A stretch of 64,000 bases of DNA from assembly GCA_963846005.1 (NCBI GenBank), contig CAWJUH010000003.1, positions 803,992 to 867,991 of the forward strand, given 5' to 3'. This document shows, piece by piece, positions 1 to 64,000 of the stretch. The notes under the pieces were generated by a model. It ran no database searches. It was not told where the DNA came from and saw nothing but the letters and a program-made list of their open reading frames with translations. How positions within the stretch are numbered: the stretch's first letter is position 1; every line of letters starts with the position of its first letter. This DNA is from an uncultured Actinomycetota bacterium. Lineage in GTDB: Bacteria > Actinomycetota > Actinomycetes > Streptosporangiales > Streptosporangiaceae. A program made the translations under genes and the position numbers.

Positions 1-1
1 C

Positions 2-2227
2 GCCCAGTTGGCCGGCATCCTGGGCCGACCGCCTGACCTGGCGGTCGCAGCCGCGGCGTATGAGCGTGGCGGCGGGAACCCGCTGCTCACCGAGGTTCTG
101 CTGGACACCGACGGCACGATCACCCCAGGGCTGCCCGGCCCGGCACGGGACCTGCTGCTCGGCGTGGTAGGCGAGCTGCCCGCAGACTGCCAGCGGGTGC
201 TGCGGACCGTCGCGGTCGGCGGCGCCTCGATCGGGCAGCGGCTGCTGGCTGCGGTGACTGGGCAGGACGGCGCGGCACTCGATGATGCGCTGCGGCCCGC
301 CGTCACGGCTGGCGTGCTGGTGGCCGGCGAGGCTAGTTATGCCTTCCGTCATGAGTTGTTCCGCGAAGCGTTGCTGTGGGATCTGCTGCCCGGCGAGCGG
401 GTTAAGGCCCACCGGGCATTCGCCGAGGCCCTGCAGGCCGACCCGCGGCTCAGCCTCCATCACGTGCCGTCGTTCCCGCTGGCGCTGCACTGGCAGGGGG
501 CGGGGGAGCATCAGCGAGCACTCCAGGCCGCGTGGGCCGCGGCTGATGCCGCGGGTTCAGTTTTCGCCTACGCGGAGCAGCTGCAGATGCTGGAACTGGT
601 GCTGGACCTATGGCAGTCAGTGCCCGGCGCAGCCGGGCATGCCGGCGTAGACCGGGCGACGGTGACGGAGATCGCGGCCGAGGCCGCGCGGCTGGCCGGC
701 GAGCCCGAACGCGGCCTGGCGCTCCTGGAAGCGGCCCTAAGTGAGCTGGATGACGAGCACGATCCTGGCCGGTTGGCCTCCCTTCTGCGGCTGCGGGTCA
801 CCCTGCGACGGCAACTGCTGCTGCCAGGAGACATAGACGCTCTTCGAGCGGCACTCCATCTAGCTTCCACTCCGACACGGGTACGCGCCCAGATACTGGC
901 CCAGCTCAGTGCGGCATTGCGGCTTCGCGACGAATACGCAGAAGCCGAACGGTTCGCCACAGAGATGCAGGCCCTCGCGGCCCGGCTCGGCGATGAGGAG
1001 ATCCAGGTTGAGGCATCGCTCATGGTGGTGCTGGCGCGGGAGAGCAGAGACTACGACACCATTCCGGACCTGGAGGCTGTCGCCGAGCAGGCCCGGCGAA
1101 TTGGTGCGGGACGGATTGAGATTAGCGCCCGGGTGGAGATCACCTACGCCCTGGAGGGCTGCGGCGAGCACGAGGCCGCGATTCGGGCCGGGCAGAAGGA
1201 TCTGGCCCGTGCCAGGCAGCTCGGCCTGTCCCAGTATGCGTCGGCGCCGATCGCGGGGAACCTGGCCGAGTCACTGACCTCGGCGGGCCACTGGGATGAG
1301 GCTCTTGAGGTGATCGAGGACGGCCTAAGGCTCGGCCCGGCACCATTTAGCCGGGTGTTCCTGATGGCATGCCGTGGCCAGATATCACTCGCCCGAGGTG
1401 ATCTGGAGACGGCGGGGAGGATCGCGGAGGAACTTCACGCGCTGCGCGCCGACGAAACTGACACGCAGTGGGCGATGCCGCTGACCCTGCTGGACATCCA
1501 GGTCCGGCTCGCCGAAGGGGACCTAGCCCGGGCTCTGGCGGTCGCGACCGCGGTCGCGGGTATGCGGGGACGCGACCCGCGGTACCTGTGGCCGGTCCTG
1601 GCGGCTGCGATGCAGGCCTGCGCCGACGCGGCGGGTGCTGACCGGGTCGCCGGGCCGCGGGATGCCCTGGCCCAGCTGGCAGCGGGCACCGCGCGGCCAG
1701 GGCCGGTGGAGCGTGCCCACGCTGCAGTATTCACCGCCGAGGGATCGCGTGCCGCGGGCCACGCTGATCTGACGGCCTGGGATGCGGCCGTTACGGCCTG
1801 GGACCCGGTAGGGCAGCCGTATCCGCTGGCGTGCGCGCTGCTGCGCGCCGCCACCGCAGCAGCGCAGCAGGACCGGGACGGAGCAGCTGGACGCCTGCGC
1901 CGGGCTGCGAACCTTGCGGCCCGGCTGGGTGCGCGGCCGCTGCTGGAGCAGATTGCGCGGCTGGCCCGGCGGGCCCGGATCGACCTCCCGCCGGCGGCCG
2001 CGGGCCAGTCCGGGCCAGCCGCGCCGTTCGGCCTGACTGCCCGGGAGATGGAGGTCTTGCGCCTGGTGGCGGCCGGGCGAGGCAACCAGCAGGTCGCCGC
2101 CGAGTTGTTCATCTCCCCCAAGACCGCCAGCGTGCATGTGTCCAACATCCTGGGCAAGCTCGGCGTCACGTCCCGGGTCGAAGCCGCCGCGGCCGCTCAC
2201 CGGCTGCACCTGCTGGACCAGAGCTGA
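2..2227 (+). CDS. LuxR-family transcriptional regulator, large ATP-binding (LAL) type; 5'-partial at window edge
   Basis: Long open frame with GC3-rich codons; C-terminal LuxR HTH (LTAREMEVLRLVAAGRGNQQVAAELFISPKTASVHVSNILGKLGV); TPR-like Ala/Leu-rich middle region. Confidence 0.75.
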   Translation, partial: AQLAGILGRPPDLAVAAAAYERGGGNPLLTEVLLDTDGTITPGLPGPARDLLLGVVGELPADCQRVLRTVAVGGASIGQRLLAAVTGQDGAALDDALRPAVTAGVLVAGEASYAFRHELFREALLWDLLPGERVKAHRAFAEALQADPRLSLHHVPSFPLALHWQGAGEHQRALQAAWAAADAAGSVFAYAEQLQMLELVLDLWQSVPGAAGHAGVDRATVTEIAAEAARLAGEPERGLALLEAALSELDDEHDPGRLASLLRLRVTLRRQLLLPGDIDALRAALHLASTPTRVRAQILAQLSAALRLRDEYAEAERFATEMQALAARLGDEEIQVEASLMVVLARESRDYDTIPDLEAVAEQARRIGAGRIEISARVEITYALEGCGEHEAAIRAGQKDLARARQLGLSQYASAPIAGNLAESLTSAGHWDEALEVIEDGLRLGPAPFSRVFLMACRGQISLARGDLETAGRIAEELHALRADETDTQWAMPLTLLDIQVRLAEGDLARALAVATAVAGMRGRDPRYLWPVLAAAMQACADAAGADRVAGPRDALAQLAAGTARPGPVERAHAAVFTAEGSRAAGHADLTAWDAAVTAWDPVGQPYPLACALLRAATAAAQQDRDGAAGRLRRAANLAARLGARPLLEQIARLARRARIDLPPAAAGQSGPAAPFGLTAREMEVLRLVAAGRGNQQVAAELFISPKTASVHVSNILGKLGVTSRVEAAAAAHRLHLLDQS

Positions 2228-2433
2228 CCGGCAGCGGGCCCGGGCAGCCGGGCTGAGCCGGGCGGTGCAGGCCCGGCTAAGCGTTTTCCTACCCGGTTGG
2301 CGTGGGCGGGTGGCTGGAATCGGGCTGCTGCCCGATGCGGGGGCGGGCGCTCTTACGGCCAGTCTTGGTGGTGTGCGGCATGGACCGGAGTACCGGGCCG
2401 CACGGCCATGATCGTCGTGGCCGCGAGGAGGAA

Positions 2434-2892
2434 ATGAAAGTGGATTACAAGCTGGAGCTGGTCCTGATCCCTGTTTCGGATGTGGACCGGGCGAAGAGGT
2501 TCTACGTGGAGCAGGCGGGTTTCAGCCTGCTCGTCGACGGCGGCACCTGGCTGCCCGGTCAGCGGGTCGTGCAAGTGAACCCACCCGGGTCGACCTGCTC
2601 GATCGGGTTCGGGACCGGGATGACCCCCGGAATGACTCCCGCCGCGCCGGGCTCGCAGCAGGGACTGCACCTGGTGGTTCCCGACATCGTTGCTGCCCGG
2701 GACGAGCTGGCCGGCCGAGGCGTCGAGATCGGCGAAGTGCAGCACATCGCCGACGGCGAGTGGCGGCCCGGCCTGGACCCGCAGCGCCGCAGCTACATGT
2801 CGTTCGCCGAGTTCGCCGACCCGGACGGCAACTTGCTGCTGCTCCAGGAGGTCCGCCGTGACGAGGACGGGCAGGAAGGAGACGACCGGTGA
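2434..2892 (+). CDS. VOC family protein (glyoxalase/bleomycin-resistance fold)
   Basis: ATG at 2434 preceded by GAGGAGGAA RBS; VOC-like sequence (LVLIPVSDVDRAKRFY...VVPDIVAARDEL). Confidence 0.6.
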   Translation: MKVDYKLELVLIPVSDVDRAKRFYVEQAGFSLLVDGGTWLPGQRVVQVNPPGSTCSIGFGTGMTPGMTPAAPGSQQGLHLVVPDIVAARDELAGRGVEIGEVQHIADGEWRPGLDPQRRSYMSFAEFADPDGNLLLLQEVRRDEDGQEGDDR

Positions 2893-3281
2893 TGGAGCTG
2901 CCCGCCGATGTCTGCGCGCTGTTCGAGGCGCCCAACTTCGCCCACCTGGCCACCGTCCTTCCGAGCGGCGGCCCGCATACGGTCCCGGTCTGGGTGGGGA
3001 TCGAAGACGACAAGATCGCCTTTCTGACCTCACCAAACTCTCAGAAGGCACGCAACATAACAGCCGACCCCAGCGTGGCGATCTCGGTCATCGACCGGGG
3101 CAATCCCTACGTGATGGCGCTGCTACGCGGCCGGGTTACCGCCCGGCTGGACGGCGAGCCGGCCTGGGAATTCATCGACCGGCTCTCCCGCACCTATACC
3201 GGCCAGCCCTACCCGCTGCGCACCGACCGGGCGGTGTTCCTTATCGAAGCCGACCACGCCCGCGCCCACGTCTACGGGTGA
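2889..3281 (+). CDS. PPOX-class (pyridoxamine 5'-phosphate oxidase-like) F420/FMN-binding protein
   Basis: Start overlaps upstream stop (GTGATGG); small split-barrel-like sequence typical of actinobacterial PPOX class proteins. Confidence 0.55.
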   Translation: MMELPADVCALFEAPNFAHLATVLPSGGPHTVPVWVGIEDDKIAFLTSPNSQKARNITADPSVAISVIDRGNPYVMALLRGRVTARLDGEPAWEFIDRLSRTYTGQPYPLRTDRAVFLIEADHARAHVYG

Positions 3282-3324
3282 CCCCGCCTGCGCCGGTCAT
3301 CTCGACAGCACTCACGGAGCACAC

Positions 3325-4023
3325 ATGAGCGCCAGCCGAACACGAATCAATGCCAGCGAACGCGCCCTGGAAGACGAGGAAGCCCGCCTCGCCGCAGCCT
3401 CTCTCGCAGCCGGCGACCCCACCGGGTGGTTCGACCGCCTCTACGCGGCGGGCGCCGCGGGACGAGTGGCTGTCCCGTGGAGCCGCCGCGAGCCCAACTC
3501 GCTGCTCACTGAGTGGGCGCAGCGCCACAACCTGGCCGGCCAGGGCAAGCGAGCGATCGTGCCCGGCTGCGGGCTCGGCGCCGACGCCGAATACCTTGCC
3601 GGACTCGGATTCGCCGTCACTGCTTTTGACGTCTCCCCGACCGCGATCCGGCTCGCCCGGCAACGCCACCGCCGCACGTCCGTAGAGTATGTCAGCGCGG
3701 ACTTGCTACACCTTCCCCCGCCGTGGCTGCAAGCGTTCGACCTGGTAGCCGAGATCATCACCGTGCAGGCACTACCCCGGGCGGTGAGGCAACAGGCAAC
3801 GGCCAGCGTGGCCCGGCTGACCGCGCCCGGCGGCACCCTGCTGGTCATCGCCGCAATCAACGACCGCAGGGGCGAACCGCAATCCGGGCCGCCATGGCCG
3901 CTCACCCGCACCGAACTTGACGCGTTCGCCGCCGACGGCCTCACCGCGCAGGGCATCGAGATCGCCACCATCCCGTCGGAACCCGCGCAACGCCGCTGGC
4001 GCGCGGAGTTCCACCGCCCATGA
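3325..4023 (+). CDS. Class I SAM-dependent methyltransferase (TPMT-like)
   Basis: Motif I-like region AIVPGCGLGADAEYLAGLGFAVTAFDVSPTAI; 232 aa. Confidence 0.6.
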   Translation: MSASRTRINASERALEDEEARLAAASLAAGDPTGWFDRLYAAGAAGRVAVPWSRREPNSLLTEWAQRHNLAGQGKRAIVPGCGLGADAEYLAGLGFAVTAFDVSPTAIRLARQRHRRTSVEYVSADLLHLPPPWLQAFDLVAEIITVQALPRAVRQQATASVARLTAPGGTLLVIAAINDRRGEPQSGPPWPLTRTELDAFAADGLTAQGIEIATIPSEPAQRRWRAEFHRP

Positions 4024-4218
4024 ACACCTCGAAACCATCTGTCACCGGGCACGCAGGCCGTATCGATCTGGCTGCCGACGGCTGGACACCGTCGCGATCG
4101 ACGCGCTCCCCCTCCCCACCGGGCCGGAGGAGCAGCGGCGGGCCGCTCCTTTCCGCCGTCCCACGACCAAGCAATCCGACACCGACTCAAGCCAGCACCG
4201 CAAGTAAAGGATGGACCC

Positions 4219-4663
4219 ATGTCATTTGCACCACGCTTCGACCATGTCGGCATCACCGTCGCGGACCTCGACACGGTGACGGCGTTCTTCGTCGGGCTCG
4301 GTCTGGAGGTCGAGGGCACGCGGGCGTTCATCGAGGGCGAGTTCCTGGACACCGTCATTGGCATCCCCGGCGCCCGCACCGAGATTGTCATGCTGCGGCC
4401 GCCCGACGGAGGCACCCGGCTGGAACTGTCCAGCTTCGTCCGGCCCGGCCCCCAGCCCGGGTCGCCGGGCCGCGATGGCCAACGAGCTAGGGCTGCGCAA
4501 CGTCGCCTTCGAGGTTGACGACCTCCAGGCCGCCGTCGACCAGCTCGCCAAAGACGGCTACGGACTGGTCGGCGGCATCGGCCAGTACGAGCACATCTGG
4601 CGCATGGCCTACGTGCGCGGGCCGGAAGGAATCATCGTGTCCCTGGCCGAGCGCATCGGCTGA
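4219..4663 (+). pseudogene. VOC/glyoxalase family gene interrupted by apparent frameshift (two overlapping ORFs 4219..4518 and 4358..4663)
   Basis: N-terminal half (HVGITVADLDTVTAFFVGLGLEVEG...) and C-terminal half (NVAFEVDDLQAAVDQLAKDGYGLVGG...IIVSLAE) lie in different frames. Confidence 0.5.
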
Positions 4664-6101
4664 CGCGCCAATCGCCATAGACGATCCGCTTGCGACCCAC
4701 CCTCGGTGACAACCGGCGGCAGAGAGAACAGAACTGGCTATCGGGCACGCCCTCAAGGACTGCCAGCGAAACGCGCCGAATCGGCGTTATACGGGTGATC
4801 GTTGTCAAGGGGTTTGCTCTTCGGTGTCGACGCGCTTGATGAGGTTGATGAACAGGGCGGCTCGCGCGGGCTGCCCGTGGTCGCGGGCGTGGTCGCGCTG
4901 GCGGGTGAGGATGGGCAGGAACTCGGTGCTGGTGCGGAAGTAGGCGCAGGTTTCGCAGGCGGATTCCATGCGGCAGTCGAGTTCGGCGGGCCGGGTGCAC
5001 AGGCCGTTGCCGAGCATGCGGGCGTGGGCTTCGCGGCGTAGCTTCGGCCATGCCGGTGGTCTCGTAGTCGGCGGGCAGTTCGGGTGGCTGCCCGTAGAGC
5101 GCGTCGATCTTGGCGCTGACCGCGGCGTATTCGTCGGCGATGACCCGGTTGGCGATCCGCGCGTAGATCAGGGTCATCTCCATCTTGCGATGGCCGAGCA
5201 GGGCGGCGATGGCTTCCAGCCGCATGCCGCGGTTGATCGCCTGGGTGGCCAGCGTGTGCCGCAGCCGGTGCGGGTGCACCCCGGGGACGCCGGCGGCCCG
5301 GGCGACGCGGGCAACGATGCGGCCGATGACATAGCGGTCCAGCGGGCCGCGGTGGTCGGCGACCAGCGGGCGGTGGCGGCGGATGTGCTCAAGGCTGGCT
5401 GCGGTCCAGGCGGCGAGCAGCTCCACCAGCTCAGAATGCAGTGGCACGTAGCGATCGTTGCGGAGCTTGCCCAGCGGGATGCGCAGCCAGTGACCGGTGC
5501 CGATCTGCACGACCGCGTCCGCTTCCAGGTCCGCGAGCTCACCGGCTCGCATGCCAGTGCGCGCGAGTAGCTCGACGACGAGCCGGTCGCGGGGATCGTC
5601 TGCGGCCCGGGCGGCGGCCATCAGCCTGGTCGCGTCGCGATCGTCGAGGAACTTCGGCAGCGGCTCGGGCTTCTTGGGGATGTCCCCGGCGATGACAGGA
5701 TTGCGGGCCGGGGCGTCCTGCCAGTCCCACTCGATGATCCGCTCGAAGAACTGGCGCACGGTCCGCATCCGCTGCCGGTGCGTCTCAGCGGTGATCGTCT
5801 GGCTGCCTGCCCGGGGCTGGACGGCCAGCCATACCTTGTAGTCCTCGATGTCATCGCGGCGGATATCGCCGATCGCGGTGATGCCGGCATCGGTGATCAT
5901 CCAGCGGGCCAGCTGCCGCAGCGCGTTCTCCGCGGCCGCGACGCTGGCCGGGGCGAGGAAGGTGCCCAGCCGCTGCAGATACCGCTCGATCACCGCCGCA
6001 ACCTGCGGCGCCGCCGCCCGGATCTGCACCCACTGCGCGGCGGCGGCGCTGCCAGCCACCGCGCGGCCGGCGGCCGGAGCGCGCGCGGGCAGCGCGCTCA
6101 C
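4632..6101 (-). CDS. Tyrosine recombinase (phage integrase family); C-terminal end uncertain (possible frameshift near 5040)
   Basis: HRLRHTLAT box, LLGHRKMEMTLIYARI catalytic Tyr region; N-terminal SAM-like core-binding domain; tail after ~5040 is low-complexity while the alternative frame 4805..5017 carries a Cys-containing motif. Confidence 0.65.
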   Translation of the reverse strand: MSALPARAPAAGRAVAGSAAAAQWVQIRAAAPQVAAVIERYLQRLGTFLAPASVAAAENALRQLARWMITDAGITAIGDIRRDDIEDYKVWLAVQPRAGSQTITAETHRQRMRTVRQFFERIIEWDWQDAPARNPVIAGDIPKKPEPLPKFLDDRDATRLMAAARAADDPRDRLVVELLARTGMRAGELADLEADAVVQIGTGHWLRIPLGKLRNDRYVPLHSELVELLAAWTAASLEHIRRHRPLVADHRGPLDRYVIGRIVARVARAAGVPGVHPHRLRHTLATQAINRGMRLEAIAALLGHRKMEMTLIYARIANRVIADEYAAVSAKIDALYGQPPELPADYETTGMAEATPRSPRPHARQRPVHPARRTRLPHGIRLRNLRLLPHQHRVPAHPHPPARPRPRPRAARASRPVHQPHQARRHRRANPLTTITRITPIRRVSLAVLEGVPDSQFCSLCRRLSPRVGRKRIVYGDWRVSRCARPGTR

Positions 6102-7201
6102 CGGGCTGCCTCCTGCACCGCCAGCATCTCGCAGACGGCGGCGGTATCGGCGTCGATCAGCGCGGCGGCGCGTAGATACTCCCCGGCCAGCCAGTCATTG
6201 GCCAGGTGCAGGTAGACCCGGGTGGACTCAATCGACCGATGACCGGCCTGGGCCTGCACCGCCTCCAGTGCCATCCCCGCCTCCCGCAGCCGGGTCAGGC
6301 ACGTATGCCGCAGCTCATGGCAGGTCGCGTGCTCCAGGCCCGCGCGGCCGCGGGCGCCATCGAGGATCTCATCCAGCCCTTCCGCCGACAGCGGCATACC
6401 TCGCCGCGGACCCTTGAGCACCACGAACACCCGGTCCGTGGCCGCCCCGGCTGGCCGCTCGTCATGCAGGTAATCACCGAGCGCCTCGAAGAACCGGCCC
6501 GCGGCCGGGACCACCCGGTGATGACCGCCCTTGCCCTCCACCACGGCCAGCCGCCGGTCAGCGACCTGCACGTCCTCGAACCGCAACCCCAGCACCTCAC
6601 ACCGGCGCAGCCCGGCCAGCAGCATCGCCAGCACCATTGCCCGGTCCCGGTGCGTGCGCAACGCGGCGACCAGCCGGTCCGCCTCCCGCGGCGGCAAGAT
6701 CCTCGGCAGCGTCCGCGGCACCCGCACCAGCGGCACCGTCCGCGACCGCACCGACCCGCCCTGCCGCCGGGTCAGCAGCCCCCGCGGCACCGGATTGACC
6801 TGCACCGGCGTATCGCCCCGCGCCACCAGGTAGGCATATAGGCCCGACACCGACGACAGCCGGCGGGCGATCGTCCTCGCCGACAGCCCCGACTCACCAT
6901 CAGCCAGCCGCACCACAGTGCGGTCCCCGCGCTGATGGGCCAGGAACTCGAACACATCCGCCGCGGTGACCTCCACCGGCTTTCTCACGATCACCATGAA
7001 GAACGTCTTCAGGTCAAAGGCCACCGCCCGCAGCGTGTTCGGCCGGCACCGCCCCGCCACGAACTCCAGATACCGGTCCACCAGCCGCTCGCCCAGACGA
7101 TAACGGACCTGGCCAGACCCCGACACACTACGCACAAGACACGGGAAGCTGCTCATCCCAGCACCGTCCCAGCGCGGCCCGCAAGAACGCGGAAGCGACA
7201 C
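6098..7201 (-). CDS. Tyrosine recombinase, XerC/XerD-like; translationally coupled to the downstream recombinase by a 4-nt overlap
   Basis: HELRHTCLT box, AGHRSIESTRVYLHL catalytic Tyr region; 367 aa. Confidence 0.75.
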   Translation of the reverse strand: MSLPRSCGPRWDGAGMSSFPCLVRSVSGSGQVRYRLGERLVDRYLEFVAGRCRPNTLRAVAFDLKTFFMVIVRKPVEVTAADVFEFLAHQRGDRTVVRLADGESGLSARTIARRLSSVSGLYAYLVARGDTPVQVNPVPRGLLTRRQGGSVRSRTVPLVRVPRTLPRILPPREADRLVAALRTHRDRAMVLAMLLAGLRRCEVLGLRFEDVQVADRRLAVVEGKGGHHRVVPAAGRFFEALGDYLHDERPAGAATDRVFVVLKGPRRGMPLSAEGLDEILDGARGRAGLEHATCHELRHTCLTRLREAGMALEAVQAQAGHRSIESTRVYLHLANDWLAGEYLRAAALIDADTAAVCEMLAVQEAAR

Positions 7202-7441
7202 ACATCACCCGTGTATTAAGCGATCTGGCTGCACGGACGCTCAGGCTCCACGTCACATTCGATGACCAGTCGGGCTCTATAAGGAAGTAGCTCACGCCCG
7301 CGAACCGATTTCCTAGGTGCCCAGACCGACCCGGCTCAAGATCGGCTCCCAAAATCGGACATCGCCGCTCCCAAAATCAGACAATTCGGACCCGTGGCGA
7401 ACTTCATGATCGGAATACGGAGCGCTGACATGCGAATATGT

Positions 7442-7485
7442 GGTCGGGGTGGCCGGATTTGAACCGGCGGCCTCTTCGTCCCGAA
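7442..7485. repeat. 44-bp direct repeat identical to 24369..24412 (3' part of tRNA-Pro); distal att site of the integrated element
   Basis: Exact identity gtcggggtggccggatttgaaccggcggcctcttcgtcccgaa at both loci. Confidence 0.85.
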
Positions 7486-7911
7486 GCCAAGTTCCCGGCT
7501 CCCTGACGTCTGGACCTCGTGGGGTTGATCTGCTTGGCTCGTCTGCCAACGTCCGTGGGAGTCCACGAAGGAGCTAGGCGATTGTCACTCAGTTAGTCAC
7601 TCACTTCGGCACTGCCGGTGGAAGTGGTCACCTGCTTGCAAAGGTTGTGGCTGCACTCGCCTGACATACGGCTGCCCAGGTCAGGCGCTGTCGGACTTGC
7701 CCGTGAGTAACCGCGGCCGACTGCTAGCGGCCGTCCTAGCGGCACGCGGCGGGCACGACTGGCGATTTTCAAGATCGCTATGGCGCCGGTTTGGGTACTT
7801 GCCTGTGGCCTGCGCTGATGCCGCTAGGGCTGCCGAGCTCCGGCAAGCTCATCCCGTGCATATCCCGCACCTGATGAGCTGATCGGCGGCCGTGGCGGGA
7901 ACATAGCTGAC

Positions 7912-8460
7912 ATGAGTGATCTCATTGTCGTGACCGGGCCGCCGGGAGCTGGCAAGAGCACGGTCGCCCCGTCGTTGTCGCGACAGTTCGACCCCAGCGC
8001 CCTGGTGGCGGGGGACGTGTTCTTCGCCTTCATCGACCAGGGCTTTCTGGCGCCGTGGACCAGCGAGGCCCACCGTCAGAATGAGGTCGTCATCGACGCC
8101 GCAGCGGCTGCGGCAGGGCGCCTGGCCCGCGGCGGATACACGGTGGTCTATGACGGCGTGATCGGCCCGTGGTTCGTGCAGGCATTCGCGGCCGCCGCCG
8201 CCATCTCATCCCTCCACTACGTGATCTTGCTGCCGCCTGAGGAACTGTGCCTGGAACGAGTCCGCGTCAGGGCCGACCACGGCTTCCGGGACCAGGAGGC
8301 CGCCCGCCACATGTACCGGGAGTTCGCCACCGTCAGCGTTCATCCGCGGCACGTGCACGCCGGGACACAAGACGCAGCCAGCACCGCAACGATCTTGCGT
8401 GAACGAGTGCTCGATGGATCACTCCGCATAACCGCCGACTCCACCGATTCAGCCTCCTGA
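7912..8460 (+). CDS. P-loop NTPase / small kinase-like ATP-binding protein
   Basis: Walker A GPPGAGKST near N-terminus; 182 aa. Confidence 0.5.
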   Translation: MSDLIVVTGPPGAGKSTVAPSLSRQFDPSALVAGDVFFAFIDQGFLAPWTSEAHRQNEVVIDAAAAAAGRLARGGYTVVYDGVIGPWFVQAFAAAAAISSLHYVILLPPEELCLERVRVRADHGFRDQEAARHMYREFATVSVHPRHVHAGTQDAASTATILRERVLDGSLRITADSTDSAS

Positions 8461-9124
8461 TGCGTAGGCACCCGACAGGGCCGTCTGGGCTCGTTCAGAT
8501 CGGTCCGCGACCTTGGGCGCATCCTGGCTGGGCGTTCATTCCTGTTCGGATTCCCGCCAAGTCGTCCGCCCGGGTGGCTCCCAACTTGGCTCCCGACCGA
8601 TATGGGTCTGACCTCTTCCTCATCAGGGTGTCGGCTGACTGCCCAGGCGGTTGTCGGCGACGCTCGAATGTGGGGCTGTTGCCCCGGCGCCTATGGCCTC
8701 GTTTTCGAGCGGCGCCGACAGCGGTGGTTTCAGTCCTCTGTCCTGCGTTTACAGCACTAGTCTGCTCCCAGACCTGCCCTGTGATGTCCTGCGTCTGCCC
8801 GTACTTCCCAGGACTCTAAAGGCCACTGTAAGGCCAGCTCTAGGGAAGATCCGCTAGGAGCGGGGCCCGGCCAGGCTACTCGCCGATCAGCGCCTTGAAC
8901 GACGGCTCGTCGCGGATCGAGTTGAAGTCAGAGTCTTCGCGTGCATCTGCGCGGAGCTTCTCTGACGCGCCGACCGCGCTCCCCAAGTGATCGATCGCCT
9001 CGGCTGTGTGGCCGCTCAGGCTCTCGCTGCAGGGGAGGGAGGAAGGTGGATGCACGCGAAGATTCGCTTATCATCGAAGATGATTGCATGCAGTGCTTCG
9101 GAGGCGATGGGTGTGACAACGACG

Positions 9125-9556
9125 ATGGTCAGGATGATTATTGCGGTTTCGTCAGTATGCATGATTGCAGGCTGCGGGACAGCAGGCAATACAAGCCAAC
9201 CTTTGATGTCGCATAAAGCACATAAATTCATTACGGTTCCGACATCGTCAGCGCCGCCTGGCGCTCCAGGCCTGTCTGCCCTCACCAGAGGGCGTCTGGA
9301 GGCGGGCCGATTTAAGGGCAAGCCGTGTCTTTGGCTCGGGAACGGTACTCGCACGATGGCTGTTGTCTGGCCGCGAGGATTTAAAGCACGATGGCAGCGA
9401 GATAAGCTTGAGCTGCTGAATGCCCGGGGCAAGGTAGTTGCTGAGAGCGGCGAGATTATAAAGCTCGGGGGAGGAACGGCTCCTGCCCCGCAGGTCGCCT
9501 GCATGCTTGGTCATGAGCTAGCGTTCTACGCAAGCGGAGGCCCAGCGCGTGGCTAA
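9125..9556 (+). CDS. Putative lipoprotein (alternative start 9050)
   Basis: Signal peptide with lipobox MVRMIIAVSSVCMIAGC; lies in AT-richer island. Confidence 0.45.
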   Translation: MVRMIIAVSSVCMIAGCGTAGNTSQPLMSHKAHKFITVPTSSAPPGAPGLSALTRGRLEAGRFKGKPCLWLGNGTRTMAVVWPRGFKARWQRDKLELLNARGKVVAESGEIIKLGGGTAPAPQVACMLGHELAFYASGGPARG

Positions 9557-9575
9557 CGGCAGATGAGGCGATGCC

Positions 9576-10628
9576 TCATCCTACGGAAGTGCCGAAGAAC
9601 GAGTCGATGTTGCCTATTTGTTCATAGTAGCCGACGTGGCAATTGTCGCCTTGACTGTTACAGTCACCCCCTCCGATTGTAGTTCCGGCGATTTTGGCGC
9701 CGTTGCTGTCCCTCACAATCCATGGTCCTCCGCTGTCTCCTTCACTAACAACCGGAGTGTCGTCGTAGCCTGTGGATGTGACCCAGGCTCTGGTTATACC
9801 GTCGGAAAAGGCTACATACTGGTTGACACTTTGCACTGAGATGTCGTTTACTTCGCCCGTAAAGGCACTGTCTTGCGTGACCAAGTCGAAGGGCTGCGGA
9901 AAGGCAGTCCCGTCTTCAGCGTAGCTCGCCTGGCTTTTATCGCCCCCACTCCACACGTTCCATGAGTAGTTGCTGTTCGCGGAATTATGATCTATAAGCT
10001 CAGAATCGATGCAATTATTACAGAGCCGGACTTCAAAAACATTACCCATGTGCGGCCCGCCGGTCTGGCCAGACCTATCGCTTCTGTAAACATATTTATT
10101 AAGCTGCGGCTCGCAGTGACCAGCTGTTAGCATATAGTTATAACTGCCGATATGAACGATCGGTCCCCCGGTGCATTGGCTACTTGATGCGGGGATCAGA
10201 ATGAAGTCTCCTCCGAAGTATGGGGGCGTGTCATTTATCCGGTCTGCCGGTATGGGCCTGGGCATTGAAGTTTTTGAGACCACTACAGAATTACCGTACA
10301 GGGAATATAGTACATGAGCCGCCGCTTGGCTATAATGGGTGAGGCGAATTTCGACTTTGCCTGACCTGGGATCTGGACCCCACTGAGTCAGCTCTACACC
10401 TTTAGCTTTGAGGTTAGCCTCGCTGGCAGCGATGGATTGAGTAGTGACCTTATTCTGAGCCGACCCCCAGCCAAGCAAGGATGCCGGGTTGGGGTTATGG
10501 CCATCTCGCACTGTCTTCAGGCGAACCGACAGGGCTGCTGCCGACGTAGTTGCCATAGCAGGTCCGATCAGCAGGCAGGACACTGCAGAAATTGACACTG
10601 CAATTTTAACTAACTTAGGACTATTCAT
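9576..10628 (-). CDS. Secreted S1-family serine protease (chymotrypsin/streptogrisin-like)
   Basis: N-terminal signal peptide; catalytic His motif LTAGHC and Ser motif GDSGGP; visibly lower GC than flanks. Confidence 0.75.
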   Translation of the reverse strand: MNSPKLVKIAVSISAVSCLLIGPAMATTSAAALSVRLKTVRDGHNPNPASLLGWGSAQNKVTTQSIAASEANLKAKGVELTQWGPDPRSGKVEIRLTHYSQAAAHVLYSLYGNSVVVSKTSMPRPIPADRINDTPPYFGGDFILIPASSSQCTGGPIVHIGSYNYMLTAGHCEPQLNKYVYRSDRSGQTGGPHMGNVFEVRLCNNCIDSELIDHNSANSNYSWNVWSGGDKSQASYAEDGTAFPQPFDLVTQDSAFTGEVNDISVQSVNQYVAFSDGITRAWVTSTGYDDTPVVSEGDSGGPWIVRDSNGAKIAGTTIGGGDCNSQGDNCHVGYYEQIGNIDSFFGTSVG

Positions 10629-10971
10629 TACAGAATGATAAGTATTCAGGTCTCACAAGGCAAGACCCACAGGCCAGCTTCTTGCGCAACGCAGCTCTGC
10701 ATCGCTAGCAAAGACCTTCTGGCCTCGTCGCTGCGGAGACGCAACCCCCAGCCTTCTGATCCGTAGAGTGTGTCGGCCGTACGCGCGACCTGCCGTGTGC
10801 CGTCCGGGCAGCCATAACGGCTTTCGCTGGTGCGCATTGCTCGTCGCTATTGTGCGGTACTGTCCGGCCAGGATCCGGCCAGTCTCAGCCGGTGATCTCC
10901 TGGCGAGCGGGTGCGATCCCGGCTGCTGCACTTGCGTGCTCCACCAGCCGGCCTCGGCATACCGTGGGCCG

Positions 10972-11706
10972 ATGTTCGCTATTGAGGAACGAGAGCGAGT
11001 GCGGGGCCGTTTGCTGGAGCTGGCCGCCGCCGACCCCACCGTGAACGGAGCCGCGGTCACCGGCTCGCACGCGGCGGGCAGTTCCGACCGGTGGTCAGAT
11101 ATCGACCTGGCGCTCGCTATCCCCGGCTCGCTGGCCGCTTCGCTTGATCAGTGGACGGATGTGCTGACCCGGGATTTCGCCGCGGTGCATCACTGGGATC
11201 TTCGGTCAGGCTCGGCGGTGTACCGCGTGTTCTTGCTGCCGGGCTGGCTGGAGGTGGACATCGCGTTCATCCCGGCCGCTGAGTTCGGCCCGCTCGGACC
11301 GAACTGGCGCACTGTCTTCGGCGCCACCGTGCCGCTCGAACCATCCGGTCCGCCGGAGTTCAGCCAGCTAGCTGGCCTGGCCTGGCATCACGCCCTGCAC
11401 GCCCGAGTCAGCATGGAGCGGCAACGGTACCTGCAAGCTGAATACTGGATCGGCGCAATGCGCAGCCAGGTGATCGCTTTGACCTGCCTGCGGCTCGGGT
11501 ACCCGGACGCCCATGCCAAGACCGCGCACCGGCTGCCCGCCGATGTCACCGCCCGGCTGGCCAACACGCTCGTCAGATCGCTGGATCCGGCTGAGCTGCG
11601 CCGCGCCCTGGCCGCCGCCACGACAGCCCTGTCCGCCGAGCTTGAATACCCCAGTAATAGCCAGACCAGACGGCTGGACTCGATGCTGATCGAACGGACA
11701 CGCTGA
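10972..11706 (+). CDS. Nucleotidyltransferase domain protein (Pol-beta superfamily; possibly antibiotic NTase-like)
   Basis: GS-x10-DID signature (VTGSHAAGSSDRWSDIDLALAI); ATG at 10972. Confidence 0.55.
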   Translation: MFAIEERERVRGRLLELAAADPTVNGAAVTGSHAAGSSDRWSDIDLALAIPGSLAASLDQWTDVLTRDFAAVHHWDLRSGSAVYRVFLLPGWLEVDIAFIPAAEFGPLGPNWRTVFGATVPLEPSGPPEFSQLAGLAWHHALHARVSMERQRYLQAEYWIGAMRSQVIALTCLRLGYPDAHAKTAHRLPADVTARLANTLVRSLDPAELRRALAAATTALSAELEYPSNSQTRRLDSMLIERTR

Positions 11707-12004
11707 CCAGTTCCTTATCAGGCAAACCCGAGCACGCTTGCGACCATGGCCAACGTGGCCGCTGACCTGGGCGGACCGTCCCCGGCCGTCCGTGGCCGTC
11801 TGCCTGGTCGCGTGGTGATTGTTACGCAGTTGGTTACTCAGTCCGTGCCACGCCTCGATGCGCAAAGCATCTTGCCGTTAACGGCCCCGAAGGCCGCGCA
11901 AGGCTAGGCCTCCGATCTGCTGTCATGAATGCCCAGACAGTCGTTTGGTCCGCGACTGGTCCATGGCGGCTGACCGGGCCGTCGGCTGTGAAGACTATCG
12001 ACTG

Positions 12005-12487
12005 CTAGTCAGCCCGTTCATTGATACTCGCTATCTCTTCTACAAATCGCGATCTAAGCTCCGCCAAGGTTTGAGGCAGGCACGACTCATCACAGCGCTT
12101 CTTGGTCGCATTAGTTATGTAGGTGAACCAGCTGTAAACCGGATCCCTGCCATAATTAGGTATGATTGGGTCTTTCTGGAGATCTTTCCTGATTTGCGCG
12201 CTTGACACGCGACATTCAATGAACTTCTCTTGATTGACAGGGAGGCGCAGGCAACGCCACTTCCAAGATCCATTCGAAGAAACCACAACTGCAGGCCCGC
12301 CTATGTTTATCTCCCAAAAGGTGACAAGAGGTTCACGTTTCCCAAGGAACCGTCCAAATTCAATCGAAAGCTCGCTTAGGCACTTCGCGACTTCGTCGTA
12401 GTGGTACAGCAGACTGGCCACTGCACCCTCACGATCACGCTTCTTCTGCTCCAGCAGATCTAGTGCTTCATCCTCGATGCTCGGCAT
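12005..12487 (-). CDS. Hypothetical protein (low-GC cargo)
   Basis: 160-aa ORF in AT-richer island; no recognizable motif. Confidence 0.4.
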   Translation of the reverse strand: MPSIEDEALDLLEQKKRDREGAVASLLYHYDEVAKCLSELSIEFGRFLGKREPLVTFWEINIGGPAVVVSSNGSWKWRCLRLPVNQEKFIECRVSSAQIRKDLQKDPIIPNYGRDPVYSWFTYITNATKKRCDESCLPQTLAELRSRFVEEIASINERAD

Positions 12488-12864
12488 ACCCCATAACGTA
12501 AAGCACGGTCAGCACCCCCGCACGGGAGTCAAACGCGCAACTAACTGCTTAGGAGAACTTCAAGATCATCGATCCGACCTGTATTATTGCAGGTCATCGG
12601 CGGTTCCCATTGCGCATGAGTGCCCCTGAGGCAGCGGGTTTGCCTAGCACTGGGGCACGAACAGGGCACGACACCTGACCCTCTCGATGCGAACTCGCGG
12701 CCAGCCGGTCGATGATGGCGTTTGGGCAGGCCGCATGGTTGCTGACGGTCGCACCGGGAAAAATACGACTTTCGTCCGCTTCTGTCAAAGTTGTTTACTC
12801 TAGCAGCCCGCCAAGAAAACAAGTGTTGCTAGGCTTTTCATCGCCGTCTTTTAGGAGCAGAAAC

Positions 12865-13809
12865 TCAAGGCAGCGCAGAGTCTGCCGCGATATAGTAATA
12901 TTGAAGTATTCGTTCGCCTATTTCGGTGGGACTCCATTGCGTAGGGGACGTAAGGCCCACAGCGTCCCGTTCTGAGATTGCAGGCACAATTGGAGTCGAG
13001 TTATTGGCTGAGTAATATCCATGCGGAGAATGTGTATATGAGTCTGAAAGCGAGTCATTGCTTAGCTTTTTGGAATATTTCGCTAGCATGCTTGGAGAAT
13101 TATCGAATTGCTGCGCCAAGCCATGCCGCTGAAGCGTGGCGATCAGACTGGTCAGCACTTCTCGCAGTGAAGGTCTGGCTTCTTCAATTTGGTAGTTCGA
13201 CCATTTGCGCCGACCGATTGTCCAGCCGCTTCTGGTGAAATCTCCTGCAATGAACCCGTGGGGCCTAGTGTTGTGAATTGGAAATTTTTCATGCTTGATA
13301 GGACTGTCCTGTTTCCCGTCCTTCCCTTCGGATGGCACCCAGTTAACGATGAGCTCCAGTACAGATAGATGAGGGCGTTCCAAGTCTGCCATTGCAGGAA
13401 GGGCCAAATCAGCAAAGTATATCTGAGCTTCATCCGAAGCAATTAGGCCGCCCGCCAAGGCTCTGCCAAGTGCATGCACTTTAGGAGGCCAAGCCGTACT
13501 AGATGCCGAAGTCATCGCGTTCATTGCTATGAGCCGCGTACGTTCGGAAGCGTTAATCAGACCTGCGAGTTTCTCAGGGTCACACTCTGCCGCTATCGAG
13601 GCGCTGGTAAGCATTCCCTTAACTCGCCGTCGCGCGTCAGATCGGAATTCCCCCACGGCTTTGTTGAGGAAGTCCTCTAGATATGGACTGGAAAGTGCAC
13701 CAATTGCGATCCCATCGATTCCGCCTAGCCTTGCGCCTGCGACGACTGCGGAGGCATCAGCCACAGCTCTTATAAGGCGACTTGGTTCCTGATCCTCATC
13801 TGACGTCAC
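12865..13809 (-). CDS. Hypothetical protein (low-GC cargo)
   Basis: 314-aa ORF in AT-richer island; no recognizable motif. Confidence 0.45.
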   Translation of the reverse strand: MTSDEDQEPSRLIRAVADASAVVAGARLGGIDGIAIGALSSPYLEDFLNKAVGEFRSDARRRVKGMLTSASIAAECDPEKLAGLINASERTRLIAMNAMTSASSTAWPPKVHALGRALAGGLIASDEAQIYFADLALPAMADLERPHLSVLELIVNWVPSEGKDGKQDSPIKHEKFPIHNTRPHGFIAGDFTRSGWTIGRRKWSNYQIEEARPSLREVLTSLIATLQRHGLAQQFDNSPSMLAKYSKKLSNDSLSDSYTHSPHGYYSANNSTPIVPAISERDAVGLTSPTQWSPTEIGERILQYYYIAADSALP

Positions 13810-14404
13810 AGGGCATAGCCTAATCCGTCTTGACGATGATTCGAGCTCTCTCGATGGTTATCCGACTCAGCCACAGCTTCCCCGTCCTCCCTGGTAGGTG
13901 CCGAGATCTTGCCGGGGAAGGTCGCAGTCAAGGGGCGGCGCGTGCGCCGATCGCGTAGCGACGCGCCCTTGGGCGCGCCCTTTACTGTGACCTTTCTCCG
14001 GTGAGAGGATGCCCGGCGTGTGGAGGACGGCTCCTTCCGCCACACTGCGGGCTGCGCGTGGGCTATCCGTGCCGGGTGTTCGTGGCGGCCGGGCTGTGGT
14101 GCGGGCCGGGGCGGGGCGGACCTGCCTTGCGGCAGTTGCCCGCGCCGTGCCTCCCCAGGCTAAGGCAGCGGGCAGAACTGCCGCCCCGGCGCAGACAGTA
14201 GCCCCGCCACCCGGCACGCTGACGCCAAGGCGCCCTTGCTGCTTTTACTCGACGCGCTGCTCGGCTCAGGCTTTCGTGCGTGCCTGGCCGTCGGCGCCGG
14301 GCCGGGGTGCGGGCCGTCTGGCGCGCCCGCAAGGGCGTGCCCTTGAAGCTGTAGAGAAAATCGTCACAGTTCACAGGCACTAATTCGATGAAGCATTCGA
14401 CTGG

Positions 14405-15586
14405 TCAGGCGAGTGGAGGGCTAGGCCCGTCGCCTCCGATGGTGGTTCCTGTCGGCCATAGCTTCTCCAGCTCGGCGGGCGTGAGCGGATCCCGGTAAGC
14501 GGCTTGCAGGACACTGCGCCAGGCGTCGGCGGGCGCTTGCGCGAGCTGGGTGAACCAGTCAATGCCGGCGGGATAAGACCACTGGTAGGACCGCAGCAAG
14601 GGGTCTGCTCCCCGGTCAGTGAGCATGTCAGCGATCTCGGCTTCCGTCCAGAACGGAACATGGCCGCTCGCATAGGCGGCGCACTGGTCGATGCTGGCTC
14701 CGGAGTTCACCGCGATGTGCAGGGCCGCCCGTACGAGCTGGGTGTAGTGATCGATCCGGACTCTGGTCATCAGCAGCTTGTCGTCCGGCGCGACGAACAG
14801 CGGCAGCGTCTGGCCGAGTCCTTCCAGCAGTACCTGCTGGGGTGCGTGTACCGACAGCAGCCGGACCCACGGCACTGGACCGGCCGCGCAGCGCTGGGCG
14901 TAGCTGGCTCCCTGGAGACCGTGGCCCAGGATCTCGTGCAGGGCGAACTGGCGGGCGTGAGCTTCGGTGAACCGGGCTTCTTTGAGGTTGAGGCGCAGTC
15001 GAACGTCCGGTCCGCTGCCGTCGGTCCAGAAGGCCCAGTAGGCGTTGACGGTGGTGGTCTCGATGGTCAACTCATACGGCGCGGTGGCTCCCGTAAGTTC
15101 CCGGACGACCGGCTCGTATCTGAGGGCCGCGTCCCCGATGGCACCGGGGGCATCGGATGCGTCGATCGGCCTTTCGATGTGTTCCTGGTCTTTGCGGGTG
15201 CGGGCGTTCCAGCCGATGCCAAGGTCGGCCAGCTGGCGGCGTGCCAGCTCTCCTGCGTGCTGGATGTAGTCCTCAGGCCAGCCCAGGGCGTGACAGCCCT
15301 GGGTGCCGAAGATGTAGCTGTCCAGGTCGGCGCGCTGGCCCATCAGCTCCCGTAGGTAGAGCAGATGAGCCCCGGTCCGCTCGGCCAGCATCGGTTCGCC
15401 GCTGGCCTCGGCTTGCTGCTTCAATGCCGCTAGCCGTTGGTAGGTGGTCAGCCGGTCAGCAGGCTTGATGTCCTCGCTCGCGGACTGCGGGTGGCAGTCG
15501 TAGTCGATCACGGCGGGCGCACCGCGCGCCAGCTCGTGTTCGTGCCAGGCCCGCAACGCCCGCTCGATCTGGTCACGAAGCGGCAC
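14405..15586 (-). CDS. Putative zinc metallopeptidase (HExxH motif; DUF1704/ImmA-IrrE-like gluzincin is a guess)
   Basis: FALHEILGHGLQ motif; 393 aa; 14-nt overlap with the upstream gene. Confidence 0.45.
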   Translation of the reverse strand: MPLRDQIERALRAWHEHELARGAPAVIDYDCHPQSASEDIKPADRLTTYQRLAALKQQAEASGEPMLAERTGAHLLYLRELMGQRADLDSYIFGTQGCHALGWPEDYIQHAGELARRQLADLGIGWNARTRKDQEHIERPIDASDAPGAIGDAALRYEPVVRELTGATAPYELTIETTTVNAYWAFWTDGSGPDVRLRLNLKEARFTEAHARQFALHEILGHGLQGASYAQRCAAGPVPWVRLLSVHAPQQVLLEGLGQTLPLFVAPDDKLLMTRVRIDHYTQLVRAALHIAVNSGASIDQCAAYASGHVPFWTEAEIADMLTDRGADPLLRSYQWSYPAGIDWFTQLAQAPADAWRSVLQAAYRDPLTPAELEKLWPTGTTIGGDGPSPPLA

Positions 15587-16727
15587 TATCGGTATCCCAT
15601 CTCAGCTCAACGATCTGCCCGGGCCGCAGGTAGTCCGCGGCCAGGGTCAGGCTCACGCCGTGGTCATCGTAGTCCCACAGCAGCCCCTCGCTGACCGGCA
15701 TTTCCGACCCATCCGGCCGCTCGACCGTGGCCGCGCATTCGCTGAGCCGCTTGATATTCAGGTGCCGGACCCGCAGCGTGTAGTGGCGGGTGTAGCGCGG
15801 CATCGTTTGCCGCCAGTACCACTCGTCATGAAATGACCCGCCCTCGCACGTATACCGGATCACCGTGCGCTCTCCCGGTCCGAGCGGCGGCGAGATCTTG
15901 AACGCGAACTTGGCCAGCGATCCCGCGTCGTGAATGCGCTGGATCACCACGGCCCGGTCGTTGTGCTTGGTCGCCTTGATGACAATCGGCGCGTAGGTGT
16001 ACTGGAACCAGACCTCACGCGGCATGCGCACGAGTGGCTGCTCACCGAGATTGAGCAGATCATGCTCATATAGCACGTGCACCCGGCCGTGATCATCGAT
16101 CTCCAGGCTCAGGCTCAGCTCCAGCTCGACCACGTTGCCCGCCAGCGCGGCGAGCTGCCGGGTCTCAGTGTCCGACAACCGGAGCTGGCGGCTCAGCTCG
16201 ACTAGCCGCTTCCCTAGCTTCCGGGCACTGACGCTGTCCTGATCGCGCACATAATCGCTGATCGCGCTGGCCACTATCTGACGCGCACCGACAGTCCGGT
16301 CATCGGCGCCGGTTGGCCCCCATGCGGGCGGTGAGGTATCCGGCTGCCGCAATCCGGTATCGATCGCGCCCAGAACCTGTCCGATGTCCTTGCGCGCCAG
16401 CGCGCCCTGCCCACGTGACCCGGCCAGATCACCGTCATTGCTACCTGCGGGCTGGAAAAGCTGCGCAATCGTCCAGTCGGGAAACATCACCTCCAGCACC
16501 CGGCAATGGTGAGAGAAAGGCAGCCGTTTCACACTCCCGGACAGCCAGCGCTGATACTGCGCCCGGCTCGGAGACGACCCAGCCAGATCCGGGTCCACCA
16601 CGTGAGCGGCCTTGTCGTACTCCGCGCAGAACGTCGCATACGACTGCCAATGACGCTGTTCTAGCAGGACCTTCAACCGGATCGGCGATGACTTCACGCT
16701 GCCCTCCCGTGATGTCTCAGCTATCAC
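15573..16727 (-). CDS. Hypothetical protein with possible N-terminal HTH (XRE-like) region
   Basis: 384 aa; N-terminus IRLKVLLEQRHWQSYATFCAEYDKAA resembles an HTH; divergent from the + strand operon starting at 16900. Confidence 0.4.
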   Translation of the reverse strand: MIAETSREGSVKSSPIRLKVLLEQRHWQSYATFCAEYDKAAHVVDPDLAGSSPSRAQYQRWLSGSVKRLPFSHHCRVLEVMFPDWTIAQLFQPAGSNDGDLAGSRGQGALARKDIGQVLGAIDTGLRQPDTSPPAWGPTGADDRTVGARQIVASAISDYVRDQDSVSARKLGKRLVELSRQLRLSDTETRQLAALAGNVVELELSLSLEIDDHGRVHVLYEHDLLNLGEQPLVRMPREVWFQYTYAPIVIKATKHNDRAVVIQRIHDAGSLAKFAFKISPPLGPGERTVIRYTCEGGSFHDEWYWRQTMPRYTRHYTLRVRHLNIKRLSECAATVERPDGSEMPVSEGLLWDYDDHGVSLTLAADYLRPGQIVELRWDTDSAAS

Positions 16728-16899
16728 CCCACCCTACCAAGGATGAGACATCTATGCGACATGGCGCACGCGGAAGAGGCGGAAACGACTCCCTACGACA
16801 CAACGGCGCAACACGGGCTTGGCTAATGCTCGTGTCATGGCCAGAAAGGCCAACCACGAGTCAGCCCAGCCAAAGGGTTGCCGAAGGAGAGGCAAGATC

Positions 16900-17238
16900 A
16901 TGCGACTTCTGATCGACACGAGCAGCGTCCAGTTTCGGGTGGCCGGTATGCCGAAGGAGCGTCCGGACTACAAGGACAAGGAGCGGCAGGCGACCACGCG
17001 CGAAGGGCAGCCGATCTGGACGGTGCGCCTGGACGCGATCGACACCGTGCGGGAGACCAAAGAAACCATCTGGGTCGAGGTGGCTGGCAACGAGCCCAAG
17101 CTGACCTTCGATGGCTTCGCCTCGGTCACCGGCCTGGTGTTCGCACCGTGGGTCGGGCGTGACGGCAAGATCCGCCGCTCATTCCGCGCCGACACCGTCG
17201 AGCCCGCCCCGGCCGCGAAGGCCGTGCACGCGGCCTGA
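16900..17238 (+). CDS. Hypothetical protein, first gene of AICE transfer/replication operon
   Basis: ATG at 16900 with GAAGGAGAGG RBS. Confidence 0.5.
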   Translation: MRLLIDTSSVQFRVAGMPKERPDYKDKERQATTREGQPIWTVRLDAIDTVRETKETIWVEVAGNEPKLTFDGFASVTGLVFAPWVGRDGKIRRSFRADTVEPAPAAKAVHAA

Positions 17239-17295
17239 GCCGTCCCCGGCCAGGCGGAACCATCCCCTACCTCGCGATCAGACCAAGGAGACCCC
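17227..17295 (+). promoter_or_regulatory. Conserved intergenic module copy 1 (box CCCCTACCTCGCGA plus AAGGAGA RBS)
   Basis: Shares a 30-40 bp core with copies at 17665..17755 and 18745..18829. Confidence 0.5.
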
Positions 17296-17661
17296 ATGAC
17301 CAGCATCCGCATCACCGGAATCGACTCCAGATTCGACGACCTGACCCCGGCGGAGTTCCCGCCGCTGCCGATCGGCGCGCTTGTCGCCGGGACGCTCAAC
17401 CTGCTGGAGGAATCCGGAGGGCTGCCCCAGCCGGTGTACCTCACCGTGTCCGACTCGCAGTCGGTGGATCTGCTGTTCGCCCCCGACCCGTCCAGCCTGC
17501 GGGCTATCGCCCGGTGGGCGATGCGCTTCGGCGGCGTCATGACCAGTGAGCCCCACCGGGGCAAGAGCGGCCCGGAGACCTGGTGCCGCGTCCAGTTCGA
17601 CTACTACGGCGTGGCCGTCTGTGCCTTCGCCCACATCCCGGTCTGCGCGACCACGCTCTGA
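17296..17661 (+). CDS. Hypothetical protein
   Basis: ATG preceded by AAGGAGA within a conserved intergenic module. Confidence 0.5.
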   Translation: MTSIRITGIDSRFDDLTPAEFPPLPIGALVAGTLNLLEESGGLPQPVYLTVSDSQSVDLLFAPDPSSLRAIARWAMRFGGVMTSEPHRGKSGPETWCRVQFDYYGVAVCAFAHIPVCATTL

Positions 17662-17664
17662 TAC

Positions 17665-17755
17665 CCGGTGCCGGGCTGGAGGGCTGCCATCCCCCCCGTC
17701 CCGGCCAGCCACCACCCGATCCCTACCTCGCGAACGACGATCAAGGAGAACTGTT
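17665..17755 (+). promoter_or_regulatory. Conserved intergenic module copy 2 (nested hairpin plus box plus RBS)
   Basis: gccgggctggagggctgccatccccc...cccggccagcca...tccctacctcgcgaa...aaggagaact. Confidence 0.5.
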
Positions 17756-18739
17756 ATGCCAGCAAACGTCGAGTCCATGTTCTCGGTCCGCCAGATGCCC
17801 TGGCACCGGGAAGGCACCGTCCTCGCGGATTACCCCGGCGACTGGGCCGAGGCCCGCAAGCTTGCCGGGCTGAACTGGGACCCGGTGACCACCGGGGTCT
17901 ACGCCTTCACTGGCATCAACATTGACGCCACCACGCACTACGAGCCGATCGAGGGCTGGCAGTGCATCATCCGCTCCGATACCGGGGCCGTCCTGTCCAT
18001 CAACCGCGATACCTACACCGTGATCAACCACGGCGCGATGGGCGAGATCGTCGAAGCCGTCCTCGCCCAGCCCAACGTGAAGTGGGAGACCGCCGGGGTC
18101 CTGGACGGCGGCCGGTCGGTGTGGTGCCTGGCCCTGCTCGACGAGCCCGTCGAGCTGCCCGGCGATGACAGCCCGACCCTGCCCTACCTGGCGATCACCA
18201 ACCGGCACGACGGCACCGGCTCATGCGCCCTGCGGGCCACCGCGGTCCGCATCGTCTGCGCCAACACCTTCCGCGCCGCCGAACTCGAAGGCGAACGGAC
18301 CGGCGCCACCTTCTCGTTCATCCACAAGTCGAGCTGGCGAAACCGGATCGAGGAAGCCCGCCGCGCCGTCACCGGCGCTCAGGCCGAGATGCGCCGCTAC
18401 ACCGAACTCGCCCGAGAACTGCTGGCCATCCCCATCACCGGAAAGCAGCGGGAGCTGTTCATCACCGAATTCATTCCCAAGCCTCCCGAGGGGCTGATCA
18501 CCGACCGGGTGGCCCGCAACGTCGAGGAAGCCCGCAGCGCGCTGCGGCTGCTCTTCCAGTCCACCACCAACGAGCAGATCGCCGGTACCGCCTACGGCCT
18601 GGTCCAGGCCGCCGGGGAGTACCTCGATCATGTCCGCATCGCGCGGTCCTGGGAGACCCGGCTCAACCGGACCCTGATCCGGCCCGAGCCGCTCAAGCAC
18701 CGCGCATTGTCCCTGGCTCGAGAGGTCACCACCGCCTGA
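17756..18739 (+). CDS. DUF932 / phage-plasmid-like protein (TIGR03299-like)
   Basis: ATG at 17756 preceded by a conserved module with AAGGAGA; ~327 aa; typical ICE/AICE neighbourhood. Confidence 0.5.
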   Translation: MPANVESMFSVRQMPWHREGTVLADYPGDWAEARKLAGLNWDPVTTGVYAFTGINIDATTHYEPIEGWQCIIRSDTGAVLSINRDTYTVINHGAMGEIVEAVLAQPNVKWETAGVLDGGRSVWCLALLDEPVELPGDDSPTLPYLAITNRHDGTGSCALRATAVRIVCANTFRAAELEGERTGATFSFIHKSSWRNRIEEARRAVTGAQAEMRRYTELARELLAIPITGKQRELFITEFIPKPPEGLITDRVARNVEEARSALRLLFQSTTNEQIAGTAYGLVQAAGEYLDHVRIARSWETRLNRTLIRPEPLKHRALSLAREVTTA

Positions 18740-18744
18740 CAGCA

Positions 18745-18829
18745 AGATGCCGGGCTGGGGGACTGCCATCCCCCGGCCCGGCCAGCCAGAACCATCCCCT
18801 ACCTCGCGAAAAGCAAAGGAGAACTCGGC
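18745..18829 (+). promoter_or_regulatory. Conserved intergenic module copy 3 (nested hairpin plus box plus RBS)
   Basis: gccgggctgggggactgccatcccccggcccggccagccagaaccatcccctacctcgcgaaaagcaaaggagaact. Confidence 0.5.
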
Positions 18830-19063
18830 ATGTCCGATCCTACCTTCCCCGCCCCCGGCCGGGTGGTCCTCGACTGGCGGCGCGGCCAGATCGGCCCGCT
18901 CGCCCCGTGCGTGATCTGCGGGCGGCTGGCCATCTGCCGCTCCCCGGGCAAGAACGCGCCCTGCCACAAGCGGTGCGCCGAAACCTGGATCACCACCCAC
19001 GCCAGCCCGCGTGACCAGCGCAGGCTGATCCGCGCCAACACTCCGCGAGGTGGTGCCAGGTGA
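18830..19063 (+). CDS. Small Cys-rich protein
   Basis: CVICGRLAICRSPGKNAPCHKRC; preceded by conserved module. Confidence 0.45.
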   Translation: MSDPTFPAPGRVVLDWRRGQIGPLAPCVICGRLAICRSPGKNAPCHKRCAETWITTHASPRDQRRLIRANTPRGGAR

Positions 19064-19443
19064 GCGGCTTCCGGGTCATCTACCACGCGACCGTCTGTCC
19101 CGACTGCGGATCAGATGAGGTCACCGAGCACGACATCGTCATGACTGACGGCACGGCCGAGACCGCGCTGACTTGCGGCCAGTGCGGCGCAGCATGGCCG
19201 GTGGCCTGCGTCGCTGAGAACCTACAGCCCGCTAGCCCCGACCCGGCATGCGCACCGCACCTGGCCTTGCGGATCGACGCCAAACCGCCCGGCACTGCCG
19301 CTGAGCACCGCCGCTACTGGTGCCCCCGCTGCGACGCCTACCTGACCGGCACGGAACTGGCCACCACGAGCGCGTTGCACTACACGCCCGGCCCCGACCG
19401 CATCATCACCCGCGCCGATCTCACCCCGGCAGGCCGGTCATGA
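19060..19443 (+). CDS. Zinc-ribbon-containing hypothetical protein
   Basis: CPDCGS...CGQCG and CPRCD motifs; start overlaps upstream stop. Confidence 0.45.
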   Translation: MSGFRVIYHATVCPDCGSDEVTEHDIVMTDGTAETALTCGQCGAAWPVACVAENLQPASPDPACAPHLALRIDAKPPGTAAEHRRYWCPRCDAYLTGTELATTSALHYTPGPDRIITRADLTPAGRS

Positions 19444-19835
19444 CCGCCCGCGTCCCCGCCCTCGACGCTATCCAGGCCCGCGGACTGCGGGTGGTGTCCT
19501 ACGACCCGGACGGCAGCCGGCACGGCCTGCCCACTTACCCCTGGCGATGGGCACCCGCTGGGCTGCTCACCCGCCGCCAGCTCCGCGCCAAGGGCCTGCG
19601 CCCCGGCGGCCAGGAAATCTGTGCGCAGATCCTGTGGCGCCGCGGCAAGCGCGTCGCCTACCTCTACGCCGAGCAACTCGCCCTGCCCAAGCGCACCGCG
19701 ACCGCCGCGCAGCTCGCCGCGGTCGCCAAGGCCCTGACCGCCCGGCGCACCTGCCCGGCCTGCGGCCAGCTCAAGTCCTACTACATCCCCCGATCCACCG
19801 GCGAATGCCTCAACTGCACCCCCGGAAGGCGGTGA
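19440..19835 (+). CDS. Hypothetical protein with C-terminal CxxC...CxxC motif
   Basis: ATGA start/stop overlap with upstream gene; RRTCPACGQ...ECLNC. Confidence 0.45.
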   Translation: MTARVPALDAIQARGLRVVSYDPDGSRHGLPTYPWRWAPAGLLTRRQLRAKGLRPGGQEICAQILWRRGKRVAYLYAEQLALPKRTATAAQLAAVAKALTARRTCPACGQLKSYYIPRSTGECLNCTPGRR

Positions 19836-19841
19836 CACCCG

Positions 19842-20531
19842 ATGTCCGCGAACACCCCTGGCCGTGGCACTGGCCGTAACCGGCGCGCCAGCAGCCCCTA
19901 CATCATCGATGACCTGTTCGTCACCATGCACCGCTCGGCCGCCGGAACGGCCTGGCGGTGGCGCACCGAACTCACCCTCCTCACCGCAACCATGGCGCTC
20001 GGATGGCGACTGACGGTGATCATGACTTTCACCTGGGCCGCGATCACTATCGCTGCGGGCCTGGCCGTCGTGCTGGCGCTGCCGCCAACCCGGCGGTTCA
20101 CGGTGCGCCGGTTCTGGTGCGTGCTGGCCCGCCACCGGCTGCACAAGCTGTGCTGGGAAGCCCACCTGCATACCCGCTCCGGCAGGCTGCCGCTGATCTT
20201 GTGGACCCGGCCGACCAAGGTCGGAGAACGGGCCTGGATCGTGTGCCGGGCCGGGATCTGCGCCGAGGACTTCGAGAACAACCTCGGCGAGATCCGCTCC
20301 GCCTGCTACGCCCGCGACGCGCGGGTCACCAGCAACACCCGCTGGTCCCACCTGATCACCGTCGATGTGATCCGCCGCGACACCCTCGCCGCCCGCCACC
20401 AGGTGGCATCACCCCTGCCCCGCCTGCCCCGGCCCGCGCCGGACCCGCAGGCCAGTTCCCGGCGGCCGTCGTGGCCCGACCGGCCCGCCCTGCCCGGCCC
20501 CGACACGGCCGACATCATCCCCATCCGCTAG
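19842..20531 (+). CDS. Membrane protein (Spd/Tra N-terminal-like)
   Basis: Hydrophobic segments (LTLLTATMALGWRLTVIMTFTWAAITIAAGLAVVLAL). Confidence 0.45.
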   Translation: MSANTPGRGTGRNRRASSPYIIDDLFVTMHRSAAGTAWRWRTELTLLTATMALGWRLTVIMTFTWAAITIAAGLAVVLALPPTRRFTVRRFWCVLARHRLHKLCWEAHLHTRSGRLPLILWTRPTKVGERAWIVCRAGICAEDFENNLGEIRSACYARDARVTSNTRWSHLITVDVIRRDTLAARHQVASPLPRLPRPAPDPQASSRRPSWPDRPALPGPDTADIIPIR

Positions 20532-20602
20532 CAGGCCTGGCCCGGCCCTCCCCCTGCGGCGGGCCGGGCCAGCCAGCCCACCTTTTGAAGGAAGTGATCC
20601 TT

Positions 20603-21436
20603 ATGACCACCACCCTGATCCCGCCGCTGGCCTCCCTGGCGGTGCCGGTGTTCCCGCTGTCGATCTGGCAGCCGGTGCACCTGGGCATGGACGAGCACGG
20701 CGACCAGGTCCACGTCGACCTGGCCGAGCGGAACATGCTGCTGGGCGGCGAACCCGGCGGCGGCAAGTCCAACGGCCTCAACCTCATCACCGCCCACGGC
20801 GCCCTGTCCGGCGACTGCAAGCTCGTCCTCATCGACGGCAAGCAAGTCGAACTCGGCGCCTGGCGGCACTGCGCCGACACCTTCGTCGGCCCGTCCATCA
20901 CCGACGCGATCGACTGCGGCAAGTACCTCCAGCAGATCATGAACACCCGCTACGACGCCCTGCTCGCCAACGGGCTCCGCAAGATCACCCCGGAGACCGG
21001 CGAGCCGGTCTACCTGGTGATCATCGACGAATACGCCTACTTCTCCGCCACCGTCGGCACCAAAGCCCAGCAGGCCGAGTACTCGGCGCTGACCCGGGAT
21101 CTGGTGGCCCGGGGCCGGGCCGCCGGGGTGATCGTCATCCTGGCCACCCAGCGGCCCTCGCATCAAGTAATCGACCCCTCGCTGCGGGACCTGTTCGGCT
21201 ACCGGTGGGCCTTTCGCTGCACCACCGACAGCTCCTCGGATGTGGTGCTCGGCCAGGGCTGGGCCACCGCGGGCTATTCCGCCGCCACCATCGACCCGCT
21301 CGCTCGCGGGGTGTCGTGGCTGCTGTCGGAGACCGGCGAGCCCCGGCGAATCAAGGCCGCCTACCTGGCCGACGCCGAAATTGCTTACCTCGCCACCTGG
21401 GCCGCCCAGCTCCGCCGCAAGGAGCCCGTGCCGTGA
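20603..21436 (+). CDS. tra: FtsK/SpoIIIE-family DNA translocase ATPase (TraSA/TraB-like conjugal transfer protein)
   Basis: Walker A GGEPGGGKSN, Walker B LVIIDEYA; RBS GAAGGAAGTGA. Confidence 0.7.
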   Translation: MTTTLIPPLASLAVPVFPLSIWQPVHLGMDEHGDQVHVDLAERNMLLGGEPGGGKSNGLNLITAHGALSGDCKLVLIDGKQVELGAWRHCADTFVGPSITDAIDCGKYLQQIMNTRYDALLANGLRKITPETGEPVYLVIIDEYAYFSATVGTKAQQAEYSALTRDLVARGRAAGVIVILATQRPSHQVIDPSLRDLFGYRWAFRCTTDSSSDVVLGQGWATAGYSAATIDPLARGVSWLLSETGEPRRIKAAYLADAEIAYLATWAAQLRRKEPVP

Positions 21437-22902
21437 CCATCACCACATCGGCGTTCCCTCTCAGCCCCGGCTCAGATGATGGTCCGGGGCTGGGAGAGTC
21501 CGCCGAGCCCGCGATCACCCTGACCTGGGCCGAACTCGACGCTGAGATCCGCCAGGCCGAGCGCACCGGCCTGTGCGCCCACCCCATCCGGCTCAAGGGC
21601 CGCATCGACGCGGTAGACCTGGCCACCGGCGAGCTGCGCCCGATGTATGACACCGGCAGCGAACCCGGCGGCGTACTGCACGTCGCGTGCGGGAACCGGC
21701 GCGAGTCCGCCTGCCCGGCCTGCTCCCAGACCTACAAACGCGATGCCCGCCAGCTCGTCAAGACCGGGCTCGCAGGCGGCAAGGGCATCCCCGAGACCAT
21801 CACCGCCCATCCGTGCGTGTTCGCCACCTTCACCGCCCCCTCCTTCGGCCCGGTGCACTCCCGGCGCAAGCGCGGCAAGACGATCCTGCCCTGCCGCCCC
21901 CGCCGCGACGCCAGCCGACGGGCCTGCCCACATGGCCGCGACATCTCCTGCGCTCACCGCCACGCCCAAGACGACCCGCTGCTCGGCCGGGCGCTGTGCC
22001 CGGACTGCTACGACTACACCGCCGCAGTGCTGTTCAACGCTCACGCGGGGGACCTGTGGAAACGGTTCGTCACCTACCTGCCCCGCCACCTGGCCCGCCA
22101 CGCCGGGCTCACCCAGCGCCAGCTCCGCCGCCAGGCATCCGTGCGGTTCGTCAAGGTGGCCGAGGGTCAAGCCCGCGGCGTCATCCACTACCATGCCGTC
22201 ATCCGCCTCGACCGACCCGGCGAGAGCTACCAGCCGCCCGGCCCGGCCTTCACCACCGCCCTGCTCGACCAGGCCATCCGCACCGCCGCTGCCGCCGCCC
22301 GGTTTCCGGTCGGCCCCAGCCCAGACCACCCGGACGCGCCCGCCCTCACGCTGCGGTTCGGCGCGCAGGTCCACGTCCGGCCGATCCGCCGCGACCACGA
22401 CCGGCAACTCCCCGCCACCGGCCACGAGCTGCCACCCCAGGCTGTGGCCAACTACATCGCCAAGTACGCCACTAAGGACATCGAAGCCCCCGGCCTCCCC
22501 TCCGCGCGGATCACCACCCGCCACGACCTCGACCAGCTGCACTGCGCAAGCCACTACCGGCGCATGATCACCGCGGCGTGGGAGCTGGGTGGCGGCAAGC
22601 TCACTCCCGGCACCCGGCCGTCCCGGCTGTGCCGCTGGGCGCACCAGCTCGGCCACGGCGGCCACTTCCTCTCCAAGTCCCAGCGGTACTCGCTGACTTT
22701 CGGCCAGCTCCGCCGCGCCCGCACCCAGCACCGCAAAGCACAGCGCCACCCCGAAGGCCCCCGCGACCCCTGGGACCGCCCCATCAACGAGACCACCGTC
22801 CTGGTCCTGTCCACCTGGACCTACGACGGTCCCGGCCAGCCCATCACTTCCGGCGCTGACCTGGCCCTCGTATCAGCCGACCGAGCGCGAGCCCACGAAT
22901 AG
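21433..22902 (+). CDS. rep: RepSA-like rolling-circle replication initiator (HUH endonuclease)
   Basis: GTG start overlapping tra stop; HUH motif VIHYHAVIRLD and Tyr motif YIAKYATK; Cys clusters. Confidence 0.65.
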   Translation: MTITTSAFPLSPGSDDGPGLGESAEPAITLTWAELDAEIRQAERTGLCAHPIRLKGRIDAVDLATGELRPMYDTGSEPGGVLHVACGNRRESACPACSQTYKRDARQLVKTGLAGGKGIPETITAHPCVFATFTAPSFGPVHSRRKRGKTILPCRPRRDASRRACPHGRDISCAHRHAQDDPLLGRALCPDCYDYTAAVLFNAHAGDLWKRFVTYLPRHLARHAGLTQRQLRRQASVRFVKVAEGQARGVIHYHAVIRLDRPGESYQPPGPAFTTALLDQAIRTAAAAARFPVGPSPDHPDAPALTLRFGAQVHVRPIRRDHDRQLPATGHELPPQAVANYIAKYATKDIEAPGLPSARITTRHDLDQLHCASHYRRMITAAWELGGGKLTPGTRPSRLCRWAHQLGHGGHFLSKSQRYSLTFGQLRRARTQHRKAQRHPEGPRDPWDRPINETTVLVLSTWTYDGPGQPITSGADLALVSADRARAHE

Positions 22903-22946
22903 CTGACCTCCGCCCGACTACGCATCTGCCGAAAGGAAGTGATCCC

Positions 22947-23156
22947 ATGGATCCCATTGCTGCCCAGCTCACGGGCAGGCAGCTTTACAAGATCACGGAC
23001 GCCATGACTGTGCTATCGATGAGCCGCAGCGTCATCTACGAGCAGATCCGTTCCGGTCGCCTGCGCTCGGTCACCCAGGGCCGCGCTCGGCTCATCCCCG
23101 CCTCGGCGATTGCCGAATACATCGCGCTTCTTGAACAAGAATCGCAGGTCGCGTAA
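22947..23156 (+). CDS. xis: Excisionase / DNA-binding HTH (Xis)
   Basis: 69 aa, LYKITDAMTVLSMSRSVIYEQIRSGRL; immediately upstream of int. Confidence 0.65.
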   Translation: MDPIAAQLTGRQLYKITDAMTVLSMSRSVIYEQIRSGRLRSVTQGRARLIPASAIAEYIALLEQESQVA

Positions 23157-24301
23157 TGGCCGTCCGGCGTAGCCGAGGCGACGGCGGTCTCTACTGGGAC
23201 AAAACCCGCCAACGGTGGATTGCGGAAGTCACGGTCGGATACACACCGGGCGGCAGACGGATCGTCAAGAAGGCGAGCAACCGCACCAAGACAGCCGCAC
23301 AGCGGAAGCTGAAAGAGATCATCCGCGACTACGACGATGGGCTCGCCACCGGGCCGCACGGCTATACCGTGGCCCAGGCCGTCAGCGATTGGCTGGCATT
23401 CGGGCTAAGTGGCCGTGACCCTGCCACAGTCGGCAAGTGCACGATCCTGGCCAACACCCATGTCCTACCTGCCCTAGGCGCTCGCAAGCTGCGCGACCTC
23501 TCTGCCGATGACGTGGACCGCTGGATGGCGGACAAAGCTAAGACGCTGAGCACTAGGACTCTGCAGGAGGTCCGCTCCGTTCTCAAGCGCGCGATCACCC
23601 GCGCCCAGGCCCGCGACAAGGTGAAGCGCAACGTCGTGCTGCTGTGCGAGGTCCCGCAGGGCCGCGCGGGACGGCCGTCGAAATCCCTGACGTTCGCGCA
23701 AGCCGAGGCGTTGCTGGCGGCGGCAGATGGCAGCGATCTGTACGCGTACATCACCCTGTCGCTTCTGATCGGCGCCCGCACCGAGGAACTGCGGGCACTT
23801 ACCTGGTCGCATGTCGATCTTGACGGCGATCAACCTGCGATTATGGTCTGGCGCTCGGTGCGAGCTGGCGGTGACACCAAGACCAGGAAGTCACGCCGGA
23901 CGCTGGCGCTACCTCAGCGTTGCGTGGCCGCGCTGCGCGATCACCGGGCGCGGCAAGAGCAGATCAGCCGGGCAGCTGGCAGCAACTGGCAGGACAACGA
24001 CCTGGTTTTTCCTTCTCGGGTCGGCACGCCCGCTGATGCCTCCCATGTCCGCCGGTCCTTCCGCCGTGTCGTCCAGGCGGCCAGGCTCGACCCGGGGGAG
24101 TGGACGCCGCGTGAACTGCGGCACAGCTTCGTGTCGCTGCTCTCCGATGCTGGCGTCCCGATCGAGCAGATTTCCCGGTTGGTCGGCCACAGCGGGAGCG
24201 CGACTACAGAGATGATCTACCGGAAGCAAATCCGGCCAGTGATCGAACATGGGGCAGACGCCATGGATCGGATCTTCCCCGCCGAGGTCCGCGATGCTTA
24301 G
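23156..24301 (+). CDS. int: Tyrosine integrase (pSAM2 Int-like)
   Basis: R...HxxR (LRHSFVSLL) and LVGHSGSATTEMIYRK catalytic Tyr region; adjacent to tRNA-Pro. Confidence 0.85.
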   Translation: MAVRRSRGDGGLYWDKTRQRWIAEVTVGYTPGGRRIVKKASNRTKTAAQRKLKEIIRDYDDGLATGPHGYTVAQAVSDWLAFGLSGRDPATVGKCTILANTHVLPALGARKLRDLSADDVDRWMADKAKTLSTRTLQEVRSVLKRAITRAQARDKVKRNVVLLCEVPQGRAGRPSKSLTFAQAEALLAAADGSDLYAYITLSLLIGARTEELRALTWSHVDLDGDQPAIMVWRSVRAGGDTKTRKSRRTLALPQRCVAALRDHRARQEQISRAAGSNWQDNDLVFPSRVGTPADASHVRRSFRRVVQAARLDPGEWTPRELRHSFVSLLSDAGVPIEQISRLVGHSGSATTEMIYRKQIRPVIEHGADAMDRIFPAEVRDA

Positions 24302-24370
24302 TCACTCAGATAGTCACTCAGCGCTCATCGGAGCGAGTCCAATTTCGGTTGATAATTGCTCTGACCTGGG

Positions 24371-24444
24371 TCGGGGTGGCCGGATTTGAACCGGCGGCCT
24401 CTTCGTCCCGAACGAAGCGCGCTGCCAAGCTGCGCCACACCCCG
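24371..24444 (-). tRNA. tRNA-Pro (anticodon CGG)
   Basis: Manual cloverleaf: acceptor CGGGGTG/CACCCCG, anticodon loop TTCGGGA, T-arm GCCGG-TTCAAAT-CCGGC; CCA not encoded. Confidence 0.85.
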
Positions 24445-24461
24445 CTGACTGCCCGAGCAGT

Positions 24462-25376
24462 CTAGCCGATCCGGGGAATCAGCGTGAGCAGCGTTGCCTC
24501 GGGCCGGCAGAACAAGCGGACCGGCGCGGCCGGGGAGGTGCCGAGGCCGGCCGAGACGTGCAGCCAGGCCTGCCCGGTCCCGGTGTCGTGCTCGGGATGA
24601 TGGTGCAGGCCACGGGCCCGGCGCCGGTCGATGCCGCAGTTGGTGGCCAGGGTCCCGAGGACCGGCAGGCAGATCTGGCCGCCGTGGGTGTGCCCGGCCA
24701 TCAGCAGGTCGTAGCCGTCGGCGGCGAACCGGTCCATGACCGGGGGCTCGGGCGAGTGCATGACGGCCAGCCGCAAGTCAGCGGCCGGATCGGCGGGTCC
24801 GGCGATCTGCTCATAGCGGTCCCGGTGCACGTGCGGGTCGTCCACCCCGGCTACCTCGATGTCGAGCCCGGCGGCCTTGACCCGGCCGCGCCGGTTGTTG
24901 AGGTCCAGCCAGCCGGCCGCCTCCATGCTGGCGCCGAGCCGGGCGTAGGGCAGGTTCGGCTCGTCGCCGGAGTGCTCGTCCTCGCTGGTCCGCCACAGGT
25001 AGCGGGCCGGGTTCTTGATCCGCGGGGCGTACAGGTCGTTCGAGCCGTAGACGAACACGCCCGGCACGTCCAGCAACGGGCCGAGGGAGGTGAGGAACGG
25101 CTCCAGCGCCTGCGGGCTGCTCACCGAGTCGCCGGTGTTGACGACCAGGTCCGGCTCCAGTGCCGCGAGCTGGCGCAGCCAGGACATGAGCAGGTGCCGG
25201 CCCGGAGTCAGGTGCACGTCGGAGATGTGCAGCAGCCGCAGCGGCCCCCGGCCCGCGGGCAGCACCGGGATTTCGTGCCGGCGCAGCGCGAACCAGTTGC
25301 GCTCGGCCACCGAGGCGTATCCGGCGACGGCTGCTCCGGCCGCGATGGCAGATCCGGCCAGGACTCGTGCTCGCAT
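24462..25376 (-). CDS. Metallophosphoesterase (calcineurin-like)
   Basis: LHISDVHL...GDSV...GHTHGGQ motifs; start chosen at MRARVLAG (signal/TM-like). Confidence 0.65.
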   Translation of the reverse strand: MRARVLAGSAIAAGAAVAGYASVAERNWFALRRHEIPVLPAGRGPLRLLHISDVHLTPGRHLLMSWLRQLAALEPDLVVNTGDSVSSPQALEPFLTSLGPLLDVPGVFVYGSNDLYAPRIKNPARYLWRTSEDEHSGDEPNLPYARLGASMEAAGWLDLNNRRGRVKAAGLDIEVAGVDDPHVHRDRYEQIAGPADPAADLRLAVMHSPEPPVMDRFAADGYDLLMAGHTHGGQICLPVLGTLATNCGIDRRRARGLHHHPEHDTGTGQAWLHVSAGLGTSPAAPVRLFCRPEATLLTLIPRIG

Positions 25377-25443
25377 CACGCCATGGTGCCATGGCCGCGC
25401 GACCGGTTCGTCATCCCGCGGGCCCGCACGGCAGGATGGCCCC

Positions 25444-25899
25444 ATGCCTGAACTCAAGGACCGGCTGCGTGCCGACCTGACCGCCGCGATGAAGGACCGG
25501 GACGAAGTGCGCACCAGGACGCTGCGCAGCGCGCTCACCGCGATCACTCACGCGGAGGTGGCCGGGAAGTCGGCCCGCGAGCTGAGCGACGCGGACGTGC
25601 TGCAGGTGCTGGTCCGGGAGGCCAAGCGCCGCCGCGAGGCCGCGGACGCCTTCGAGCAGGCAGGCCGCGCCGGTCAGGCGGCCGCCGAGCAGGCCGAGAA
25701 CCGGGTGCTGTCGGTGTACCTGCCCGAGCCGCTCACCGACGCCGAGCTGCAGCAGATCGTGACCGCCGCCATCGCGGAAACCGGCGCGTCCGGCCTGCCG
25801 GGCATGGGCCAGGTCATGAAGACCGTGACCCCGCAGACCACCGGCCGCGCCGACGGCGGCCGGGTCGCCGCCGAGGTCCGCCGCCAGCTGTCCGGCTGA
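25444..25899 (+). CDS. GatB/YqeY domain protein
   Basis: MPELKDRLRADLTAAMKDRDEVRTRTLRSALTAI... Confidence 0.65.
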   Translation: MPELKDRLRADLTAAMKDRDEVRTRTLRSALTAITHAEVAGKSARELSDADVLQVLVREAKRRREAADAFEQAGRAGQAAAEQAENRVLSVYLPEPLTDAELQQIVTAAIAETGASGLPGMGQVMKTVTPQTTGRADGGRVAAEVRRQLSG

Positions 25900-25948
25900 G
25901 CCCGCCGCCAGCTGTCCGGCTGAGCCCGCCGCCAGCCGTCCGGCTGAG
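25877..25948. repeat. 3 tandem copies of a 24-bp unit spanning the stop codon of the GatB/YqeY gene
   Basis: cccgccgccagctgtccggctgag x3 (last with one mismatch). Confidence 0.8.
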
Positions 25949-25977
25949 GCCGCCGGGCAGGCCGGCCCGGCCGGGCC

Positions 25978-28242
25978 TTAGCCGTGCTTGCGGTGCGGCG
26001 GATTGCCGCCCCCGTTGCCGCCGCCATTGCCCCCGCCGTTGCCGCCCTTTCCGCCCCCGCCGCCGGGCTTGGGCTTGGGGCTGCTCGGCGGCTTCGGCGC
26101 AACCTGGCCGTTGCCCTGCGCGTACAGCGGGCTGAGCGGCGAGAGGGCCACGAACGGCACCGCGGGCAGGCCGAGATGCTCGAAGGTCAGCTGCCAGGTG
26201 TTACCGGGCGCATCGGCGCCGAACATCTGGCCCGGGCAGCTGTACCCGCCGCTCGACGTCCGGTAGCAGGAGTCGCCGCCGACCATCGGGTGGCCCTGCG
26301 GGCTGACCGGGTTGAAGACCGACACGTAGCCCGTCAGCTTGGGCGTATAGCCGGCGAAGGCGGCGTAGTAGCCGGAGTTGGCCGTCCCGGTCTTCGCGGC
26401 GGCCGGTATCCCGATGCCCAGCCCCGCCCCGGTGGCGCCGGGGGCGGTGAGGACGCCCTGCAGGATGTAGTTGGCCGCGTCGGCGACCGGGGTCGGCAGC
26501 GCGCGATGGCAGCCGCGGGAGGCGATCGGCAGGCGCTGCCCGGCCACCGTGACGATGCTGGTGATGGCGGTGGGCTTGCAGTACATGCCGCGCGCGGCGA
26601 CCGTGGCGTACGCCGCGGCCATGCTCATCGGCGACACCGGCACGGCCCCGAGGGTGAACGAGCTGACGTTGTCGGCCGACGGCTGCCCGAGCCTGCGGTC
26701 CGGCTTCAGCAGCGACTTGCCGTCGACGAAGGTCATGCCCACGCTCGCGGCGGTCTTCACGACGTTGCACAGGCCGACCTTCTGCTCCAGCCCCACGAAG
26801 AACACGTTGATCGACTGGGTGGTCCCGGTGTACAGGGTGGCGGTGCCGCTGCCCTTGCCCTCGGCGTTGGTGAACGAGGCGGGCGGGACGTACTGGCCCT
26901 TGCAGCTGGTGAAGGGCCCGATGTAGTTAGGCGACTTGTAGGGCGCGCTGTAGCCGAACGGGATGCCCTGCTTGAGCGCCGTGAGCAGGGTGAACAGCTT
27001 GGACGAGGAACCGGTCTGCACTCCGGCGCGGCTCCCGTCGTAGGGCGTGTTGACGGCATAGTCGACGGTGGTCTGCCCGCGGGCGAAGCCGTAGGTGCGG
27101 TTTTCCGCGATGGCGCGGATCGCGCCGGTGCCCGGCTGGATCAGCACCTCGGTGTCGGCGTCGCCGTTCGGGTTGTAGGCGCCGCCGCGGGCCGGCTGCA
27201 CGAACCTCGTGGCGTAGTTGGCGGCTGCCTGGTCATGCGGGTTGAGCGTGGTGTAGATCTTCAGGCCGCCTACGGTGTTGAGCATCGACTCGGCCCTGGC
27301 GAACGCCTTCTGCTTGCGCATGATCGCGAACACGTAGTCGCAGAAGAACGCGGACGTCTTCGCGGACGCCGCCGTGCACCCGCTCTGCAGCGTGGTGGAG
27401 TGCGTGTTCAGCCCGAGCGGCTTGGCCTCCGCCGCGGCGGCCTGCTGCTTGGTGATGTAGTGCAGCTGCGCCATCCGGGCCAGCACCGTGTTCCGGCGGG
27501 CTTTCGCGTTCTTCGGGTACAGCAGCGGGTCGTAGGCCACCGGGTTCTCCACCAGGCCGGCCATCAGCGCCGACTGGTCCAGGTCCAGCCTGGCCGCGGT
27601 GGTGGAGAAGTACCGCTTGGCCGCGACCTGGATCCCGTACGCCCCGTTCTCGAAGTAGGCCACGCTGAGGTAGGCGGCCAGCAGCTGCCGCTTGGTCAGC
27701 GCGTGCTCGACGATCGCCGCCTCGCGCAGCTCGCGCAGCTTGCGCGACAGGGTGTCCTGGTAGCAGACCTGCTTCTGCTTGGCGTTGGGCGCGGTCAGGA
27801 TGCACGCGTTCTTGACGTACTGCTGGGCCAGCGTCGAGGCGCCCTGGATCGGCTGGTGCGACAGGTCGTTCACGATGGCGCGCGCGGTGCCGTGCAGGTC
27901 GAATGCGCCGTGCTGGTAGAAGCGGTAGTCCTCGATGGCCACGATCGCGTTGCGCATGTCCGGCGAGATCTGGTCGTAGTTCACCGGCACCCGGTCGATG
28001 TCGTTCGGGTAGTAGTACGCGATCAGGTGGCCGCGGCTGTCCAGGATCTCCGAGCGCTGCGGCACGGTCCCGAGGTGGGGGACCTTGAGCGTGTCGAAGC
28101 TCTGCGCGGCGTCCCGGACGGCCACGCCGACCACGCCTACAACCGGCAGCGCAACGCCGCCGGCCAGCAATCCGGAGATCACGGCCAGGACGAGGATCAG
28201 GCCTATTGCAGCCGCGCCGGCGCGGCGCCCCGAGGTCAGCAC
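25978..28242 (-). CDS. Class A penicillin-binding protein (transglycosylase/transpeptidase; PonA2-like)
   Basis: N-terminal TM, GT51 region (EDYRFYQHGAFD), SxxK (TGSSSKLF), C-terminal Gly/Asn-rich tail. Confidence 0.8.
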   Translation of the reverse strand: MLTSGRRAGAAAIGLILVLAVISGLLAGGVALPVVGVVGVAVRDAAQSFDTLKVPHLGTVPQRSEILDSRGHLIAYYYPNDIDRVPVNYDQISPDMRNAIVAIEDYRFYQHGAFDLHGTARAIVNDLSHQPIQGASTLAQQYVKNACILTAPNAKQKQVCYQDTLSRKLRELREAAIVEHALTKRQLLAAYLSVAYFENGAYGIQVAAKRYFSTTAARLDLDQSALMAGLVENPVAYDPLLYPKNAKARRNTVLARMAQLHYITKQQAAAAEAKPLGLNTHSTTLQSGCTAASAKTSAFFCDYVFAIMRKQKAFARAESMLNTVGGLKIYTTLNPHDQAAANYATRFVQPARGGAYNPNGDADTEVLIQPGTGAIRAIAENRTYGFARGQTTVDYAVNTPYDGSRAGVQTGSSSKLFTLLTALKQGIPFGYSAPYKSPNYIGPFTSCKGQYVPPASFTNAEGKGSGTATLYTGTTQSINVFFVGLEQKVGLCNVVKTAASVGMTFVDGKSLLKPDRRLGQPSADNVSSFTLGAVPVSPMSMAAAYATVAARGMYCKPTAITSIVTVAGQRLPIASRGCHRALPTPVADAANYILQGVLTAPGATGAGLGIGIPAAAKTGTANSGYYAAFAGYTPKLTGYVSVFNPVSPQGHPMVGGDSCYRTSSGGYSCPGQMFGADAPGNTWQLTFEHLGLPAVPFVALSPLSPLYAQGNGQVAPKPPSSPKPKPGGGGGKGGNGGGNGGGNGGGNPPHRKHG

Positions 28243-28597
28243 CCGTTCAGGTTACGCTGGCTCGCGCCTGCCGATGACGCAACCGACAGACCAGGGAGGA
28301 TTGTCTGCAGCACGCGCGGCCTTTGGCCGTGCACGGGGGATTCGGCAGCTCAGCCGCCTGACCTGAGGGCGCAGCGCAGCCGGTGACTAGTTACCGGCCC
28401 GTGTCTAGCCCATCAGGGCTATGCGGGAAATGAGCCTGCCGGGGGCTAGCGCTGCAGCCCCACGCCCCCGTAAGTTACTCTTCCGCGACCATCACTTACG
28501 GGGACGTGCGGCTCGCGCCGCCGCCCTTGAGCCGCAAATGCTGCCAACCGGTCATCAGCCATTTGCGGAGCGTGACGATCAGGAGGAGTTGGGCTAC

Positions 28598-28897
28598 ATG
28601 TGGATCACGGACTGGACTGCCCGCGCCGCGTGTAAGGGGACTGACCCAGACGAGCTCTTCGTCCAGGGCGCGGCGCAGAACCGGGCCAAGCTGATCTGCC
28701 GCGGCTGCCCCGTCCGCACCGAGTGCCTCGCGGACGCGCTGGACAACCGGATCGAGTTCGGGGTCTGGGGCGGGATGACCGAGCGCGAGCGCCGCGCGCT
28801 GCTGCGCCGCCGCCCGGACGTCGTTTCCTGGCGTGACCTGCTCGAGAACGCCCGCAACCATTACGAGCGCAGCGGCGACGAGCTGGTCGCCAGCTGA
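28598..28897 (+). CDS. whiB: WhiB-family transcriptional regulator (WhiB4-like by synteny)
   Basis: Four Cys (C...C..C....C) and GVWGG motif; AGGAGG RBS. Confidence 0.75.
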   Translation: MWITDWTARAACKGTDPDELFVQGAAQNRAKLICRGCPVRTECLADALDNRIEFGVWGGMTERERRALLRRRPDVVSWRDLLENARNHYERSGDELVAS

Positions 28898-28998
28898 TCG
28901 CCGGCCCTTCGGGGCCGCCCGCCGCGCGCCAGGTCCGGCCGATCACGCCGGGTTAGCTTTAAGTAACCCCCTGTTACAAAACTGAAGTCCGCAACAAG

Positions 28999-30174
28999 CT
29001 ATGCGGCGCCGAAACCCGCGCCGATTGCGCGCAGCCCGTCCAGATCGTGGACGTCCTCCGGCTGCGCCGGGATCTCCGCCACCGGGACCAGCGGGTGCGC
29101 CGCGGTGAAGTGCTCGGCCATCCGCCGCTCGGCGGCCCGCTGGGTCATCCGCTCCGCGTGCAGCCGCAGCGCCGTGACGGCCAGCCCGTAGTCACCGTCG
29201 CCGGAGGCAGCGGTCAGGGTCTCCGCCGCGGCCAGGCTGCGCGGCGCGGACAGCCGGGCCGCGGGCGAACGGTGCACCCGGTTCAGCAGCAGGCCGGCCA
29301 GCGGCATGCCCTCGGCCGCCAGCCGCTCCACGAAATACGACGCCTCCCGCAGCGCGTCCGGTTCGGGTGCCGCGATGACCAGGAATGACGTGCCAGGCGC
29401 GCGCAGCAGCTGATAGGTGGAGTCGGCCCGTTCCCGGAAGCCGCCGAACATGGTGTCCAGCGCGGTCACGAAGGTGGAGGCATCCCGCAGCACCTGGGCG
29501 CCGAGGATCTTGGTCAGGATCGAGGTCATCATCCCGAACCCGGCCGTGAACACCTTCAGGTAGGCGCGGCCGCCGAGCTTGGCCGGGGAGGTCAGCAGCC
29601 GCAGCAGCCGCCCGTCCAGGAACCGGCCGAGCCGCTGCGGGGCGTCCAGGAAGTCCAGCGCGGACCGGCTCGGCGGGGTGTCCACCACGATCAGGTCCCA
29701 CTCGTCGGCCCGGCGCAGCTGGCCGAGCTTTTCCATCGCCATGTACTCCTGAGTGCCGGAGAAGCTGGACGACAGGGACTGGTAGAAGGGGTTGGCCAGG
29801 ATCTGGGCCGCCCGGTCGGGGTCCGCGTGCTGCTCGACGATCTCGTCGAATGTCCGCTTCATGTCGAGCATCATCGCGTGCATGCTGCCGGCGTCCTCGC
29901 CGCCGTCCAGGCCCTCGGCGGGCACCGGCCGCGGGGTGTTGTCCAGCGAGGACAGCCCCATGGCCTGGGCCAGCCTGCGGGCCGGGTCCACGGTCAGCAC
30001 GACCACGTGCCGGCCCCGCTCGGCCGCCCGCAGCCCGATCGCCGCGGCGGTGGTGGTCTTGCCCACCCCGCCCGAGCCGCAGCACACGATGATGCGCGTC
30101 CGCCGGTCGTCGATCAGCCGGTCCACGCCCAGGGCCGGCGCCAGTTCCGGCCCGGCCGCCCGGTCCGCGGCCAT
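28999..30174 (-). CDS. ArsA/GET3-family ATPase
   Basis: P-loop CCGSGGVGKTTTAAA. Confidence 0.7.
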   Translation of the reverse strand: MAADRAAGPELAPALGVDRLIDDRRTRIIVCCGSGGVGKTTTAAAIGLRAAERGRHVVVLTVDPARRLAQAMGLSSLDNTPRPVPAEGLDGGEDAGSMHAMMLDMKRTFDEIVEQHADPDRAAQILANPFYQSLSSSFSGTQEYMAMEKLGQLRRADEWDLIVVDTPPSRSALDFLDAPQRLGRFLDGRLLRLLTSPAKLGGRAYLKVFTAGFGMMTSILTKILGAQVLRDASTFVTALDTMFGGFRERADSTYQLLRAPGTSFLVIAAPEPDALREASYFVERLAAEGMPLAGLLLNRVHRSPAARLSAPRSLAAAETLTAASGDGDYGLAVTALRLHAERMTQRAAERRMAEHFTAAHPLVPVAEIPAQPEDVHDLDGLRAIGAGFGAA

Positions 30175-31274
30175 CAGCCCGCCCCCTGCTCGCGCAGCAG
30201 CGCGGCGAGCCGGTACAGGCCCGCCAGGTCCATCCCGTCGGTGATGACCGGCAGCTCGTAGACCGGCCGGCCTGGCTCGTCCAGCCGCTGTCGCTGCACC
30301 TGCTGGGCGAGCGCGGTGCGGGCCTGGTCGGTCAGCTCGGCGACCAGGTCGGCGGCCAGCCCGCGGCTGTCGTCCAGGCCGGCCGTCTTCAGCCCGACCG
30401 CCAGCTCGCCGGGGTCCAGCCGCCCGGCCGCGACGGCGGCGAGCTGATCGCCGGGCAGGTCCAGCGGGCGGGTCATGTTGACCACGATCGCGCCGGGCGC
30501 GATCGGGCCGCCGGGCAGGCCGCGCAGCTCCTCGATGCCGTCCAGCGTCTCCTGCACCGGCATCTCCTCCAGCAGCGTGACGAAGTGCACCGCGGTCTGC
30601 GGCGACCGGATCACGTTCTGCACGCTGGTGGCGTGGCCATGGATCGGGCCCACCCTGGCCAGCCCGGACACCTCCGAGGTCACATTCAGGAACCGGCCGA
30701 TCCGGCCCGTCGGCGGGGCGTCCATGACCACCGCGTCGTACACCCGCTTGCCGCCGGACCGGCGCCGCACGGCCTCGGCCGCCTTGCCGGTCAGCAGCAC
30801 GTCGCGCAGCCCCGGCGCGATCGTGGTGGCGAAGTCGATGACGCCGAGCTTGGTCAGCGCGGTGCCCGCGTGCCGCAGGTTGTAGAACATCTCCAGGTAC
30901 TCGATCAGCGCGGACTCGGGGTCGGCGACCAGCGCGTACACGTCCCCGCCCGGGCGCGGCGCCGCGGCCGGGGCCACCGCGATCTTCCGCTCGGAGTAGG
31001 GCAGCGGCGGCGAGTCGAACAGCTGGGCGATCCCCTGCCGGCCCTCGACCTCCATCAGCAGCACCCGCTGGCCGGCCGAGGCGAGGGCGAGCGCGAGCGC
31101 CCCGGCCACCGTCGTCTTGCCGGTGCCGCCCTTGCCGGTCACGACGTGCAGCCGCACGCCTTCCCAGTCGGTGTCCCGAGTGCGCACTCCAAGGAGGCTA
31201 TCCGGGCCCGGCCACCAGGCGGTCCGGCCCCTGGCCGGCGCCGATGTCACCAGGCTGTGCCGCCGCCGTGACAT
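30174..31274 (-). CDS. ArsA/GET3-family ATPase (paired)
   Basis: P-loop VVTGKGGTGKTTVA; start/stop overlap with downstream paralog. Confidence 0.7.
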   Translation of the reverse strand: MSRRRHSLVTSAPARGRTAWWPGPDSLLGVRTRDTDWEGVRLHVVTGKGGTGKTTVAGALALALASAGQRVLLMEVEGRQGIAQLFDSPPLPYSERKIAVAPAAAPRPGGDVYALVADPESALIEYLEMFYNLRHAGTALTKLGVIDFATTIAPGLRDVLLTGKAAEAVRRRSGGKRVYDAVVMDAPPTGRIGRFLNVTSEVSGLARVGPIHGHATSVQNVIRSPQTAVHFVTLLEEMPVQETLDGIEELRGLPGGPIAPGAIVVNMTRPLDLPGDQLAAVAAGRLDPGELAVGLKTAGLDDSRGLAADLVAELTDQARTALAQQVQRQRLDEPGRPVYELPVITDGMDLAGLYRLAALLREQGAG

Positions 31275-31357
31275 CCCGGTGCCGGCCGCGGCCGCATGCT
31301 CACTAATGTGGGTATTGAGTGACCCACGTCACCAGCTCCCCGAAGGAAGTGTTCCGC

Positions 31358-32644
31358 ATGGTGGAAGCGCTGCTGATCATCCTCATCGTCCTGATCGTGG
31401 CCGGGGCGATCACCGTGGGCAAGTCGATCCGGGTCGTGCAGCAGTACGAGCAGGGCATCGTGTTCCGGTTCGGCCGCGTGCTGGAGGGCCCGCGGCAGGC
31501 GGGCCTGACGATCATCCGCCCGTTCGGCGACCGGCTGCAGAAGGTCAACATGCAGATCGTCGCCATGGCCGTCCCGGCCCAGGAGGGCATCACCAGGGAC
31601 AACGTCAGCGTCCGGGTGGACGCCGTGGTCTACTTCCGGGTGGTCGACCCGATCAAGGCCACCATCAACGTGCAGAACTACCTGTTCGCCGTGTCCCAGC
31701 AGGCCCAGACGTCGCTGCGCTCCATCATCGGCCAGTCCGAGATGGACCAGCTGCTGGCCGAGCGCGACACGGTGAACCGGGAGTTGCGCCGCATCATCGA
31801 CGAGCCGACCGAAGGGCCGTGGGGGGTGCGGGTCGAGCGGGTCGAGATCAAGGACGTGTCGCTGCCGGAGGGCATGAAGCGGTCGATGTCGCGGCAGGCC
31901 GAGGCCGAGCGGGAGCGGCGCGCCAGGATCATCACCGCCGACGGCGAGTACCAGGCTTCCAAGCGGCTGGCCGCGGCGGCCAACGTGATGGCCCGCGACC
32001 CGGCGGCGCTGCAGCTGCGGCTGCTGCAGACGGTGGTGGAGGTGGCCGGCGAGCGCAACAGCACGCTGGTCATGCCGATCCCGGTGGAGCTGCTCCGGTT
32101 CTTCGACAAGCTCGCGCCCGGCCAGACCGCCCCGCCGCCCGGCGATTCCGCCTCGCAGGCCGACTACGGCGACGACGCGGTGGCCGAGGCCGAGGCGGCG
32201 TCCGAGCTCGGCGGCTCGCACGCCGACCCGCTGCAGATCCCGGACGTGCCGCCGATCCCCGAGCTCACCGGCCAGGACACCGGGGCCGCCCCGCAGCCCG
32301 CCGGCCTCGCGCAGCCCGCTGACACCGCGCCAGCCGTGGACACCGCGCAAGCCGTGGACACCGCGCAAGCCGCTGGCACCGCGCAAGCCGCTGGCACCGC
32401 GCCGCCCGCCGACGACATCGCGCCAGCCGCCGGGACCGCGCCGCCCGCGGACGCGGCGCAGCCGGCTGACACCGTGCGGGCGGGCAGGCAGGACGATCCG
32501 GCCGTCCCGCCCGGCGGGCTGGGCTCCTTCCCGTCCGCAGCGCCGGCCACCGCGGTCGGCCCCGGCCAGTTCCCGCCCGGCGCGCCCGGGAACGGCAATC
32601 AGCCCGGCCGGCCGGACGAGGACGGCGAGCGGCCGGGCGGCTAG
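31358..32644 (+). CDS. SPFH/band-7 (stomatin-like) membrane protein with repetitive Ala/Pro/Asp-rich C-terminal tail
   Basis: N-terminal TM then SPFH core (VVQQYEQGIVFRFGRV...); 18-bp in-frame repeats at 32333..32404. Confidence 0.75.
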   Translation: MVEALLIILIVLIVAGAITVGKSIRVVQQYEQGIVFRFGRVLEGPRQAGLTIIRPFGDRLQKVNMQIVAMAVPAQEGITRDNVSVRVDAVVYFRVVDPIKATINVQNYLFAVSQQAQTSLRSIIGQSEMDQLLAERDTVNRELRRIIDEPTEGPWGVRVERVEIKDVSLPEGMKRSMSRQAEAERERRARIITADGEYQASKRLAAAANVMARDPAALQLRLLQTVVEVAGERNSTLVMPIPVELLRFFDKLAPGQTAPPPGDSASQADYGDDAVAEAEAASELGGSHADPLQIPDVPPIPELTGQDTGAAPQPAGLAQPADTAPAVDTAQAVDTAQAAGTAQAAGTAPPADDIAPAAGTAPPADAAQPADTVRAGRQDDPAVPPGGLGSFPSAAPATAVGPGQFPPGAPGNGNQPGRPDEDGERPGG

Positions 32645-32693
32645 GGCCCGGCCGCGGCCGCTAGGGCCCGGCCGCGGCCGCTAGGGTTCGGCT

Positions 32694-32849
32694 ATGGCCA
32701 AATGGGAGTACGCAACCGTGCCACTGCTCGTGCACGCGACCAAGCAGATCCTCGACAACTGGGGCGATGACGGCTGGGAGCTGGTCACCGTGATCCCCGG
32801 GCCCAATCCCGAGCAGCTGGTCGCCTACCTGAAGCGGGAGAAGGCGTGA
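32694..32849 (+). CDS. DUF4177-like small protein (51 aa; below ORF-track cutoff)
   Basis: ATG at 32694, stop 32847-32849; MAKWEYATVPLLVHATKQILDNWGDDGWELVTVIPG. Confidence 0.5.
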   Translation: MAKWEYATVPLLVHATKQILDNWGDDGWELVTVIPGPNPEQLVAYLKREKA

Positions 32850-33322
32850 CCGGTGCGGCCGGCGGGTCACCCGCGGCCCGGCTGGCCGGACTGGGGCTGA
32901 GGCTGCCGGCCGTCGTCGCGCCGCTGGCCGCTTACGTGCCGGCGGTGCGGGCCGGCAGTTACGTCTACACCGCGGGCCAGCTGCCGATGGCCGACGGGAA
33001 GCTGCTGGCGACCGGGAAGGTCGGCGCCGGGGTGACGGCGGAGCAGGCGGCCGAGCTGGCCAGGACCTGCGCGCTGAACGCGCTCGCCGCGGCGGCCGGC
33101 GCGGCCGGCGGCCTGGACGCGATCACCCGGATCGTCAAGGTCACCGGCTTCGTGGCCAGCGCGCCGGACTTCACCGGGCAGCCGCACGTGGTCAACGGGG
33201 CCAGTGAGCTGCTGGTCGAGGTGTTCGGCGAGGCGGCCGGCACGCGCGCAGCGCCGTCGGCACCGCGGTACTGCCGCTGGACGCGCCGGTGGAAATCGAG
33301 CTGATCGCCGAGGTAGATGACT
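32846..33322 (+). pseudogene. ridA: RidA (YjgF/L-PSP) family gene with apparent frameshift near 33235
   Basis: Canonical C-terminus HARSAVGTAVLPLDAPVEIELIAEVDD is in the +1 frame relative to the N-terminal 5/6; stop at 33320-33322 overlaps next gene start. Confidence 0.55.
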
Positions 33323-34210
33323 GACCCGCCTGCCGATCAGCACGAGCCGGACGGGCCCGGGCCGGCCGAGGCGGGAGAGGTGCGGATCCGGTTCCCCGGG
33401 CAGCTGGCCGAGCAGGCCAGGGACATCGTCGCGGGCCGCCGCACCCCGGCCCAGCCGCGGGACGCGGCGACCGTCATGCTGCTGCGCCCGGCGGGCGGCG
33501 GCTTCGAGGTCTACATGCTGCGGCGCCAGCCGTCGATGGCGTTCGCGCCCGGCGTGTTCGTCTTCCCCGGCGGCGGCGTCGACCACCGCGACTCCGACTC
33601 CGAGGTGGCCTGGGCCGGGCCGGGCCCGGCCGAGTGGGGCGAGAACCTGGCCGCCCCGCCGCAGCTGGCCCGGGCGCTGGTCTGCGCGGCGGTGCGGGAG
33701 ACGTTCGAGGAGTCGGGCGTGCTGCTGGCCGGGCCGGATGCCGGCTCGGTGATCTCCGATACCACCAGCGAGGACTGGGAGGCCGACCGGCGGGCGCTGC
33801 TTGACCGGTCGCTGTCGCTGGCCGGGCTGCTGCGCCGCCGCGGGCTGGTGCTGCGCAGCGACCTGCTGCGCCCGTGGTCCCGGTGGATCACCCCGGCGGT
33901 CGAGGTCCGCCGCTACGACGCGCGGTTCTTCGCCGCGGCACTGCCGGCCGGCCAGCGCACCAGGGACGTCGGCGGCGAGGCCGCCGCGGTCGCCTGGATC
34001 ACCCCGCCCGCGGCGCTGGCCGCGGGCAGGCGGGGCGACATCGAGCTGTGGCCGCCCACCGCCGTGACGCTGGCCGAGCTCGCGTCCTGCGGCGGCCTGG
34101 ACGCGGCGCTGGCCGCCCCGCGCGAGGTGGCGGTGCGGATTCCCGAGGTGCTGCTGCGCGAGGGCGCCGCCTGGCTGACCGTGCCCGGGGTGCAGGAGTA
34201 TCCGCTGTGA
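33317..34210 (+). CDS. NUDIX hydrolase (CoA pyrophosphatase-like)
   Basis: Nudix box AAVRETFEESGV. Confidence 0.7.
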   Translation: MTDPPADQHEPDGPGPAEAGEVRIRFPGQLAEQARDIVAGRRTPAQPRDAATVMLLRPAGGGFEVYMLRRQPSMAFAPGVFVFPGGGVDHRDSDSEVAWAGPGPAEWGENLAAPPQLARALVCAAVRETFEESGVLLAGPDAGSVISDTTSEDWEADRRALLDRSLSLAGLLRRRGLVLRSDLLRPWSRWITPAVEVRRYDARFFAAALPAGQRTRDVGGEAAAVAWITPPAALAAGRRGDIELWPPTAVTLAELASCGGLDAALAAPREVAVRIPEVLLREGAAWLTVPGVQEYPL

Positions 34211-35079
34211 CCGCCGGGCCGCCCGGATCCGCGGCCGGCCCCGGCCCGGGCATCGACGGCTCCGGCACGGCCCGTGCGGTGTGCGTGCTGGCGCCCAACC
34301 CCTCGCCGATGACGCTGGACGGGACCAACACCTGGCTGATCGGCGAGCCGGGCTCGGACTCGGCCGCGGTCGTCGACCCGGGCCCGGACGACGCGGGCCA
34401 CCTGGACCGGATCACCGCCCGGGCGCAGGCGGCGGGGCAGCGGATCACCAGGATCCTGCTCACCCACGGGCACGCCGACCACAGCGCGGGGGCGGCCCGG
34501 CTGGCCCGGCAGACCGGCGCGCCGGTGCTCGCGGCCGACCCCGCGCACCGGCTCGGCGCCGAGGGGCTGCATCCGGGCGGGGCGGTCCTGGCGGGCGGCA
34601 CCGAGCTGCGGGTGATCGCCACCCCCGGGCACACGGCCGACTCGGTGTGCCTGCACCTGGCGGCCGATGGCGCTCTGCTCACCGGGGACACGGTGCTCGG
34701 CCGCGGCACCACGGTCATCGCGGAGGACGGCAGCCTGGCCGACTACCTGCGGTCGCTGGCCGCGCTGCGGGCGCTGGCCGGCGGCGCACCGGGCGGTGCC
34801 GGCGCCGGTTCCGGCGGGCTGAGCGTGCTGCTGCCCGGGCACGGGCCGCTGCTGCCCGACCCGGCCGGGACGCTCGACTTCTACCTGGCGCACCGGGCCG
34901 AGCGGCTAGCCGAGATCCGGGCCGCGATCGAGGCCGGGGACCGCAGCGCCGGGCAGATCGTCGCCCGGGTGTACGCCGCGGTGGACCGGTCCTTGTGGCC
35001 GTCAGCGGCCTGGTCGGTGCGCGCCCAGCTGGACTACCTAGCCAGCCGCGAAACCCTCCCCCCCGACCTGACCTGGTAA
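34207..35079 (+). CDS. MBL-fold metallo-hydrolase
   Basis: GTG start overlapping upstream stop; THGHADH motif. Confidence 0.7.
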   Translation: MTAGPPGSAAGPGPGIDGSGTARAVCVLAPNPSPMTLDGTNTWLIGEPGSDSAAVVDPGPDDAGHLDRITARAQAAGQRITRILLTHGHADHSAGAARLARQTGAPVLAADPAHRLGAEGLHPGGAVLAGGTELRVIATPGHTADSVCLHLAADGALLTGDTVLGRGTTVIAEDGSLADYLRSLAALRALAGGAPGGAGAGSGGLSVLLPGHGPLLPDPAGTLDFYLAHRAERLAEIRAAIEAGDRSAGQIVARVYAAVDRSLWPSAAWSVRAQLDYLASRETLPPDLTW

Positions 35080-35115
35080 GGAAGGCCAGCCTTTACCGCT
35101 GCACGGCCACCGGAG

Positions 35116-35799
35116 TTATCTCGCTCGCTTGCGGAGCCGCTCGGGGTCGATGAGCAGCACCGACTTGGCCGACAGCTGCACCCAGCCCCGGGCGACGAAG
35201 TCGGCGAGCGCCTTGTTGACCGTCTCCCGGGAGGCGCCGACCAGCTGAGCCAGCTCCTCCTGGGTCAGGTCGTGGTTGACCCGGACGCCGTCCTCCTGCT
35301 GCTCGCCGAACCGCTCCGACAGGTCGAGCAGCGCCTTGGCCACCCGGCCGGGCACGTCGGTGAAGACCAGGTCGGCCCGGTCGTCGTTGACCCGCCGCAG
35401 CCGCTGCGCCAGCGCCCGCAGCAGCGCCAGCGCCACCTCCGGGCGGGTGACCAGCCAGCCCCGCATGTAGTCGTGGGCCAGCCCGGCCAGCTTCGCGTCG
35501 GTGACGGCGGTCGCGCTGGAGGTGCGCGGCCGGGGGTCGAACAGGGACAGCTCGCCGAACATCTCGCCCGGCCCGTGCACCGACAGCAGGTTCTCCCGGC
35601 CGTCCGGCGCGGCCCGGCTGAGCTTGATCTTGCCGGACAAGATCACGTACAGCTTGTCCCCGGGCTCGTCCTCGCTGAACAGCCGCTCGCCCCGGGAGAT
35701 GTCGGTCACGGTCAGGCCGGTGCGCAGCGACTTCGCGTCGTCCGCCGACAGGTTCGCGAACAGCGGCGCCCGGCTCAGCATCTCGTCCGCTTGGGTCAC
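35116..35799 (-). CDS. crp: Crp/Fnr-family transcriptional regulator (cAMP receptor protein)
   Basis: cNMP-binding domain (GEMFGELSLFD) and C-terminal HTH (TQEELAQLVGASRETVNKAL). Confidence 0.85.
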   Translation of the reverse strand: MTQADEMLSRAPLFANLSADDAKSLRTGLTVTDISRGERLFSEDEPGDKLYVILSGKIKLSRAAPDGRENLLSVHGPGEMFGELSLFDPRPRTSSATAVTDAKLAGLAHDYMRGWLVTRPEVALALLRALAQRLRRVNDDRADLVFTDVPGRVAKALLDLSERFGEQQEDGVRVNHDLTQEELAQLVGASRETVNKALADFVARGWVQLSAKSVLLIDPERLRKRAR

Positions 35800-35882
35800 G
35801 GCTGCCTCCTGGCCATCATCCAGCTCTCAGTGTGCCCGCACTGCGCAGTGTGTCGTAACCGCACAGCCGAGCGGGAGGGGCG

Positions 35883-36374
35883 TCATCCGTGCCCGCTGGC
35901 CGCGAACCGCTCCCGGGTGGCGATGATCTCCGCCTCGGCGGCGTCCCGGCCGACCCAGGCCTCGATATCCACCACCTTGCCGGGCTCCAGCGCCTTGTAC
36001 ACCTCGAAGAAGTGCTGGATCTCCAGCCGGTCGAAGGCCGGAACGTGGTCGATGTTGCGCAGGTGCTCCACTCGCGGGTCGGTCGCGGGCACGCACAGCA
36101 CCTTGTCGTCGGAGCCGTTCTCGTCCCGCATCCGGAACATCCCGATGGCCCGGCAGCTGATCAGGCAACCGGGAAAGGTCGGCTCCTCGAGCAGCACCAT
36201 GGCGTCGAGCGGGTCGCCGTCGTCGGCCAGGGTGTCCTCGATGAAGCCGTAGTCAGCCGGGTAACGGGTCGAGGTGAATAGCATCCGGTCCAGCCTGATC
36301 CGCCCGGATTCGTGATCCATCTCGTACTTGTTGCGCTGGCCTTTGGGGATCTCGATGACTACGTCGAATTCCAC
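35883..36374 (-). CDS. ppa: Inorganic pyrophosphatase
   Basis: [18 protein letters not shown]...DGDPLD. Confidence 0.85.
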
Positions 36375-36483
36375 GACTACGGCTCCTGCACATGTAGATG
36401 ATTGACTCCGTTGCCTGGAGTTCTACCCGCCTGACGTCCATGCCGTCACGCACAGCCAGCATCTCGCGAAAGGAAGCGCACTG

Positions 36484-37926
36484 GTGAGCCGGGTCCACCG
36501 GATGGCGGCGGCCAGCCTGGCGCTGCTCTGCGCGTTCACCATCGCCGCAGGGGCCGCGGTTGCCGGGCTGCTGCCGCCCCGCCTCGCACTGTGGCACATC
36601 CCGGTCGTGACCGGCCGGCCAGCCGGGCCCGCCGGGCCGGTGCTGCCCGCCGCCGGCCTGGCCGGCCCGGCCGGGACCGCGGCCGCCCAGGCCGCGCAGC
36701 CGCGCGGGGTGGCCGCCGCGCTGGCCCGGCTGCTCGGCACTGCGGCCCTCGGGCCGCACGTGGGGGCGGTGGTCACCGACCTGCGGACCGGGCAGGTGCT
36801 GTACTCCCGCGCCGCCGGATCGGCCTTCGCGCCTGCCTCGACCGCCAAGATCGCGGTCGCGACCGCGGCCCTGCAGGCCCTCGGCGGCCAGGCCCGGTTC
36901 ACCACCCGGGTGGCGGCCGGGCCGTCCGCCACGATCGTGCTGGCAGGCGGCGGCGACCCGACGCTCACCGCGGGCCGGGTCCGCGGCAGCTATCCCGAGG
37001 CCGCCAGCCTGGCTGCACTCGCCGCCCGGACCGCGCGGGCGGTACGGGCCGCCGGCCGCCGGTCGGTCCGGCTGGAGTACGACACGTCGCTGTACTCCGG
37101 GCCGCCGCTCGCGCCCGGCTGGCCGCACAGCTACATCACCACCGGCAACGTCACCGCCATCACCGCGCTGGAGGTCGACCAGGGGCGGCTGACCGCGAGC
37201 GGCCAGCCGCAGGACGCCGGCGACTGGGCCAACCCGCTGCCCCGCTCGCCCGATCCCGCCGCCCAGGCCGCCGGCGTCTTCGCCCGCTACCTGGCCGCGG
37301 ACGGCGTGGCCGTCCGCGGCGCCGCGCGGCCGGCGCGCTCTGCGCCCGGCCGCACCCTGGCCCGGGTCCAGTCGCCGCCGCTGGCGCAGATCGTCGCGCT
37401 CATGCTGACCGACAGCAACAACGTCATCGCCGAGAACCTGGCCCGCCACATCGCGATCGCCACCGGGCACCCGGCGACCTTCGCCGGCGCCGCCGCCGCC
37501 GAGGAAAGCGTGCTGCGCGGCCTCGGGGTCACCAGCGGCGTCAGCCTGGTGGACGGCAGCGGCCTGTCGCCCAGGGACCGGATCACGCCGGCCGCGCTGA
37601 TCCGGCTGCTCGCCCTGACCGCGGACCGCGGCCCGCTGCGGCCGGTGCTGACCGGGCTGCCGGTGGCCGGCTTTTCCGGCACGCTGGAGCCGCACGGCAG
37701 CGCCTTCGCCTCGGTGGGCCGGGCCGGCCTCGGCGTAGTGCGGGCCAAGACCGGCAACCTCGCCGCCGTGGCCAGCCTGACGGGCATCGTCTACGACCAC
37801 GGCGGCGAGCTGCTGTCGTTCGCGTTCATGGCCGACCAGCTGCGCTCCGGCGGCCTGGCCATCGCCGGCGCGACCATGGCCAAGATGGCCACCGTCCTGG
37901 CCGGCTGCGGCTGCCGCCAGCCCTGA
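36484..37926 (+). CDS. dacB: D-alanyl-D-alanine carboxypeptidase/endopeptidase (PBP4, S13 family)
   Basis: Signal peptide; STAK motif; 480 aa. Confidence 0.7.
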   Translation: MSRVHRMAAASLALLCAFTIAAGAAVAGLLPPRLALWHIPVVTGRPAGPAGPVLPAAGLAGPAGTAAAQAAQPRGVAAALARLLGTAALGPHVGAVVTDLRTGQVLYSRAAGSAFAPASTAKIAVATAALQALGGQARFTTRVAAGPSATIVLAGGGDPTLTAGRVRGSYPEAASLAALAARTARAVRAAGRRSVRLEYDTSLYSGPPLAPGWPHSYITTGNVTAITALEVDQGRLTASGQPQDAGDWANPLPRSPDPAAQAAGVFARYLAADGVAVRGAARPARSAPGRTLARVQSPPLAQIVALMLTDSNNVIAENLARHIAIATGHPATFAGAAAAEESVLRGLGVTSGVSLVDGSGLSPRDRITPAALIRLLALTADRGPLRPVLTGLPVAGFSGTLEPHGSAFASVGRAGLGVVRAKTGNLAAVASLTGIVYDHGGELLSFAFMADQLRSGGLAIAGATMAKMATVLAGCGCRQP

Positions 37927-38121
37927 CGCCGGCGGCGGCGCGGACCGCGCGCCGGAACCCGCTCAACGGACCGTCGAGCGGGTCAGGTGCCGCTGGGCGG
38001 GTGGGTGGCGGACCGTTGAGCGGGTTCGGGCGGCGGCACGGCGGCACGCCGGGGACCTGCCCCGGGACTCACACGTCGTCCCCCGGGCGCACGCAGTGCG
38101 GAGTCGACGTACGGTAAATGG

Positions 38122-39225
38122 GTGAGCACGCCGCAGATGATCGACTGGAATGTCGCCACCTCCACCGGGGTCCGCTGGGTCCGGCCGGGGCCGCAGATCA
38201 GCATGGCCGACGCCCGGCGGGTGGTCGCCGAGCTGCGCGAGCTGGCCGCGGCGGTCCAGGACCCGGTGCGCGAGATCACCCTGCTGCCCGGCCCGGGCCA
38301 CGACGGCCAGGTGGCGATCGTGGACCGGCCCGCCTGGATCCGGGCCAACGTGGACGGCTTCCGGGTCGTGTTCGATCCGCTGGTGGAGCACCTGGCCGAG
38401 CGCGGCGTCACCCCGCCCGCCGGGTCGGTGGCTACTGCCGTGTCCTCGCGGGTCACCGGCATGCAGGCGGGGCTGATCCTGGCCTACCTGGCGGCGCGGG
38501 TGCTCGGCCAGTACGAGCTGTTCCTGCCGCCGGATCCCGGCGCCGGGAACGGTGCCGCCCCGGCCGGGCGGCTGACCCTGGTCGCGCCCAACATCGTGAT
38601 GGTCGAACGCGAGCTGGGCGTGGACCCGCACGACTTCCGGCGCTGGGTGTGCCTGCACGAGGAGACCCACCGCACCCAGTTCACCTCGGTGCCCTGGCTG
38701 CGCGGCTACGTCCAGGAGCAGATGACCGAGTTCCTGCTCGCCTCGGACCTGGACCCGGCCTCGATCCTGAGCCGGCTGCGGGCCGCGGCCGACGCGGTCG
38801 CGGGCGCGGTGCGCGGCACCGACGGCGACAGCGTGATCGAGGCCATCCAGTCCCCCCGCCAGCGCGCGATCCTGGACCGGCTGACCAGCGTGATGACGCT
38901 GGTCGAAGGCCACGGCGATTACGTGATGGACGCCGTCGGCCCGGCCGTGGTGCCCTCGGTGGCTGACATCAGGGCCAAGTTCAGCGCCCGCCGCCGGTCA
39001 GCCGGCCGGGTCGAGCAGGTGATCCGCCGGCTGCTCGGCATCGACCTGAAGATGAAGCAGTACGAGCAGGGCGCCAAGTTCGTGTCGGCCGTCGTCGCCG
39101 AGGCCGGGATGGCGGCGTTCAACAAGGTGTGGACCAGCCCGCAGACGCTGCCGACCAAGGACGAGATCACCCGCCCGCAGGCCTGGCTGGACCGGGTCGA
39201 CGGGCACGGCGCGGCCGCGGGCTGA
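38122..39225 (+). CDS. Zinc-dependent metalloprotease-like hypothetical protein (HExxH)
   Basis: VCLHEETHRTQF motif; conserved position upstream of tilS. Confidence 0.55.
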   Translation: MSTPQMIDWNVATSTGVRWVRPGPQISMADARRVVAELRELAAAVQDPVREITLLPGPGHDGQVAIVDRPAWIRANVDGFRVVFDPLVEHLAERGVTPPAGSVATAVSSRVTGMQAGLILAYLAARVLGQYELFLPPDPGAGNGAAPAGRLTLVAPNIVMVERELGVDPHDFRRWVCLHEETHRTQFTSVPWLRGYVQEQMTEFLLASDLDPASILSRLRAAADAVAGAVRGTDGDSVIEAIQSPRQRAILDRLTSVMTLVEGHGDYVMDAVGPAVVPSVADIRAKFSARRRSAGRVEQVIRRLLGIDLKMKQYEQGAKFVSAVVAEAGMAAFNKVWTSPQTLPTKDEITRPQAWLDRVDGHGAAAG

Positions 39226-39231
39226 GCGCCG

Positions 39232-40236
39232 ATGGGGCCGCACCCGGCGGTGGCGCAGGTCCGGCTGGCCGTGCGGCGGGCGCTGGCCGGGACCGGCCGC
39301 GGCGAGCTGGTGCTGGCCGCCTGCTCCGGCGGCGCTGACTCGCTGGCGCTGGCCGCGGCCCTCGCCTTCGAAGCACCCCGGCTCGGCCTGCGGGCCGGCG
39401 CGGTCACCGTCGACCACGGCCTGCAGCCGGGGTCGGCGCAGCGGGCCGCGGAGCTGGCCGGGCGGCTGGCCGGGCTCGGCCTCGACCCGGTGCTCAGCCT
39501 GCCGGTCACCGTGGCCGGCCGCGGGCCTGCCCGGGACGGACAGCCCGCGGCCTACCCCGGCCCGGAGGCCGCGGCCCGGCAGGCCAGGTACGCGGCGCTG
39601 GAACGCGCCGCCGGTCAGGCCGGCGCGGCCGCGGTGCTGCTCGGGCACACCCTGGACGACCAGGCCGAGACCGTGCTGCTCGGGCTGGCCCGCGGCTCGG
39701 GCGCCCGCTCGCTGGCCGGCATGCCGGCCGCCGCCGGATGCTGGCTGCGGCCGCTGCTCGGCGTCCGCCGGGCGCAGACCCGGGCGGCGTGCACCGCCCA
39801 GGACCTGCCGTGGTGGGACGACCCGCACAACGACGACCCGCGGTTCACCCGGTCCCGGGTCCGCGGCCAGCTGATGCCGGCGCTGGCCGGGGTGCTCGGA
39901 CCCGGGGTGCCGGAGGCGCTGGCCAGGACCGCGGCCGCGCTCGCGGCCGACGCGCAGGCTCTGGACGCCATCGCCGCCGCGGAGGCGGCCAGGATCGCGG
40001 CCCCGGACGGCTCGCTGCCCGCCGACGAGCTCGGCAAGCTGCCCGCCGCGATCAGGACCCGGGTGCTGCGGGCGGCCGCGGTGGCGGCCGGGGCGCCGCC
40101 GGGCGCGCTCGGCTCCCGCCACGTCGCCGCCATGGACGCGCTGGTGACCGGATGGCGCGGGCAGCTCGGCGCCGACCTGCCGGGGGGCATCGTGTGCCGG
40201 CGGCGGTATGGCAGGCTGGCGTTCAGCGCGCGATGA
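39232..40236 (+). CDS. tilS: tRNA(Ile)-lysidine synthetase
   Basis: PP-loop [14 protein letters not shown]. Confidence 0.8.
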
Positions 40237-40288
40237 CCGCGGCGGCGGGACGGCGGACAGGGGAGGACCCAGCGTGGACGGCGCCGAC

Positions 40289-40876
40289 ATGGGAGCGGAC
40301 CTCGAGGAGGTGCTGATCACTCCCGGGCAGCTGCAGCACCGCGTCGGCGAGCTTGCCGCGCAGATCGACGCCGATTACGCCGGCCGCGAACTGCTGCTGG
40401 TCGGCGTGCTCAAGGGCGCGGTGATGGTCATGGCCGACCTGGCCCGCGCCATGCACCTGCCGGTGCTGATGGACTGGATGGCGGTGTCCTCCTACGGCTC
40501 GGGCACCAAGTCCTCAGGTGTGGTCCGCATCCTGAAGGACCTGGACGCCGACATCAGCGGCCGGGACGTGCTGGTCGTCGAGGACATCGTGGACTCCGGC
40601 CTCACCCTGTCCTGGCTGGTGCAGAACCTGCGCTCGCGCGGCCCGGCCTCGGTGGCCGTGTGCGCGCTGCTGCGCAAGCCGACCGCGATGCGGATGCCGG
40701 TGGAAGTCAGCTACATGGGCTTCGACATCGAGGACAAGTTCGTGATCGGCTACGGCCTCGACTACGCCGAGCGGTACCGCAATCTGCCCTTCATCGGGAC
40801 ACTGGCGCCGCATGTCTACGAATCGCCCGGCGCCGCACCGGCGCCCGGTCCCCGGTCAGGGGAACACAACCCGTAG
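40289..40876 (+). CDS. hpt: Hypoxanthine phosphoribosyltransferase (alternative GTG start 40274)
   Basis: PRPP motif [14 protein letters not shown]. Confidence 0.8.
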
Positions 40877-41112
40877 TTAAATACGTTCACCGGGGTAGAG
40901 GACACCTAAGTGGCCTGCAGGTCGCCGCGGTGCCTTCGTCGTGCCGGCGTCAGCCGGCGCGGTGTACCGTCGAGTATTCCGCGTAGTAACGAGGAAATAG
41001 GGACGCCGAGGCCGCGCGCGGTCGCCGGGGCGCACGGCAGCCCAGGCCGGCAGCGGCCGGGCACGAGGCACGTCAGGAGGGACCGGCCCGTCTCCGGCGG
41101 GGCCGCTCATCG

Positions 41113-43144
<2,032 letters not shown>

Positions 43145-43161
<17 letters not shown>

Positions 43162-43744
43162 CCCGGCGCGGCCGCTGTTCGACCACGCGCGGATCGAGCG
43201 GGCCATCCGGGAGATCCTGCTGGCGATCGGCGAGGACCCCGAGCGCGACGGGCTGGCGGACACCCCCGCCCGGGTGGCCCGCGCGTACGCCGAGCAGTTC
43301 GCCGGGCTGCGGCAGAGCCCGGCCGACGTGCTGACCACGGTCTTCGACGCCGAGCACGACGAGATGGTGCTGGTGCGCGACATCGAGGTGTTCTCGGTGT
43401 GCGAGCACCACCTGACGCCGTTCTTCGGGCGCGCCCACGTCGGGTACATCCCGAACGAGAAGGGCCAGCTCACCGGCCTGTCCAAGCTGGCCAGGCTGGT
43501 CGACCTGTACGCCCGCAGGCCGCAGGTCCAAGAGCGGCTCACCAGCCAAATCGCCGACGCGCTCGTCCACGGCCTGGAGCCGCGGGGAGTTATCGTGGTC
43601 ATCGAGGCCGAGCACCTGTGCATGGCCATGCGGGGCGTCCGCAAGCCCGGCGCCAAGACGGTGACATCCGCGGTCCGCGGGAGCTTCCGTGACTCAGACA
43701 GCACCAGGGCCGAGGCGCTGAGCCTGCTGCGCATCCGTGGCTGA
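43145..43744 (+). CDS. folE: GTP cyclohydrolase I
   Basis: CEHHLTPF motif region; TTG start as in ORF track. Confidence 0.8.
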
Positions 43745-43810
43745 GGACGGCCGGGCAGCCTGCCCCGGTTTACCCGCGGCCCGGCCGGGCGATGGGTACG
43801 CTGAGAGCCC

Positions 43811-45697
43811 GTGATCAAGGGCTTGACCTACTTCTCCGACATGACTGACAAAAAGGGGCCAGGCCCGCCGCATCCTGCCGCTGAGCCGGCCGAGCGCGCG
43901 CCGGGGCCGTCCGCGGGCCTGCCGCCCGACCAGCGCCAGCAGCGGCGCTATGTGCCGCTGGCGGCCGGCTGGCTGGCGCTGCTGCTGGGCCTGGCCGACA
44001 TCATCGTCGGGACCGAGTTCAACCCCGTCTACCGCCACGTCAAGCACTCGCTGCACAAGTTCGCCGCGGTCGCGCCGGGCACCCTGACCAACCTCACCCA
44101 TGCCGCCGACGTCATCATCGGCCTGCTGCTCCTGCTGCTGTCGCACGGCCTGCGCCGCCGCAAGCGGCGCGCCTGGCAGGCCAGCGTGATCCTGCTGGCC
44201 GGCAGCCTGGTCATCCACTACCTGCACGGCCGCCACGTCCGGGCCATGATCATCACCGCGGTGCTGATGGCGGCGCTGATCTACTTCCGCCGCGAGTTCT
44301 ACGCGATCGGCGACCGCAGCGCCCGGTGGCGGGCGGTGCCCGTGCTGGCCGGGCTGCTGATCGCCGACCTGATCATCGGGCTGTCCTTCATCGCCGTGGC
44401 CGGGCCGCGCGCCGACTACTCGCTGCCCCAGCGGGTCCAGTCGGTGGTCTGGGGCCTGGCCGGCGCGGGCGGCCCGGTCCGTTTCGTCGCCGACGGCCGC
44501 AACGATTTCTTCGGCATCCTGGCCACCGCCCTCGGCATCTTCACGCTCATCGTCACCGCGTACGTGTTCCTGCGCCCGGCGCCGCAGACCGAACGGATCA
44601 CCGCGCAGGACGCCGCCTGGATCAGGGAACTGCTGGACAAGCACGGCGAGCAGGATTCGCTCGGCTACTTCGCGCTGCGCGACGACAAGGACATCCTGTG
44701 GTCGCCGACGGGCAAGTCGTGCATCGGCTACCGGGTGCTGGCCGGCGCCATCCTGGCCAGCGGCGACCCGATCGGCGACCCGGAGGCCTGGCCGGGGGCC
44801 ATCCACGCGTTCCTGGACGAGGCCGCCCGGCACGCCTGGGTGCCGGCCGTGGTCGGCTGCGGCGAGCTCGGCGCGGAGGTCTGGTGCCGCGAGGGCGGGC
44901 TGACCGCGCTGGAACTCGGCGACGAGGCCGTGGTCGACGTCACCGAGTTCTCGCTGCAGGGCCGGGCGATGCGCAACGTGCGGCAGATGGTCTCCCGGGT
45001 GGCCCGGCAGGGCTACGTGGCGCAGGCCCGCCGCGTCGCCGACATCCCGCCCGAGGAGATCCGGCGGCTGGTCCGGCAGGCCGACTCGTGGCGGGGCAGC
45101 CCGACCGAGCGGGGCTTCTCGATGGCGCTCGGCCGGGTCGGCGGCCCCGGCGACGACCGCTGCGTGCTGGTGACCGCCACCGAGAACGGGGTGCTGCGCG
45201 CGCTGCTGCAATTCGTGCCGTGGGGCGCCGACGGGCTGTCGCTCGACCTGATGCGGCGCGACCGGTCGGCGCAGTCCGGGCTGAGCGACTTCCTGATCGT
45301 CGAGACCATCAAGGCGGCGCCCGGGCTCGGGGTCAAGCGCCTGTCGCTGAACTTCGCCGCCTTCCGGGCCGCGCTGGAGCGCGGCGAGCGGATCGGCGCC
45401 GGCCCGGTGCTCAAGGCGTGGCGGCGGGTGCTGCTGTTCGCCTCCCGGTGGTTCCAGATCGAGTCGCTGTACAAGTTCAACGCCAAGTTCCAGCCCGCCT
45501 GGCAGCCCCGGTTCCTGGTGTTCCCCGGCACCCGGGACCTGCCGCGGATCAGCCTGGCCGCGCTGGAGGCCGAGGCGTTCCTGGTCTGGCCGACGGTGGA
45601 GGTGCGGCGGATCGGCCGCCGCCTCGGCCTCGGCCGGCTCCGCCGCCGGCTGCGCCGGGCGGCCCGCAGCAAGACGGCGCGGGCCGCTGGCTCGTAA
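43811..45697 (+). CDS. MprF-like membrane protein (lysyl-phosphatidylglycerol synthase C-terminal DUF2156 domain)
   Basis: Multiple N-terminal TM helices; C-terminal DUF2156-like region. Confidence 0.55.
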   Translation: MIKGLTYFSDMTDKKGPGPPHPAAEPAERAPGPSAGLPPDQRQQRRYVPLAAGWLALLLGLADIIVGTEFNPVYRHVKHSLHKFAAVAPGTLTNLTHAADVIIGLLLLLLSHGLRRRKRRAWQASVILLAGSLVIHYLHGRHVRAMIITAVLMAALIYFRREFYAIGDRSARWRAVPVLAGLLIADLIIGLSFIAVAGPRADYSLPQRVQSVVWGLAGAGGPVRFVADGRNDFFGILATALGIFTLIVTAYVFLRPAPQTERITAQDAAWIRELLDKHGEQDSLGYFALRDDKDILWSPTGKSCIGYRVLAGAILASGDPIGDPEAWPGAIHAFLDEAARHAWVPAVVGCGELGAEVWCREGGLTALELGDEAVVDVTEFSLQGRAMRNVRQMVSRVARQGYVAQARRVADIPPEEIRRLVRQADSWRGSPTERGFSMALGRVGGPGDDRCVLVTATENGVLRALLQFVPWGADGLSLDLMRRDRSAQSGLSDFLIVETIKAAPGLGVKRLSLNFAAFRAALERGERIGAGPVLKAWRRVLLFASRWFQIESLYKFNAKFQPAWQPRFLVFPGTRDLPRISLAALEAEAFLVWPTVEVRRIGRRLGLGRLRRRLRRAARSKTARAAGS

Positions 45698-45707
45698 TCT
45701 GGCGGAC

Positions 45708-46640
45708 ATGACTGCCGACCCGCCCGCCGCGCTGGCCCGCGGCCAGGCCGCCCGCGAGCCCGCCGCCGCCGCGAGGCCGAGCCCGGCTGGCCTGCCGCCG
45801 CCGGGCCGCTGCCTGGTCATGGGCGTGGTCAACGTCACTCCCGACTCGTTCTCCGACGGCGGCCGGTGGGAGCACCCGGACGCCGCCGTGGCCCGCGGCC
45901 TGGAACTGGCCGCCCAGGGCGCCGACATCGTGGACGTGGGCGGCGAGTCCACCCGGCCGGGCGCGCAGCGGGTGCCCGCGGCAGCGGAACTGCGCCGGGT
46001 GCTGCCGGTGGTCACCGAGCTGGCCGCCGCCGGGCTGACGGTCAGCATCGACACGATGCGGGCGGCGACCGCGGCCGCCGCGCTGGAGGCGGGCGCGCGC
46101 CTGCTCAACGACGTCAGCGGCGGGCTGGCCGACCCGCAGATGGCCGCGGTGGCCGCCGCTGCCCGGGTGCCGTTCGTGGTCATGCACTGGCGCGGCCACA
46201 GCCAGGACATGATGCGGCACGCGGTGTACCAGGACGTGGTGGCCGAGGTCCGCCGCGAGCTCGGCCAGCGGATCACCGCGCTCACCGCGGCCGGGGTGGA
46301 CCCGGCCGCGATCATCGTCGACCCCGGCCTGGGGTTCGCCAAGCTGCCCGAGCACAACTGGGCGCTGCTGGCCCGGCTCGGCGACGTCGCCCGCGTCGGC
46401 GGCGGCACGTTCCCGGTGCTGGTCGCCGCGTCCCGCAAGCGGTTCATCGGGCGGCTGCTGGCCGGCCCGGACGGGCAGCCGCGGCCGTTCGCCGCCAGCG
46501 ACGACGCGACGATCGCGGTCACGGCGCTGGCCGCCGCGGCCGGGGCCTGGTGCGTGCGGGCGCACATGGTGCCCGGCAATGCCGACGCGGTCCGGGTCGC
46601 GGCCCGCTGGCAGGCCGTGCAGGCGGGTGCAGGCCGGTGA
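45708..46640 (+). CDS. folP: Dihydropteroate synthase
   Basis: LVMGVVNVTPDSFSDGG...DIVDVGGESTRPGA. Confidence 0.85.
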   Translation: MTADPPAALARGQAAREPAAAARPSPAGLPPPGRCLVMGVVNVTPDSFSDGGRWEHPDAAVARGLELAAQGADIVDVGGESTRPGAQRVPAAAELRRVLPVVTELAAAGLTVSIDTMRAATAAAALEAGARLLNDVSGGLADPQMAAVAAAARVPFVVMHWRGHSQDMMRHAVYQDVVAEVRRELGQRITALTAAGVDPAAIIVDPGLGFAKLPEHNWALLARLGDVARVGGGTFPVLVAASRKRFIGRLLAGPDGQPRPFAASDDATIAVTALAAAAGAWCVRAHMVPGNADAVRVAARWQAVQAGAGR

Positions 46641-47002
46641 GCCAGGACCGGATCTCGCTGCTCGGCCTGCGGGCCACCGGGCGGCACGGCGTCTTCGCCG
46701 CCGAGCGGGCGGAGGGCCAGGAGTTCGTGGTGGACGCGGTGCTGTGGCTCGACACCGCGCCCGCGGCCGCCGCCGACGATCTGTCCGTCACCGTCGACTA
46801 CGGGGAGCTGGCCGGCCGGCTCGCCGCGATCGTGACCGGCGAGCCGGTGAACCTGATCGAGACGCTCGCCAGCCGGCTGGCGGCGGCCTGCCTGGCCGAC
46901 GGCCTGGTCACCGAGGCCGAGGTCACCGTGCACAAGCCGCACGCGCCGGTCGGGCAGCCGGTCAGCGACATCACCGTCACGATCCGCCGGAGCCGGCCGT
47001 GA
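46637..47002 (+). CDS. folB: Dihydroneopterin aldolase
   Basis: GTG start overlapping folP stop; 121 aa. Confidence 0.75.
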   Translation: MSQDRISLLGLRATGRHGVFAAERAEGQEFVVDAVLWLDTAPAAAADDLSVTVDYGELAGRLAAIVTGEPVNLIETLASRLAAACLADGLVTEAEVTVHKPHAPVGQPVSDITVTIRRSRP

Positions 47003-47547
47003 CGGCCGCCGCCACGCCGGTCGTGCTGGCCCTCGGCAGCAACCTCGGCGACCGGCTGGCGCACCTGCAGGCCGGGGTGGACCTGCTCACCTCCGGCCCG
47101 GAGCTGACCGACGCGGCAGTGTCACCGGTCTACCAGACCGCCCCGGTCGGCGGCCCGCCGCAGCCCGACTACCTGAACGCGGTGCTGACCGCGCGCACGC
47201 AGCTGCCCCCGGCCGGGCTGCTGGCGCTCGGCCAGGCCGCCGAGCGGGCCGCGCACCGGGTCCGCCGCCAGCGCTGGGGCCCGCGCACCCTGGACGTGGA
47301 CGTCATCGCCTACGGCGATGAGATCAGCGCCAGCCCCGCGCTCACCCTGCCGCACCCGCGCGCGCACGAGCGGGCCTTCGTGCTGGTGCCGTGGCTGGAC
47401 CTCGACCCTGGCGCGCAGCTGCCCGGCCGCGGCGCGGTGGCGGGGCAGCTGGCCGCCCTCGGGCCCGCCGCGGCGGCCGGCCTCGCCCGCGTGCCCGGCG
47501 CCCGGCTGCGGATCGCCGGGATGGCAACCGGGCGGGGAGCGCGATGA
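46999..47547 (+). CDS. folK: 2-amino-4-hydroxy-6-hydroxymethyldihydropteridine pyrophosphokinase
   Basis: GTGA overlap with folB; VVLALGSNLGDR motif. Confidence 0.8.
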   Translation: MTAAATPVVLALGSNLGDRLAHLQAGVDLLTSGPELTDAAVSPVYQTAPVGGPPQPDYLNAVLTARTQLPPAGLLALGQAAERAAHRVRRQRWGPRTLDVDVIAYGDEISASPALTLPHPRAHERAFVLVPWLDLDPGAQLPGRGAVAGQLAALGPAAAAGLARVPGARLRIAGMATGRGAR

Positions 47548-48026
47548 GGCCGACCAGGATCCGCACCCTGCTGGGCGTGGCGGTGGTCTGCGCGGCGGCG
47601 GCGTGGCTGGCCGTCCGGGCGGCGTTCGCCAGCCTGGCGCCGCTGCCGTGGACCGCCATCCCGGCGCTGGTGCTGCTGGCCGGGGCCGAGCTGGCGATCG
47701 CCCGCAGCCTGGTGGCCAGGATGAGCGGCCGCGGGAAGCCGCCCGCGCCGCTGGCCGTGGCCCGGATCGCCGCGCTGGCCAAGGCCAGCTCGGCGGCGGC
47801 CGCAGTGTTCGGCGGACTGGCCGCGGGCGCCGCCGGGTACGCGGCCGGCCAGCTCGGCAAGTCGGTGCCCCGGCATGACGCGCTGGCCGGGCTGGCCACG
47901 CTGGCCGCCGCGGTGGCGCTCGCCGCGGTCGCGCTGTACCTGGAGCGCTGCTGCCGCGCGCCCTGGCCGCCGGGCGACGAGGAACCGCCGCGGTCCTGGC
48001 CGGCGGACTGGCATCAGCCCCGGTGA
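47544..48026 (+). CDS. DUF3180-like membrane protein
   Basis: ATGA overlap with folK; 4 predicted TM segments; conserved position after folK. Confidence 0.55.
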   Translation: MRPTRIRTLLGVAVVCAAAAWLAVRAAFASLAPLPWTAIPALVLLAGAELAIARSLVARMSGRGKPPAPLAVARIAALAKASSAAAAVFGGLAAGAAGYAAGQLGKSVPRHDALAGLATLAAAVALAAVALYLERCCRAPWPPGDEEPPRSWPADWHQPR

Positions 48027-48084
48027 CCTGCGCCGCCACTATGCTCGTGCTGGCTGTCCGGTACCCGGCGAGGACGGGAACGTG

Positions 48085-49014
48085 ATGGACGACGATGATC
48101 GCACCGGCGCGGCGGTTCCGCCCCGCCGAGACGGCCCGCACCCGGCGCCGCTGCAGGTCGGCGTGGTCGGCGCCGGCCGGGCCGGGACCGCCCTGGCCGG
48201 GGCGCTGGCGCGCGCCGGGCACCAGCTGGCCGCCGTGTCGGCGATCTCGGCCGCCTCCGTCGAGCGGGCCCGCCAGCGGCTGCCCGGCGTGGCCATCCGG
48301 CGGCCGGAGGAGGTCATCTCCGGCGCCGGCCTGGTGCTGCTCACCGTGCCCGACGACGCGCTGCCCGGCCTGGTCGCGGGCCTGGCCGCCACCGGGGTCG
48401 ACGTCGAGGGCAAGCTGCTGGCGCACGCCAGCGGGCGGCACGGCATCACCGTGCTGGAGCCGGCCGTGCGCCGCGGGGCCCTGCCGCTGGCCCTGCACCC
48501 GGTCATGACGTTCACCGGCCTGCCCGACGACGTCGACCGGCTGGCCGGGGTGAGCTTCGGGGTGACGGCGCCGTCCCCGCTGCTGCCGGTCGCGGAGGCC
48601 CTGGTGGTGGAGATGGGCGGCGAGCCAGTGGTGATCGCCGAGGAGCAGCGCGGCCTGTACCACGCCGCCCTGGCCGGCTCGGCTAATCACCTCATCACGC
48701 TGGTCACCCAGGCCGCCGAGCTGCTGCGCGAGGCCGGGGTGGGCGAGCCCGGCCGGATGCTCGGCCCGCTGCTGTCAGCGGCGCTTGACAATGCGCTGCG
48801 GCTGGGTGATAGCGCGCTGACCGGCCCGGTCGCCCGCGGCGACGCCGACACCGTGGCCGGGCACGTGGCCGCGCTGCGGGCGGCGGCGCCCGGTGCGCTG
48901 CCGGCCTACCTGGCTCTGGCCCGGCTCACCGCCGACCGGGCCATGGCCGCCGGGATGCTGCCCGCCGCCGAGGCGCAGCGGCTGCTCGGGGTGCTGTCGG
49001 GCGGCGCCGGGTGA
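48085..49014 (+). CDS. Rossmann-like / DUF2520 domain protein
   Basis: N-terminal GVVGAGRAG dinucleotide-binding motif; conserved before panC. Confidence 0.6.
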
Positions 49015-49928
49015 TCCCCGTCCTGGCCCGCACCAGGACCGGGCTGAGCGCCGTGCGCGCCGCCGCGCCGCACCCGGTGGTGCTGGTGCCCACCATGGGC
49101 GCCCTGCACGACGGCCACCGGGCCCTGCTCCGCCGGGCGGCCGGGCTGGCCGGGCCGGAGGGGTGCGTGCTCGCCTCGGTGTTCGTCAACCCGCTGCAGT
49201 TCGGCCCGGGCGAGGATTACGACCGCTACCCGCGCACCCTGGATGCCGACATCCGGCTGTGCGCCGCGGAGGGCGTGAGCGCCGTGTTCGCGCCCGCCCG
49301 GGAGCTGATGTACCCGGCCGAGCCGATGGTCACGGTCAGCCCGGGGCCGATGGGCCGGGTGCTGGAGGGCGCCAGCAGGCCGGGCTTCTTCGACGGCGTG
49401 CTGACCGTCGTGCTCAAGCTGTTCCAGCTGGTGCGCCCGGACATCGCCGTGTTCGGCGCCAAGGACGCCCAGCAGCTGGCGCTGATCCGGCGGATGACCG
49501 CCGACCTGGACCTCGGGGTGCGGATCGAGGCCGCCCCGGTCGTCCGGGACGGCGACGGGCTGGCCTCCTCCAGCCGGAACGCCTACCTGTCCGCCCCCGA
49601 GCGGGCCGCGGCGCTGGCGCTGCCCCGCGCGCTGCAGGCGGGGGCCGCCGCCGCGGCGCGGGGCGCGGACGCGGTCCGGGCCGCCGCCGCGGCCGTGCTC
49701 GCGGCCGCCGCCGCGGCGCAGCCGCCAGTCCGGCTGGACTACCTGGCCCTGGCCGATCCTGGCACCTTCGCCGAGGCCGGCCCGGGTTACGCCGGCCCCG
49801 CGCTGCTGCTGGCGGCGGTCCGGGTCGGGACCACCCGGCTGATCGACAACGCCGAGCTCGTGCTGGCGGCCGGCCCCGGCCGCGAGGGTCATCCCGCCCA
49901 GCTGGAGAGCCATGCTGCTAGCGATTGA
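49011..49928 (+). CDS. panC: Pantoate--beta-alanine ligase
   Basis: [12 protein letters not shown] (HIGH-like) motif. Confidence 0.85.
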
Positions 49929-50745
49929 CGTCGGCAACACCAACACCGTGCTCGGCGTCTTCGACGGCGCCGAGATCATCGAGCACTGGCGGATCGCCAC
50001 TGACCCGGACCGCACCGCGGACGAGCTGGCGGTGGTGCTGCGCGGGCTGCTCACCCGCAGCGTGATCGGCGCCGAGTCGGCGATCACCGGCGTGGCGCTG
50101 TGCTCGACCGTGCCGTCGGTGCTGCACGAGATGCGGGAGATGTTCCGCCGCTACTTCGACGATGTCCCCGCGGTCATCGTGGAGCCGGGCACCAAGACCG
50201 GCGTGCCGGTCCGCTATGACAATCCCAAGGAGGTCGGCAGCGACCGGATCACCAACGCCGCCGCGGCGGTGCACCTGTACGGCGGCCCGGCGATCGTGGT
50301 CGACTTCGGCACCTCCACCAACTTCGACGCGGTCAGCCTGCGCGGCGAGTTCGTCGGCGGCGCGCTCGCGCCGGGCATCGAGATCTCGGTGGACGCGCTG
50401 TCCCGGCGGGCGGCGCAGCTGCTGAAGGTGGAGCTGGCCCGCCCCGCCCGGGTCATCGGCAAGACCACGGTGGAAGCCCTGCAGTCCGGGATCATCTTCG
50501 GCTTCGCCGGGCAGGTCGAGGGCATCGTCACCAGGATGGCCGGCGAGCTGGCCCCCGGCGACCCGGACTCGGTCACGATCATTGCCACCGGCGGGCTGGC
50601 CCCGCTGATCATCGACGAGGTGCGGGTCATCGACGCCTACGAGCCCTGGCTGACCCTGATCGGGCTGCGGCTGATCTACCAGCGCAACACCGCCCGCCCG
50701 GCGGCCGCGCAAACCCAGGTGCCCGGCCATCCGGCCGCCCGGTAA
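49912..50745 (+). CDS. coaX: Type III pantothenate kinase
   Basis: [17 protein letters not shown]. Confidence 0.85.
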
Positions 50746-50755
50746 TCTCGGGCAG

Positions 50756-52240
50756 ATGACCGACGAAGCCGGCGTTCCCGAGCAGATGCAGGTGCGGCTG
50801 GACAAGGCCGCGCGGCTGCGGGCGGAGGGAACCGAGCCCTACCCGGTCGGCTACCCGCGCACCGGCACGGTCGCCGAGATCCGCGCGCGCTACCCGGGCC
50901 TGCCCGCGGACGCGCGCACTGGCGAGCAGGTGGGCGTGGCCGGGCGGGTCATGCTGTACCGCAACGGCGGCAAGCTGTGCTTCGCCACCCTCAAGGACGG
51001 CACCGGCGAGATCCAGGTCATGATCTCGCTGGACCGGGTCGGTCCGGACGCCCTCGCCGCCTGGAAGCGGGACATCGACCTGTGGGACCACGTCGGCGTC
51101 ACCGGTGAGGTCATCGCGTCCCGCCGCGGCGAGCTGTCGGTGCTGGCCGACTCGTTCGCGCTCACCGCCAAGGCGCTGCGGCCGCCGCCGGAGAAGCACA
51201 AGGGCCTGGCCGGCGCCGAGGCCCGGATGCGGCAGCGCTACGCCGACCTGATCGTCAACCCGCAGGCCCGGCAGATGGCCGAGCTGCGCGCCGCGGTAAC
51301 CCGCGCCATCCGGGAGGAGCTGCACGACCAGGGCTACCTGGAGGCCGAGACGCCGGTGCTGCAGACCCTGCACGGCGGGGCCAACGCGCGGCCGTTCGTC
51401 TCCCACATCAACGCCTACGACCTCGACCTCTACCTGCGCATCGCGCTGGAGCTCTACCTCAAGCGGCTGGTCGTCGGCGGGATCGAGCGGGTCTACGAGA
51501 TCGGCCGGATCTTCCGCAACGAGGGCGCCGACGCCACCCACAACCCCGAGTTCACCATGCTGGAGGCCTACCAGGCCTACGGCGACTACCACACCATGGC
51601 CGAGCTGACCCAGGAGCTGGTCCAGGCCAGCGCCCGGGCCGGCCTCGGCGGGACCGTCGTGCGGCGGCCGGACGGCACCGAGGCCGACATCGGCGGGCAG
51701 TGGCCGCGGCGCACCGTGTACGGGGCGCTGTCGGAGGCCGCAGGCGAGGAGATCACCCCGGACACCGAGCCGGAGGTGCTGCGCAAGCTCGCTGCGCACC
51801 AGGCGATCGAGCTGCAGCCGGGCTGGAACACCGCCCAGGTGGTGCTGGAGCTGTATGAGCACCTGGTCGAGGCGCGCACCGTCGAGCCCACGTTCTACCT
51901 GGACTTCCCGGTGCAGGTCGCGCCGCTGACCCGGCAGCACCGGCAGGACCCGCGGCTGGCCGAGAAGTGGGACCTGGTGGCCTTCGGCGCCGAGATCGCC
52001 ACCGCCTACTCCGAGCTGGTGGACCCGGTCGAGCAGCGGCGGCGGCTGACCGAGCAGTCCCTGCTGGCCGCGGGCGGCGACCCGGAGGCCATGCAGCTGG
52101 ACGAGGACTTCCTCCGCGCGCTGGAGTACGGGATGCCGCCGAGCGGCGGGATGGGCATGGGCATCGACCGGCTGCTCATCATGCTGACCGGCGCCAGCAT
52201 CCGGGAAACAGTGCTGTTCCCGCTGGTCAAGCCGGTCTGA
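50756..52240 (+). CDS. lysS: Lysine--tRNA ligase (class II)
   Basis: OB-fold N-terminus and class II motifs (FRNEG...). Confidence 0.9.
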   Translation: MTDEAGVPEQMQVRLDKAARLRAEGTEPYPVGYPRTGTVAEIRARYPGLPADARTGEQVGVAGRVMLYRNGGKLCFATLKDGTGEIQVMISLDRVGPDALAAWKRDIDLWDHVGVTGEVIASRRGELSVLADSFALTAKALRPPPEKHKGLAGAEARMRQRYADLIVNPQARQMAELRAAVTRAIREELHDQGYLEAETPVLQTLHGGANARPFVSHINAYDLDLYLRIALELYLKRLVVGGIERVYEIGRIFRNEGADATHNPEFTMLEAYQAYGDYHTMAELTQELVQASARAGLGGTVVRRPDGTEADIGGQWPRRTVYGALSEAAGEEITPDTEPEVLRKLAAHQAIELQPGWNTAQVVLELYEHLVEARTVEPTFYLDFPVQVAPLTRQHRQDPRLAEKWDLVAFGAEIATAYSELVDPVEQRRRLTEQSLLAAGGDPEAMQLDEDFLRALEYGMPPSGGMGMGIDRLLIMLTGASIRETVLFPLVKPV

Positions 52241-52264
52241 CCGGCCGGGGGGCCCGGCGCGTGG

Positions 52265-53236
52265 TCAGCCGACGATGCGGACGGCGCCGTCGAACGCGTT
52301 CCAGTAGATCGGCTGGATCTGCACCGGCTGGCCGTAGGTCGGCGCGTCCACCATCAGGCCCTTGCCGACGTACAGGCCCACATGGTCGAGGCCGAAGAAG
52401 AAGAGCAGGTCGCCGGGCTGCAGCTGGCTGCGCGGGATGTGCTCGCCCTCGTTCCACTGGTCGCCGGTGTAGTGCTCCAGGCTGATGCCCACCTGGGCGT
52501 ATGACCACATCACCAGGCCCGAGCAGTCGAAATCATCCGGGCCCGCGCCGCCCCACACGTACGCGTCCCCGAGCCTGGTCAGCGCGTAGCGTAGCGCCTG
52601 CGCGCCGATCGAGCTGCCGGCCACCTTGATGTCCGGGTAGACGTGCGTGCGCTGGTAGATCGCCAGCGCCTGGCTGAACGCGCTGGAGTTGAGTACCTTC
52701 TCCTTGGCCCGGATCTTGGCCACCTTGGTCTTGATGGCGGCCGCGAGCGTGACAGCCCGGCGGCCTTCCTGCGCCGCCGTCAGCTGGGCCCGGCGGGCCG
52801 CTGCCGCGGCCGCCTGCACGGCGAGCACCTTGGTGCCGTTCTGCTTCTGCAGCTGCATCATGAAGGCGGCCCGGTTCAGCATCGTCTGCGGGGCGCTGCT
52901 CTGCAGCAGCTGCAGGCTGGTGCTCACGCCGCCGTTCATGTAGCCCGCCGCCGCGACCTGGCCGACCGCGACCCGGCTGGTCGCGAGCAGCCGGGCGTCC
53001 CGGGCCGCGGTCTTGCGGGCGATCGCGATCTCCCGCCGGGACTGGGCCAGCTGGATCTTCAGCCCGTCGTACTGCTGGCCGAGGTGGTCGATCTCGTTGG
53101 AGAGCTTGTTGGCCTTGGCCAGGGTCTTGGCCAGCGTCGGGCCGGTCGCCGCCGCCGCCGGGGCCGCCGCCGCCGCGGGCACGGCCACGGCGGCCAGCCC
53201 GGCCGTTCCCGCCAGCACCGCCATCCGGTGCCACAT
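52265..53236 (-). CDS. NlpC/P60 (C40) family peptidoglycan endopeptidase with N-terminal coiled-coil
   Basis: Signal peptide; C-terminal DCSGLVMWSYAQ...H..LYVG. Confidence 0.75.
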   Translation of the reverse strand: MWHRMAVLAGTAGLAAVAVPAAAAAPAAAATGPTLAKTLAKANKLSNEIDHLGQQYDGLKIQLAQSRREIAIARKTAARDARLLATSRVAVGQVAAAGYMNGGVSTSLQLLQSSAPQTMLNRAAFMMQLQKQNGTKVLAVQAAAAAARRAQLTAAQEGRRAVTLAAAIKTKVAKIRAKEKVLNSSAFSQALAIYQRTHVYPDIKVAGSSIGAQALRYALTRLGDAYVWGGAGPDDFDCSGLVMWSYAQVGISLEHYTGDQWNEGEHIPRSQLQPGDLLFFFGLDHVGLYVGKGLMVDAPTYGQPVQIQPIYWNAFDGAVRIVG

Positions 53237-53344
53237 CCGCCGCGTCCTGGCCTGCGGCCGGGCGCGTCCGGCCCGGGGCGTCGCGAACCCGCCTGCTGGC
53301 AAGCGCTCCACCTGCTGGTCTCCTCTCCTTCGCCGCCTGCCGGG

Positions 53345-53475
53345 TTAGCTGACGGGTTCGGGCCGGAGGAGCCCTACGGCGGACCCCGCCCGGGGCCGGG
53401 CGGGGCCCGCCGATTCACCCCGGGGATACGGTGGGTCCCCGGCTCCCCGGGCGGCACCCGGAGATTCGGCGGCTA
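53345..53475 (-). ncRNA. Candidate c-di-AMP (ydaO-type) riboswitch in 5' leader of the NlpC/P60 gene
   Basis: Minus-strand RNA contains CGCCGAAUCUCC, GGGGAGCC, GGGGACCCACC and CCGGGGUGAAUCGG elements resembling the ydaO consensus; this class is commonly found upstream of cell-wall hydrolase genes in Actinobacteria. Confidence 0.3.
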
Positions 53476-53884
53476 GCTGCGTCCGCGCCGCCGTGACTGG
53501 CGGGACGGAGCTGACGGTGGTTACAGCGATGGACATTAATGCACCGCGAGGATGGCTGTCCGCGGACTGGAAAAGTTTTGCCATGGGGCCGGTAAGGACC
53601 GCGGGAACACTATGCCCCGGGCCGGCCCGCCGTTGTTGACTGGCCCCGGCATGGCTCGCGTCTGCGCAGCTCAGCGCGAGTCTGCTGGGCCGATATCGGC
53701 TATCCGTGATTGAGATGTGATGGGCGCCATATCGCTTAGCCGGGCTCGCCCGGCATTACGTGTTTGTGCGGTAACCCTGCGTTGGAGGCCGAATTGCCAG
53801 CGCGCCCGGCGTTTGCCATGCTGGCCTGATCACCGCCGGGGCCCCGCTCCGGCCGCGGCGAGCGAGCGCAAGGACAGCCAGATC

Positions 53885-54388
53885 ATGAACTACGCGGTGC
53901 GCCGCGCGCGGACCCCCGACGTGCCCGCGATCCGCGGCCTCATCGACGCCAACGCGGCGTCCGGCCGCTTGCTCGACAAGCCCACCGTGGCGCTGTACGA
54001 GGACATCCAGGAATTCTGGGTGTGCAGCGAGGAGCCGGGCGGCGAGGTGGTCGGCTGCGGCGCGCTGCATGTCATGTGGGAGGACCTCGCGGAGATCCGC
54101 ACGATCGCGGTGCACGACAAGCACCAGGGCCTCGGCGCGGGCCAGTCGCTGGTGACCGCGCTGCTGACGGTGGCCAGGGAGATCGGGGTCAGCCGGGTGT
54201 TCGTCCTGACGTTCGCGGTGGAGTTTTTCGCCCGGCACGGGTTCGAGGAGATCACCGGCGACGCTGCCGCCCCGGAGGTGTACGCCGAGCTGCTGCGCAG
54301 TTACGACGAGGGAGTGGCAGAGTTCCTGGACCTGGACCGGGTCAAGCCCAACACCCTGGGCAATACCCGGATGCTGCTGCGGCTGTAA
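53885..54388 (+). CDS. GNAT-family N-acetyltransferase (ArgA-like short form)
   Basis: IAVHDKHQGLGAGQSLV acetyl-CoA motif. Confidence 0.65.
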   Translation: MNYAVRRARTPDVPAIRGLIDANAASGRLLDKPTVALYEDIQEFWVCSEEPGGEVVGCGALHVMWEDLAEIRTIAVHDKHQGLGAGQSLVTALLTVAREIGVSRVFVLTFAVEFFARHGFEEITGDAAAPEVYAELLRSYDEGVAEFLDLDRVKPNTLGNTRMLLRL

Positions 54389-54419
54389 CCAGCCGGGCGG
54401 GTCGCAGCAGAATGGGCCA

Positions 54420-55316
54420 GTGATCTACCGGTTCACGGTCGGGCGTCTCAGCTGCGCGGTAATCAGCGACGGCCAGATGACGCCGCCCTGGGAACCCCCG
54501 CTCGCGGAGTTCTTCACTCCCGCGGCGGGGGTGCCTCACCTGGAGCTGCACGCCGCGCTGGCGGCAGAGGGCCGGGCCAGGACCACGCTGTCCTGCGGCT
54601 ACAACTGCGTGCTCGTGCAGACCGGCGATGGCCACGCCGTCATCGACACCGGGCTTGGCGCCCGTTTCCTCGGCTACGGCCCGGCTATCGAGCCGCTGGT
54701 CGGCCGGCTCGGCGACAGGCTCGCAGCAGCCGGGGCGCCAGCCGCCGAACTGGCCGCGGTGGTGTTCACCCACCTGCATCAGGACCACTGCCGTGGCGCG
54801 ACCTGGTCAGGCGAGTTGACATTCCCCCGGGCGACCGGGTTCGCCCACGCGGCCGAGGTGGCCTTCTGGTCAGGTGCGCAGGCCGCGGGCACCGCGGCCG
54901 ATGAGCACCGGGCGGCGGCGCGCGAGGCGATCAGGCTCTTCGGCGGCCGGCTGCGCCCGTTCGGCTACGACGCCGAGATCCTCCCCGGCGTCCACATCGT
55001 CGACGCCGCCGGTCACACTCCAGGGCATTCCGCGGTCCTGCTGGAAAGCGATGGCGACCGGCTGCTCTGCGCCGGCGACCTCTTCTATGATCAGCTGCAG
55101 CTGAGCCACCCCGGTGGGGTACCCCGTGGGATCACGACACCGCCCGGGCGGTGCGCGCCCGCCGCAGAGTGCTCGACCGCGCGGCCCGCGAGCGCCTCCT
55201 GGTCCACGCCTACCACATGCCCTTCCCGGGCCTCGGCACGATCACCACGCACGGCCGCGGCTACCGATGGCAACCGCTACGACCCGATGAACCGCCGCCC
55301 GCTCCCGGCCGCTAAC
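54420..55316 (+). pseudogene. MBL-fold metallo-hydrolase (AHL-lactonase-like) with apparent frameshift near 55120
   Basis: THLHQDH motif; the C-terminal segment HAYHMPFPGLGTI appears only in the +1 frame. Confidence 0.5.
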
Positions 55317-55344
55317 GGCGCCGGCGCGAATCGATGAAGGAAAG

Positions 55345-58300
55345 TCAGAGGAGCCGGAGCTGGCGCTGTGCCGGACGGCGCGGGCGCGGCGGCTGCGGCC
55401 GGGCCAGCAGGCCTGGCTCGACGGCGGCCAGGAACGGCGACGGGCCGCCGTCGCGTGCCGCGCCCCACCGGGCGCGCTGGCTGGCGCAGGTCAGCAGCAG
55501 CCGGGTCCTGGCCCTGGTCATCCCGACGAACAGCAGCCGGCGCTCGGCCGCCAGGTCCTCGGCCGTGAGCGGCGATCCGGGCCGCCGCAGCGGCAGCAGC
55601 CCGGACTCGCAGCCCGCCAGGAACACCACCTCGAACTCCAGGCCCTTGGCGGCGTGCAGGGTCAGCAGCGTGATCGCATCCGCGCGCGGGTCGAGGGCAT
55701 CGGCCTCGGCGCCGAGCGCGATCTCGGTGCAGAACTGGTCCAGGTCGGTGCCGCAGCGCCGGGCCAGCGGGGCCAGCAGCTCGCCGGCCGTGCGGTAGCC
55801 GACAGCGGCCCCGGTGATCCCCGGCGCCGCGCCCGCGGGCGCGGGGGCCAGGGCCGCCAGCCGCCGCACCGCGGCGGCCAGCCGCGCCGCTACCTGTCCG
55901 GCCGGTTCCGGGCCGGCCAGCTGCATCTCCCGGACGAGCTGCGCGACCGCGGGGCGCCGGGTCAGCCGGTCGTGCGAGCCCTTGCGGGCGGGCAGCCCGG
56001 CCCGGTCCAGGGCCTGCAGCAGCGCGGCGGCCTGCGCGTCGGTCCGGTACAGGATCGCGACGTCGGCCAGGCTGAGCCCCTCGTGCCCGTCCGGTCCGGC
56101 CCGGCCGGTGTCGAGGGCGTGGAAGGTGGCGCCGCCGAGCAGCTGGTCGATCGTGCGGGCGATCCACTCTGCCTCGGCCTGCTCGTCCGCGGCCTGGTGC
56201 AGGACCAGTTCGGGGCCGGGGCCGGCCACCGCCCGCAGCTTCCGCCCCGGCACCAGGGTGGCCGGGCCGATCAGCTGCCCGGCCGCGCGCACGACCTGCG
56301 GGCTGGACCGGTAGCTGCGGGTCAGCTGCTGGGTGCGGGCACCGGGGTAGTCGGTGCCGAAGGCCAGGAAGAACCGCACATCGGCCCCGCGGAAGCCGTA
56401 GATGGCCTGATCCGGGTCGCCGATCGCGGTCAGCCCGCGCCCGTCGGCGGCCAGCAGCCGCAGCAGCCGGTACTGGGCGGCGTCGATGTCCTGGTACTCG
56501 TCCACGCTGATGCGGGTCCAGCGCGCCGCCAGCCCGGCCGCGAGTGCCGGATCCCGCTCCAGCAGCGCGGCCGGGCGCTCGATCAGCTCGTCGAAGCCGA
56601 CCAGGTTCCGGGCGGCCAGCGCCGCCGTCAGCTGGGCGCGGGCGGCCGGATCGGTGCCGGCCGCCGCGATGAGCTGCTGCCCGGCCCGCTGCGATCCGGT
56701 CAGCCCGGCCGCCGCCGCGAGCGTCTCGGCGTCCCCCGCGACCCCGAAGTCCGGCGGCAGCCCGGCCCGCTCGTGCTGCTCGCGCAAGATCGCCAGGCCC
56801 AGGCCGTGGAAGGTGGTGACGGTGACGCGGCCCGCCGGGCCGGGCAGCAGCGCCGCCAGCCGCTCGCGCAGCTCGCCGGCCGCCCGCCGGGTGAAGGTCA
56901 GCGCCAGGCAGGCCTCCGGCGCTGCCGCCCGGCTACGGATCTGGCGGGCGATCCGGTAGGCCAGGGTCCTGGTCTTGCCGGTCCCGGGCCCGGCAATGAT
57001 CATCAACGGTCCCGGCTGCCGGGCCGCGGCCCGCTGCTCGGCGTCCAGCCCGGCCAGCAGCGGGTCTGCCGCCTCGGGCCGCCCGGCGCCGGCGGGATCC
57101 GGCGCGGCCGCGGTCTCCCGGGCTCCGGCCGGACTGGCGGCAGCGGGCGCGGCAGCGGTCGGTGCCCCGGCCGGGACGGCGGCCGCCGGGCCGGGAGCGG
57201 GCGAGCCGTCTGCGGCGGGCGGTCCGGCCTGGTCCGCGGGCGCGCGCGGCGGCGGGATCGAGGGCGCGCGGCCGGCGGCCGTGACCGCGGGTTCCGGGCC
57301 GTCCGGCGGCTTCGGGCCGGGCGGCGGGCTCAGGTCGAACAGCGCCGCCGCCTGGCCGAGTTCGGCCGGGTCGAACAGGGACACAGTCCCGTACTCGCCG
57401 TCGTAGCCGGCTTCCCGGCGCACCTCGTCCCGCCGCAGCCGGGCGATCCCCTCGGCCAGCAGGCTGCCGCCGGCCCGGGCGATGTCCGCCAGCGGCGCTT
57501 CGGTGAGGATGCCGAGTTCCGGTCCGAGCGCGGCCACGATCCGGTCCGCCTGGCGGGTCACCTTCTTGCTGCCCCGGCCGGTGCCGGTGATCTCCGCGAG
57601 CACCTGCGGCAGCGAGATCAGGTTTGTGAAGCCGGGAGCCCCGGCCGGCCGGTATCCCGGCTCCCGGTCCGCGAGGTCGGCGACCCGGTGCAGGACCCCG
57701 ATCGTGAGCGGTTTTCCGCACTCCGGGCAGCTTCCCGAGTGTGCCGCGCTCTGTTGCGGCGCAAAGCGCACGCCGCATTTACGATGCCCGTCTAGGTGAT
57801 ACTTGCCTTCTTCCGGATAGAACTCGATCGTCCCGGCTAGCCCGTCGCCGGTCCGCAGCGCGCCGGCTATAGCGAAGTAATCAAGGTCGGTCGCGAACGA
57901 AGTTGCCTCCCGGCCCAGCATCGGCGGAGAATGGGCGTCTGAGTTGCTCATCAGCCGATACCGGTCGAGCGAAGAGCACATCCAGTTCATCGCCGGGTCG
58001 GAGGACAGTCCGGTCTCGATCGCGAATACATGCTCGGCAAGATCGCCGTAACACTCCGCTACTGTATCGAAACCGGATTTAGATCCCAGCACCGCGAACC
58101 AGGGCGTCCAGGCGTGCGCGGGAACCAGATAGCAGCCAGGTCCGCCCTCGAGCGTGATCTCCAGTAGATGCCGCGAGTCAAGGCCAAGAATGGGCCGGCC
58201 GTCGGACGCGAGATTACCGATCTTGGCGAGCGCGGCGGTGATGTGCTCGGCGGCGGCGAACGACGGGGCAAATATCAGATGGTGGACTTTCCTGGTGCGC

Positions 58301-58602
58301 TCGCCCGCCCGGTAGATCGTGGAAATCTCCGCGGACAGCATGAACCTCACCGGCCCGTCGCAGCTGCCCGGCGTGGTCTGGCGCAGCCGGGCCGCGGGCC
58401 CGGGCCGGAGCTTGAATAAGCCGGGCTCGGCGGGCTCGAGCATGTCCCGCAGTTCGGCGAACCAGGCCGGGTGGGTGAAATCTCCCGTGCCGACCACGCA
58501 GATGCCCTTGCGCGCCGCCCACCAGGCGAGGTGCTCGATATCGCAGTCACGGCTGCAGGCGCGCGAGAACTTCGAGTGGATATGCAGGTCGGCTTGGAAC
58601 AT
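55345..58602 (-). CDS. PHP-domain / UvrD-family helicase fusion protein
   Basis: N-terminal PHP (DLHIHSKFS); central UvrD Walker A IIAGPGTGKTRT; C-terminal helicase motifs; start chosen at MFQADLHIHS. Confidence 0.65.
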   Translation of the reverse strand: MFQADLHIHSKFSRACSRDCDIEHLAWWAARKGICVVGTGDFTHPAWFAELRDMLEPAEPGLFKLRPGPAARLRQTTPGSCDGPVRFMLSAEISTIYRAGERTRKVHHLIFAPSFAAAEHITAALAKIGNLASDGRPILGLDSRHLLEITLEGGPGCYLVPAHAWTPWFAVLGSKSGFDTVAECYGDLAEHVFAIETGLSSDPAMNWMCSSLDRYRLMSNSDAHSPPMLGREATSFATDLDYFAIAGALRTGDGLAGTIEFYPEEGKYHLDGHRKCGVRFAPQQSAAHSGSCPECGKPLTIGVLHRVADLADREPGYRPAGAPGFTNLISLPQVLAEITGTGRGSKKVTRQADRIVAALGPELGILTEAPLADIARAGGSLLAEGIARLRRDEVRREAGYDGEYGTVSLFDPAELGQAAALFDLSPPPGPKPPDGPEPAVTAAGRAPSIPPPRAPADQAGPPAADGSPAPGPAAAVPAGAPTAAAPAAASPAGARETAAAPDPAGAGRPEAADPLLAGLDAEQRAAARQPGPLMIIAGPGTGKTRTLAYRIARQIRSRAAAPEACLALTFTRRAAGELRERLAALLPGPAGRVTVTTFHGLGLAILREQHERAGLPPDFGVAGDAETLAAAAGLTGSQRAGQQLIAAAGTDPAARAQLTAALAARNLVGFDELIERPAALLERDPALAAGLAARWTRISVDEYQDIDAAQYRLLRLLAADGRGLTAIGDPDQAIYGFRGADVRFFLAFGTDYPGARTQQLTRSYRSSPQVVRAAGQLIGPATLVPGRKLRAVAGPGPELVLHQAADEQAEAEWIARTIDQLLGGATFHALDTGRAGPDGHEGLSLADVAILYRTDAQAAALLQALDRAGLPARKGSHDRLTRRPAVAQLVREMQLAGPEPAGQVAARLAAAVRRLAALAPAPAGAAPGITGAAVGYRTAGELLAPLARRCGTDLDQFCTEIALGAEADALDPRADAITLLTLHAAKGLEFEVVFLAGCESGLLPLRRPGSPLTAEDLAAERRLLFVGMTRARTRLLLTCASQRARWGAARDGGPSPFLAAVEPGLLARPQPPRPRRPAQRQLRLL

Positions 58603-58866
58603 GCGGTCGCGGTCCGTTCCGCCTCGCGAGTGAGCTTCAGGTAAAGGCTGCTGCGGCGCTCCGCGCTGGCCGCGGCCACGGGACAGCCGGTGACATGCGG
58701 AGCACTGGAACTGCAGGCGCCGCAGGGCCCGGCAGCAGCCCAATCCTGTCACGCAGGCCGGACAGCGCGTGCCCTGACGGCGCCGCCGCAGTGCCGCGCC
58801 CCGAGCTGACCGGGCCGCTGAGCGGCTACCCGCCTCATGACGAGGGGCACCCACGAAGGGTCCGCA

Positions 58867-58922
58867 CCCCATGAATGTGACATTGCAGGTCACCTATGAC
58901 CGTGAATGTCACATTCATGGGG
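58867..58922. promoter_or_regulatory. 56-bp near-perfect palindrome (18-bp perfect arms) upstream of the PHP-UvrD gene
   Basis: ccccatgaatgtgacatt ...20 bp... aatgtcacattcatgggg. Confidence 0.5.
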
Positions 58923-59137
58923 GGAGACAACGCGGTGGCCGGGCCGCTGACCGGTCATTACCCGCACGGCCCGGAGGCCAGGATGGCTGGCGCGGCGGTC
59001 TGGCCTGGTGGCGGGCCGGCCCGGACGGCGGCGGGCCGCGGCCGGATGGCCGATGCTGCGCGGCCGGCATCGCTGGCCGTCCTCCCGGCCTGCATTGCCG
59101 GCTCTGCGCCCCGGCCTTAATCGCCGGCGTGGCCGCG

Positions 59138-59350
59138 GCCTGTATCGCCGGCCGTGCCCGCGGCTGGTGTCGCCGGCCGTCCGCCCGCGGCTGGTGTCGC
59201 CGGCCGTCCGCCCGCGGCTGGTGTCGCCGGCCGTCCGCCCGCGGCTGGTGTCGCCGGCCGTCCGCCCGCGGCTGGTGTCGCCGGCCGTCCGCCCGCGGCT
59301 GGTGTCGCCGGCCACCGGCCGCGGCTGGTGTCGCCGGCCAGCTGGCCGCG
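59138..59350. repeat. 27-bp tandem repeat array (5 perfect plus flanking degenerate copies)
   Basis: cggctggtgtcgccggccgtccgcccg repeated from 59161 to 59295, with degenerate copies on both sides. Confidence 0.85.
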
Positions 59351-60075
59351 GCTGCGTCACCGGCCGTCTTGCCTCGGCGGTCTCCGGCCGTCTCGCCCTG
59401 GCTGCATGGCCGGCCGTCCGCCCGGCCTGCATTTGCCCGGTCCGGACTGCGCCGGGCGGACGCGCCTGTGCGGACCGTCCGGGCCAGCAGCGGGCGCCGG
59501 GCCGGGACTAGCGCCCGGCCCCGGCCGGCTTATGCCGCGGCGCCGGGCGGGCGCACAATAAGAGAAGAGCGGCGGATCCGCGTCCGCCGGCCGGGCCGCG
59601 TGCCCGGGTGGTGCGCCCGGCGGGTGCATAACTCGCGGGAAATCTCCGCGTGCGGTCAGGCGCAACGGAAGGAGGAAGCTGATGTTGAACGATCTCAGTG
59701 CGCTCGCTCCTCCGTTCGTAGTATGCGCCGCTTTCCTCTTTGCCGTCGGCGCCTTCTTGCGCCATGAGATGGCAGCCAAGCGGCGCCGTGATGACCGCGA
59801 TGCGTCAGCCGATATTTCCGGTGACGACAGGATTCCTGATCGTGATGACCGAGATGCATCCGGCTGGCGAGAAGTGCCGGGAGCGGCCGGAGAGTTTGAC
59901 CGCGACCGGTCCTGAGGCTGATTACGCAGAGTTACTGAAAACTTCCGGATTGCGCAGTGCGGTGACGCCCGGAGTTTGCCAGGCAGAATCCGGGAATCGC
60001 GAATTGTCAGAAGCGTTGCCGTGGTATATGTTTAGGACGCTAAATGGACTCGCCCCAGTGAAAGGCCCGGCTCCC

Positions 60076-60414
60076 ATGGCTCAGCGGACTGTGGTGACGG
60101 TTGTGTGTGACCTTCCCCACGATGACGAGGTCGACGGCAAGGAGACAGTTTCGTTCTCCATTGACGGAACTGCCTTCGAGATCGACCTGTGCACGGCTCA
60201 CGCGAAGGAACTCCACGATAAGTTCGGCGAATATACCGATCACGCCCGCAAGGCGGGGTCGGTAGTGGGAGGACGCCGCCGCAAGGCCCGCACCGGGCCC
60301 GGCCGCGAGCGCAGCTCGGATATCCGGGTGTGGGCTCGCGAGCACGGCCACAAGGTCAGCGAGCGCGGCCGTATCCCGGCGTCGATCATCCGGGACTACG
60401 AAGCTGCTCACTGA
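60076..60414 (+). CDS. lsr2: Lsr2 nucleoid-associated protein
   Basis: N-terminal dimerization region; C-terminal RGR AT-hook-like motif (RVWAREHGHKVSERGRIPASIIRDYEAAH). Confidence 0.85.
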   Translation: MAQRTVVTVVCDLPHDDEVDGKETVSFSIDGTAFEIDLCTAHAKELHDKFGEYTDHARKAGSVVGGRRRKARTGPGRERSSDIRVWAREHGHKVSERGRIPASIIRDYEAAH

Positions 60415-60580
60415 GCCAGCCGGATTCGCCCGGCGAAGCTAGCGCCCGCCCGTCAGGGCGGCGGAGCGCAGCGGACCGGGCGAGCCGGACAGCCAGCCAG
60501 CAGCGGGGGGCGCTGAGCAAGACGGCGCGCCGCACGGACACCGTGCGGCGCGCCGTCTTTGCTGCCGCAGCACTGCGCTC

Positions 60581-60676
60581 GCGCTCATCCCCGGGGTCGC
60601 GTCCGCGCTCATCCCCGGGGTCGCGTCCGCGCTCATCCCCGGGGTCGCGTCCGCGCTCATCCCCGGGGTCGCGTTC
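60581..60676. repeat. 4 tandem copies of a 24-bp unit, each with a CCCCGGGG palindrome, between lsr2 and clpC
   Basis: gcgctcatccccggggtcgcgtcc x4 (last copy one mismatch). Confidence 0.85.
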
Positions 60677-60864
60677 GCTCCGGGCGTAGCCGGGAACACC
60701 CCGTGGTCATCCTTGGGTTGATGAGGGTGAACGCCCAGCGACGGGGGAACGTTTTACATGTGCGACATATCACGCACGCGGCGCCCGCCGGGGTACGGGC
60801 TACCATGCGGAAGGGACGGGGCGGCACCGAGCGCCTCCCAACCGCTCTGTGAGGGAGCGAACAG

Positions 60865-63405
<2,541 letters not shown>

Positions 63406-63412
63406 CGGCCGG

Positions 63413-64000
63413 TCAGTCGCCGGGCAGGCAGTAACCACCGCCGGCGGCCGTGATCACCAGGCCGTCGGCGAGAAGGGCAGCAAGCGCGCGCGCTTGCTGC
63501 CCTTCGTCATGCCAGGCCGCCCGCAGGGCGGCGGCCGGGACCGGGGCGGCGGCGGCGCGCAGCGCGGCCATGAGGGTGCCGCGGCACTGCCGGTCGCTGC
63601 CGTCGTAGCGGGGCTGGCGGCGCGGCGGCGGCCCGGCCGGGCGGCCCGCGGCAGCCCACTGGCACAGTCCGGCCACCGGGCAGCGGTCGCACGCGGGCCG
63701 GGCCGCGGTGCAGACCAGCGCGCCGAGTTCCATCACCGCCACCGACCAGCGGGCCGCCCGCGGGCCGCCCGGCGGCAGCACCGCCTCGGCCAGCCGGACC
63801 TCGGCCGCGGAGGCGGCCGCCGCCGGGTACTGGCGGCCCTGCGCCAGCCGGGCCAGCACCCGGCGCACGTTGGTGTCCAGTACCGCGTGCCGCTGCCCGA
63901 ACGCGAAGCTGGCTACCGCCGCCGCCGTGTAGGCGCCCACGCCCGGCAGGCCGCGCAGCTCGGCCAGGCCCGCGGGCACGGTCCCGCCGTGCCGTTCCAC
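63413..64000 (-). CDS. mutY: A/G-specific adenine glycosylase (MutY), C-terminal part; gene continues beyond the window
   Basis: HhH-GPD motif LPGVGAYTAAAVASFAFG; 4Fe-4S cluster CTAARPACDRCPVAGLC. Confidence 0.7.
   Translation of the reverse strand: MERHGGTVPAGLAELRGLPGVGAYTAAAVASFAFGQRHAVLDTNVRRVLARLAQGRQYPAAAASAAEVRLAEAVLPPGGPRAARWSVAVMELGALVCTAARPACDRCPVAGLCQWAAAGRPAGPPPRRQPRYDGSDRQCRGTLMAALRAAAAPVPAAALRAAWHDEGQQARALAALLADGLVITAAGGGYCLPGD

Follow-up and report, generated by a model that had tools for sequence, protein, structure and literature searches.

Two overlapping recombinase genes beside an AICE

Within the window (the whole 64-kb stretch of DNA analysed here), two tyrosine recombinase genes lie just outside an integrated pSAM2-type AICE, which raises the question of whether they are part of that element, belong to the chromosome or form a mobile element of their own. 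The first-pass annotation proposed a second, independent element of the Tn554 tnpA/tnpB type. This proposal was sustained by the reciprocal best matches of both proteins and by the sharp, conserved ends of the unit that carries them, and positions 4784-7222 (minus strand) very likely represent a single integrated transposon of the Tn554 lineage, of IS size and without cargo.

Both genes were present as annotated, with matches to the PF00589 catalytic domain (E = 5e-31 and 2e-30), and the reported 4-nt overlap was confirmed on the minus strand, where the stop codon of gene 1 (TGA, 6100-6098) and the start codon of gene 2 (GTG, 6101-6099) share the sequence GTGA. Gene 1 (6098..7156, minus strand) encodes a TnpA-like tyrosine recombinase of 352 aa, matching PF00589 and PF02899. 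The ORF previously given as 7201..6098 is real, but its GTG at 7201 marks no more than the beginning of the longest ORF, and the ATG at 7156 is the likely start because all the homologues are 352-353 aa long. Compared with the related locus L001, gene 1 showed 59 nucleotide differences and just 18 amino acid differences, a proportion that points to purifying selection on this gene.

Gene 2 encodes a TnpB-like recombinase split by a frameshift. Its 5' part (5048..6101, minus strand) includes the core-binding and catalytic domains, the latter detected as a PF00589 match, whereas the 3' part (4805..5045, minus strand, stop codon at 4807-4805) lies in the shifted frame and encodes a Cys4 tail (C-x7-C-x5-C-x2-C). 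Alignments to relatives placed the frameshift at 5046..5047 (minus strand), where one extra C is present (GGCCG in the window, GGCG in the relatives), the window reading ATGGCCGAAG and the relatives ATGGCGAAG; this was the sole indel in 2,447 nt aligned with L001. Once the extra C is removed, gene 2 ends at 4805 and its product has 431 aa, with the Cys4 tail restored and 93% identity to homologues of 429-434 aa over 100% of their length. Consequently, of the ORF first drawn as 6101..4632, the start stands and the end does not, its extension to 4632 being an artefact of the frameshift, while the switch of frame suspected near 5040 into a Cys-containing tail (4805..5017 frame) was correct and corresponds to the true C-terminus. 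The R-K-H-R-H-Y columns were invariant in an alignment of six sequences, so the catalytic residues are intact in both genes. However, the +1 frameshift deprives the TnpB-like protein of its conserved Cys4 tail, so that, if the extra C did not arise in assembly, the copy in the window is probably non-autonomous.

The pair is bounded by inverted repeats and occupies a defined target

The boundaries of the element, whose absence had been held out as possible counter-evidence, could be clearly located. Nucleotide similarity to L001 (94.7%) and to about ten further close loci extends from 7222-7228 down to 4772-4785, and the flanks outside these limits are unrelated between L001, L005-L010 and other close loci. 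A search for terminal repeats, as the first-pass annotation had suggested, found imperfect inverted repeats at both ends, TTAATACACGGGTGAT and ATCACCCGTATAA, conserved across the relatives. The left one, TTAATACACGGGTGAT (7204..7219, minus strand), sits 64 nt upstream of the ATG of gene 1, and about 70 related loci with 65-97% amino acid identity have the motif equally far from this gene. The right one, CTTGACAACG-ATCACCCGTATAA (4787..4809, minus strand), is conserved at the 3' boundary of similarity in about 45 loci. Both motifs are kept in relatives from Actinomycetes, Acidimicrobiia and Thermoleophilia MAGs. The result is a discrete element of 2,436 bp (positions 4784-7219, plus one duplicated CGC) whose only content is the recombinase pair. 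The alternative of a tandem array remnant did not hold, since the sharp ends of the unit recur in over 60 loci whose flanks are unrelated.

The target of insertion was deduced from a consensus of 57 left and 42 right junctions and from empty sites in relatives. In the window, the occupied site reads gcagCCAGAT-CGC-[element]-CGC-CGA, with the CGC core present at both the left (7220..7222, minus strand) and the right (4784..4786, minus strand) junctions, whereas a single CGC is found in the empty sites. The left arm of the target, GTGCAGCCAGAT (7223..7234, minus strand), fits the left-flank consensus (T)GCCCC-N-[GT]A[TA], and the right arm, CGATTCGGCGCG (4772..4783, minus strand), the right-flank consensus CGG-N-TC-N-GGGG; both arms are also supported by the empty sites. 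At the corresponding position downstream of tRNA-Pro, relatives have the site unoccupied as CCAGATCGCCGA, in the form gcggCCAGAT-CGC-CGA, and loci L100/L109 and L106/L110 show it there as gcggCCAGATCGCCGA, in flanks only about 83% identical to that of the window. Insertion is specific for target and orientation, and both the target consensus and the empty sites indicate that the 3-bp CGC alone is shared or duplicated, with no conventional target duplication.

The hexamer at the right junction was essentially invariant (TAACGC), the left-flank hexamers varied, and the third base of the core varied occasionally. For Tn554 and SE elements, a 6-bp footprint transferred from the left flank of the donor to the new right junction has been described (PMC10214605); no such donor-derived footprint was visible at the junctions compared here. 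As a site, the inferred target would have a palindromic 11-6-11 layout like that of the 28-bp dif site, and the recombinases of the window are also Xer-like "simple" tyrosine recombinases. Nevertheless, dif is a single site at the replication terminus, recombined by XerC/XerD, whereas the element brings its own recombinase pair and its sites are many per genome.

Relatives of the element are widespread and multicopy

Relatives were found in hundreds of Actinomycetota genomes and in metagenome contigs, with 464 of them confirmed in contigs representing one genome per species, and metagenome homologues numbered in the thousands, on contigs of 2-4 kb. Several genomes contained 2-6 copies that were 99.7-100% identical over about 2.43 kb and had different flanks, including OY970164, CAWFWE and CAWFDU (three copies each) and Mycobacterium sp. 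SM1 (six copies). The family is therefore multicopy and mobile in other genomes, with its transposition supported comparatively by these identical insertions, while a single copy, the frameshifted one, is visible in the 64-kb window. A search of the related loci and of viral contigs revealed neither a circular junction nor copies in tandem.

In addition, a sister subfamily of 2.98 kb (L059-L082) with the same terminal inverted repeats encodes a TnpB-like protein of 608 aa. Its members were always located antisense inside other tyrosine recombinase genes, where they separate the codons for Gly and His in the LGH motif, and had inserted without target duplication. Because these insertions fall in the codons of an integrase catalytic motif, the subfamily is a transposon that puts other mobile elements out of action.

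Arrays of target-like sites and the possibility of a cassette system

Sequences like the target were also found unoccupied. Around the elements, 73 matches of at least 14 bits were detected, versus 3 in shuffled sequence, and a second site-like sequence is present in the window itself (4061..4087), having in common with 7221-7232 the 12-mer CGATCTGGCTGC. This 12-mer occurs exactly twice in the window (0.02 expected), at the element junction and at 4064-4075. The second site coincides with a synteny breakpoint inside an MFS-like gene, where the similarity to 94%-identical relatives (L088-L090) ends at 4072.

These observations allow another reading, which we consider improbable, namely that the pair supplies the enzymes of a cassette system resembling integrons or dif modules, whose natural substrates would be arrays of 28-34-bp palindromic sites delimiting modules of a single gene, so that a 711-bp VOC segment (4073-4783) would have been captured and the MFS-like gene truncated at 4072 by a rearrangement. 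Acidimicrobiia loci (L036, L043, L046, L052, L056, and L074 among them) do carry arrays of co-oriented motifs with a median spacing of 656 bp. Of the sites, 62 are co-oriented with the element and 19 opposite, and in L046 the end of a 180-nt duplication coincides precisely with the site core. The confinement of the 12-mer to the element junction and the breakpoint points in the same direction, as does the VOC gene, with 91-93% nucleotide identity to copies elsewhere and a similarity limited to the ORF ± 30 nt. However, the element, with its own inverted repeats, moves as a unit into contexts without arrays, such as the window, L001 and the integrase genes; there is no array in the window, the VOC flanks in other loci lack a conserved site, and the ORFs in the intervals show mixed orientations (13 opposite, 17 same). 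The sampling covered 5 kb on each side of every element, and a genome-wide REP-like intergenic repeat targeted by the element would look identical.

The link to integrons found no backing in the proteins or in the sites. The recombinases scored far below the cutoff of the integron-integrase models (68 and 53 bits against 265), discarding them as IntI, and no Rfam family, attC included, matched the site arrays of L036, L043, L046, L056, and L074. The cores of attC are AAC...GTT, and the target motif of the element has no such cores. We grant a small chance to the pair being the recombinase of an unrecognised cassette system of Actinomycetota, based on arrays of dif-like sites and shuffling at the CGC core; if this were true, cassette activity would explain both the VOC segment between two sites and the breakpoint of the MFS-like gene at 4072.

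A reduced relative of Tn554 rather than a remnant of a recombinase trio

The reading as a transposon was also supported by the comparison of the proteins with those of known multi-recombinase elements. With the tnpA-tnpB-tnpC-fexA unit of Enterococcus hirae pF104_1 (L084) as the reference of the Tn554 family, BLASTP gave gene 1 a score of 91 bits against Tn558 TnpA and 44 against TnpB, and gene 2 a score of 113 bits against TnpB and 43 against TnpA, reverse searches being in agreement. As in the Bacillota elements Tn554, Tn558 and Tn6674, tnpA- and tnpB-like genes are adjacent and co-oriented with reciprocal best similarity, both recombinases have full catalytic sets, and insertion is specific for site and orientation without conventional target duplication. 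The C-terminal Cys4 tail specific to TnpB is also shared, that of gene 2 aligning with the tails of Tn558 TnpB and of a Rhodococcus TnpB-like protein. Imperfect terminal inverted repeats have likewise been described for Tn554 (PMC10214605).

In contrast to these likenesses, identity to the Tn554-family proteins is only about 23-24% and the target sequence is different. The TnpB of Tn554 is about 610-640 aa long with a long N-terminal extension, whereas the 431-aa product of gene 2 lacks those 200-220 or so residues, its alignment beginning at residue 224 of Tn558 TnpB (637 aa). The Tn554 family has tnpC (DUF6262) and reaches about 6.7 kb with cargo, whereas the element in the window has 2.44 kb, no cargo and no tnpC, with no ORF for the latter between the stop of gene 2 (4805) and the right inverted repeat (4809-4787). 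A third ORF of 76 aa found in some relatives was discarded as TnpC, with no Pfam match and an hhalign probability of 0.1% against TnpC. The element is, in consequence, a Tn554-type system that differs by its short TnpB and the absence of TnpC and of cargo.

The closest sequence relatives are the actinobacterial Tn554-related transposons of Van Houdt et al. 2012 (PMC3414803), which combine a typical recombinase with another of 611-828 aa, with or without TnpC. Gene 1 is 62% identical to the short partner of the Rhodococcus pLP156 pair and gene 2 is 51% identical to the long partner, which in the window is replaced by a short one of 431 aa; the ends, the target sites and the short-partner form are not described in that work. 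The same paper describes the BIM (bipartite module) of Cupriavidus, made of one recombinase and a conserved SMC-like protein, to which the pair does not belong, both genes being recombinases. The SE/GInt elements of Proteobacteria (PMC10214605, PMC5385486) likewise carry several recombinases, integrate at specific targets and have been likened to Tn554, but by their descriptions they differ in having four core genes, including the non-catalytic Tfp/GinC and a TnpC-like one, and large cargo islands.

The genes had alternatively been proposed to be ritA/B/C-like, and a RIT (recombinase-in-trio) remnant that lost one gene would fit the 4-nt overlap, which RITs also show, and the tandem, cargo-less, IS-like organisation of simple tyrosine recombinase genes between inverted repeats. 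Compared with two RIT trios (L086 and L087), the pair matched RitA and RitC weakly, at 74 and 77 bits respectively, but these scores are lower than those against TnpA and TnpB and, unlike them, not reciprocal. Moreover, RITs have three genes (ritA, ritB, ritC) and inverted repeats reported to be of 34 bp, against two genes and repeats of about 16-20 bp here; the Cys4 tail is a TnpB feature, the window holds no RitB-like gene or fragment (RitB score ≤32 bits), and in dozens of loci the conserved, complete element consists of just two genes between inverted repeats. A RIT origin is accordingly very improbable.

The tRNA-Pro flank and the AICE are independent of the element

The 3' end of tRNA-Pro is repeated exactly over 44 nt at 7442-7485 and 24369-24412. 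The distance of about 240 bp annotated between the genes and the partial tRNA copy was accurate (241 bp from 7201 to the att repeat), the edge of the element lying 219 bp beyond the distal att repeat. This proximity could suggest that the genes are part of the AICE, or of another, decayed AICE arrayed in tandem at tRNA-Pro. Nevertheless, they lie outside the 44-nt att repeats, a third att copy is absent, and an integrase gene (23156-24301), RepSA and FtsK-like genes are already present in the AICE. In addition, the same element is found elsewhere without any AICE, and the 219-bp spacer is the native tRNA-Pro flank, present in AICE-free contigs, making this origin highly unlikely. The recombinase pair is cleanly separate from the AICE, and its supposed insertion at the AICE/tRNA hotspot was not upheld either, as the target that it occupies is a separate one, CCAGAT-CGC-CGA, which lies 219 bp downstream of the tRNA copy and is empty in relatives.

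Two direct repeats between the genes and the att site had also been ascribed to the second element. They do exist (2 matches found, 0.14 expected by chance), although the 19 bp and the limits 7339..7385 first assigned to them were slightly generous: they span 17 nt each (7345-7361 and 7367-7383), with 16/17 matching positions and a 22-nt spacing. However, some 120 bp separate them from the element, of which they are neither ends nor sites, and they belong to a conserved module of the tRNA flank, found beside tRNA-Pro or tRNA-Ala in 22 metagenome contigs, some of them without AICE and element.

Finally, there is practically no chance that the genes are chromosomal XerC/XerD-type paralogues for housekeeping or dimer resolution kept at this locus, as the first-pass annotation had contemplated: XerC and XerD are by name the best NCBIfam matches, XerA and XerD the closest solved structures and XerD the JGI label of the homologues, but the proteins reach 126 and 132 bits with the XerC model (equivalog cutoff 335) and 110 and 113 bits with the XerD model (cutoff 330), the site is empty in relatives, some other genomes hold identical multiple copies, and the unit is bounded by inverted repeats with gene 2 frameshifted.

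Proposed mechanism and implications

According to a 2023 review, the circular intermediate, the empty site and the route of Tn554-type transposition are not established. For the family described here, we propose that the two recombinases would bind the terminal inverted repeats, with the assignment of each protein to a given sequence being conjectural, and that the ends would recombine at the short shared CGC core to yield a putative circular form, the exact points of cleavage being putative as well. The circle junction would read ATCACCCGTATAA-CGC-TTAATACACGGGTGAT and would be inserted in a single orientation at a target with the pattern CC-N-[G/T]A[T/A]-CGC-CG[G/A], a partly palindromic, dif-like 11-6-11 site of which the 3-bp core alone would be shared or duplicated. 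The copy in the window entered a site of this kind, located 219 bp downstream of tRNA-Pro, which now neighbours the distal att copy of the AICE, an element that integrated into the tRNA independently.

In conclusion, one element accounts for both recombinase genes and for the frameshifted gene in the window, and it is a stripped-down relative of the staphylococcal transposon Tn554, common but undescribed in soil actinobacteria. The target of its short form is a repeated palindromic site, by which rearrangement breakpoints are also marked. For annotation, the finding means that thousands of database proteins named "XerD" are transposon genes. Reduced to a pair of genes between two short inverted repeats, 2.4 kb in all, the family is the barest Tn554-type system, and its hundreds of natural insertions with defined targets and empty sites would make it a convenient model for the role of each recombinase.

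Coupled recombinase genes and the frameshift in gene 2

The window consists of high-G+C actinomycete DNA (~70% G+C), and two ORFs of its minus strand, 7201..6098 (E = 5e-31) and 6101..4632 (E = 2e-30), carry the PF00589 catalytic domain. They overlap by 4 nt, the stop of gene 1 with the GTG start of gene 2, which bears out the coupled tandem tyrosine recombinases described in the first-pass annotation. The start of gene 1 is probably the ATG at 7156, since its homologues are all 352–353 aa long. A scan of 4600–7500 for sigma-70 promoters returned no sites.

A switch of frame near 5040 into a Cys-containing tail had also been described for the second ORF, and alignment to relatives located its cause. 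After ...DYETTGMA, ORF 6101..4632 shifts frame, and the conserved sequence goes on in the frame of a small ORF (4805..5017); a single extra C lies at 5046/5047 (ATGGCCGAAG in the window versus ATGGCGAAG in the alignment with three relatives). This C is the sole indel in 2,447 nt aligned with L001, a close relative copy of 94.4% identity. Corrected gene 2 encodes 431 aa and matches homologues of 429–434 aa over their full length, with up to 93% identity. In the corrected frame, 8 of the 80 tail residues differ and all four Cys are kept; with the tail still so well conserved, the lesion is either recent or an assembly error. Both explanations are left standing because the neighbouring glyoxalase-type (VOC) gene (4219–4663) is likewise frameshifted, at ~4455–4475. 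The frameshift spares the catalytic domain of gene 2 and deletes its Cys4 tail. Because this tail has been kept all the way from Staphylococcus-type TnpB to the present family, a genuine extra C would be expected to leave the window copy defective.

Boundaries, size classes and mobility

Comparison by BLAST with the loci recovered via the two proteins showed similarity starting at 7222–7228 and ending at 4772–4785, with unrelated flanks at each locus. The ends of the element are imperfect inverted repeats, TTAATACACGGGTGAT located 64 nt upstream of gene 1 and (CTTGACA-N2-3-)ATCACCCGTATAA just past gene 2. These end motifs were found at the same distances in ~70 of the 83 loci (65–97% protein identity), corresponding to genomes and MAGs of Streptosporangiaceae, Trebonia, Mycobacterium, Microthrixaceae, Ilumatobacteraceae, Acidimicrobiaceae, and Solirubrobacterales; such sharp ends and conserved repeats contradict the alternative that no element boundaries are detectable. 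The -35-box-like CTTGACA (window 4800–4809), just inside the right inverted repeat and kept at the right ends of every subfamily, might serve as an additional binding site or contribute to a junction promoter.

Three size classes were distinguished. Elements of ~2.40–2.44 kb, the window copy among them, have two genes only; those of ~2.70 kb have in addition a conserved third ORF of 76 aa; and those of ~2.98 kb encode a second protein of 608 aa. In the 2.7-kb relatives (L002 8345–8575, and downstream of gene 2 in L005, L007, L008, and L064), the 76-aa ORF (MPxITLD...GHPAY...LFGEPTP) occupies the stretch that separates gene 2 from the right inverted repeat; it is not in the window copy and gave no Pfam or PHROG match. 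Its assignment as TnpC was rejected, as it shows no similarity to that protein.

Several genomes contained two to six copies, 99.7–100% identical over the whole unit and with different flanks, and the copy at locus L002 was broken by two IS elements. This multicopy identity, the interrupted copy and a miniature derivative are together hallmarks of an active family of transposable elements. Locus L002 holds two diverged elements in tandem (2153–4400 and 4523–10351), ~120 bp apart, the second of them being the one into which the IS elements, of the Transposase_mut and DDE_Tnp_1_4 types, have inserted. The miniature, at ~720–860 of locus L009, is MITE-like, of ~150 bp, and consists only of left-end-like and right-end-like inverted repeats; its flanks resemble typical target flanks.

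Target site and empty site

Left junctions (n = 57) and right junctions (n = 42) of the 2.4–2.7-kb group gave the pattern (T)GCCCC-N-[G/T]A[T/A]-CGC on the left, followed by TTAATAC...element...CGTATAA, and then CGC-CGG-N-TC-N-GGGG on the right. The N positions vary among copies of the same genome, and therefore these bases come from the target. Left and right arms each fit a consensus independently, and the target appears to be an 11-6-11, dif-like, partly palindromic site. A palindromic target with locus-specific complementary arms (a hairpin) was rejected, as flanks of the same locus were no more complementary than cross-locus ones, the observed value being reached in 4,977 of 5,000 shuffles in a permutation test. 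Unoccupied sites (...GCCCCNGA[AT]CGCCGGG...) are frequent in DNA close to the elements, where a position weight matrix scan at a threshold of at least 14 bits yielded 73 matches vs 3 in shuffled sequence.

A scan of metagenomes with the direct-repeat motif from the tRNA flank recovered 22 contigs, several of them with the tRNA-Pro, the downstream flank and the upstream gene contiguous and no AICE. Two pairs of these relatives (L100/L109 and L106/L110) showed the empty site gcggCCAGATCGCCGA... at the homologous position, and the window junctions read gcagCCAGAT-CGC-[element]-CGC-CGA; the locus has therefore grown by 2,436 bp through the insertion, an additional CGC included.

Neighbouring AICE and tRNA flank

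The element adjoins a pSAM2-type AICE of ~16.9 kb (7486–24368) in tRNA-Pro(CGG) (24369–24444), with the att, an exact 44-nt repeat of the tRNA 3' end, at 7442–7485 and 24369–24412. The AICE is real because an integrase (23156–24301), a pSAM2-type RepSA (21205–22902) and an FtsK/SpoIIIE-like gene (19958–21436) sit between both tRNA copies, and the recombinase pair lies beyond them, as first proposed. The AICE also carries a DUF932 gene (17546–18739), and its interior at ~9000–14000 has only 53–56% G+C. Just inside both AICE ends, at 7584–7607 and ~24300–24335, short direct repeats of the type GTCACTCAG(T/A)TA may be arm-type integrase binding sites.

Direct repeats between the recombinases and the att site had been taken as a sign of a second element. 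The repeats exist, as two 17-nt copies of GCTCCCAAAATC[G/A]GACA (7345–7361 and 7367–7383), ~120 bp outside the element, in a module directly 3' of the tRNA copy (7335–7441). Their reading as an element feature did not hold, as such a module, of 57–110 nt, was found directly 3' of tRNA-Pro(CGG) or tRNA-Ala(CGC), or of partial copies of these tRNAs, in the 22 metagenome contigs (L091–L112). It is a conserved feature of tRNA flanks and not part of the element; it may be a regulatory site or the arm of an old integrative element. An Rfam search with the module gave no family matches.

Synteny breakpoint and site arrays

Synteny between the window and the related strains L088–L090 (94% identical) ends at 4072, where an MFS-like gene (MNTSKP.VTG...IDLA|MFYLG...; window 4020–4087) is cut after ~18 codons, its remainder being absent from the window. 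The breakpoint sequence, the 12-mer CGATCTGGCTGC (4064–4075), is identical to the left junction of the element (7221–7232) and is found nowhere else in the window, with 0.02 occurrences expected. The 711 bp between breakpoint and element contain the VOC gene only, whose homologues (147 aa, 83–91% identical) were found in thousands of contigs. A VOC cassette with conserved ends was not supported, as nucleotide similarity to the other VOC loci (L113–L121) is limited to the ORF +/- ~30 nt and includes no site; to regard this gene as a cassette is speculation.

At Acidimicrobiia loci, target sites form co-oriented arrays, in which they lie a median of ~650 bp apart. In MAGs of this class, the array site beside the elements is a 28–34-bp palindrome (GTGCCCC-NGAW-CGCCGG-NTCNGGGGCAC) repeated every 300–1,300 bp (L036 454–4533, L043, L046, L052, L056, and L074), with intervals each roughly one gene long; an Rfam search of the arrays gave no family matches. 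Locus L046 presented a 180-nt duplication (613–792 and 1880–2059, 99.4% identical) ending exactly at the core of two palindromic sites, which suggests that recombination takes place at this site. The conservative reading is that of a REP-like repeat merely targeted by the element, because sampling covered only DNA near elements. The more novel reading, that these recombinases serve a cassette-type system, we consider improbable. A uniform, integron-like orientation of the array ORFs was rejected, as orientations were mixed (13 opposite vs 17 same, counts that depend on ORF calls made unreliable by such a G+C content).

Proposed recombination mechanism

The data fit conservative site-specific recombination, a mechanism that we infer together with its cleavage positions, its circular intermediate and the role of each of the two proteins. 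The element ends would be joined at the CGC core to form the circle junction ATCACCCGTATAA-CGC-TTAATACACGGGTGAT, which would have the classical core-site layout, in which a short spacer separates two inverted arms. This junction would recombine with the target, whose left arm resembles the right arm of the element (CCC-N-TAA/GAT-CGC), so that attL would retain the bases of the target 5' of CGC and attR the TAA of the element; excision would restore the empty site CCAGATCGCCGA. A search for the circle junction in the recovered loci and in viral contigs found none. Target specificity, orientation specificity and the lack of a normal duplication are shared with Tn554. In contrast, these junctions did not show the 6-bp footprint, variable and derived from the donor, that has been reported for both Tn554 and SE elements (PMC10214605).

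Family assignment

In pairwise comparisons, gene 1 scored 91 bits against TnpA and 44 against TnpB, and gene 2, reciprocally, 113 bits against TnpB and 43 against TnpA. Gene 2 and TnpB have in common a C-terminal Cys4 motif (LGNGxCxxP...C....C..C..F.T..F), and the catalytic R-K-H-R-H-Y residues are kept in all six aligned proteins. A tblastn search of plasmids detected a Rhodococcus pair with 52% identity, whose short and long partners scored 390 and 395 bits, and a weak but long tnpB match in a Tn558-type unit (tnpA-tnpB-tnpC/DUF6262-fexA) of an Enterococcus plasmid. Unlike the TnpB of Tn558, gene 2 of the window has no N-terminal extension, the alignment beginning at TnpB residue 224, and unlike Tn554-type units the element carries neither TnpC nor cargo.

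Of the Tn554/RIT-like second element initially suggested, the reciprocal TnpA/TnpB scores sustain the Tn554-like part, whereas the RIT part was dropped, the two reference RIT trios giving at most 74–77 bits. The possibility that both genes are XerC/XerD-type chromosomal paralogs did not hold either: the nearest solved structures are XerA and XerD, but scores to the NCBIfam XerC, XerD and integron-integrase models fell far under the cutoffs, and the homologous site is empty in relatives. A BIM module was rejected, being defined as one recombinase plus an SMC-like protein.

The 2.98-kb subfamily (L059–L082, e.g., L073 4918–7897), with its 608-aa TnpB-like protein, was found in every copy antisense inside another tyrosine-recombinase gene, either TnpB-like or Rit-like, and inserted, without duplication, where the Gly codon meets the His codon in the LGH catalytic motif of box II. 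It is as target-specific as the 2.4–2.7-kb group, but in a different way. Mycobacterium sp. SM1 contained at least six copies of this subfamily. The definition of actinobacterial Tn554-related transposons by Van Houdt et al. (PMC3414803) asks for one typical and one 611–828-aa recombinase, TnpC being optional. The 2.98-kb subfamily fits this definition, and the window element represents the short-partner version of it. No description of this short version, or of its ends and targets, turned up in the full text searched, which is not proof that none exists.

In conclusion, the element is Tn554-like and not a RIT, a Xer system or part of the AICE; it belongs to a transposon lineage that is known but little studied, as a variant with a short TnpB and no cargo, and its family is widespread and mis-annotated as XerD.

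Follow-up and report, generated by a model that had tools for sequence, protein, structure and literature searches.

A probable pSAM2-like integrative and conjugative element at tRNA-Pro(CGG) of a Trebonia-like actinomycete, with an uncharacterised two-gene pair in its putative regulatory region

Boundaries of the element and its host locus

The window, that is, the whole 64-kb stretch of DNA analysed, contains an intact tRNA-Pro(CGG) gene, and a perfect 44-bp copy of its 3′ part lies further to the left in direct orientation (7442-7485 = 24369-24412), which delimits an insertion of 16,927 bp. No further copy of this repeat occurs in the 64-kb window at up to 13 mismatches, and 0 matches would be expected by chance. 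On the tRNA strand, the repeat begins with the anticodon loop (TT-CGG-GA), at its first base, and extends to the tRNA 3′ end. In pSAM2, the identity segment likewise spans the tRNA from anticodon loop to 3′ end. The features of the two ends are as follows.

7442-7485, no strand: attL, 44-bp att identity segment, copy of the 3′ part of tRNA-Pro (perfect repeat of 24369-24412)
7584-7604, plus strand: putative arm-type Int-binding repeat pair GTCACTCAGTTAGTCACTCAC, attL-proximal arm
24301-24321, plus strand: putative arm-type repeat pair GTCACTCAGATAGTCACTCAG, attR-proximal arm
24369-24444, minus strand: tRNA-Pro(CGG) (ARAGORN; Rfam tRNA, 64 bits), its 3′ 44 nt (24369-24412) forming attR

The putative arm-type repeats are tandem, share the consensus GTCACTCAG[T/A]TAGTCACTCA and are present in both att arms. 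The motif GTCACTCA occurs five times in the 64 kb, and four of these five occurrences make up the two tandem pairs of the att arms. The TAGTYACTCA tandem pair located 3′ of the Int stop codon is kept in the relatives L001, L045, L025, L067, L028 and L052, and ~160 bp of element-internal arm beside attL share 83% identity with the corresponding arm of an element remnant in L001. The predicted attP of the excised circle reads ..CTGACCTGG + 44 bp + GCCAAGTTCC..; exact junction scans of metagenome contigs matched neither attP nor an empty attB with these flanks.

The synteny of a phosphoesterase gene and the tRNA-Pro gene is kept in 78 of 80 relatives. Among the 65 informative Streptosporangiales loci, a full Int homologue is present in seven, Int fragments in 12, and no related integrase in 46. 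Since the synteny is preserved while so few loci contain a full Int, the element is an insertion. The earlier note, written from the sequence alone, had proposed an element of ~16.9 kb at 7442-24444, with an att segment that covers the tRNA from its anticodon loop to its 3′ end, and had called for a comparison with related genomes; the coordinates prove exact, and the repeat and the comparison both agree with the proposal. Its placement of the element in a conserved housekeeping region holds for the right flank (phosphoesterase, PBP, WhiB and ArsA-like ATPases), but not for the left flank (1-7441), which is variable, has a lower GC3 and carries two overlapping tyrosine recombinase genes (4632-6101 and 6098-7201). 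In the 80 relatives, the only counterparts of the left-flank proteins downstream of the tRNA are a recombinase homologue, in L067, and weak matches to LuxR domains; at the DNA level, the left flank shows no homology to six relatives except for the same recombinase segment of L067. We rejected the classification of this flank as a RIT (recombinase-in-trio), which needs three adjacent, co-oriented tyrosine recombinases where two are present. No third recombinase was recognised in a scan of the ORFs other than 3441-4415; this is the only long minus-strand ORF downstream of the recombinases, and it coincides in part with a methyltransferase gene that Pfam supports strongly.

Core and cargo genes

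The right part of the element is a co-oriented core, consisting of a Pra-like regulator (listed in the next section), a DUF932 gene, three small Cys-rich proteins, a membrane protein, Tra, RepSA, Xis and Int, together with a conserved protein of unassigned function.

17245-17295, 17669-17755 and 18748-18829, plus strand: three intergenic units (GC hairpin, then box ATCCCCTACCTCGCGA, then RBS)
17296-17661, plus strand: conserved AICE core protein, function unassigned, 121 aa; homologue with 65% identity at the corresponding position of L045
17756-18739, plus strand: DUF932/TIGR03299 protein, 327 aa (Pfam 157 bits; TIGR03299 268 bits)
18830-19063, plus strand: small Cys-rich protein, 77 aa, 5 Cys; homologue in L045 and L059
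19060-19443, plus strand: Zn-ribbon protein, 127 aa, 8 Cys (ECs_2282 CxxC family, E=3.7e-6)
19440-19835, plus strand: RRQRL-motif CxxC_CxxC zinc-binding protein, 131 aa (NCBIfam NF041638, 132 bits; cut-off 65)
19842-20531, plus strand: membrane protein, Spd-like candidate, 229 aa (hydrophobicity)
20603-21436, plus strand: TraSA-like FtsK/SpoIIIE DNA translocase, 277 aa (PF01580, 44 bits)
21433-22902, plus strand: RepSA rolling-circle replication initiator, 489 aa (PF20199, 477 bits; cut-off 34)
22947-23156, plus strand: Xis excisionase, 69 aa (HTH_17, Pfam 39 bits)
23156-24301, plus strand: tyrosine integrase Int, 381 aa (PF00589, 81 bits)

Each of the eleven core ORFs is intact, and their starts, RBSs and overlaps are plausible. 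The genes tra, repSA, xis and int follow one another in this order, overlapping (tra/repSA and xis/int) or adjacent. As read from the sequence, Int contains the catalytic residues R (GARTEEL), H/R (LRHS), H (VGHS) and Y (MIYRK), and it shares 82-84% identity with the Ints that L045, L059 and L067 carry at this tRNA. Xis scores 28.2 bits against TIGR01764 (cut-off 28.8). RepSA, whose GTG start overlaps the tra stop codon and whose exact 489-aa product is on record, has the HUH-like motif HYH and the motif NYIAKY (YxxKY); its score of 393 bits is below the NCBIfam RepSA equivalog cut-off of 700. Tra, preceded by an RBS and starting with ATG, has the Walker A motif GGEPGGGKS and the Walker B motif VIIDE, and is 85% identical to its L045 homologue. 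The membrane protein has one above-threshold hydrophobic segment (residues 57-75) inside a hydrophobic stretch of ~44-80, and its gene is followed by a GC hairpin (20537-20572). The ATG of the RRQRL protein gene overlaps the preceding stop codon, and the start of the DUF932 gene was taken as the ATG downstream of an RBS. The intergenic hairpin/box units are kept in L045 and L059, and the third has a predicted fold of -41 kcal/mol (z=-3.1). Thus far, the repertoire is the one that the earlier note had listed: int and xis directly beside the tRNA, a RepSA-like HUH initiator, a short FtsK/SpoIIIE Tra, a membrane protein, a DUF932 gene and small Cys-rich ORFs are all present. No ORF scanned matched a relaxase or T4SS family, and neither a dso (origin of replication) nor a clt site was identified in the element.

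Accessory, mosaic DNA makes up the left 9 kb (7.5-16.7 kb), which includes the following genes.

7912-8460, plus strand: P-loop kinase (AAA_33 type), 182 aa (Pfam AAA_33, 47 bits)
8987-9556, plus strand: possible small lipoprotein, a weak call (internal Met, lipobox IAGC, from the ORF translation)
9576-10628, minus strand: candidate secreted S1 (chymotrypsin-fold) serine protease, 350 aa, low GC
10972-11706, plus strand: nucleotidyltransferase-fold protein, 244 aa (GS..D.D motif)
12005-12487, minus strand: 160-aa orphan protein without a family match, low GC
12865-13809, minus strand: 314-aa protein of a rare uncharacterised family, low GC

The atypical low-GC cargo mentioned in the earlier note is borne out: the GC content is 0.53-0.56 at ~9-10.7 kb and 11.9-13.9 kb, as compared to 0.70-0.75 for the host, and the GC3 falls from 0.95 in the right flank to about 0.8-0.9 in the core genes and about 0.55 in this cargo. 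The gene of the protease candidate itself has a GC content of 0.53-0.56, and the product has an N-terminus that resembles a signal peptide and contains TAGHC and GDSGGP motifs, with weak profile matches to Pfam Trypsin (E=0.036) and factor Xa (E=0.016). The nucleotidyltransferase-fold protein has weak matches only (NTP_transf_2, E=0.012; MntA, E=0.0014), as does the P-loop kinase in NCBIfam (nucleotide/polynucleotide kinases), and the possible lipoprotein ORF has no Pfam match. The 314-aa family has 39 homologues besides the present member, nearly all from metagenome or raw-read assemblies and all 39 without a functional name; the two neighbourhoods inspected feature integrase fragments, an AAA_15/21 ATPase and an Mrr-type nuclease. 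None of the 80 relatives has the cargo genes at its locus.

The putative regulatory region

The pair and the Pra-like regulator lie where the cargo gives way to the core.

14405-15586, minus strand: pair gene 2, HExxxH metallopeptidase-like protein, 393 aa, DUF885/DUF1704-MATCAP fold
15573-16697, minus strand: pair gene 1, 374-aa protein, helical N-terminal domain and beta C-terminal domain, at the kor position
16711-16752, no strand: candidate operator, inverted repeat GATGTCTCA ... TGAGACATC, in the divergent intergenic region between the pair and pra
16900-17238, plus strand: Pra-like regulator (SCO3933 family), 112 aa (NCBIfam NF051478, E=3.7e-11)

SCO3933 has been described as a Pra homologue (PMC8584621). 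The NF051478 match of the Pra-like regulator is full-length, at 43 bits, below the curated cut-off of 80. KorSA (GntR) had no match in any ORF, and tblastn with the KorSA of L045 found nothing in the element; likewise, neither a match nor a remnant of Pif (NUDIX) was found in the element, while L045 has a NUDIX gene. In pSAM2, KorSA and Pif keep the element integrated and immune. Since both are absent, without remnants, the present element could be deregulated or defective.

What occupies the place of KorSA? Pair gene 1 is divergent from pra and overlaps the HExxxH gene by 14 nt. The called 374-aa product (P0124) is 100% identical, and its AF2 model has a pLDDT of 85. The N-terminal domain is predicted by AF2 to be a helical bundle, and the C-terminal domain resembles the N-terminal beta domain of M1 aminopeptidases (6iff and 6a8z, E about 7e-6) at a low TM of 0.25-0.33. 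No HTH was detected in 34 family members, by a PDB profile search or by hhalign. In Nocardia and Frankia, the gene-1 partners differ at the N-terminus, which appears XRE-like by eye in L081; the partner in L090 has a weak HTH_31 match. The pair gene 1 product may bind DNA.

In the HExxxH protein, H217-E218-x-x-x-H222 is invariant across 33 homologues, and none of its 584 homologues carries a Pfam domain. The AF2 model (pLDDT 91.6) matches the DUF885 structures 3o0y and 3iuk in Foldseek (E about 1e-4), and MATCAP 7z6s at E=0.03. The pair is widespread and recurs at the corresponding place in at least two other AICEs that look intact. In L088 and L091 it is transcribed divergently from a pra-family gene, and in L083 and L090 it lies at the AICE ends. 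Each arm of the candidate operator is unique within the 64-kb window, and TGTCTCAT...(A/C)GAGACA is kept at the same intergenic place in L088 and L091.

These arrangements suggest that the pair may supply a repressor or switch function in place of KorSA. In ICEBs1, ImmR/ImmA, as in other XRE-COG2856 pairs, combine a repressor with a metalloprotease anti-repressor. The likeness, an analogy only, lies in a two-gene operon at the regulatory end of the element that encodes a metallopeptidase-like protein and a candidate DNA-binding product. Unlike ImmA, the peptidase is not of the M78 (COG2856) type and has no Pfam match, with an HExxxH DUF885/MATCAP-like fold of about 390 aa; unlike ImmR, its partner has no detectable XRE HTH, and its beta domain resembles the M1 peptidase N-terminal domain.

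Identity, alternatives and proposed life cycle

Taking the modules of an AICE (actinomycete integrative and conjugative element) as given by te Poele 2008 and Ghinet 2011, which allow a tyrosine or serine integrase and RepSA, RepAM or Prim-Pol as initiator, we find a tyrosine integrase adjoining an att site that overlaps a tRNA 3′ end, direct identity segments bounding the element, its own replication initiator (RepSA), and a single FtsK/SpoIIIE-domain Tra, with no relaxase or T4SS among the ORFs scanned. In AICEs, attB overlaps the tRNA 3′ end, and the target of pSAM2 is Pro-tRNA (PMC2440964). With pSAM2 (Streptomyces ambofaciens, 10.9 kb), the element has in common this tRNA-Pro insertion, the repSA-xis-int operon with Pra (here matched below the curated cut-off), a short TraSA resembling FtsK, a RepSA of the rolling-circle type and, on both sides of the core, arm-type Int sites (here putative); the comparison is one of gene content, family profiles and descriptions. 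As compared to pSAM2, the element is 6 kb larger, with unrelated cargo, DUF932 and several Zn-binding small proteins, its RepSA is below the equivalog cut-off, and KorSA and Pif are missing. The “pSAM2-type” label of the earlier note thus suits the integration, replication and transfer modules, but fails for the regulatory module, because these two proteins are absent.

In pACPL, the 13.6-kb AICE found in Actinoplanes sp. SE50/110, the att identity segment at the tRNA-Pro 3′ end measures 43 nt, as compared to 44 nt here, and attP is flanked by 21-nt repeats, GTCACCCAGTTAGT(T/C)AC(C/T)CAG, that were likened to the pSAM2 arm-type sites and are near-identical to GTCACTCAG(T/A)TAGTCACTCA(C/G) of the present element (PMC3364876). 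pACPL also carries int-xis-repSA, tra, spd and pra (PMC3364876), but it has the regulator gene reg, a NUDIX gene and mdp, none of which occurs in the present element with its pair, and the host orders differ. The closest relative is the AICE of L045 (MAG contig CAVSNQ010000018.1), at the orthologous tRNA-Pro(CGG) and with the same core gene order. The DNA identity is 76-81% from 16887 (pra) to int, and the protein identities are 82% for Int, 85% for Tra, 83-89% for DUF932 and 79% for Pra. L045 has KorSA (GntR+UTRA) and a NUDIX gene beside pra, where the present element has neither, and its homology to the window ends 13 nt upstream of the pra start codon.

Is the element still autonomous? The absence of KorSA and NUDIX, both retained in L045, would fit a non-autonomous genomic island derived from an AICE, in which the loss of korSA/pif and the 9 kb of foreign cargo were accompanied by the loss of self-regulation or of establishment after excision. 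Decay is indeed common at the tRNA-Pro locus, as seen from the Int fragments in 12 of 65 loci and the heavily frameshifted element of L059, and every tested element protein is a singleton at 90% identity, which gives no sign of recent spread. However, the eleven core ORFs are intact, the att cores are identical at 44 of 44 positions, and both arms retain intact arm repeats. Moreover, AICEs without a GntR regulator and with other regulators near pra have already been described in Frankia (PMC3218068), and at least two other AICEs that look intact have the replacement pair at this position. We therefore regard such an island as unlikely.

An integrated prophage or phage-derived satellite at tRNA-Pro would share the tyrosine integrase, the excisionase and the tRNA site, which are also typical of temperate phages, and DUF932/TIGR03299 is labelled “phage/plasmid-like”; this origin is highly improbable, as no ORF scanned matched a capsid, terminase, portal, tail or lysis family, and RepSA and the FtsK-type Tra are plasmid/AICE functions. 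That the DNA is ancestral to the chromosome, with the 44-bp repeat a local duplication, is refuted: nothing besides the repeat itself speaks for it, the repeat coincides exactly with the 3′ part of the tRNA, most relatives lack this content downstream of the orthologous tRNA, and the GC3 of core and cargo differs from that of the right flank. Accordingly, we conclude that the insertion is very probably a 16.9-kb AICE, apparently intact and self-transmissible, in tRNA-Pro(CGG) of a Streptosporangiales (Trebonia-like) actinomycete. For this AICE we propose the following life cycle, modelled, from excision onward, on pSAM2 and other AICEs.

Integration: Recombination by the tyrosine integrase would have put the element into the 3′ half of tRNA-Pro(CGG).

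Excision: Pra may activate the operon. Int and Xis would recombine the att cores, releasing the 16,927-bp circle and restoring the tRNA.

Replication and transfer: RepSA, as an HUH-type nickase, would replicate the circle in the rolling-circle mode. A hexamer of the single FtsK-like Tra would pump double-stranded DNA into the recipient mycelium, where small or membrane proteins may help the spread, and Int would re-integrate the element at the recipient tRNA-Pro.

The sole unusual feature of the element is that an uncharacterised two-gene module replaces the standard repressor and immunity genes. The element is otherwise of an ordinary kind, and this pair is the only lead to follow.

Insertion site and integration module

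The tRNA-Pro(CGG) gene (24369..24444, minus strand) is the sole tRNA detected in the window by ARAGORN, and Rfam concurs. A repeat search revealed a 44-bp perfect direct repeat, with one copy at 7442-7485 (attL) and the other at 24369-24412 (attR). On the tRNA strand the repeat reads TTCGGGACGAAGAGGCCGCCGGTTCAAATCCGGCCACCCCGACC; it opens with the first anticodon-loop base and continues to the gene's 3′ end. One repeat plus the DNA between the repeats amounts to 16,927 bp. The boundaries of 7442-24444 proposed in the earlier note are exact with respect to both the tRNA and the repeat. No third att copy or tandem array is present in the 64-kb window, either with up to 3 mismatches, where the chance expectation is 0, or even with up to 13.

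The window has five copies of the 8-mer GTCACTCA, four of which make up two tandem pairs, each located inside the element and beside one of the att cores.

Arm repeat pairs of the element
7584-7604, GTCACTCAGTTAGTCACTCAC, element-internal, beside one att core
24301-24321, GTCACTCAGATAGTCACTCAG, element-internal, beside the other att core

In pACPL, an AICE of Actinoplanes, a 43-nt identity segment lies at the 3′ end of tRNA-Pro, and attP is flanked by 21-nt repeats, GTCACCCAGTTAGT(T/C)AC(C/T)CAG, which the authors compared to the arm-type sites bound by the pSAM2 integrase (PMC3364876). The arm repeats in the window match the pACPL repeats almost perfectly. In addition, six related elements that occupy this tRNA have a TAGTYACTCA tandem pair 3′ of the stop codon of Int. 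Judged by its sequence, the integration module is of the pSAM2/pACPL tRNA-Pro type, as both the site and the arm architecture match. Neither the predicted attP junction (..TTGCTCTGACCTGG / 44-bp core / GCCAAGTTCCCGGC..) nor the empty attB (..ACATGCGAATATGT / core / CGAAGCGCGCTGCC..) has an exact match in metagenome contigs, a result that is uninformative. The best public homologues of Int (64% identity) and Xis (68%) reside in Nonomuraea gerenzanensis, where a GntR gene and a distant Tra accompany them. This Int homologue has no adjoining tRNA-Pro, the closest tRNA being a tRNA-Ile about 1.1 kb away, and it is thus of no help in defining the target of the Int family. The 11.85-Mb N. gerenzanensis record (NZ_LT559118.1, 671624-712757) is filed as a "plasmid" in PLSDB.

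Is the DNA between the repeats inserted or ancestral? We fetched 80 orthologous loci carrying the tRNA-adjoining phosphoesterase gene from species-representative genomes, all of them Streptosporangiaceae or Trebonia-like MAGs (best, 83% protein and 81.6% DNA identity). The phosphoesterase/tRNA-Pro(CGG) synteny is present in 78 of the 80. Among the 65 loci with at least 2.5 kb past the tRNA, a full-length Int homologue follows directly in 7, Int fragments are found in 12, and 46 have neither. Ancestral chromosomal DNA is thereby excluded, as the relatives keep the phosphoesterase and the tRNA, but 46 of 65 loci lack Int. The cargo genes of the element are absent from all 80 loci, and a second att copy bounds other elements in several of them. 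A conserved gene downstream of the tRNA, sought as the empty-site flank, was not found across the loci. The tRNA-Pro(CGG) beside the phosphoesterase/PBP/WhiB cluster is a recurrent, hypervariable insertion hotspot in this lineage.

The locus of the nearest genome (L001, 11181-17637) contains an att-bounded remnant of ~6.4-6.5 kb, which shares the att cores and the arm repeat with our element and retains a fragment of Int. In another relative (L028, 11177-17654), a similarly sized stretch is flanked by 101-nt repeats of 98% identity, and its Int is also broken. The broken Int genes in these two stretches point to turnover and decay at the hotspot. Int, RepSA, and two of the cargo proteins are singletons at 90% identity among ~15 billion proteins.

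Gene content and flanks

The right half of the element (16.9-24.3 kb) is a plus-strand block in which all of the genes are co-oriented.

Core genes of the element
16900-17238, plus strand, Pra-like regulator of the SCO3933 family
between the Pra-like gene and DUF932, plus strand, conserved protein of 121 aa
17756-18739, plus strand, DUF932/TIGR03299
after DUF932, plus strand, three small Cys-rich/Zn-binding proteins, one of them RRQRL CxxC_CxxC
19842-20531, plus strand, membrane protein
20603-21436, plus strand, FtsK/SpoIIIE Tra, 277 aa, Walker A GGEPGGGKS and Walker B VIIDE
21433-22902, plus strand, RepSA, PF20199 (477 bits), HYH and NYIAKY motifs
22947-23156, plus strand, Xis, HTH_17
23156-24301, plus strand, tyrosine integrase Int, with the R, H-x-x-R, H, and Y residues

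The catalytic motifs of Tra, RepSA, and Int are all seen in the translations, which supports their function. The GTG start of repSA overlaps the tra stop, and the 489-aa product is identical to a protein-collection entry; xis and int overlap by one base. An intergenic unit—a strong GC hairpin, the box ATCCCCTACCTCGCGA, and then an RBS—occurs in three copies (17245-17295, 17669-17755, and 18748-18829), each 5′ of a core gene. The unit is kept in the closest relative of the element (L045) and in a decayed element (L059), and has no Rfam match; the tRNA is the only RNA family matched in the element.

With att repeats at tRNA-Pro and with Tra, RepSA, Xis, and Int in place, the element is very probably a RepSA/TraSA AICE, and the earlier reading of it as an AICE was essentially right. 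It is a new member of a well-known kind, which is common in actinomycete genomes. No scanned ORF of the element matches a relaxase, T4SS, or phage structural family, and the last of these results excludes a prophage. The element could also be a non-autonomous derivative. The state observed is the integrated one, in which the att cores, the arms, and the core genes are all intact. We consider such a derivative unlikely, with the RepSA/TraSA AICE as the preferred reading.

The cargo region of this AICE (7.5-14.4 kb) is a mosaic.

Cargo genes (7.5-14.4 kb)
AAA_33-type kinase
possible lipoprotein
secreted S1-like protease candidate, low GC, with TAGHC and GDSGGP motifs and marginal family scores
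nucleotidyltransferase-fold protein
two orphan genes, low GC

PDB sequence searches of the cargo proteins returned a marginal factor Xa match for the protease and nothing else, and PADLOC found no meaningful defence system in the cargo. One orphan, of 314 aa, represents a rare family. Its 39 homologues, none functionally named, come nearly all from metagenome or raw-read assemblies, and both contexts examined for this family resemble genomic islands.

The surroundings had been described as a conserved housekeeping region. This is accurate for the right flank, which holds the phosphoesterase, a class A PBP, WhiB, and two ArsA-like ATPases, but not for the left flank (1-7441), where GC3 is ~0.80-0.86, as compared to 0.95 on the right, and which has nearly no counterparts in the relatives. 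Two recombinase genes lie 240 bp outside attL.

Left-flank recombinases
4632-6101 and 6098-7201, minus strand, two overlapping tyrosine recombinases of 489 and 367 aa (PF00589, 106 and 108 bits)

Past them are glyoxalase-like, PNPOx-like, methyltransferase, and LuxR genes. In the 80 relatives, the left-flank proteins have no counterpart except for a recombinase homologue in L067 and weak LuxR-domain matches. The L067 homologue is 51% identical and lies inside the att-bounded region of that locus, and this segment is the sole DNA match of the left flank in a comparison with six relatives. The left flank may be older accreted foreign DNA, and its recombinases may be what is left of an older element that used this hotspot. 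A recombinase-in-trio (RIT) reading was ruled out, because the recombinases number only two.

Elsewhere in the window, a 348-aa gene (52265-53311) has a c-di-AMP (ydaO-type) riboswitch upstream (53318-53481, minus strand; 58 bits, gathering score 38). Three tandem repeats have periods divisible by three: 59133-59424 (27 nt, 11 copies), 60580-60678 (24 nt, 4.1 copies, 98% matches), and 25878-25955 (24 nt, 3.2 copies), the last of them between the phosphoesterase and PBP genes.

A two-gene module at the kor position

In the reviewed AICEs, pra is repressed by the GntR protein KorSA, and immunity is conferred by the NUDIX protein Pif (PMC2440964). The closest relative, L045, carries a GntR+UTRA gene and a NUDIX gene beside pra, whereas our element lacks both, although the two are similar in Int (82% protein identity), Tra (85%), and DUF932 (83-89%), with 76-81% DNA identity. 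The homology to L045 ends 13 nt upstream of the pra ATG. ORF family searches, as well as tblastn and blastn searches with the L045 genes, detected no KorSA or NUDIX gene or remnant in the element. The label "pSAM2-type" in the earlier note thus fits the integration module, with its tRNA-Pro site and arm repeats, but not the regulatory module. Frankia AICEs that lack GntR and have other regulators near pra were already noted (PMC3218068), and the absence of GntR is therefore not new by itself.

The kor position is occupied by an operon of two genes that overlap by 14 nt, divergent from pra across a 202-bp intergenic region.

Genes of the pair
15573-16697, 374-aa protein, AF2 pLDDT 85
14405-15586, 393-aa protein, AF2 pLDDT 91.6, invariant H-E-x-x-x-H

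In its AF2 model, the 374-aa protein has a helical domain at the N terminus (~85 residues), which a linker joins to a beta domain at the C terminus. The beta domain best matches the N-terminal beta domain of M1 aminopeptidases (Foldseek E ~7e-6, with low TM-scores). No HTH was detected in the N-terminal domain when 34 family members were scanned with Pfam, nor by PDB profile searching or hhalign against an XRE-like partner. Structurally, the 393-aa protein resembles 3o0y and 3iuk, both from DUF885, with a weaker match to MATCAP, which likewise has an atypical HExxxH motif. Neither protein has a Pfam, NCBIfam, or PADLOC match. Both families are widespread in actinomycetes (584 matches for the HExxxH protein and 125 for the 374-aa protein), all annotated as hypothetical, and the HExxxH family was not found in viral contigs.

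We sampled seven genomic contexts of the HExxxH family, one of which is the window. Five of the seven are AICEs that carry the pair at their distal end: the window, L083 (Actinomadura), L088, L090 (Frankia coriariae), and L091. An SCO3933/Pra-family gene is the divergent neighbour of the pair in three of these, namely the window, L088, and L091. The other two, from Nocardia and Saccharothrix, are not obviously AICEs. The pair-bearing AICEs differ in integrase and target: the L088 Int is 60% identical and the element is located at tRNA-Pro(GGG), while L090 is at tRNA-Arg.

In Saccharothrix sp. ALI-22-I (L089, 4223-11188), the neighbours of the pair are an APH kinase, IS elements, and two large tyrosine recombinases (518 and 739 aa), and the region adjoins a type I-E CRISPR-Cas locus. 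Both there and in Frankia L090, the HExxxH gene overlaps at its end with a GGACT-family gene. In our element, two short non-coding stretches downstream of the HExxxH gene (13960-14031 and 14310-14372) are 79-86% identical to DNA of L059, where the counterpart lies beyond pra in the decayed element; these stretches may be a relic of the ancestral backbone.

Upstream of the pair, in the intergenic region shared with pra, is a 9-bp inverted repeat, GATGTCTCA (16711-16719) and TGAGACATC (16744-16752). Neither arm recurs elsewhere in the window, and L088 and L091 keep the repeat, making it a candidate operator. In an AICE remnant of S. coelicolor, the korSA homologue SCO3932 is divergent from the pra homologue SCO3933, and the repressor binds the intergenic region shared by the two genes (PMC8584621). 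The pair occupies the same topological position relative to pra as SCO3932. From this korSA-like position and the conserved inverted repeat, we infer a role for the pair as a repressor or switch. More specifically, and only tentatively, the pair could be an undescribed AICE regulatory switch that replaces KorSA. The 374-aa protein would repress pra and its own gene through the inverted repeat, and the HExxxH peptidase partner would lift the repression on a signal. Such a scheme is analogous to that of ImmR/ImmA, although the folds are unrelated.

Proposed transfer cycle and implications

How would the element move? The following steps are modeled on established AICE biology (PMC2440964). With Pra as the presumed activator, Int and Xis would release the element as a circle of 16,927 bp and so leave the tRNA restored. 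RepSA would then drive rolling-circle replication, and the FtsK-like Tra would transfer double-stranded DNA, with the membrane and small proteins aiding the spread. Finally, the element would re-integrate at tRNA-Pro.

Gene flow among mycelial actinomycetes relies chiefly on AICEs, and with this element their range extends to a poorly sampled, mostly uncultured lineage of Streptosporangiales. Its apparently intact Int/Xis/attP set, with a 44-bp core and defined arm repeats, could serve in integration vectors. The recurrent HExxxH pair at the kor position is the sole part worth following up, the rest of the element being routine: the clean exchange of KorSA/Pif for an uncharacterised, widespread two-gene module offers a handle on the control of AICEs that lack GntR.

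Follow-up and report, generated by a model that had tools for sequence, protein, structure and literature searches.

A 16.9-kb element bounded by 44-bp tRNA-Pro repeats is very probably a pSAM2-type AICE of a Streptosporangiaceae-like actinobacterium

Sites of integration within tRNA genes reportedly obey a tDNA sublocation rule set out by Williams in 2002, and in the case of pSAM2 the identity segment spans 58 bp. pSAM2, from Streptomyces ambofaciens, is the 10.9-kb prototype of the AICEs, and the gene modules of the pSAM2 type, as well as their order, have been defined (PMC2440964). The Pfam family PF20199 is named after the RepSA protein of pSAM2. The AICE pACPL of Actinoplanes sp. SE50/110 is 13.6 kb long and sits in the 3' end of a tRNA-Pro gene with an identity segment of 43 nt, which is flanked by two 21-nt repeats, GTCACCCAGTTAGT(T/C)AC(C/T)CAG (PMC3364876). 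These repeats are described as like the arm-type sites of pSAM2, bound by Int and needed for recombination (PMC3364876; Raynal et al. 2002 cited there), and the arm-type Int-binding repeats of pSAM2 are given as essential for recombination (via PMC3364876). Related arrangements include the tandem elements AICESav3708/3728, which share a 44-bp att site, and the SCO6806 island, which has a 43-bp direct repeat in tRNA-Pro (PMC2440964). More generally, a regenerated tDNA together with a displaced 3' fragment marks the ends of islands in tRNA genes (the Islander rule; PMC4383910). The insertion of an AICE into tRNA-Pro is an ordinary, well-known arrangement.

Here we analysed a 64-kb stretch of DNA (the window) in which an initial annotation had pointed to a perfect 44-bp direct repeat as the att sites of an element integrated into a tRNA-Pro gene. 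Direct reading of both loci bore this out: the 44-mer GGTCGGGGTGGCCGGATTTGAACCGGCGGCCTCTTCGTCCCGAA lies at 7442-7485 and again at 24369-24412, on the same (+) strand and with 0 mismatches, and the pairwise re-alignment that had been proposed as a check revealed no extra mismatch (44/44 identical). The bases that border the two copies differ on both sides (T at 7441 versus G at 24368, and G at 7486 versus C at 24413), so the exact repeat is 44 bp long. The spacing between the copies given by the repeat finder is 16,927 bp. A pattern search of the 64-kb window that allowed up to 3 mismatches returned only the two copies, with 0 expected from 100 shuffles, and no third copy of the 44-mer core was found in the window even when up to 12 of the 44 positions were allowed to be substituted; there is thus no recognisable tandem array.

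The right copy lies, as had been claimed, inside a complete tRNA gene. ARAGORN called one tRNA in the whole window, a tRNA-Pro(CGG) at 24369-24444 on the minus strand (Rfam RF00005, 64.1 bits, E 4.5e-12), which represents the intact, regenerated integration target. No tRNA was called at the left copy either by ARAGORN, run on the window, or by Rfam, run on 4000-26000, and because the sole call falls at the right locus the left copy does not belong to another tRNA, in agreement with its earlier description as an isolated 3' fragment. The tRNA-proximal att identity segment, or core (24369-24412, minus strand), and its exact 44-bp match, the distal segment formed by the displaced tRNA-Pro 3' fragment (7442-7485, minus strand), read TTCGGGA-CGAAG-AGGCC-GCCGG-TTCAAAT-CCGGC-CACCCCG-A-CC in the sense of the tRNA. 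The initial annotation had the segment run from the anticodon loop to the discriminator; its first base is indeed that of the anticodon loop (TTCGGGA), but the end extends two bases (CC) beyond the discriminator A. Base 7441 completes the encoded CCA of the displaced fragment, and 7441-7485 matches over 45 bp the native tRNA 3' ends of two loci from relatives (L081 and L082). Indeed, the native gene ends in ...CACCCCG-A-CCA in L081, L082 and L086, and the displaced fragment retains A-CCA, whereas the regenerated gene of the window ends in ...A-CCC-AGG. Since the regenerated gene encodes CCC and not CCA, its transcript would need 3' trimming and CCA addition, and the change is probably harmless; the same CCC variant occurs in L104, L117, L122/L123 and L176.

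Between the repeats lie 16,883 bp (7486-24368), and the length of 16.9 kb that we use for the element counts this interior plus one repeat. The GC content of the element is 64.7%, versus 73.9% for the right flank. A tyrosine integrase gene, int (23156-24301, plus strand, 381 aa; Pfam PF00589, 81.4 bits, profile positions 2-167 of 172), is convergent on the tRNA gene and ends 67 bp from the tRNA and core; its translation contains the motifs ARTEEL, LRHSF and GHS...EMIY. Abutting int is a gene for a 69-aa xis-like excisionase or DNA-binding protein (22947-23156, plus strand; HTH_17, PF12728, 39.1 bits), and the xis-int order recurs in L082, L181 and L182. Upstream of these is repSA (21433-22902, plus strand), which encodes a replication initiator of the rolling-circle type that scores 477 bits against Pfam RepSA (PF20199; cut-off 34, E 6.9e-143) and 394 bits against the NCBIfam model rep_init_RepSA, under the equivalog cut-off of 700, and which is therefore a member of the RepSA family rather than a demonstrated equivalog of pSAM2 RepSA. 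The adjoining tra gene (20603-21436, plus strand) specifies a DNA translocase of ~277 aa with an FtsK/SpoIIIE domain (PF01580, 43.9 bits), has NCBIfam matches to FtsK and plasmid TraB, and shares 76% amino-acid identity with its counterpart in L110. All four of these genes are full-length ORFs with complete domains.

The backbone of L110 is colinear with window positions 16896-24322 at both the nucleotide and the protein level. The rest of the conserved backbone operon of the window (16837-20531) comprises, all on the plus strand, genes for a SCO3933-family regulator (16837-17238), a 121-aa product, a DUF932 protein (17756-18739), zinc-ribbon products of 77 aa and 127 aa, an RRQRL zinc-binding protein (19440-19835) and a 229-aa product (19842-20531). 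Scans of the element ORFs for type IV secretion, relaxase and VirB4 families found none. The element thus carries the features of an AICE, namely att repeats with the tRNA intact, int with xis upstream, RepSA, a single FtsK-type Tra and arm repeats (described below). The regulatory genes of the pSAM2 type (korSA, GntR; pra; pif, NUDIX) were not recovered, and no GntR (KorSA) or NUDIX (Pif) domain was found in any element ORF; the regulatory position is held instead by the SCO3933-family regulator and a different, two-gene module. korSA, pra and pif are typical of AICEs and not universal among them, and L082 and L181 have GntR and/or NUDIX. In our view, the 44-bp copies are very probably the att ends of a 16.9-kb pSAM2-type AICE that sits in the tRNA-Pro(CGG) gene of a Streptosporangiaceae-like actinobacterium.

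On the inner side of each repeat lies a predicted Int-binding arm-type site. The near, integrase-side site (24301-24321, plus strand) is a 21-nt tandem repeat, GTCACTCAG-A-TAGTCACTCAG (written whole, GTCACTCAGATAGTCACTCAG), that overlaps the int stop codon and is situated 48 bp from the core. The far site (7584-7615, plus strand) consists of a 21-nt copy at 7584-7604, GTCACTCAGTTAGTCACTCAC, and an overlapping degenerate third unit, and lies 98 bp inside the distal (left) core. Each of the window 21-mers agrees with GTCACCCAGTTAGTYACYCAG, the arm-type repeat of pACPL/pSAM2, in 19 of its 21 positions, and both are predicted sites for Int. The near arm keeps its location across the int stop codon in 25 related elements, in which the surrounding spacer varies freely. 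For the far arm three elements were available (the window, L081 and L123); it lies at an equal distance from the core in all of them, and in each its C/T variant is that of the near arm, the pattern of co-variation that a protein-binding site would show.

A further short motif borders the left core. GCCAAG (7486-7491, plus strand, read from the sequence) is retained as GCCA(A/G)G at the same spot in L081 and L123, and, paired with CTTCG on the other side, gives an imperfect inverted repeat that encloses the 7-bp anticodon-loop segment. Such an imperfect inverted repeat around the loop is the usual form of an attP core, and the attP of the window belongs to the anticodon-centred class (Islander, PMC4383910). 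GCCAAG would then be an attP-derived half site for core binding by Int. The identity between the att sites stops exactly at the loop boundary, and strand exchange therefore most likely takes place in the anticodon loop. The predicted attP junction reads ...CTCTGACCTGG-GTCGGGG...CCCGAA-GCCAAGTTCCC..., and on the attP circle the near arm (...GTCACTCAGATAGTCACTCAG...CTCTGACCTGG) would be followed by the 44-mer and then by GCCAAGTTCCCGGCTCC; the predicted restored attB consists of GCGAATATGT, the 44-mer and CGAAGCGCGCTGCC.

The degenerate arm motif GTYACNCAGWTRGTYACYC has exactly three matches in the window, where 0 are expected. One of these is an internal arm-type motif, GTTACGCAGTTGGTTACTC, at 11821-11839 on the plus strand, with no core beside it and in a context, GGTGATTGT, that resembles the far arm. 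It is of the TTAC variant, versus TCACTCA for the outer arms at 7584 and 24301, and because the outer arms share their variant we regard the outermost arms as the cognate pair. The orphan site at 11821 could possibly be a functional internal Int-binding site and not a relic.

Going by published descriptions, the nearest analogues of the element are pACPL and pSAM2. With pACPL the element has in common the tRNA-Pro target, an identity segment of nearly the same length (43 nt, versus 44 here), 21-nt arms, the int-xis-repSA order and an FtsK/SpoIIIE tra gene; unlike pACPL, it is 16.9 rather than 13.6 kb long, is without the NUDIX, Pra and reg genes, and bears ~9 kb of different and mostly unannotatable cargo. 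Like pSAM2, it pairs a tyrosine integrase that targets tRNA-Pro with Xis, has an identity segment that covers the 3' part of the tRNA, and encodes RepSA and a small FtsK-like protein comparable to TraSA; in contrast to pSAM2, it has neither KorSA (GntR) nor Pif (NUDIX), and its host is Streptosporangiaceae-like and not a Streptomyces. Its modules and their order fit the pSAM2 type as defined in PMC2440964. With the tDNA islands catalogued by Islander it shares a class A, anticodon-centred attP and identity from the anticodon loop to the 3' end (PMC4383910), and it differs from generic tDNA islands not in principle, but as a specific conjugative and replicative subtype. As in tandem and relic AICEs, a tRNA-Pro hot spot has been reused, with a relic in L081 and mini-elements in L122/L123; the window itself, however, holds only two cores, and the one hint of an earlier event is the orphan motif at 11821.

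The same tRNA locus in relatives was compared by fetching loci via homologues of the metallophosphoesterase encoded in the right flank, which is conserved chromosome (metallophosphoesterase, class A PBP, WhiB and ArsA-like ATPases). The tRNA-Pro gene follows the metallophosphoesterase gene in L081, L082 and L086-L095. In the last of these, ten contigs from one relative (72% amino-acid identity), the gene order is the same and a tRNA-Pro(CGG) with a single 44-mer is present without an integrase; by its sequence, this site is an empty attB. In L082 (79%), int-xis-RepSA-FtsK...GntR-NUDIX come directly after the tRNA, with int and xis ~77% identical to those of the window at the nucleotide level, and the locus is occupied by a different, classical AICE. 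L081 (84%) contains two 44-mers 6.4 kb apart, one of them with a mismatch, and between these are IS elements, the last 390 bp of a window-type int together with the near arm, and a far arm; an integrase is absent, and the locus is a decayed remnant from the same family of elements. The 3' end of the relic int is 95.9% identical to that of the window, as against 81.6% for the adjoining chromosome, which suggests that the divergence of the two hosts predates the element. Homology between the L081 far-arm region and the window stops at 7440, where the left repeat has its outer edge, which supports the placing of the element boundaries at about 7486 and 24368 in the initial annotation. The tRNA-Pro(CGG) gene that follows whiB-ponA-metallophosphoesterase is therefore seen empty, occupied, decayed and, in L122/L123, with a 3.07-kb mini-element between two exact 44-mers, and it constitutes a recurrent integration hot spot in an uncultured Streptosporangiaceae-like lineage, a placement taken from the nearest relatives, Streptosporangiaceae MAGs.

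A wider view of the site came from 189 metagenomic relatives of the integrase; the metagenome scan returned 80 loci. Among the loci returned that showed at least 75% identity and had at least ~250 bp of downstream sequence, a tRNA-Pro(CGG) with the identical 44-mer adjoins int in 22 of 26, in each case convergent and 70-130 bp after the int stop codon. One of the four exceptions is at a tRNA-Val, and in the other three an insertion of other DNA lies at or within the int 3' end. Remoter relatives (61-74%) are found at tRNA-Ile, Val, Thr, Pro(GGG) or Pro(CGG), a switching of targets that is usual among integrases of one clade, and the best cultured match, from Nonomuraea gerenzanensis (64%), lies ~1.1 kb from a tRNA-Ile without the 44-mer. 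Taken together, the integrase, the arm sites, the orphan tRNA fragment and the variable occupancy of the site in relatives support the tRNA-targeted, site-specific integration that had been proposed. With exact boundaries at hand (7442/7485 and 24369/24412), ~17 kb of the window can be annotated as horizontally acquired.

The left part of the element differs from its backbone in being element-specific. This cargo (7643-14400, no single strand) encompasses an AAA_33 kinase-like gene (7912-8460), a gene for a secreted trypsin-like protease (9576-10628, minus strand; TAGHC and GDSGGP motifs, weak Trypsin match), a gene with a weak nucleotidyltransferase match (10768-11706) and two orphan genes (12005-12487, and 12865-13809 on the minus strand); the protease gene and the two orphans lie in two patches of ~53% GC. 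Most cargo ORFs had no match in Pfam (also at relaxed thresholds), NCBIfam, PADLOC, PHROGs or PDB sequences. In the fetched related elements we found no homology to 7643-14400 other than a 150-bp hairpin at 13877-14030, a segment that was considered as a relic xis of a second element and rejected as such, being a 150-nt hairpin repeat. With the same hairpin excepted, 7643-16895, more than half of the element, is unmatched in L110 and the other compared loci, apart from homologues in L180-L182 of a gene pair discussed below. No protein-level similarity to int or xis was detected by tblastn anywhere in the cargo.

From the AICE family we infer how the element would have arrived and moved, and this extends to the position of strand exchange and to activity at the present day. 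The circular attP would have consisted of the 44-bp tRNA 3' segment, the imperfect inverted repeat around the 7-bp loop and the flanking 21-nt arms. The tyrosine integrase would have recombined this attP with the chromosomal tRNA gene with strands exchanged at the anticodon loop, the copy brought by the element would now complete the tRNA, and the original 3' end would have been moved 16.9 kb away. Int and the HTH_17 excisionase should be able to reverse integration, RepSA would replicate the excised circle, and the FtsK-like Tra would move it to a recipient as double-stranded DNA; judged from its gene content, the element may still excise and transfer. The integrase, the 44-bp core and the 21-nt arms make up a defined attP/attB system that could serve as an integration tool for poorly tractable actinobacteria, a use comparable to that of pSAM2 in Streptomyces.

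Other explanations of the repeat were weighed against an AICE that occupies the whole interval. Chance, or a local duplication of the tRNA gene unrelated to integration, would account for the bare existence of a repeat, and the likelihood that it does so here is negligible given that 0 matches are expected in shuffles, that the beginning of the repeat coincides exactly with that of the anticodon loop and its end with the tRNA 3' end, that integrase arm sites flank it, and that related elements in many metagenomes terminate in the same 44-mer. It is extremely improbable that the interval is a temperate prophage at tRNA-Pro. An integrase and an excisionase beside a tRNA are a prophage pattern too, the integrase has distant similarity (~30%) to mycobacteriophage integrases, and the DUF932 protein matches a PHROG of unknown function; however, Pfam and PHROGs searches of all ORFs brought up no genes for capsid, portal, terminase, tail or lysis functions, RepSA and an FtsK-type Tra are plasmid and AICE functions, and 16.9 kb is small for an actinophage. 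A rather unlikely reading, though one with more in its favour, holds the repeats to be the att scars of an AICE now incapable of excision or transfer, for instance through loss of regulatory or transfer functions: neither GntR/KorSA nor NUDIX/Pif is present, a relic occupies the same site in L081, and a 3-kb mini-element does so in L122/L123. Yet the cores of the window are 44/44 identical, versus a mismatch in the L081 relic; int, xis, repSA and tra are full-length with complete domains; both arm sites are intact; and a SCO3933-family regulator and a conserved two-gene module stand at the regulatory position.

The absence of the cargo from relatives, together with the motif at 11821, may reflect a composite history. 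It is unlikely, however, that the interval is a composite island built by two or more successive integrations at one tRNA with the intervening core later lost, such that the left repeat and the left part (from 7.5 to ~11.8 kb, or to 16.9 kb) would derive from an older element and only 16.9-24.4 kb would be the current AICE. What speaks for a composite is the arm-type motif at 11821, with a context like that of the far arm and no core; the cargo at 7643-16895, which is missing from the closest backbone relative (L110) and from other loci; the two patches of 53% GC; and the precedent of tandem AICEs with a shared 44-bp att site (PMC2440964), with L081 showing how such loci decay. But a third core is not seen even at 12/44 substitutions, the outer arms (TCACTCA versus TTAC at 11821) identify the outermost sites as the cognate pair, the alignment of the 11.8-kb region to the arms reaches only about the 95th-99th percentile of random window segments, and a tblastn search of the cargo found no int or xis relic. 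Even if the island were composite, the 44-bp copies would stay att sites, and excision of the entire interval in one piece could still take place. Because the outer arms match and a third core is absent, we treat the whole interval as one element now, an AICE bounded by the two 44-bp copies.

The att sites are textbook, and the remaining novelty lies in the unannotated cargo and in a recurrent two-gene module. The module consists of two overlapping genes on the minus strand (14405-16697), divergent from the backbone and without family matches. The 374-aa product was modelled by AlphaFold2 with a pLDDT of 87 as a helical N-terminal half followed by a beta-sandwich, and in a fold match made on this predicted structure the beta-sandwich resembles the N-terminal domain of M1 zinc aminopeptidases. 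The 393-aa product (pLDDT 92) has an HExxH motif (HEILGH) and is gluzincin-like, its predicted structure giving fold matches to DUF885, M32 carboxypeptidase and MATCAP. A homologous pair is present at the same distal, divergent position in the AICEs L180, L181 (Actinomadura sp. WMMA1423) and L182, and at least four different AICEs thus carry the module in this position; the pair is also present in Nocardia terpenica and Saccharothrix, there outside a recognisable AICE. It is doubtful, if conceivable, that the module is an undescribed system for AICE control or host interaction. By analogy, it could be a protease switch that follows the logic of ImmR/ImmA in ICEBs1, or it could stand in for the missing KorSA/Pif pair in exclusion or defence; any regulatory or host-interaction role for the pair is a guess.

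The DNA that begins 211 bp to the left of the left copy is a separate mobile unit with two recombinases and not native chromosome. In particular, ~4772-7230 contains two overlapping tyrosine recombinase genes, and nothing in 7231-7441 beyond short motifs matched the fetched loci. The gene immediately left of the repeat had been tried as a route to an empty-site comparison and was set aside: it is a multi-copy recombinase gene, so its 80 loci are uninformative on the tRNA locus. Because the left flank is itself a mobile unit, the left and right flanks of the window were seen directly joined, as an exact two-flank empty site, in no close relative. A link between the unit and AICE att/int regions was rejected, as no homologue of the unit occurs in any AICE locus, and the sequence GCTCCCA(A/G)AATC beside it is not part of it. 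RIT elements comprise adjacent, overlapping ritA, ritB and ritC tyrosine recombinase genes in a unit of ~3.5 kb (PMC3414803); with two overlapping recombinase genes and not three, 4772-7230 is not a RIT element. Near-identical copies of the recombinase unit occur several times within single genomes, and these copies define its length as 2.5-3.0 kb.

The tRNA-Pro gene regenerated at the insertion site of the AICE ends in ...A-CCC (window 24367–24371), whereas the native ending, ...A-CCA, is kept on the displaced tRNA fragment (7439–7443) and in relatives whose site is empty. The A-CCC variant is common to five related elements (L104, L117, L122, L123 and L176). Because the regenerated gene encodes A-CCC rather than A-CCA, tRNA-Pro would, judging from these endings, need to have its 3′ end repaired and CCA added for as long as the element is integrated.

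In the closest relative, the same tRNA holds a decayed copy of this AICE (L081 11010–17466; GCA_963731285.1). This relic keeps both att cores (with a mismatch in one) and both arm-type sites, together with the 3′-terminal 390 bp of int (95.9% identical to the window); in place of the former interior there are now transposases of IS110 and IS4, an APH gene and a DUF1707 gene. In two further loci we found a mini-element of 3.07 kb (L122 1665–4779 and L123 8143–11257) that is bounded at each end by an exact copy of the same 44-mer and in which both arm-type sites are intact. Its only contents are an integrase gene (76% identical) and roughly 1.8 kb of further DNA. It may be a mobilisable derivative pared down to a minimal integrative form. 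In another pair of loci, the integrase-proximal 44-mer (L160 2954–2997; L163 4150–4193) is not followed by the 5′ half of the tRNA; in particular, unrelated DNA follows the 44-mer and begins exactly at the anticodon-loop boundary. On the sequence of these two loci, this junction is the one that would be expected from a tandem second element or from integration into a displaced fragment.

Several of these loci also share a bipartite motif, GCTCCCA...CGCTCCCA(A/G)AATC(A/G)GACA, which we located at window 7345–7378, L122 1589, L123 8067, L160 3126, L163 4322 and L165 1693. In the window and in L122/L123 the motif lies 65–100 bp beyond the left att copy, on its outer side; L160/L163 have it on the opposite side of a core copy from which the 5′ half of the tRNA is missing. 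The motif may belong, as an arm, to a different element family that targets this tRNA, or may be a conserved native flank. A third assignment, in which the motif at 7345–7378 is a component of the neighboring two-recombinase unit, was rejected.

That unit (4772–7230, minus strand) is separated from the left att copy by 211 bp and comprises two overlapping genes (6098–7201 and 4632–6101), the products of which, of 367 aa and about 445–489 aa, are both tyrosine recombinases whose XerC/D-like matches fall far under the cut-offs. Relatives of the unit (61–90% amino-acid identity) are spread over Actinomycetota and Acidimicrobiia. The unit looks like an active transposable unit, because near-identical copies occur within single genomes (in Rhodococcus opacus DSM 44188, as in MAG CAVYMN01, they agree at 99.97% over 2.95 kb). 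We looked for terminal inverted repeats at the unit and found none. It is not a RIT trio, since its genes number two and not three, and it may be Tn554-like without tnpC.

Within the cargo of the AICE there is a third arm-type motif, GTTACGCAGTTGGTTACTC (11821–11839), which matches the arm-type motif exactly, in its TTAC variant, and whose surroundings resemble the far arm (GGTGATTGT...); no att core was found near it. This motif could be left over from a related element that preceded this one or, alternatively, could be an internal Int-binding site. The cargo also contains an imperfect palindrome some 150 nt long (13877–14030) that is predicted to fold into a single long hairpin (–92.7 kcal/mol, z = –4.3, plus strand). 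Copies of the hairpin (76% identity) lie within or beside a truncated xis gene in tRNA-Val-targeting relatives (L125 2881–3025; L137 564–708), and an Rfam search with the hairpin returned no match. Candidate identities for the hairpin are a MITE-like repeat and a structured RNA. In addition, the GC content drops to about 53% in two patches (9000–10650 and 12000–14000) within surroundings of 65–74% GC. One patch carries a gene for a secreted trypsin-like serine protease with TAGHC and GDSGGP motifs (9576–10628, minus strand), and the other carries two orphan genes (12005–12487 and 12865–13809, both minus strand) that had no match in any library searched. Both patches are probably secondary acquisitions from a donor of lower GC content.

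The AICE also carries a conserved two-gene module without family annotation (14405–16697, minus strand), homologs of which are present at L180 6901–9200, L181 8926–11164, L182 8883–11191 and L177 6829–9164. The first product (374 aa) is predicted to combine a helical N-domain with an M1-aminopeptidase-like beta-sandwich, and the second (393 aa) is a predicted HExxH gluzincin with a fold like that of DUF885/M32/MATCAP. The module could be a new system of AICEs, with a regulatory or accessory role; four different AICE backbones bear it at their distal end, with the transfer operon divergent from it.

Follow-up and report, generated by a model that had tools for sequence, protein, structure and literature searches.

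A low-GC cargo patch of a pSAM2-type AICE carries a solitary gene of an unnamed family with a predicted winged-helix fold

In the window analyzed here, i.e., the whole 64-kb stretch of DNA, a short AT-richer patch carries two open reading frames (ORFs) that a preliminary description proposed as an accessory or defense module in the cargo of a mobile element. This raises the question of whether the two ORFs form one system and, if they do not, what each of them represents.

The patch does lie inside a mobile element, as had been proposed, and the borders of this element are clear. It is enclosed by a 17-kb pSAM2-type AICE that is integrated at tRNA-Pro and bordered by an exact 44-nt direct repeat. 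The right end is tRNA-Pro(CGG) (24369..24444, minus strand), of which the 3' 44 nt (24369-24412) constitute attR; the left end is attL (7442..7485), a copy of this 3' part with 100% identity (repeat family D2). The core of the element (16819..24301, plus strand) encodes a DUF932 protein (17546-18739; DUF932, E = 1e-45), an FtsK/SpoIIIE-type Tra protein (19958-21436; PF01580 FtsK_SpoIIIE, 2.5e-11), a RepSA replication initiator (21205-22902; PF20199, E = 7e-143), and a tyrosine integrase (23156-24301; PF00589 Phage_integrase, 9e-23), all on the plus strand, with the integrase gene adjoining tRNA-Pro. Thereby, the element combines the hallmarks of pSAM2-type AICEs, namely, integration at the 3' end of a tRNA gene with flanking att direct repeats, a tyrosine integrase, a RepSA-type initiator, and a single FtsK/SpoIIIE-type DNA translocase.

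The GC content of the patch is 52-54% (0.47-0.60 per 200 nt from 12000 to 13800), compared with 65-70% in the flanks (0.65-0.75 on either side) and 0.70-0.80 in the remainder of the 64 kb; its low GC content is confirmed. Around the patch, we found no convincing flanking direct repeats that could represent insertion scars, and blastn of the patch against plasmids gave no match. The two ORFs are located on the minus strand at 12865..13809 (314 aa, GTG start) and 12005..12487 (160 aa, ATG start), precisely where they had been placed. The remark that they contain no recognizable motif also stands: neither protein has a match in Pfam, NCBIfam, PADLOC, or PHROGs.

Several features would fit a two-gene defense, abortive-infection, or toxin-antitoxin module. 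The genes are co-oriented neighbors in one low-GC cargo patch, both proteins are without annotation, and both genes are present together on one identical contig (L001). However, the co-occurrence across genomes that such a module would show was not found. That short-read contig is the only other place in which the 160-aa ORF is found, none of the databases searched contains a homologue of this ORF, and the gene downstream of members of the 314-aa family is different or absent in ~70 non-redundant loci. In the 37 loci for which 1.5 kb or more of sequence is available downstream of the gene, there is no recurrent downstream family. Similarly sized downstream ORFs (146-190 aa) in other loci were considered as a diverged partner; in all-against-all BLAST, they are unrelated. 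Moreover, the PADLOC search, which bears on a defense function, gave no match of either protein to a defense-system model. Altogether, the missing co-occurrence, which the preliminary description had itself named as a ground for rejection, largely refutes the idea of a module, which we regard as very improbable, and the 314-aa gene has no conserved partner. What survives of the earlier proposal is that the two ORFs are uncharacterized, co-oriented, low-GC cargo of a mobile element; the two-gene system does not. Accordingly, the "pair" does not constitute a system, and it is doubtful whether one of its members, an orphan ORF, is real at all.

The arrangement of the two ORFs also argues against a module. 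They are separated by a spacer of 377 nt, with a separate -10 box ahead of each ORF and a terminator-like hairpin at the end of the 314-aa gene; judged from sequence, the pair lacks the short or overlapping junction and the single promoter of an operon. Upstream of the 314-aa gene, the hexamer TAGGCT (13817..13822, minus strand) is located 7 nt from the GTG at 13809, and this TAGGCT-7 nt-GTG arrangement has the placement of the -10 box of a leaderless mRNA, of which it is the putative promoter. Likewise, the ATG of the 160-aa ORF is preceded, at a distance of exactly 7 nt, by TACGTT (12495..12500, minus strand). For comparison, the mycobacterial -10 consensus is TANNNT centered 7-12 bp upstream of the transcription start site (PMC3898074). 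This geometry is conserved in the 314-aa family: 47 of the 57 evaluable non-redundant loci have TANNNT 6-7 nt before the start codon, while 0.62 would be expected by chance, and the background frequency in related loci is 0.6% of all ATG and GTG codons. The -10 box is kept even where a gene for an Xre-TPR protein ends 50 nt upstream (L009, L010, and L019). Based on these observations, we infer that genes of the family are transcribed from their own -10 box as leaderless, mostly GTG-initiated mRNAs. The hairpin (12869..12886, minus strand; GGCAG..CTGCC with a T-rich tail) overlaps the stop codon of the 314-aa gene; with two terminator-like hairpins found in the region and 2.6 expected in shuffled sequences, only its position at the stop codon is suggestive. 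The spacer additionally contains a sigma-70-like site (TTGACA-17-TATTTT; 12760..12788, minus strand), which is not significant alone (one found versus 1.1 expected in shuffles), and it folds like shuffled sequences (z = 0.17). An Rfam search of the spacers gave no match. Our best explanation is that the patch is ordinary variable AICE cargo with two independent single-gene transcription units rather than one system; taken as a whole, we consider this explanation close to, and slightly short of, an even bet.

Is the 160-aa ORF a gene? It has no homologue in 5.8 billion clusters (word-indexed search) or in 1.84 billion representatives (full HMMER), tblastn found nothing in plasmids, in phages, or in any of the fetched loci, and the same was true for blastn of the ORF with its flanks (11900-12864) against the fetched loci. 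A single-sequence AF2 model was uninformative and unusable for a fold search. It is quite possible, although in our judgment less likely than not, that this ORF is no gene and that the frame either stays open by chance in the AT-richer spacer or is left over from a gene that has decayed. Consistently, nothing was found in the PDB even at E = 10, and nothing in the HMMER scan of 1.84 billion proteins; in an exact look-up in a 15-billion-protein collection, the sequence is absent, while its 314-aa and 393-aa neighbors on the same NCBI contig are present; its length is reached in ~7% of composition-matched simulations (p about 0.07); its codon score barely exceeds that of the antisense frame; and the pLDDT of the model is 40.6. 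On the other hand, no other ORF in the spacer is longer, and it scores best, albeit marginally, among the six frames; TACGTT and its ATG are spaced by exactly 7 nt, for which the 0.6% background given above applies; a gene caller predicted it on the Logan contig; and its composition is protein-like (GC1 above GC2). Overall, the 160-aa ORF is weakly supported as a gene. It is possibly a lineage-specific orphan that, if expressed, would be a separate leaderless gene rather than a conserved partner to the 314-aa gene.

The 314-aa ORF is a different case. A search with the single sequence gave 39 matches and a search with the profile at least 264 clusters, all of ~305-320 aa; because there are hundreds of homologues of such uniform length, this ORF is certainly a gene. 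The uniform length together with motifs conserved at 30-60% identity indicate purifying selection. Across 33 aligned family members, no convincing match was obtained in Pfam, NCBIfam, PADLOC, or PHROGs; with PADLOC-DB 2.0, there were only three isolated matches at chance level (E 0.011-0.075). The family was not found in INPHARED (phages), PLSDB (plasmids), or IMG/VR and, based on these searches, is not a phage or plasmid gene. Instead, its members reside on RepSA/FtsK AICEs (the element described here and the P0007 contig), on a TrwC-relaxase ICE with a convergent integrase (L019), and within transposase or recombinase islands, and integrases are located 0.1-3.7 kb from the family gene in eight loci. 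Frequently, the gene adjoins an integrase or an Xre-type regulator. We therefore describe a coherent, so far unnamed family whose sequences place it as a solitary gene, of which the 314-aa gene is a member, on integrative elements of actinomycetes. An obligate pairing with the Xre-TPR gene was considered and rejected: this gene is directly upstream in only 8-9 of 37 loci; the Xre-TPR proteins concerned are 80-86% identical to each other and so represent one element lineage; the family members in L011 and L066 are 88% identical, and one of them lacks the Xre-TPR gene; and the 384-aa protein encoded upstream of the 314-aa gene in the window is unrelated to Xre-TPR (hhalign probability 0.1).

The 314-aa protein is predicted to consist of an acidic tip (residues 1-10), a Gly/Ala-rich segment with small-xxx-small motifs (~14-41), a five-helix bundle (43-125), and a MarR/PadR-like winged helix (132-312), and it has no enzymatic domain. 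In structural models, the C-terminal half adopts the winged helix-turn-helix fold that is common to the MarR/PadR regulators (PDB 2hr3, 4b8x, 6ez1 RosR, 5dym PadR, and 4asn TubR). The protein differs from these regulators in being twice their size, in having long insertions at 161-197 (between β1 and H2) and 238-290 (inside the wing), and in an extra N-terminal part of ~125 residues, comprising zipper and bundle, without detectable relatives. Also, neither the window protein nor any of the 33 members matches MarR, MarR_2, PadR, HTH_27, or other such HTH families of Pfam, even at E = 1 or below. Foldseek searches against the PDB and BFVD returned nothing significant, and PDB sequence searches with the full family profile and with a profile of the N-terminal domain found nothing. 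In 8 of 33 members, the best, still weak, Pfam match is the N-terminal Xre/MbcA/ParS antitoxin helix-turn-helix (PF20432), which is hit by a helix-turn-helix-like stretch of the bundle (~66-92 in the numbering of the window protein) with 14-17 bits (best, 16.9) versus a gathering cutoff of 25.8 and is not matched by the window protein; unlike those antitoxins, the family has no RES/MbcT-type toxin partner or C-terminal toxin-binding domain. Invariant positions are concentrated mainly in three blocks, i.e., T105-D126 in the bundle (TAWPPK...GL.A.D), the putative recognition helix with the next strand (R212, L222, and TLQRHGL at 225-231), and SPTxxGE (293-299). Nowhere in the protein is conservation across unrelated element backbones higher than in the putative recognition helix.

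We suggest that the 314-aa protein is best read as a stand-alone, DNA-binding accessory factor with the same target across elements. According to this model, the protein would be made while the element is integrated, would bind nucleic acid via the winged helix, probably as an oligomer, and would act as a stand-alone accessory regulator, either as an "orphan repressor" or as a factor of the immunity/exclusion type. Given how strongly the putative recognition helix is conserved across unrelated backbones, the target of the protein would probably be common to all hosts or elements rather than an element-specific operator. The DNA binding is suggested by the modeled fold alone, and both the role in regulation and the kind of target are likewise put forward conditionally. 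Winged helices can also mediate protein-protein contacts, which counts against a regulator, as do the acidic character of the proteins, the low charge of the helix-turn-helix core, the lack of an operator-like palindrome, the lack of a significant Foldseek match, the N-terminal bundle without detectable relatives, and the sub-threshold similarity to Xre-like helix-turn-helix domains.

An alternative is that the winged helix is a protein-interaction scaffold and that the family acts by modulating a protein of the host or the element, e.g., as an anti-defense factor or a developmental modulator, with no binding to DNA. Most members are indeed acidic (pI ~5), the net charge of the helix-turn-helix core is only +1 to +5, invariant surface motifs such as TAWPPK are located in the bundle outside the helix-turn-helix, and no family-wide conserved operator-like palindrome is seen upstream. 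An invariant "recognition" helix across unrelated elements would fit a conserved protein partner equally well as a DNA target. However, all of the top structural matches are genuine DNA-binding regulators, the core in the largest clade retains conserved R/K/H residues and is positively charged overall, and the gene is found beside Xre-type regulators and integrases, as regulators of elements are. We consider the scaffold unlikely.

The N-terminal segment suggests another alternative. In the main clade, a charged-residue cluster is followed by a 28-30-residue uncharged segment (AAAAAGALLGGVIAGPxGAxVGAGLGP) rich in GxxxG/AxxxA, with 6-10 overlapping small-xxx-small motifs and a KD19 of up to 2.2; at least 25 uncharged residues are present in 55 of 87 members, and the median maximum KD19 is 1.61. 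A simple soluble repressor does not explain this conserved zipper. In this clade, the segment is reminiscent of the glycine-zipper segments of YtxH-like, C19orf12-like, and Gly-zipper 2TM proteins. Accordingly, the family could be a single-gene defense or exclusion factor in which the winged helix senses invading phage or conjugative DNA and the N-terminal glycine zipper inserts into or perturbs the membrane, causing abortive infection or entry exclusion. The conservation of the segment in most members, the weak matches to glycine-zipper or transmembrane families (YtxH, C19orf12, Sec61_beta, and Mycobacteriophage_TM), and the occurrence as a solitary gene in variable cargo positions of diverse backbones are in line with this. 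Genes of defense or toxin-antitoxin type near the family gene in several loci add guilt by association only, i.e., Mrr (L002), a pPIWI_RE REase with MazE (L006), NNH7-NACHT (L011), and an AAA_15/21 ATPase, PIN, and DUF397/HTH_31 (L023). By contrast, there is no match to a defense HMM; the glycine-zipper matches are weak (E = 0.09 or worse); hydropathy is only borderline for a classical N-terminal transmembrane helix; the AF2 pLDDT over the segment is <45; and in the clade of the window protein, R and D break the segment, leaving a longest uncharged run of 12-17 residues (KD19 of 1.5 in the window protein itself), so that a membrane location is putative. The absence of the family from phages is neutral in this respect. 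Jointly, the sensing and the zipper effect make up an explanation that we also hold to be unlikely. In its most far-reaching form, this could make the family a new conflict system of actinomycete integrative elements that consists of a single protein, that is, a constitutive, leaderless, membrane-associated sensor-effector in which the winged helix recognizes incoming DNA and the glycine zipper blocks entry or collapses the membrane, resulting in Pif-like immunity or abortive infection by a wholly different protein; we consider this a shade more improbable still.

The preferred reading, a stand-alone accessory regulator, can be compared with the regulatory and immunity genes of pSAM2-type AICEs, which comprise the GntR repressor KorSA, Pra, and the NUDIX immunity factor Pif (PMC2440964). 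Like these genes, the 314-aa gene is a small gene of probably accessory or regulatory character that does not belong to the int-xis-rep-tra core of this type of element (PMC2440964), and it is probably expressed from the integrated state. Unlike KorSA and Pif, its product shows no homology with GntR or NUDIX proteins, and the gene stands outside the conserved AICE backbone. The gene is also carried by TrwC-type ICEs and integrase islands; therefore, it is not an AICE-specific regulator.

If our inference holds, this previously unnamed family of at least 264 clusters would be specific to the integrative elements of soil actinomycetes and would combine a distinctive architecture of glycine zipper, helical bundle, and insertion-bearing winged helix with an unusually well conserved leaderless promoter. 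As such, it would be a candidate for Pfam/DUF curation and a tractable candidate for studying how AICEs and ICEs engage in crosstalk with their hosts or with rival elements, be it in regulation, immunity, or exclusion.

The gene at 12865..13809 (minus strand, GTG start) encodes a 314-aa protein and is a real gene of an unnamed family. A single-sequence search retrieved 39 homologous clusters and a profile search 264; nearly all members have a length of 305-320 aa, none has a Pfam domain or an informative name, and the genome matches are in MAGs of Streptosporangiaceae and other Actinomycetes. The protein alignment of the family (A1) contains strongly conserved blocks at residues 88-126 (SE(R/T)xRL...TAWPPKVxALGRxLAxGLxAxD), 142-154 (DLERxHL..LELL), 200-203 (RRKW), 211-231 (ARPxLxxVLTSLxGTLQRHGL), and 292-299 (WSPTExGE). 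The preliminary description placed this gene and a downstream 160-aa ORF (12005..12487, minus strand, ATG start) in a low-GC patch, found no recognizable motif, and proposed the pair as a candidate accessory or defense module. The coordinates and strands of both ORFs are right, the patch is real (GC 0.47-0.60 at 12000-13800, with a second such patch at 9000-10800), and the 314-aa protein has no match in Pfam, NCBIfam, PADLOC, or PHROGs. With the 33 aligned family members, these four libraries yielded only scattered matches below threshold. The window has a GC content of 0.70-0.80 over most of its length, as in high-GC actinobacterial DNA, while the two ORFs have a GC content of 0.51-0.52 and a GC3 of 0.49-0.55 compared with a GC3 of 0.78-0.86 in neighbor genes. 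Relative to its flanks, the family gene is slightly AT-richer in 25 of 33 loci (median −3.5 points), with the window copy as one of the strongest cases (−10 points).

The ORFs were also correctly described as cargo inside an element: both lie in the variable half (~7.5-16.8 kb) of a pSAM2-type actinomycete integrative and conjugative element (AICE) between att-like repeats. One repeat (7442-7485; repeat family D2) is an exact copy of the 3' 44 nt of the tRNA-Pro(CGG) gene at 24369-24444 (minus strand). The target of pSAM2 itself is a tRNA-Pro gene. Between the repeats are genes for a tyrosine integrase (23156-24301), a pSAM2-type RepSA initiator (21205-22902; PF20199, E = 7e-143), an FtsK/SpoIIIE-type translocase (19958-21436), and a DUF932 protein (17546-18739), a set of features canonical for an AICE (PMC2440964). 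Two direct-repeat pairs (17245-17277/18777-18809 and 17669-17695/18748-18774; 27-33 nt, 93-94% identical) flank the DUF932 gene in the AICE core and may be regulatory or clt-like sites. Immediately outside the left att repeat lies a tandem of two tyrosine recombinase genes (4632-6101 and 6098-7201, minus strand; 4-nt overlap). Both match PF00589 (E ~1e-30) and may represent another integrated element or paired recombinases at the same tRNA-Pro hotspot. A possible third ORF beside them (3441-4415) has no Pfam match and overlaps a methyltransferase gene that is encoded on the opposite strand.

The variable half also carries an AAA_33 kinase-like gene, a nucleotidyltransferase-like gene, a low-GC gene for a secreted trypsin-like protein, and a two-gene operon. 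The patch at 9000-10800 (GC 0.50-0.56) contains the gene at 9576-10628 (minus strand) for a 350-aa protein with a signal-like hydrophobic N-terminal segment, a GDSGGP serine-protease motif, and a weak match to Pfam Trypsin (E = 0.036), which looks like a secreted S1-type protease carried as AICE cargo. The 312-aa protein encoded at 10768-11706 (plus strand) has weak nucleotidyltransferase matches (NTP_transf_2; an MntA-antitoxin model, E = 0.0014; the PADLOC candidate PDC-S09, E = 6e-4), and no HepT-like partner is evident adjoining its gene. The operon upstream of the 314-aa gene (14405-16727, minus strand; the genes overlap by 14 nt) encodes proteins of 384 aa and 393 aa that have no match in Pfam, PADLOC, NCBIfam, or PDB, the latter with an HEILGH motif; neither gene recurs adjoining family members in other loci. 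A non-coding spacer (13810-14404; 595 nt, ~70% GC) separates the 393-aa gene from the 314-aa gene. Its predicted fold (MFE −292 kcal/mol, z = −3.6) was equaled in stability by 0 of 100 shuffles, and it harbors several imperfect inverted repeats (such as 14084-14114/14181-14211) but has no Rfam match and no similarity to sequences in other loci. Finally, a perfect 14-nt inverted repeat (11896-11909/13723-13736; GCGCAAGGCTAGGC / GCCTAGCCTTGCGC) has one arm ~100 nt beyond the 3' end of the 160-aa ORF and its second arm in codons 25-29 of the 314-aa gene; with a roughly estimated chance expectation of ~0.02-0.05 in 2.8 kb, it could be a coincidence or reflect long-range RNA pairing.

Among 103 collected loci with family members (72 non-redundant), the contexts are consistently mobile and include another RepSA/FtsK/GntR AICE (contig P0007), a TrwC-relaxase ICE (locus L019), recombinase and IS islands (L021 and L008), and an island with an AAA_15/21 ATPase, PIN, DUF397/HTH_31-DUF5753, and integrase fragments (L023). 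The family was not found in 50,697 phage records, 72,556 plasmid records, or IMG/VR and, therefore, lives on chromosomally integrated elements. Clustering of all flanking ORFs gave only three recurrent neighbors: (a) a co-directional Xre(HTH_31)-TPR protein (405-460 aa), whose gene ends ~50 nt upstream (8-9 of the 37 loci that have upstream sequence); (b) a further long HTH_31 protein, divergent and upstream (~5-7 loci); and (c) tyrosine integrases 0.1-3.7 kb away (8 loci), which are downstream of and convergent with the family gene in L019, L022, L029, and L076. Because the Xre-TPR proteins share 80-86% identity, they represent one element lineage; this receptor-like HTH-TPR gene is more conserved than the adjoining family gene, whose products are 65-93% identical. 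This lineage (L009, L010, L019, L066, L070, L074, and L076, with the family gene at ~7-10 kb in each) falls within the distant clade; here, a 50-nt gap separates the Xre(HTH_31)-TPR gene from the family gene after it, and a convergent tyrosine integrase follows in L019 and L076. We considered Xre-TPR as an obligate partner; however, a family member 88% identical to an Xre-TPR-linked one lacks this gene, and the upstream 384-aa protein of the window is unrelated to Xre-TPR (hhalign probability 0.1), arguing that the linkage is facultative. The family is inherited solitarily on diverse integrative elements. In four long-read MAG contigs (L014, L015, L016, and L017), family genes are broken into two or three frames, which reflects either pseudogenization of copies that lie on repeated elements or frameshift errors of long-read sequencing; in L013-L015, family genes are at contig ends.

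Defense-type genes are present near a family member in some loci, i.e., Mrr (L002), pPIWI_RE REase (L006), and NNH7-NACHT (L011). The latter (4925-8209 in L011) encodes a 1094-aa ATPase of bacterial NACHT-type, defense-associated architecture and adjoins an integrase and the family member. The proposed defense function gained no support from PADLOC, in which the 33 aligned members gave only scattered sub-threshold matches. Nor did the pairing with the 160-aa ORF hold: the two ORFs co-occur elsewhere only on one identical 3.2-kb short-read contig, and the genes downstream of family members are related neither to one another nor to the 160-aa ORF. The 160-aa protein has no homologues in a 5.8-billion-cluster search, by full HMMER against 1.84 billion representatives, or in PDB, plasmids, phages, or any collected locus, and we consider a two-gene module highly improbable. 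The exact sequence is also absent from a 15-billion-protein collection that contains the 314-aa and 393-aa neighbors from the same NCBI contig. Among Markov-simulated regions matched for size and composition, 6.9% contained an ORF of 160 aa or more, and the codon log-likelihood of the 160-aa ORF, with the two conserved low-GC genes as training set, was barely the best of six frames (−0.007 versus −0.048 for the antisense frame). A single-sequence AF2 model was uninformative (pLDDT 40.6). A −10-like TACGTT (12495-12500) lies exactly 7 nt before the ATG, a configuration with a background of 0.6%. Some evidence for a gene exists, although it is weak, and we lean toward a real, lineage-specific leaderless gene. 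Gene or not, the ORF is no conserved partner of the 314-aa gene.

The 314-aa gene itself has a −10-like TAGGCT (13817-13822) exactly 7 nt before its GTG. The actinobacterial −10 consensus is TANNNT, centered 7-12 bp upstream of the TSS (PMC3898074), and leaderless mRNAs are common in actinobacteria (PMC3898074; see also PMC4895711). We scanned every non-redundant family locus for TANNNT ending 6-7 nt upstream of any in-frame ATG/GTG, from the aligned N-terminus back to the first upstream stop. This arrangement was present in 47 of 57 loci; the chance expectation is 0.62, based on a background of 103 of 16,538 ATG/GTG codons. The hexamer was TAGCCT or TAGGCT in 26 loci, the start was GTG in 40, and in each listed match the marked start codon begins the conserved charged N-terminus. 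No −35 element or operator-like motif conserved across the family was found. From this geometry, we infer that the family gene has its own leaderless-type promoter and is probably an autonomous transcription unit, also in loci in which the end of another gene is only 50 nt away on the upstream side.

The AF2 model built on A1 (mean pLDDT 71.8, pTM 0.66) has low confidence at residues 1-41, a helical bundle at residues 43-125 (pLDDT >90 at 60-120), and the order H-β-[insertion 161-197]-H-H-β-[insertion 238-290]-β-H at residues 132-312. The C-terminal half is modeled as a winged-helix fold, and the protein has no enzymatic domain. The closest known proteins, the MarR/PadR-type winged-helix regulators, share this fold; however, the 314-aa protein does not belong to them by sequence and differs by two large insertions and by an N-terminal half that is unrelated. 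The functionally closest genes are the small AICE regulatory/immunity genes KorSA, Pra, and Pif, to which it is not homologous. Besides the helical bundle, a Gly/Ala zipper is conserved in the family: the far N-terminus has a charged cluster followed, in the largest clade, by an uncharged segment of 28-30 residues (AAAAAGALLGGVIAGPxGAxVGAGLGP) with 6-10 overlapping small-xxx-small motifs, and 55 of 87 members have at least 25 uncharged N-terminal residues. In the clade of the window protein, this segment includes R and D and has a KD19 of only 1.5. Family proteins are acidic overall (pI ~5), and the HTH core carries a net positive charge (+4 or +5 in members of the largest clade, +2 in the window copy). 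The zipper could point to a membrane-acting single-gene defense or exclusion factor, a reading that we regard as unlikely.

We rather propose that the protein would be produced while the element is integrated, that its winged helix would bind nucleic acid, and that it would act as an accessory regulator or an immunity/exclusion-type factor. That the winged helix binds protein instead of DNA is unlikely. One of the most conserved blocks (RPxLxxVLTSLxGTLQRHGL) comprises the putative recognition helix and the next strand, and it is retained on AICE, ICE, and island backbones with nothing else in common; because of this retention, we think that the target is probably common to hosts or elements and not an element-specific operator. 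Altogether, we classify the 314-aa protein as a winged-helix protein borne by mobile elements that has a new architecture and lacks a curated family. Nothing here shows new biology. The family could reasonably be put forward for curation and offers a modest lead for experiments.
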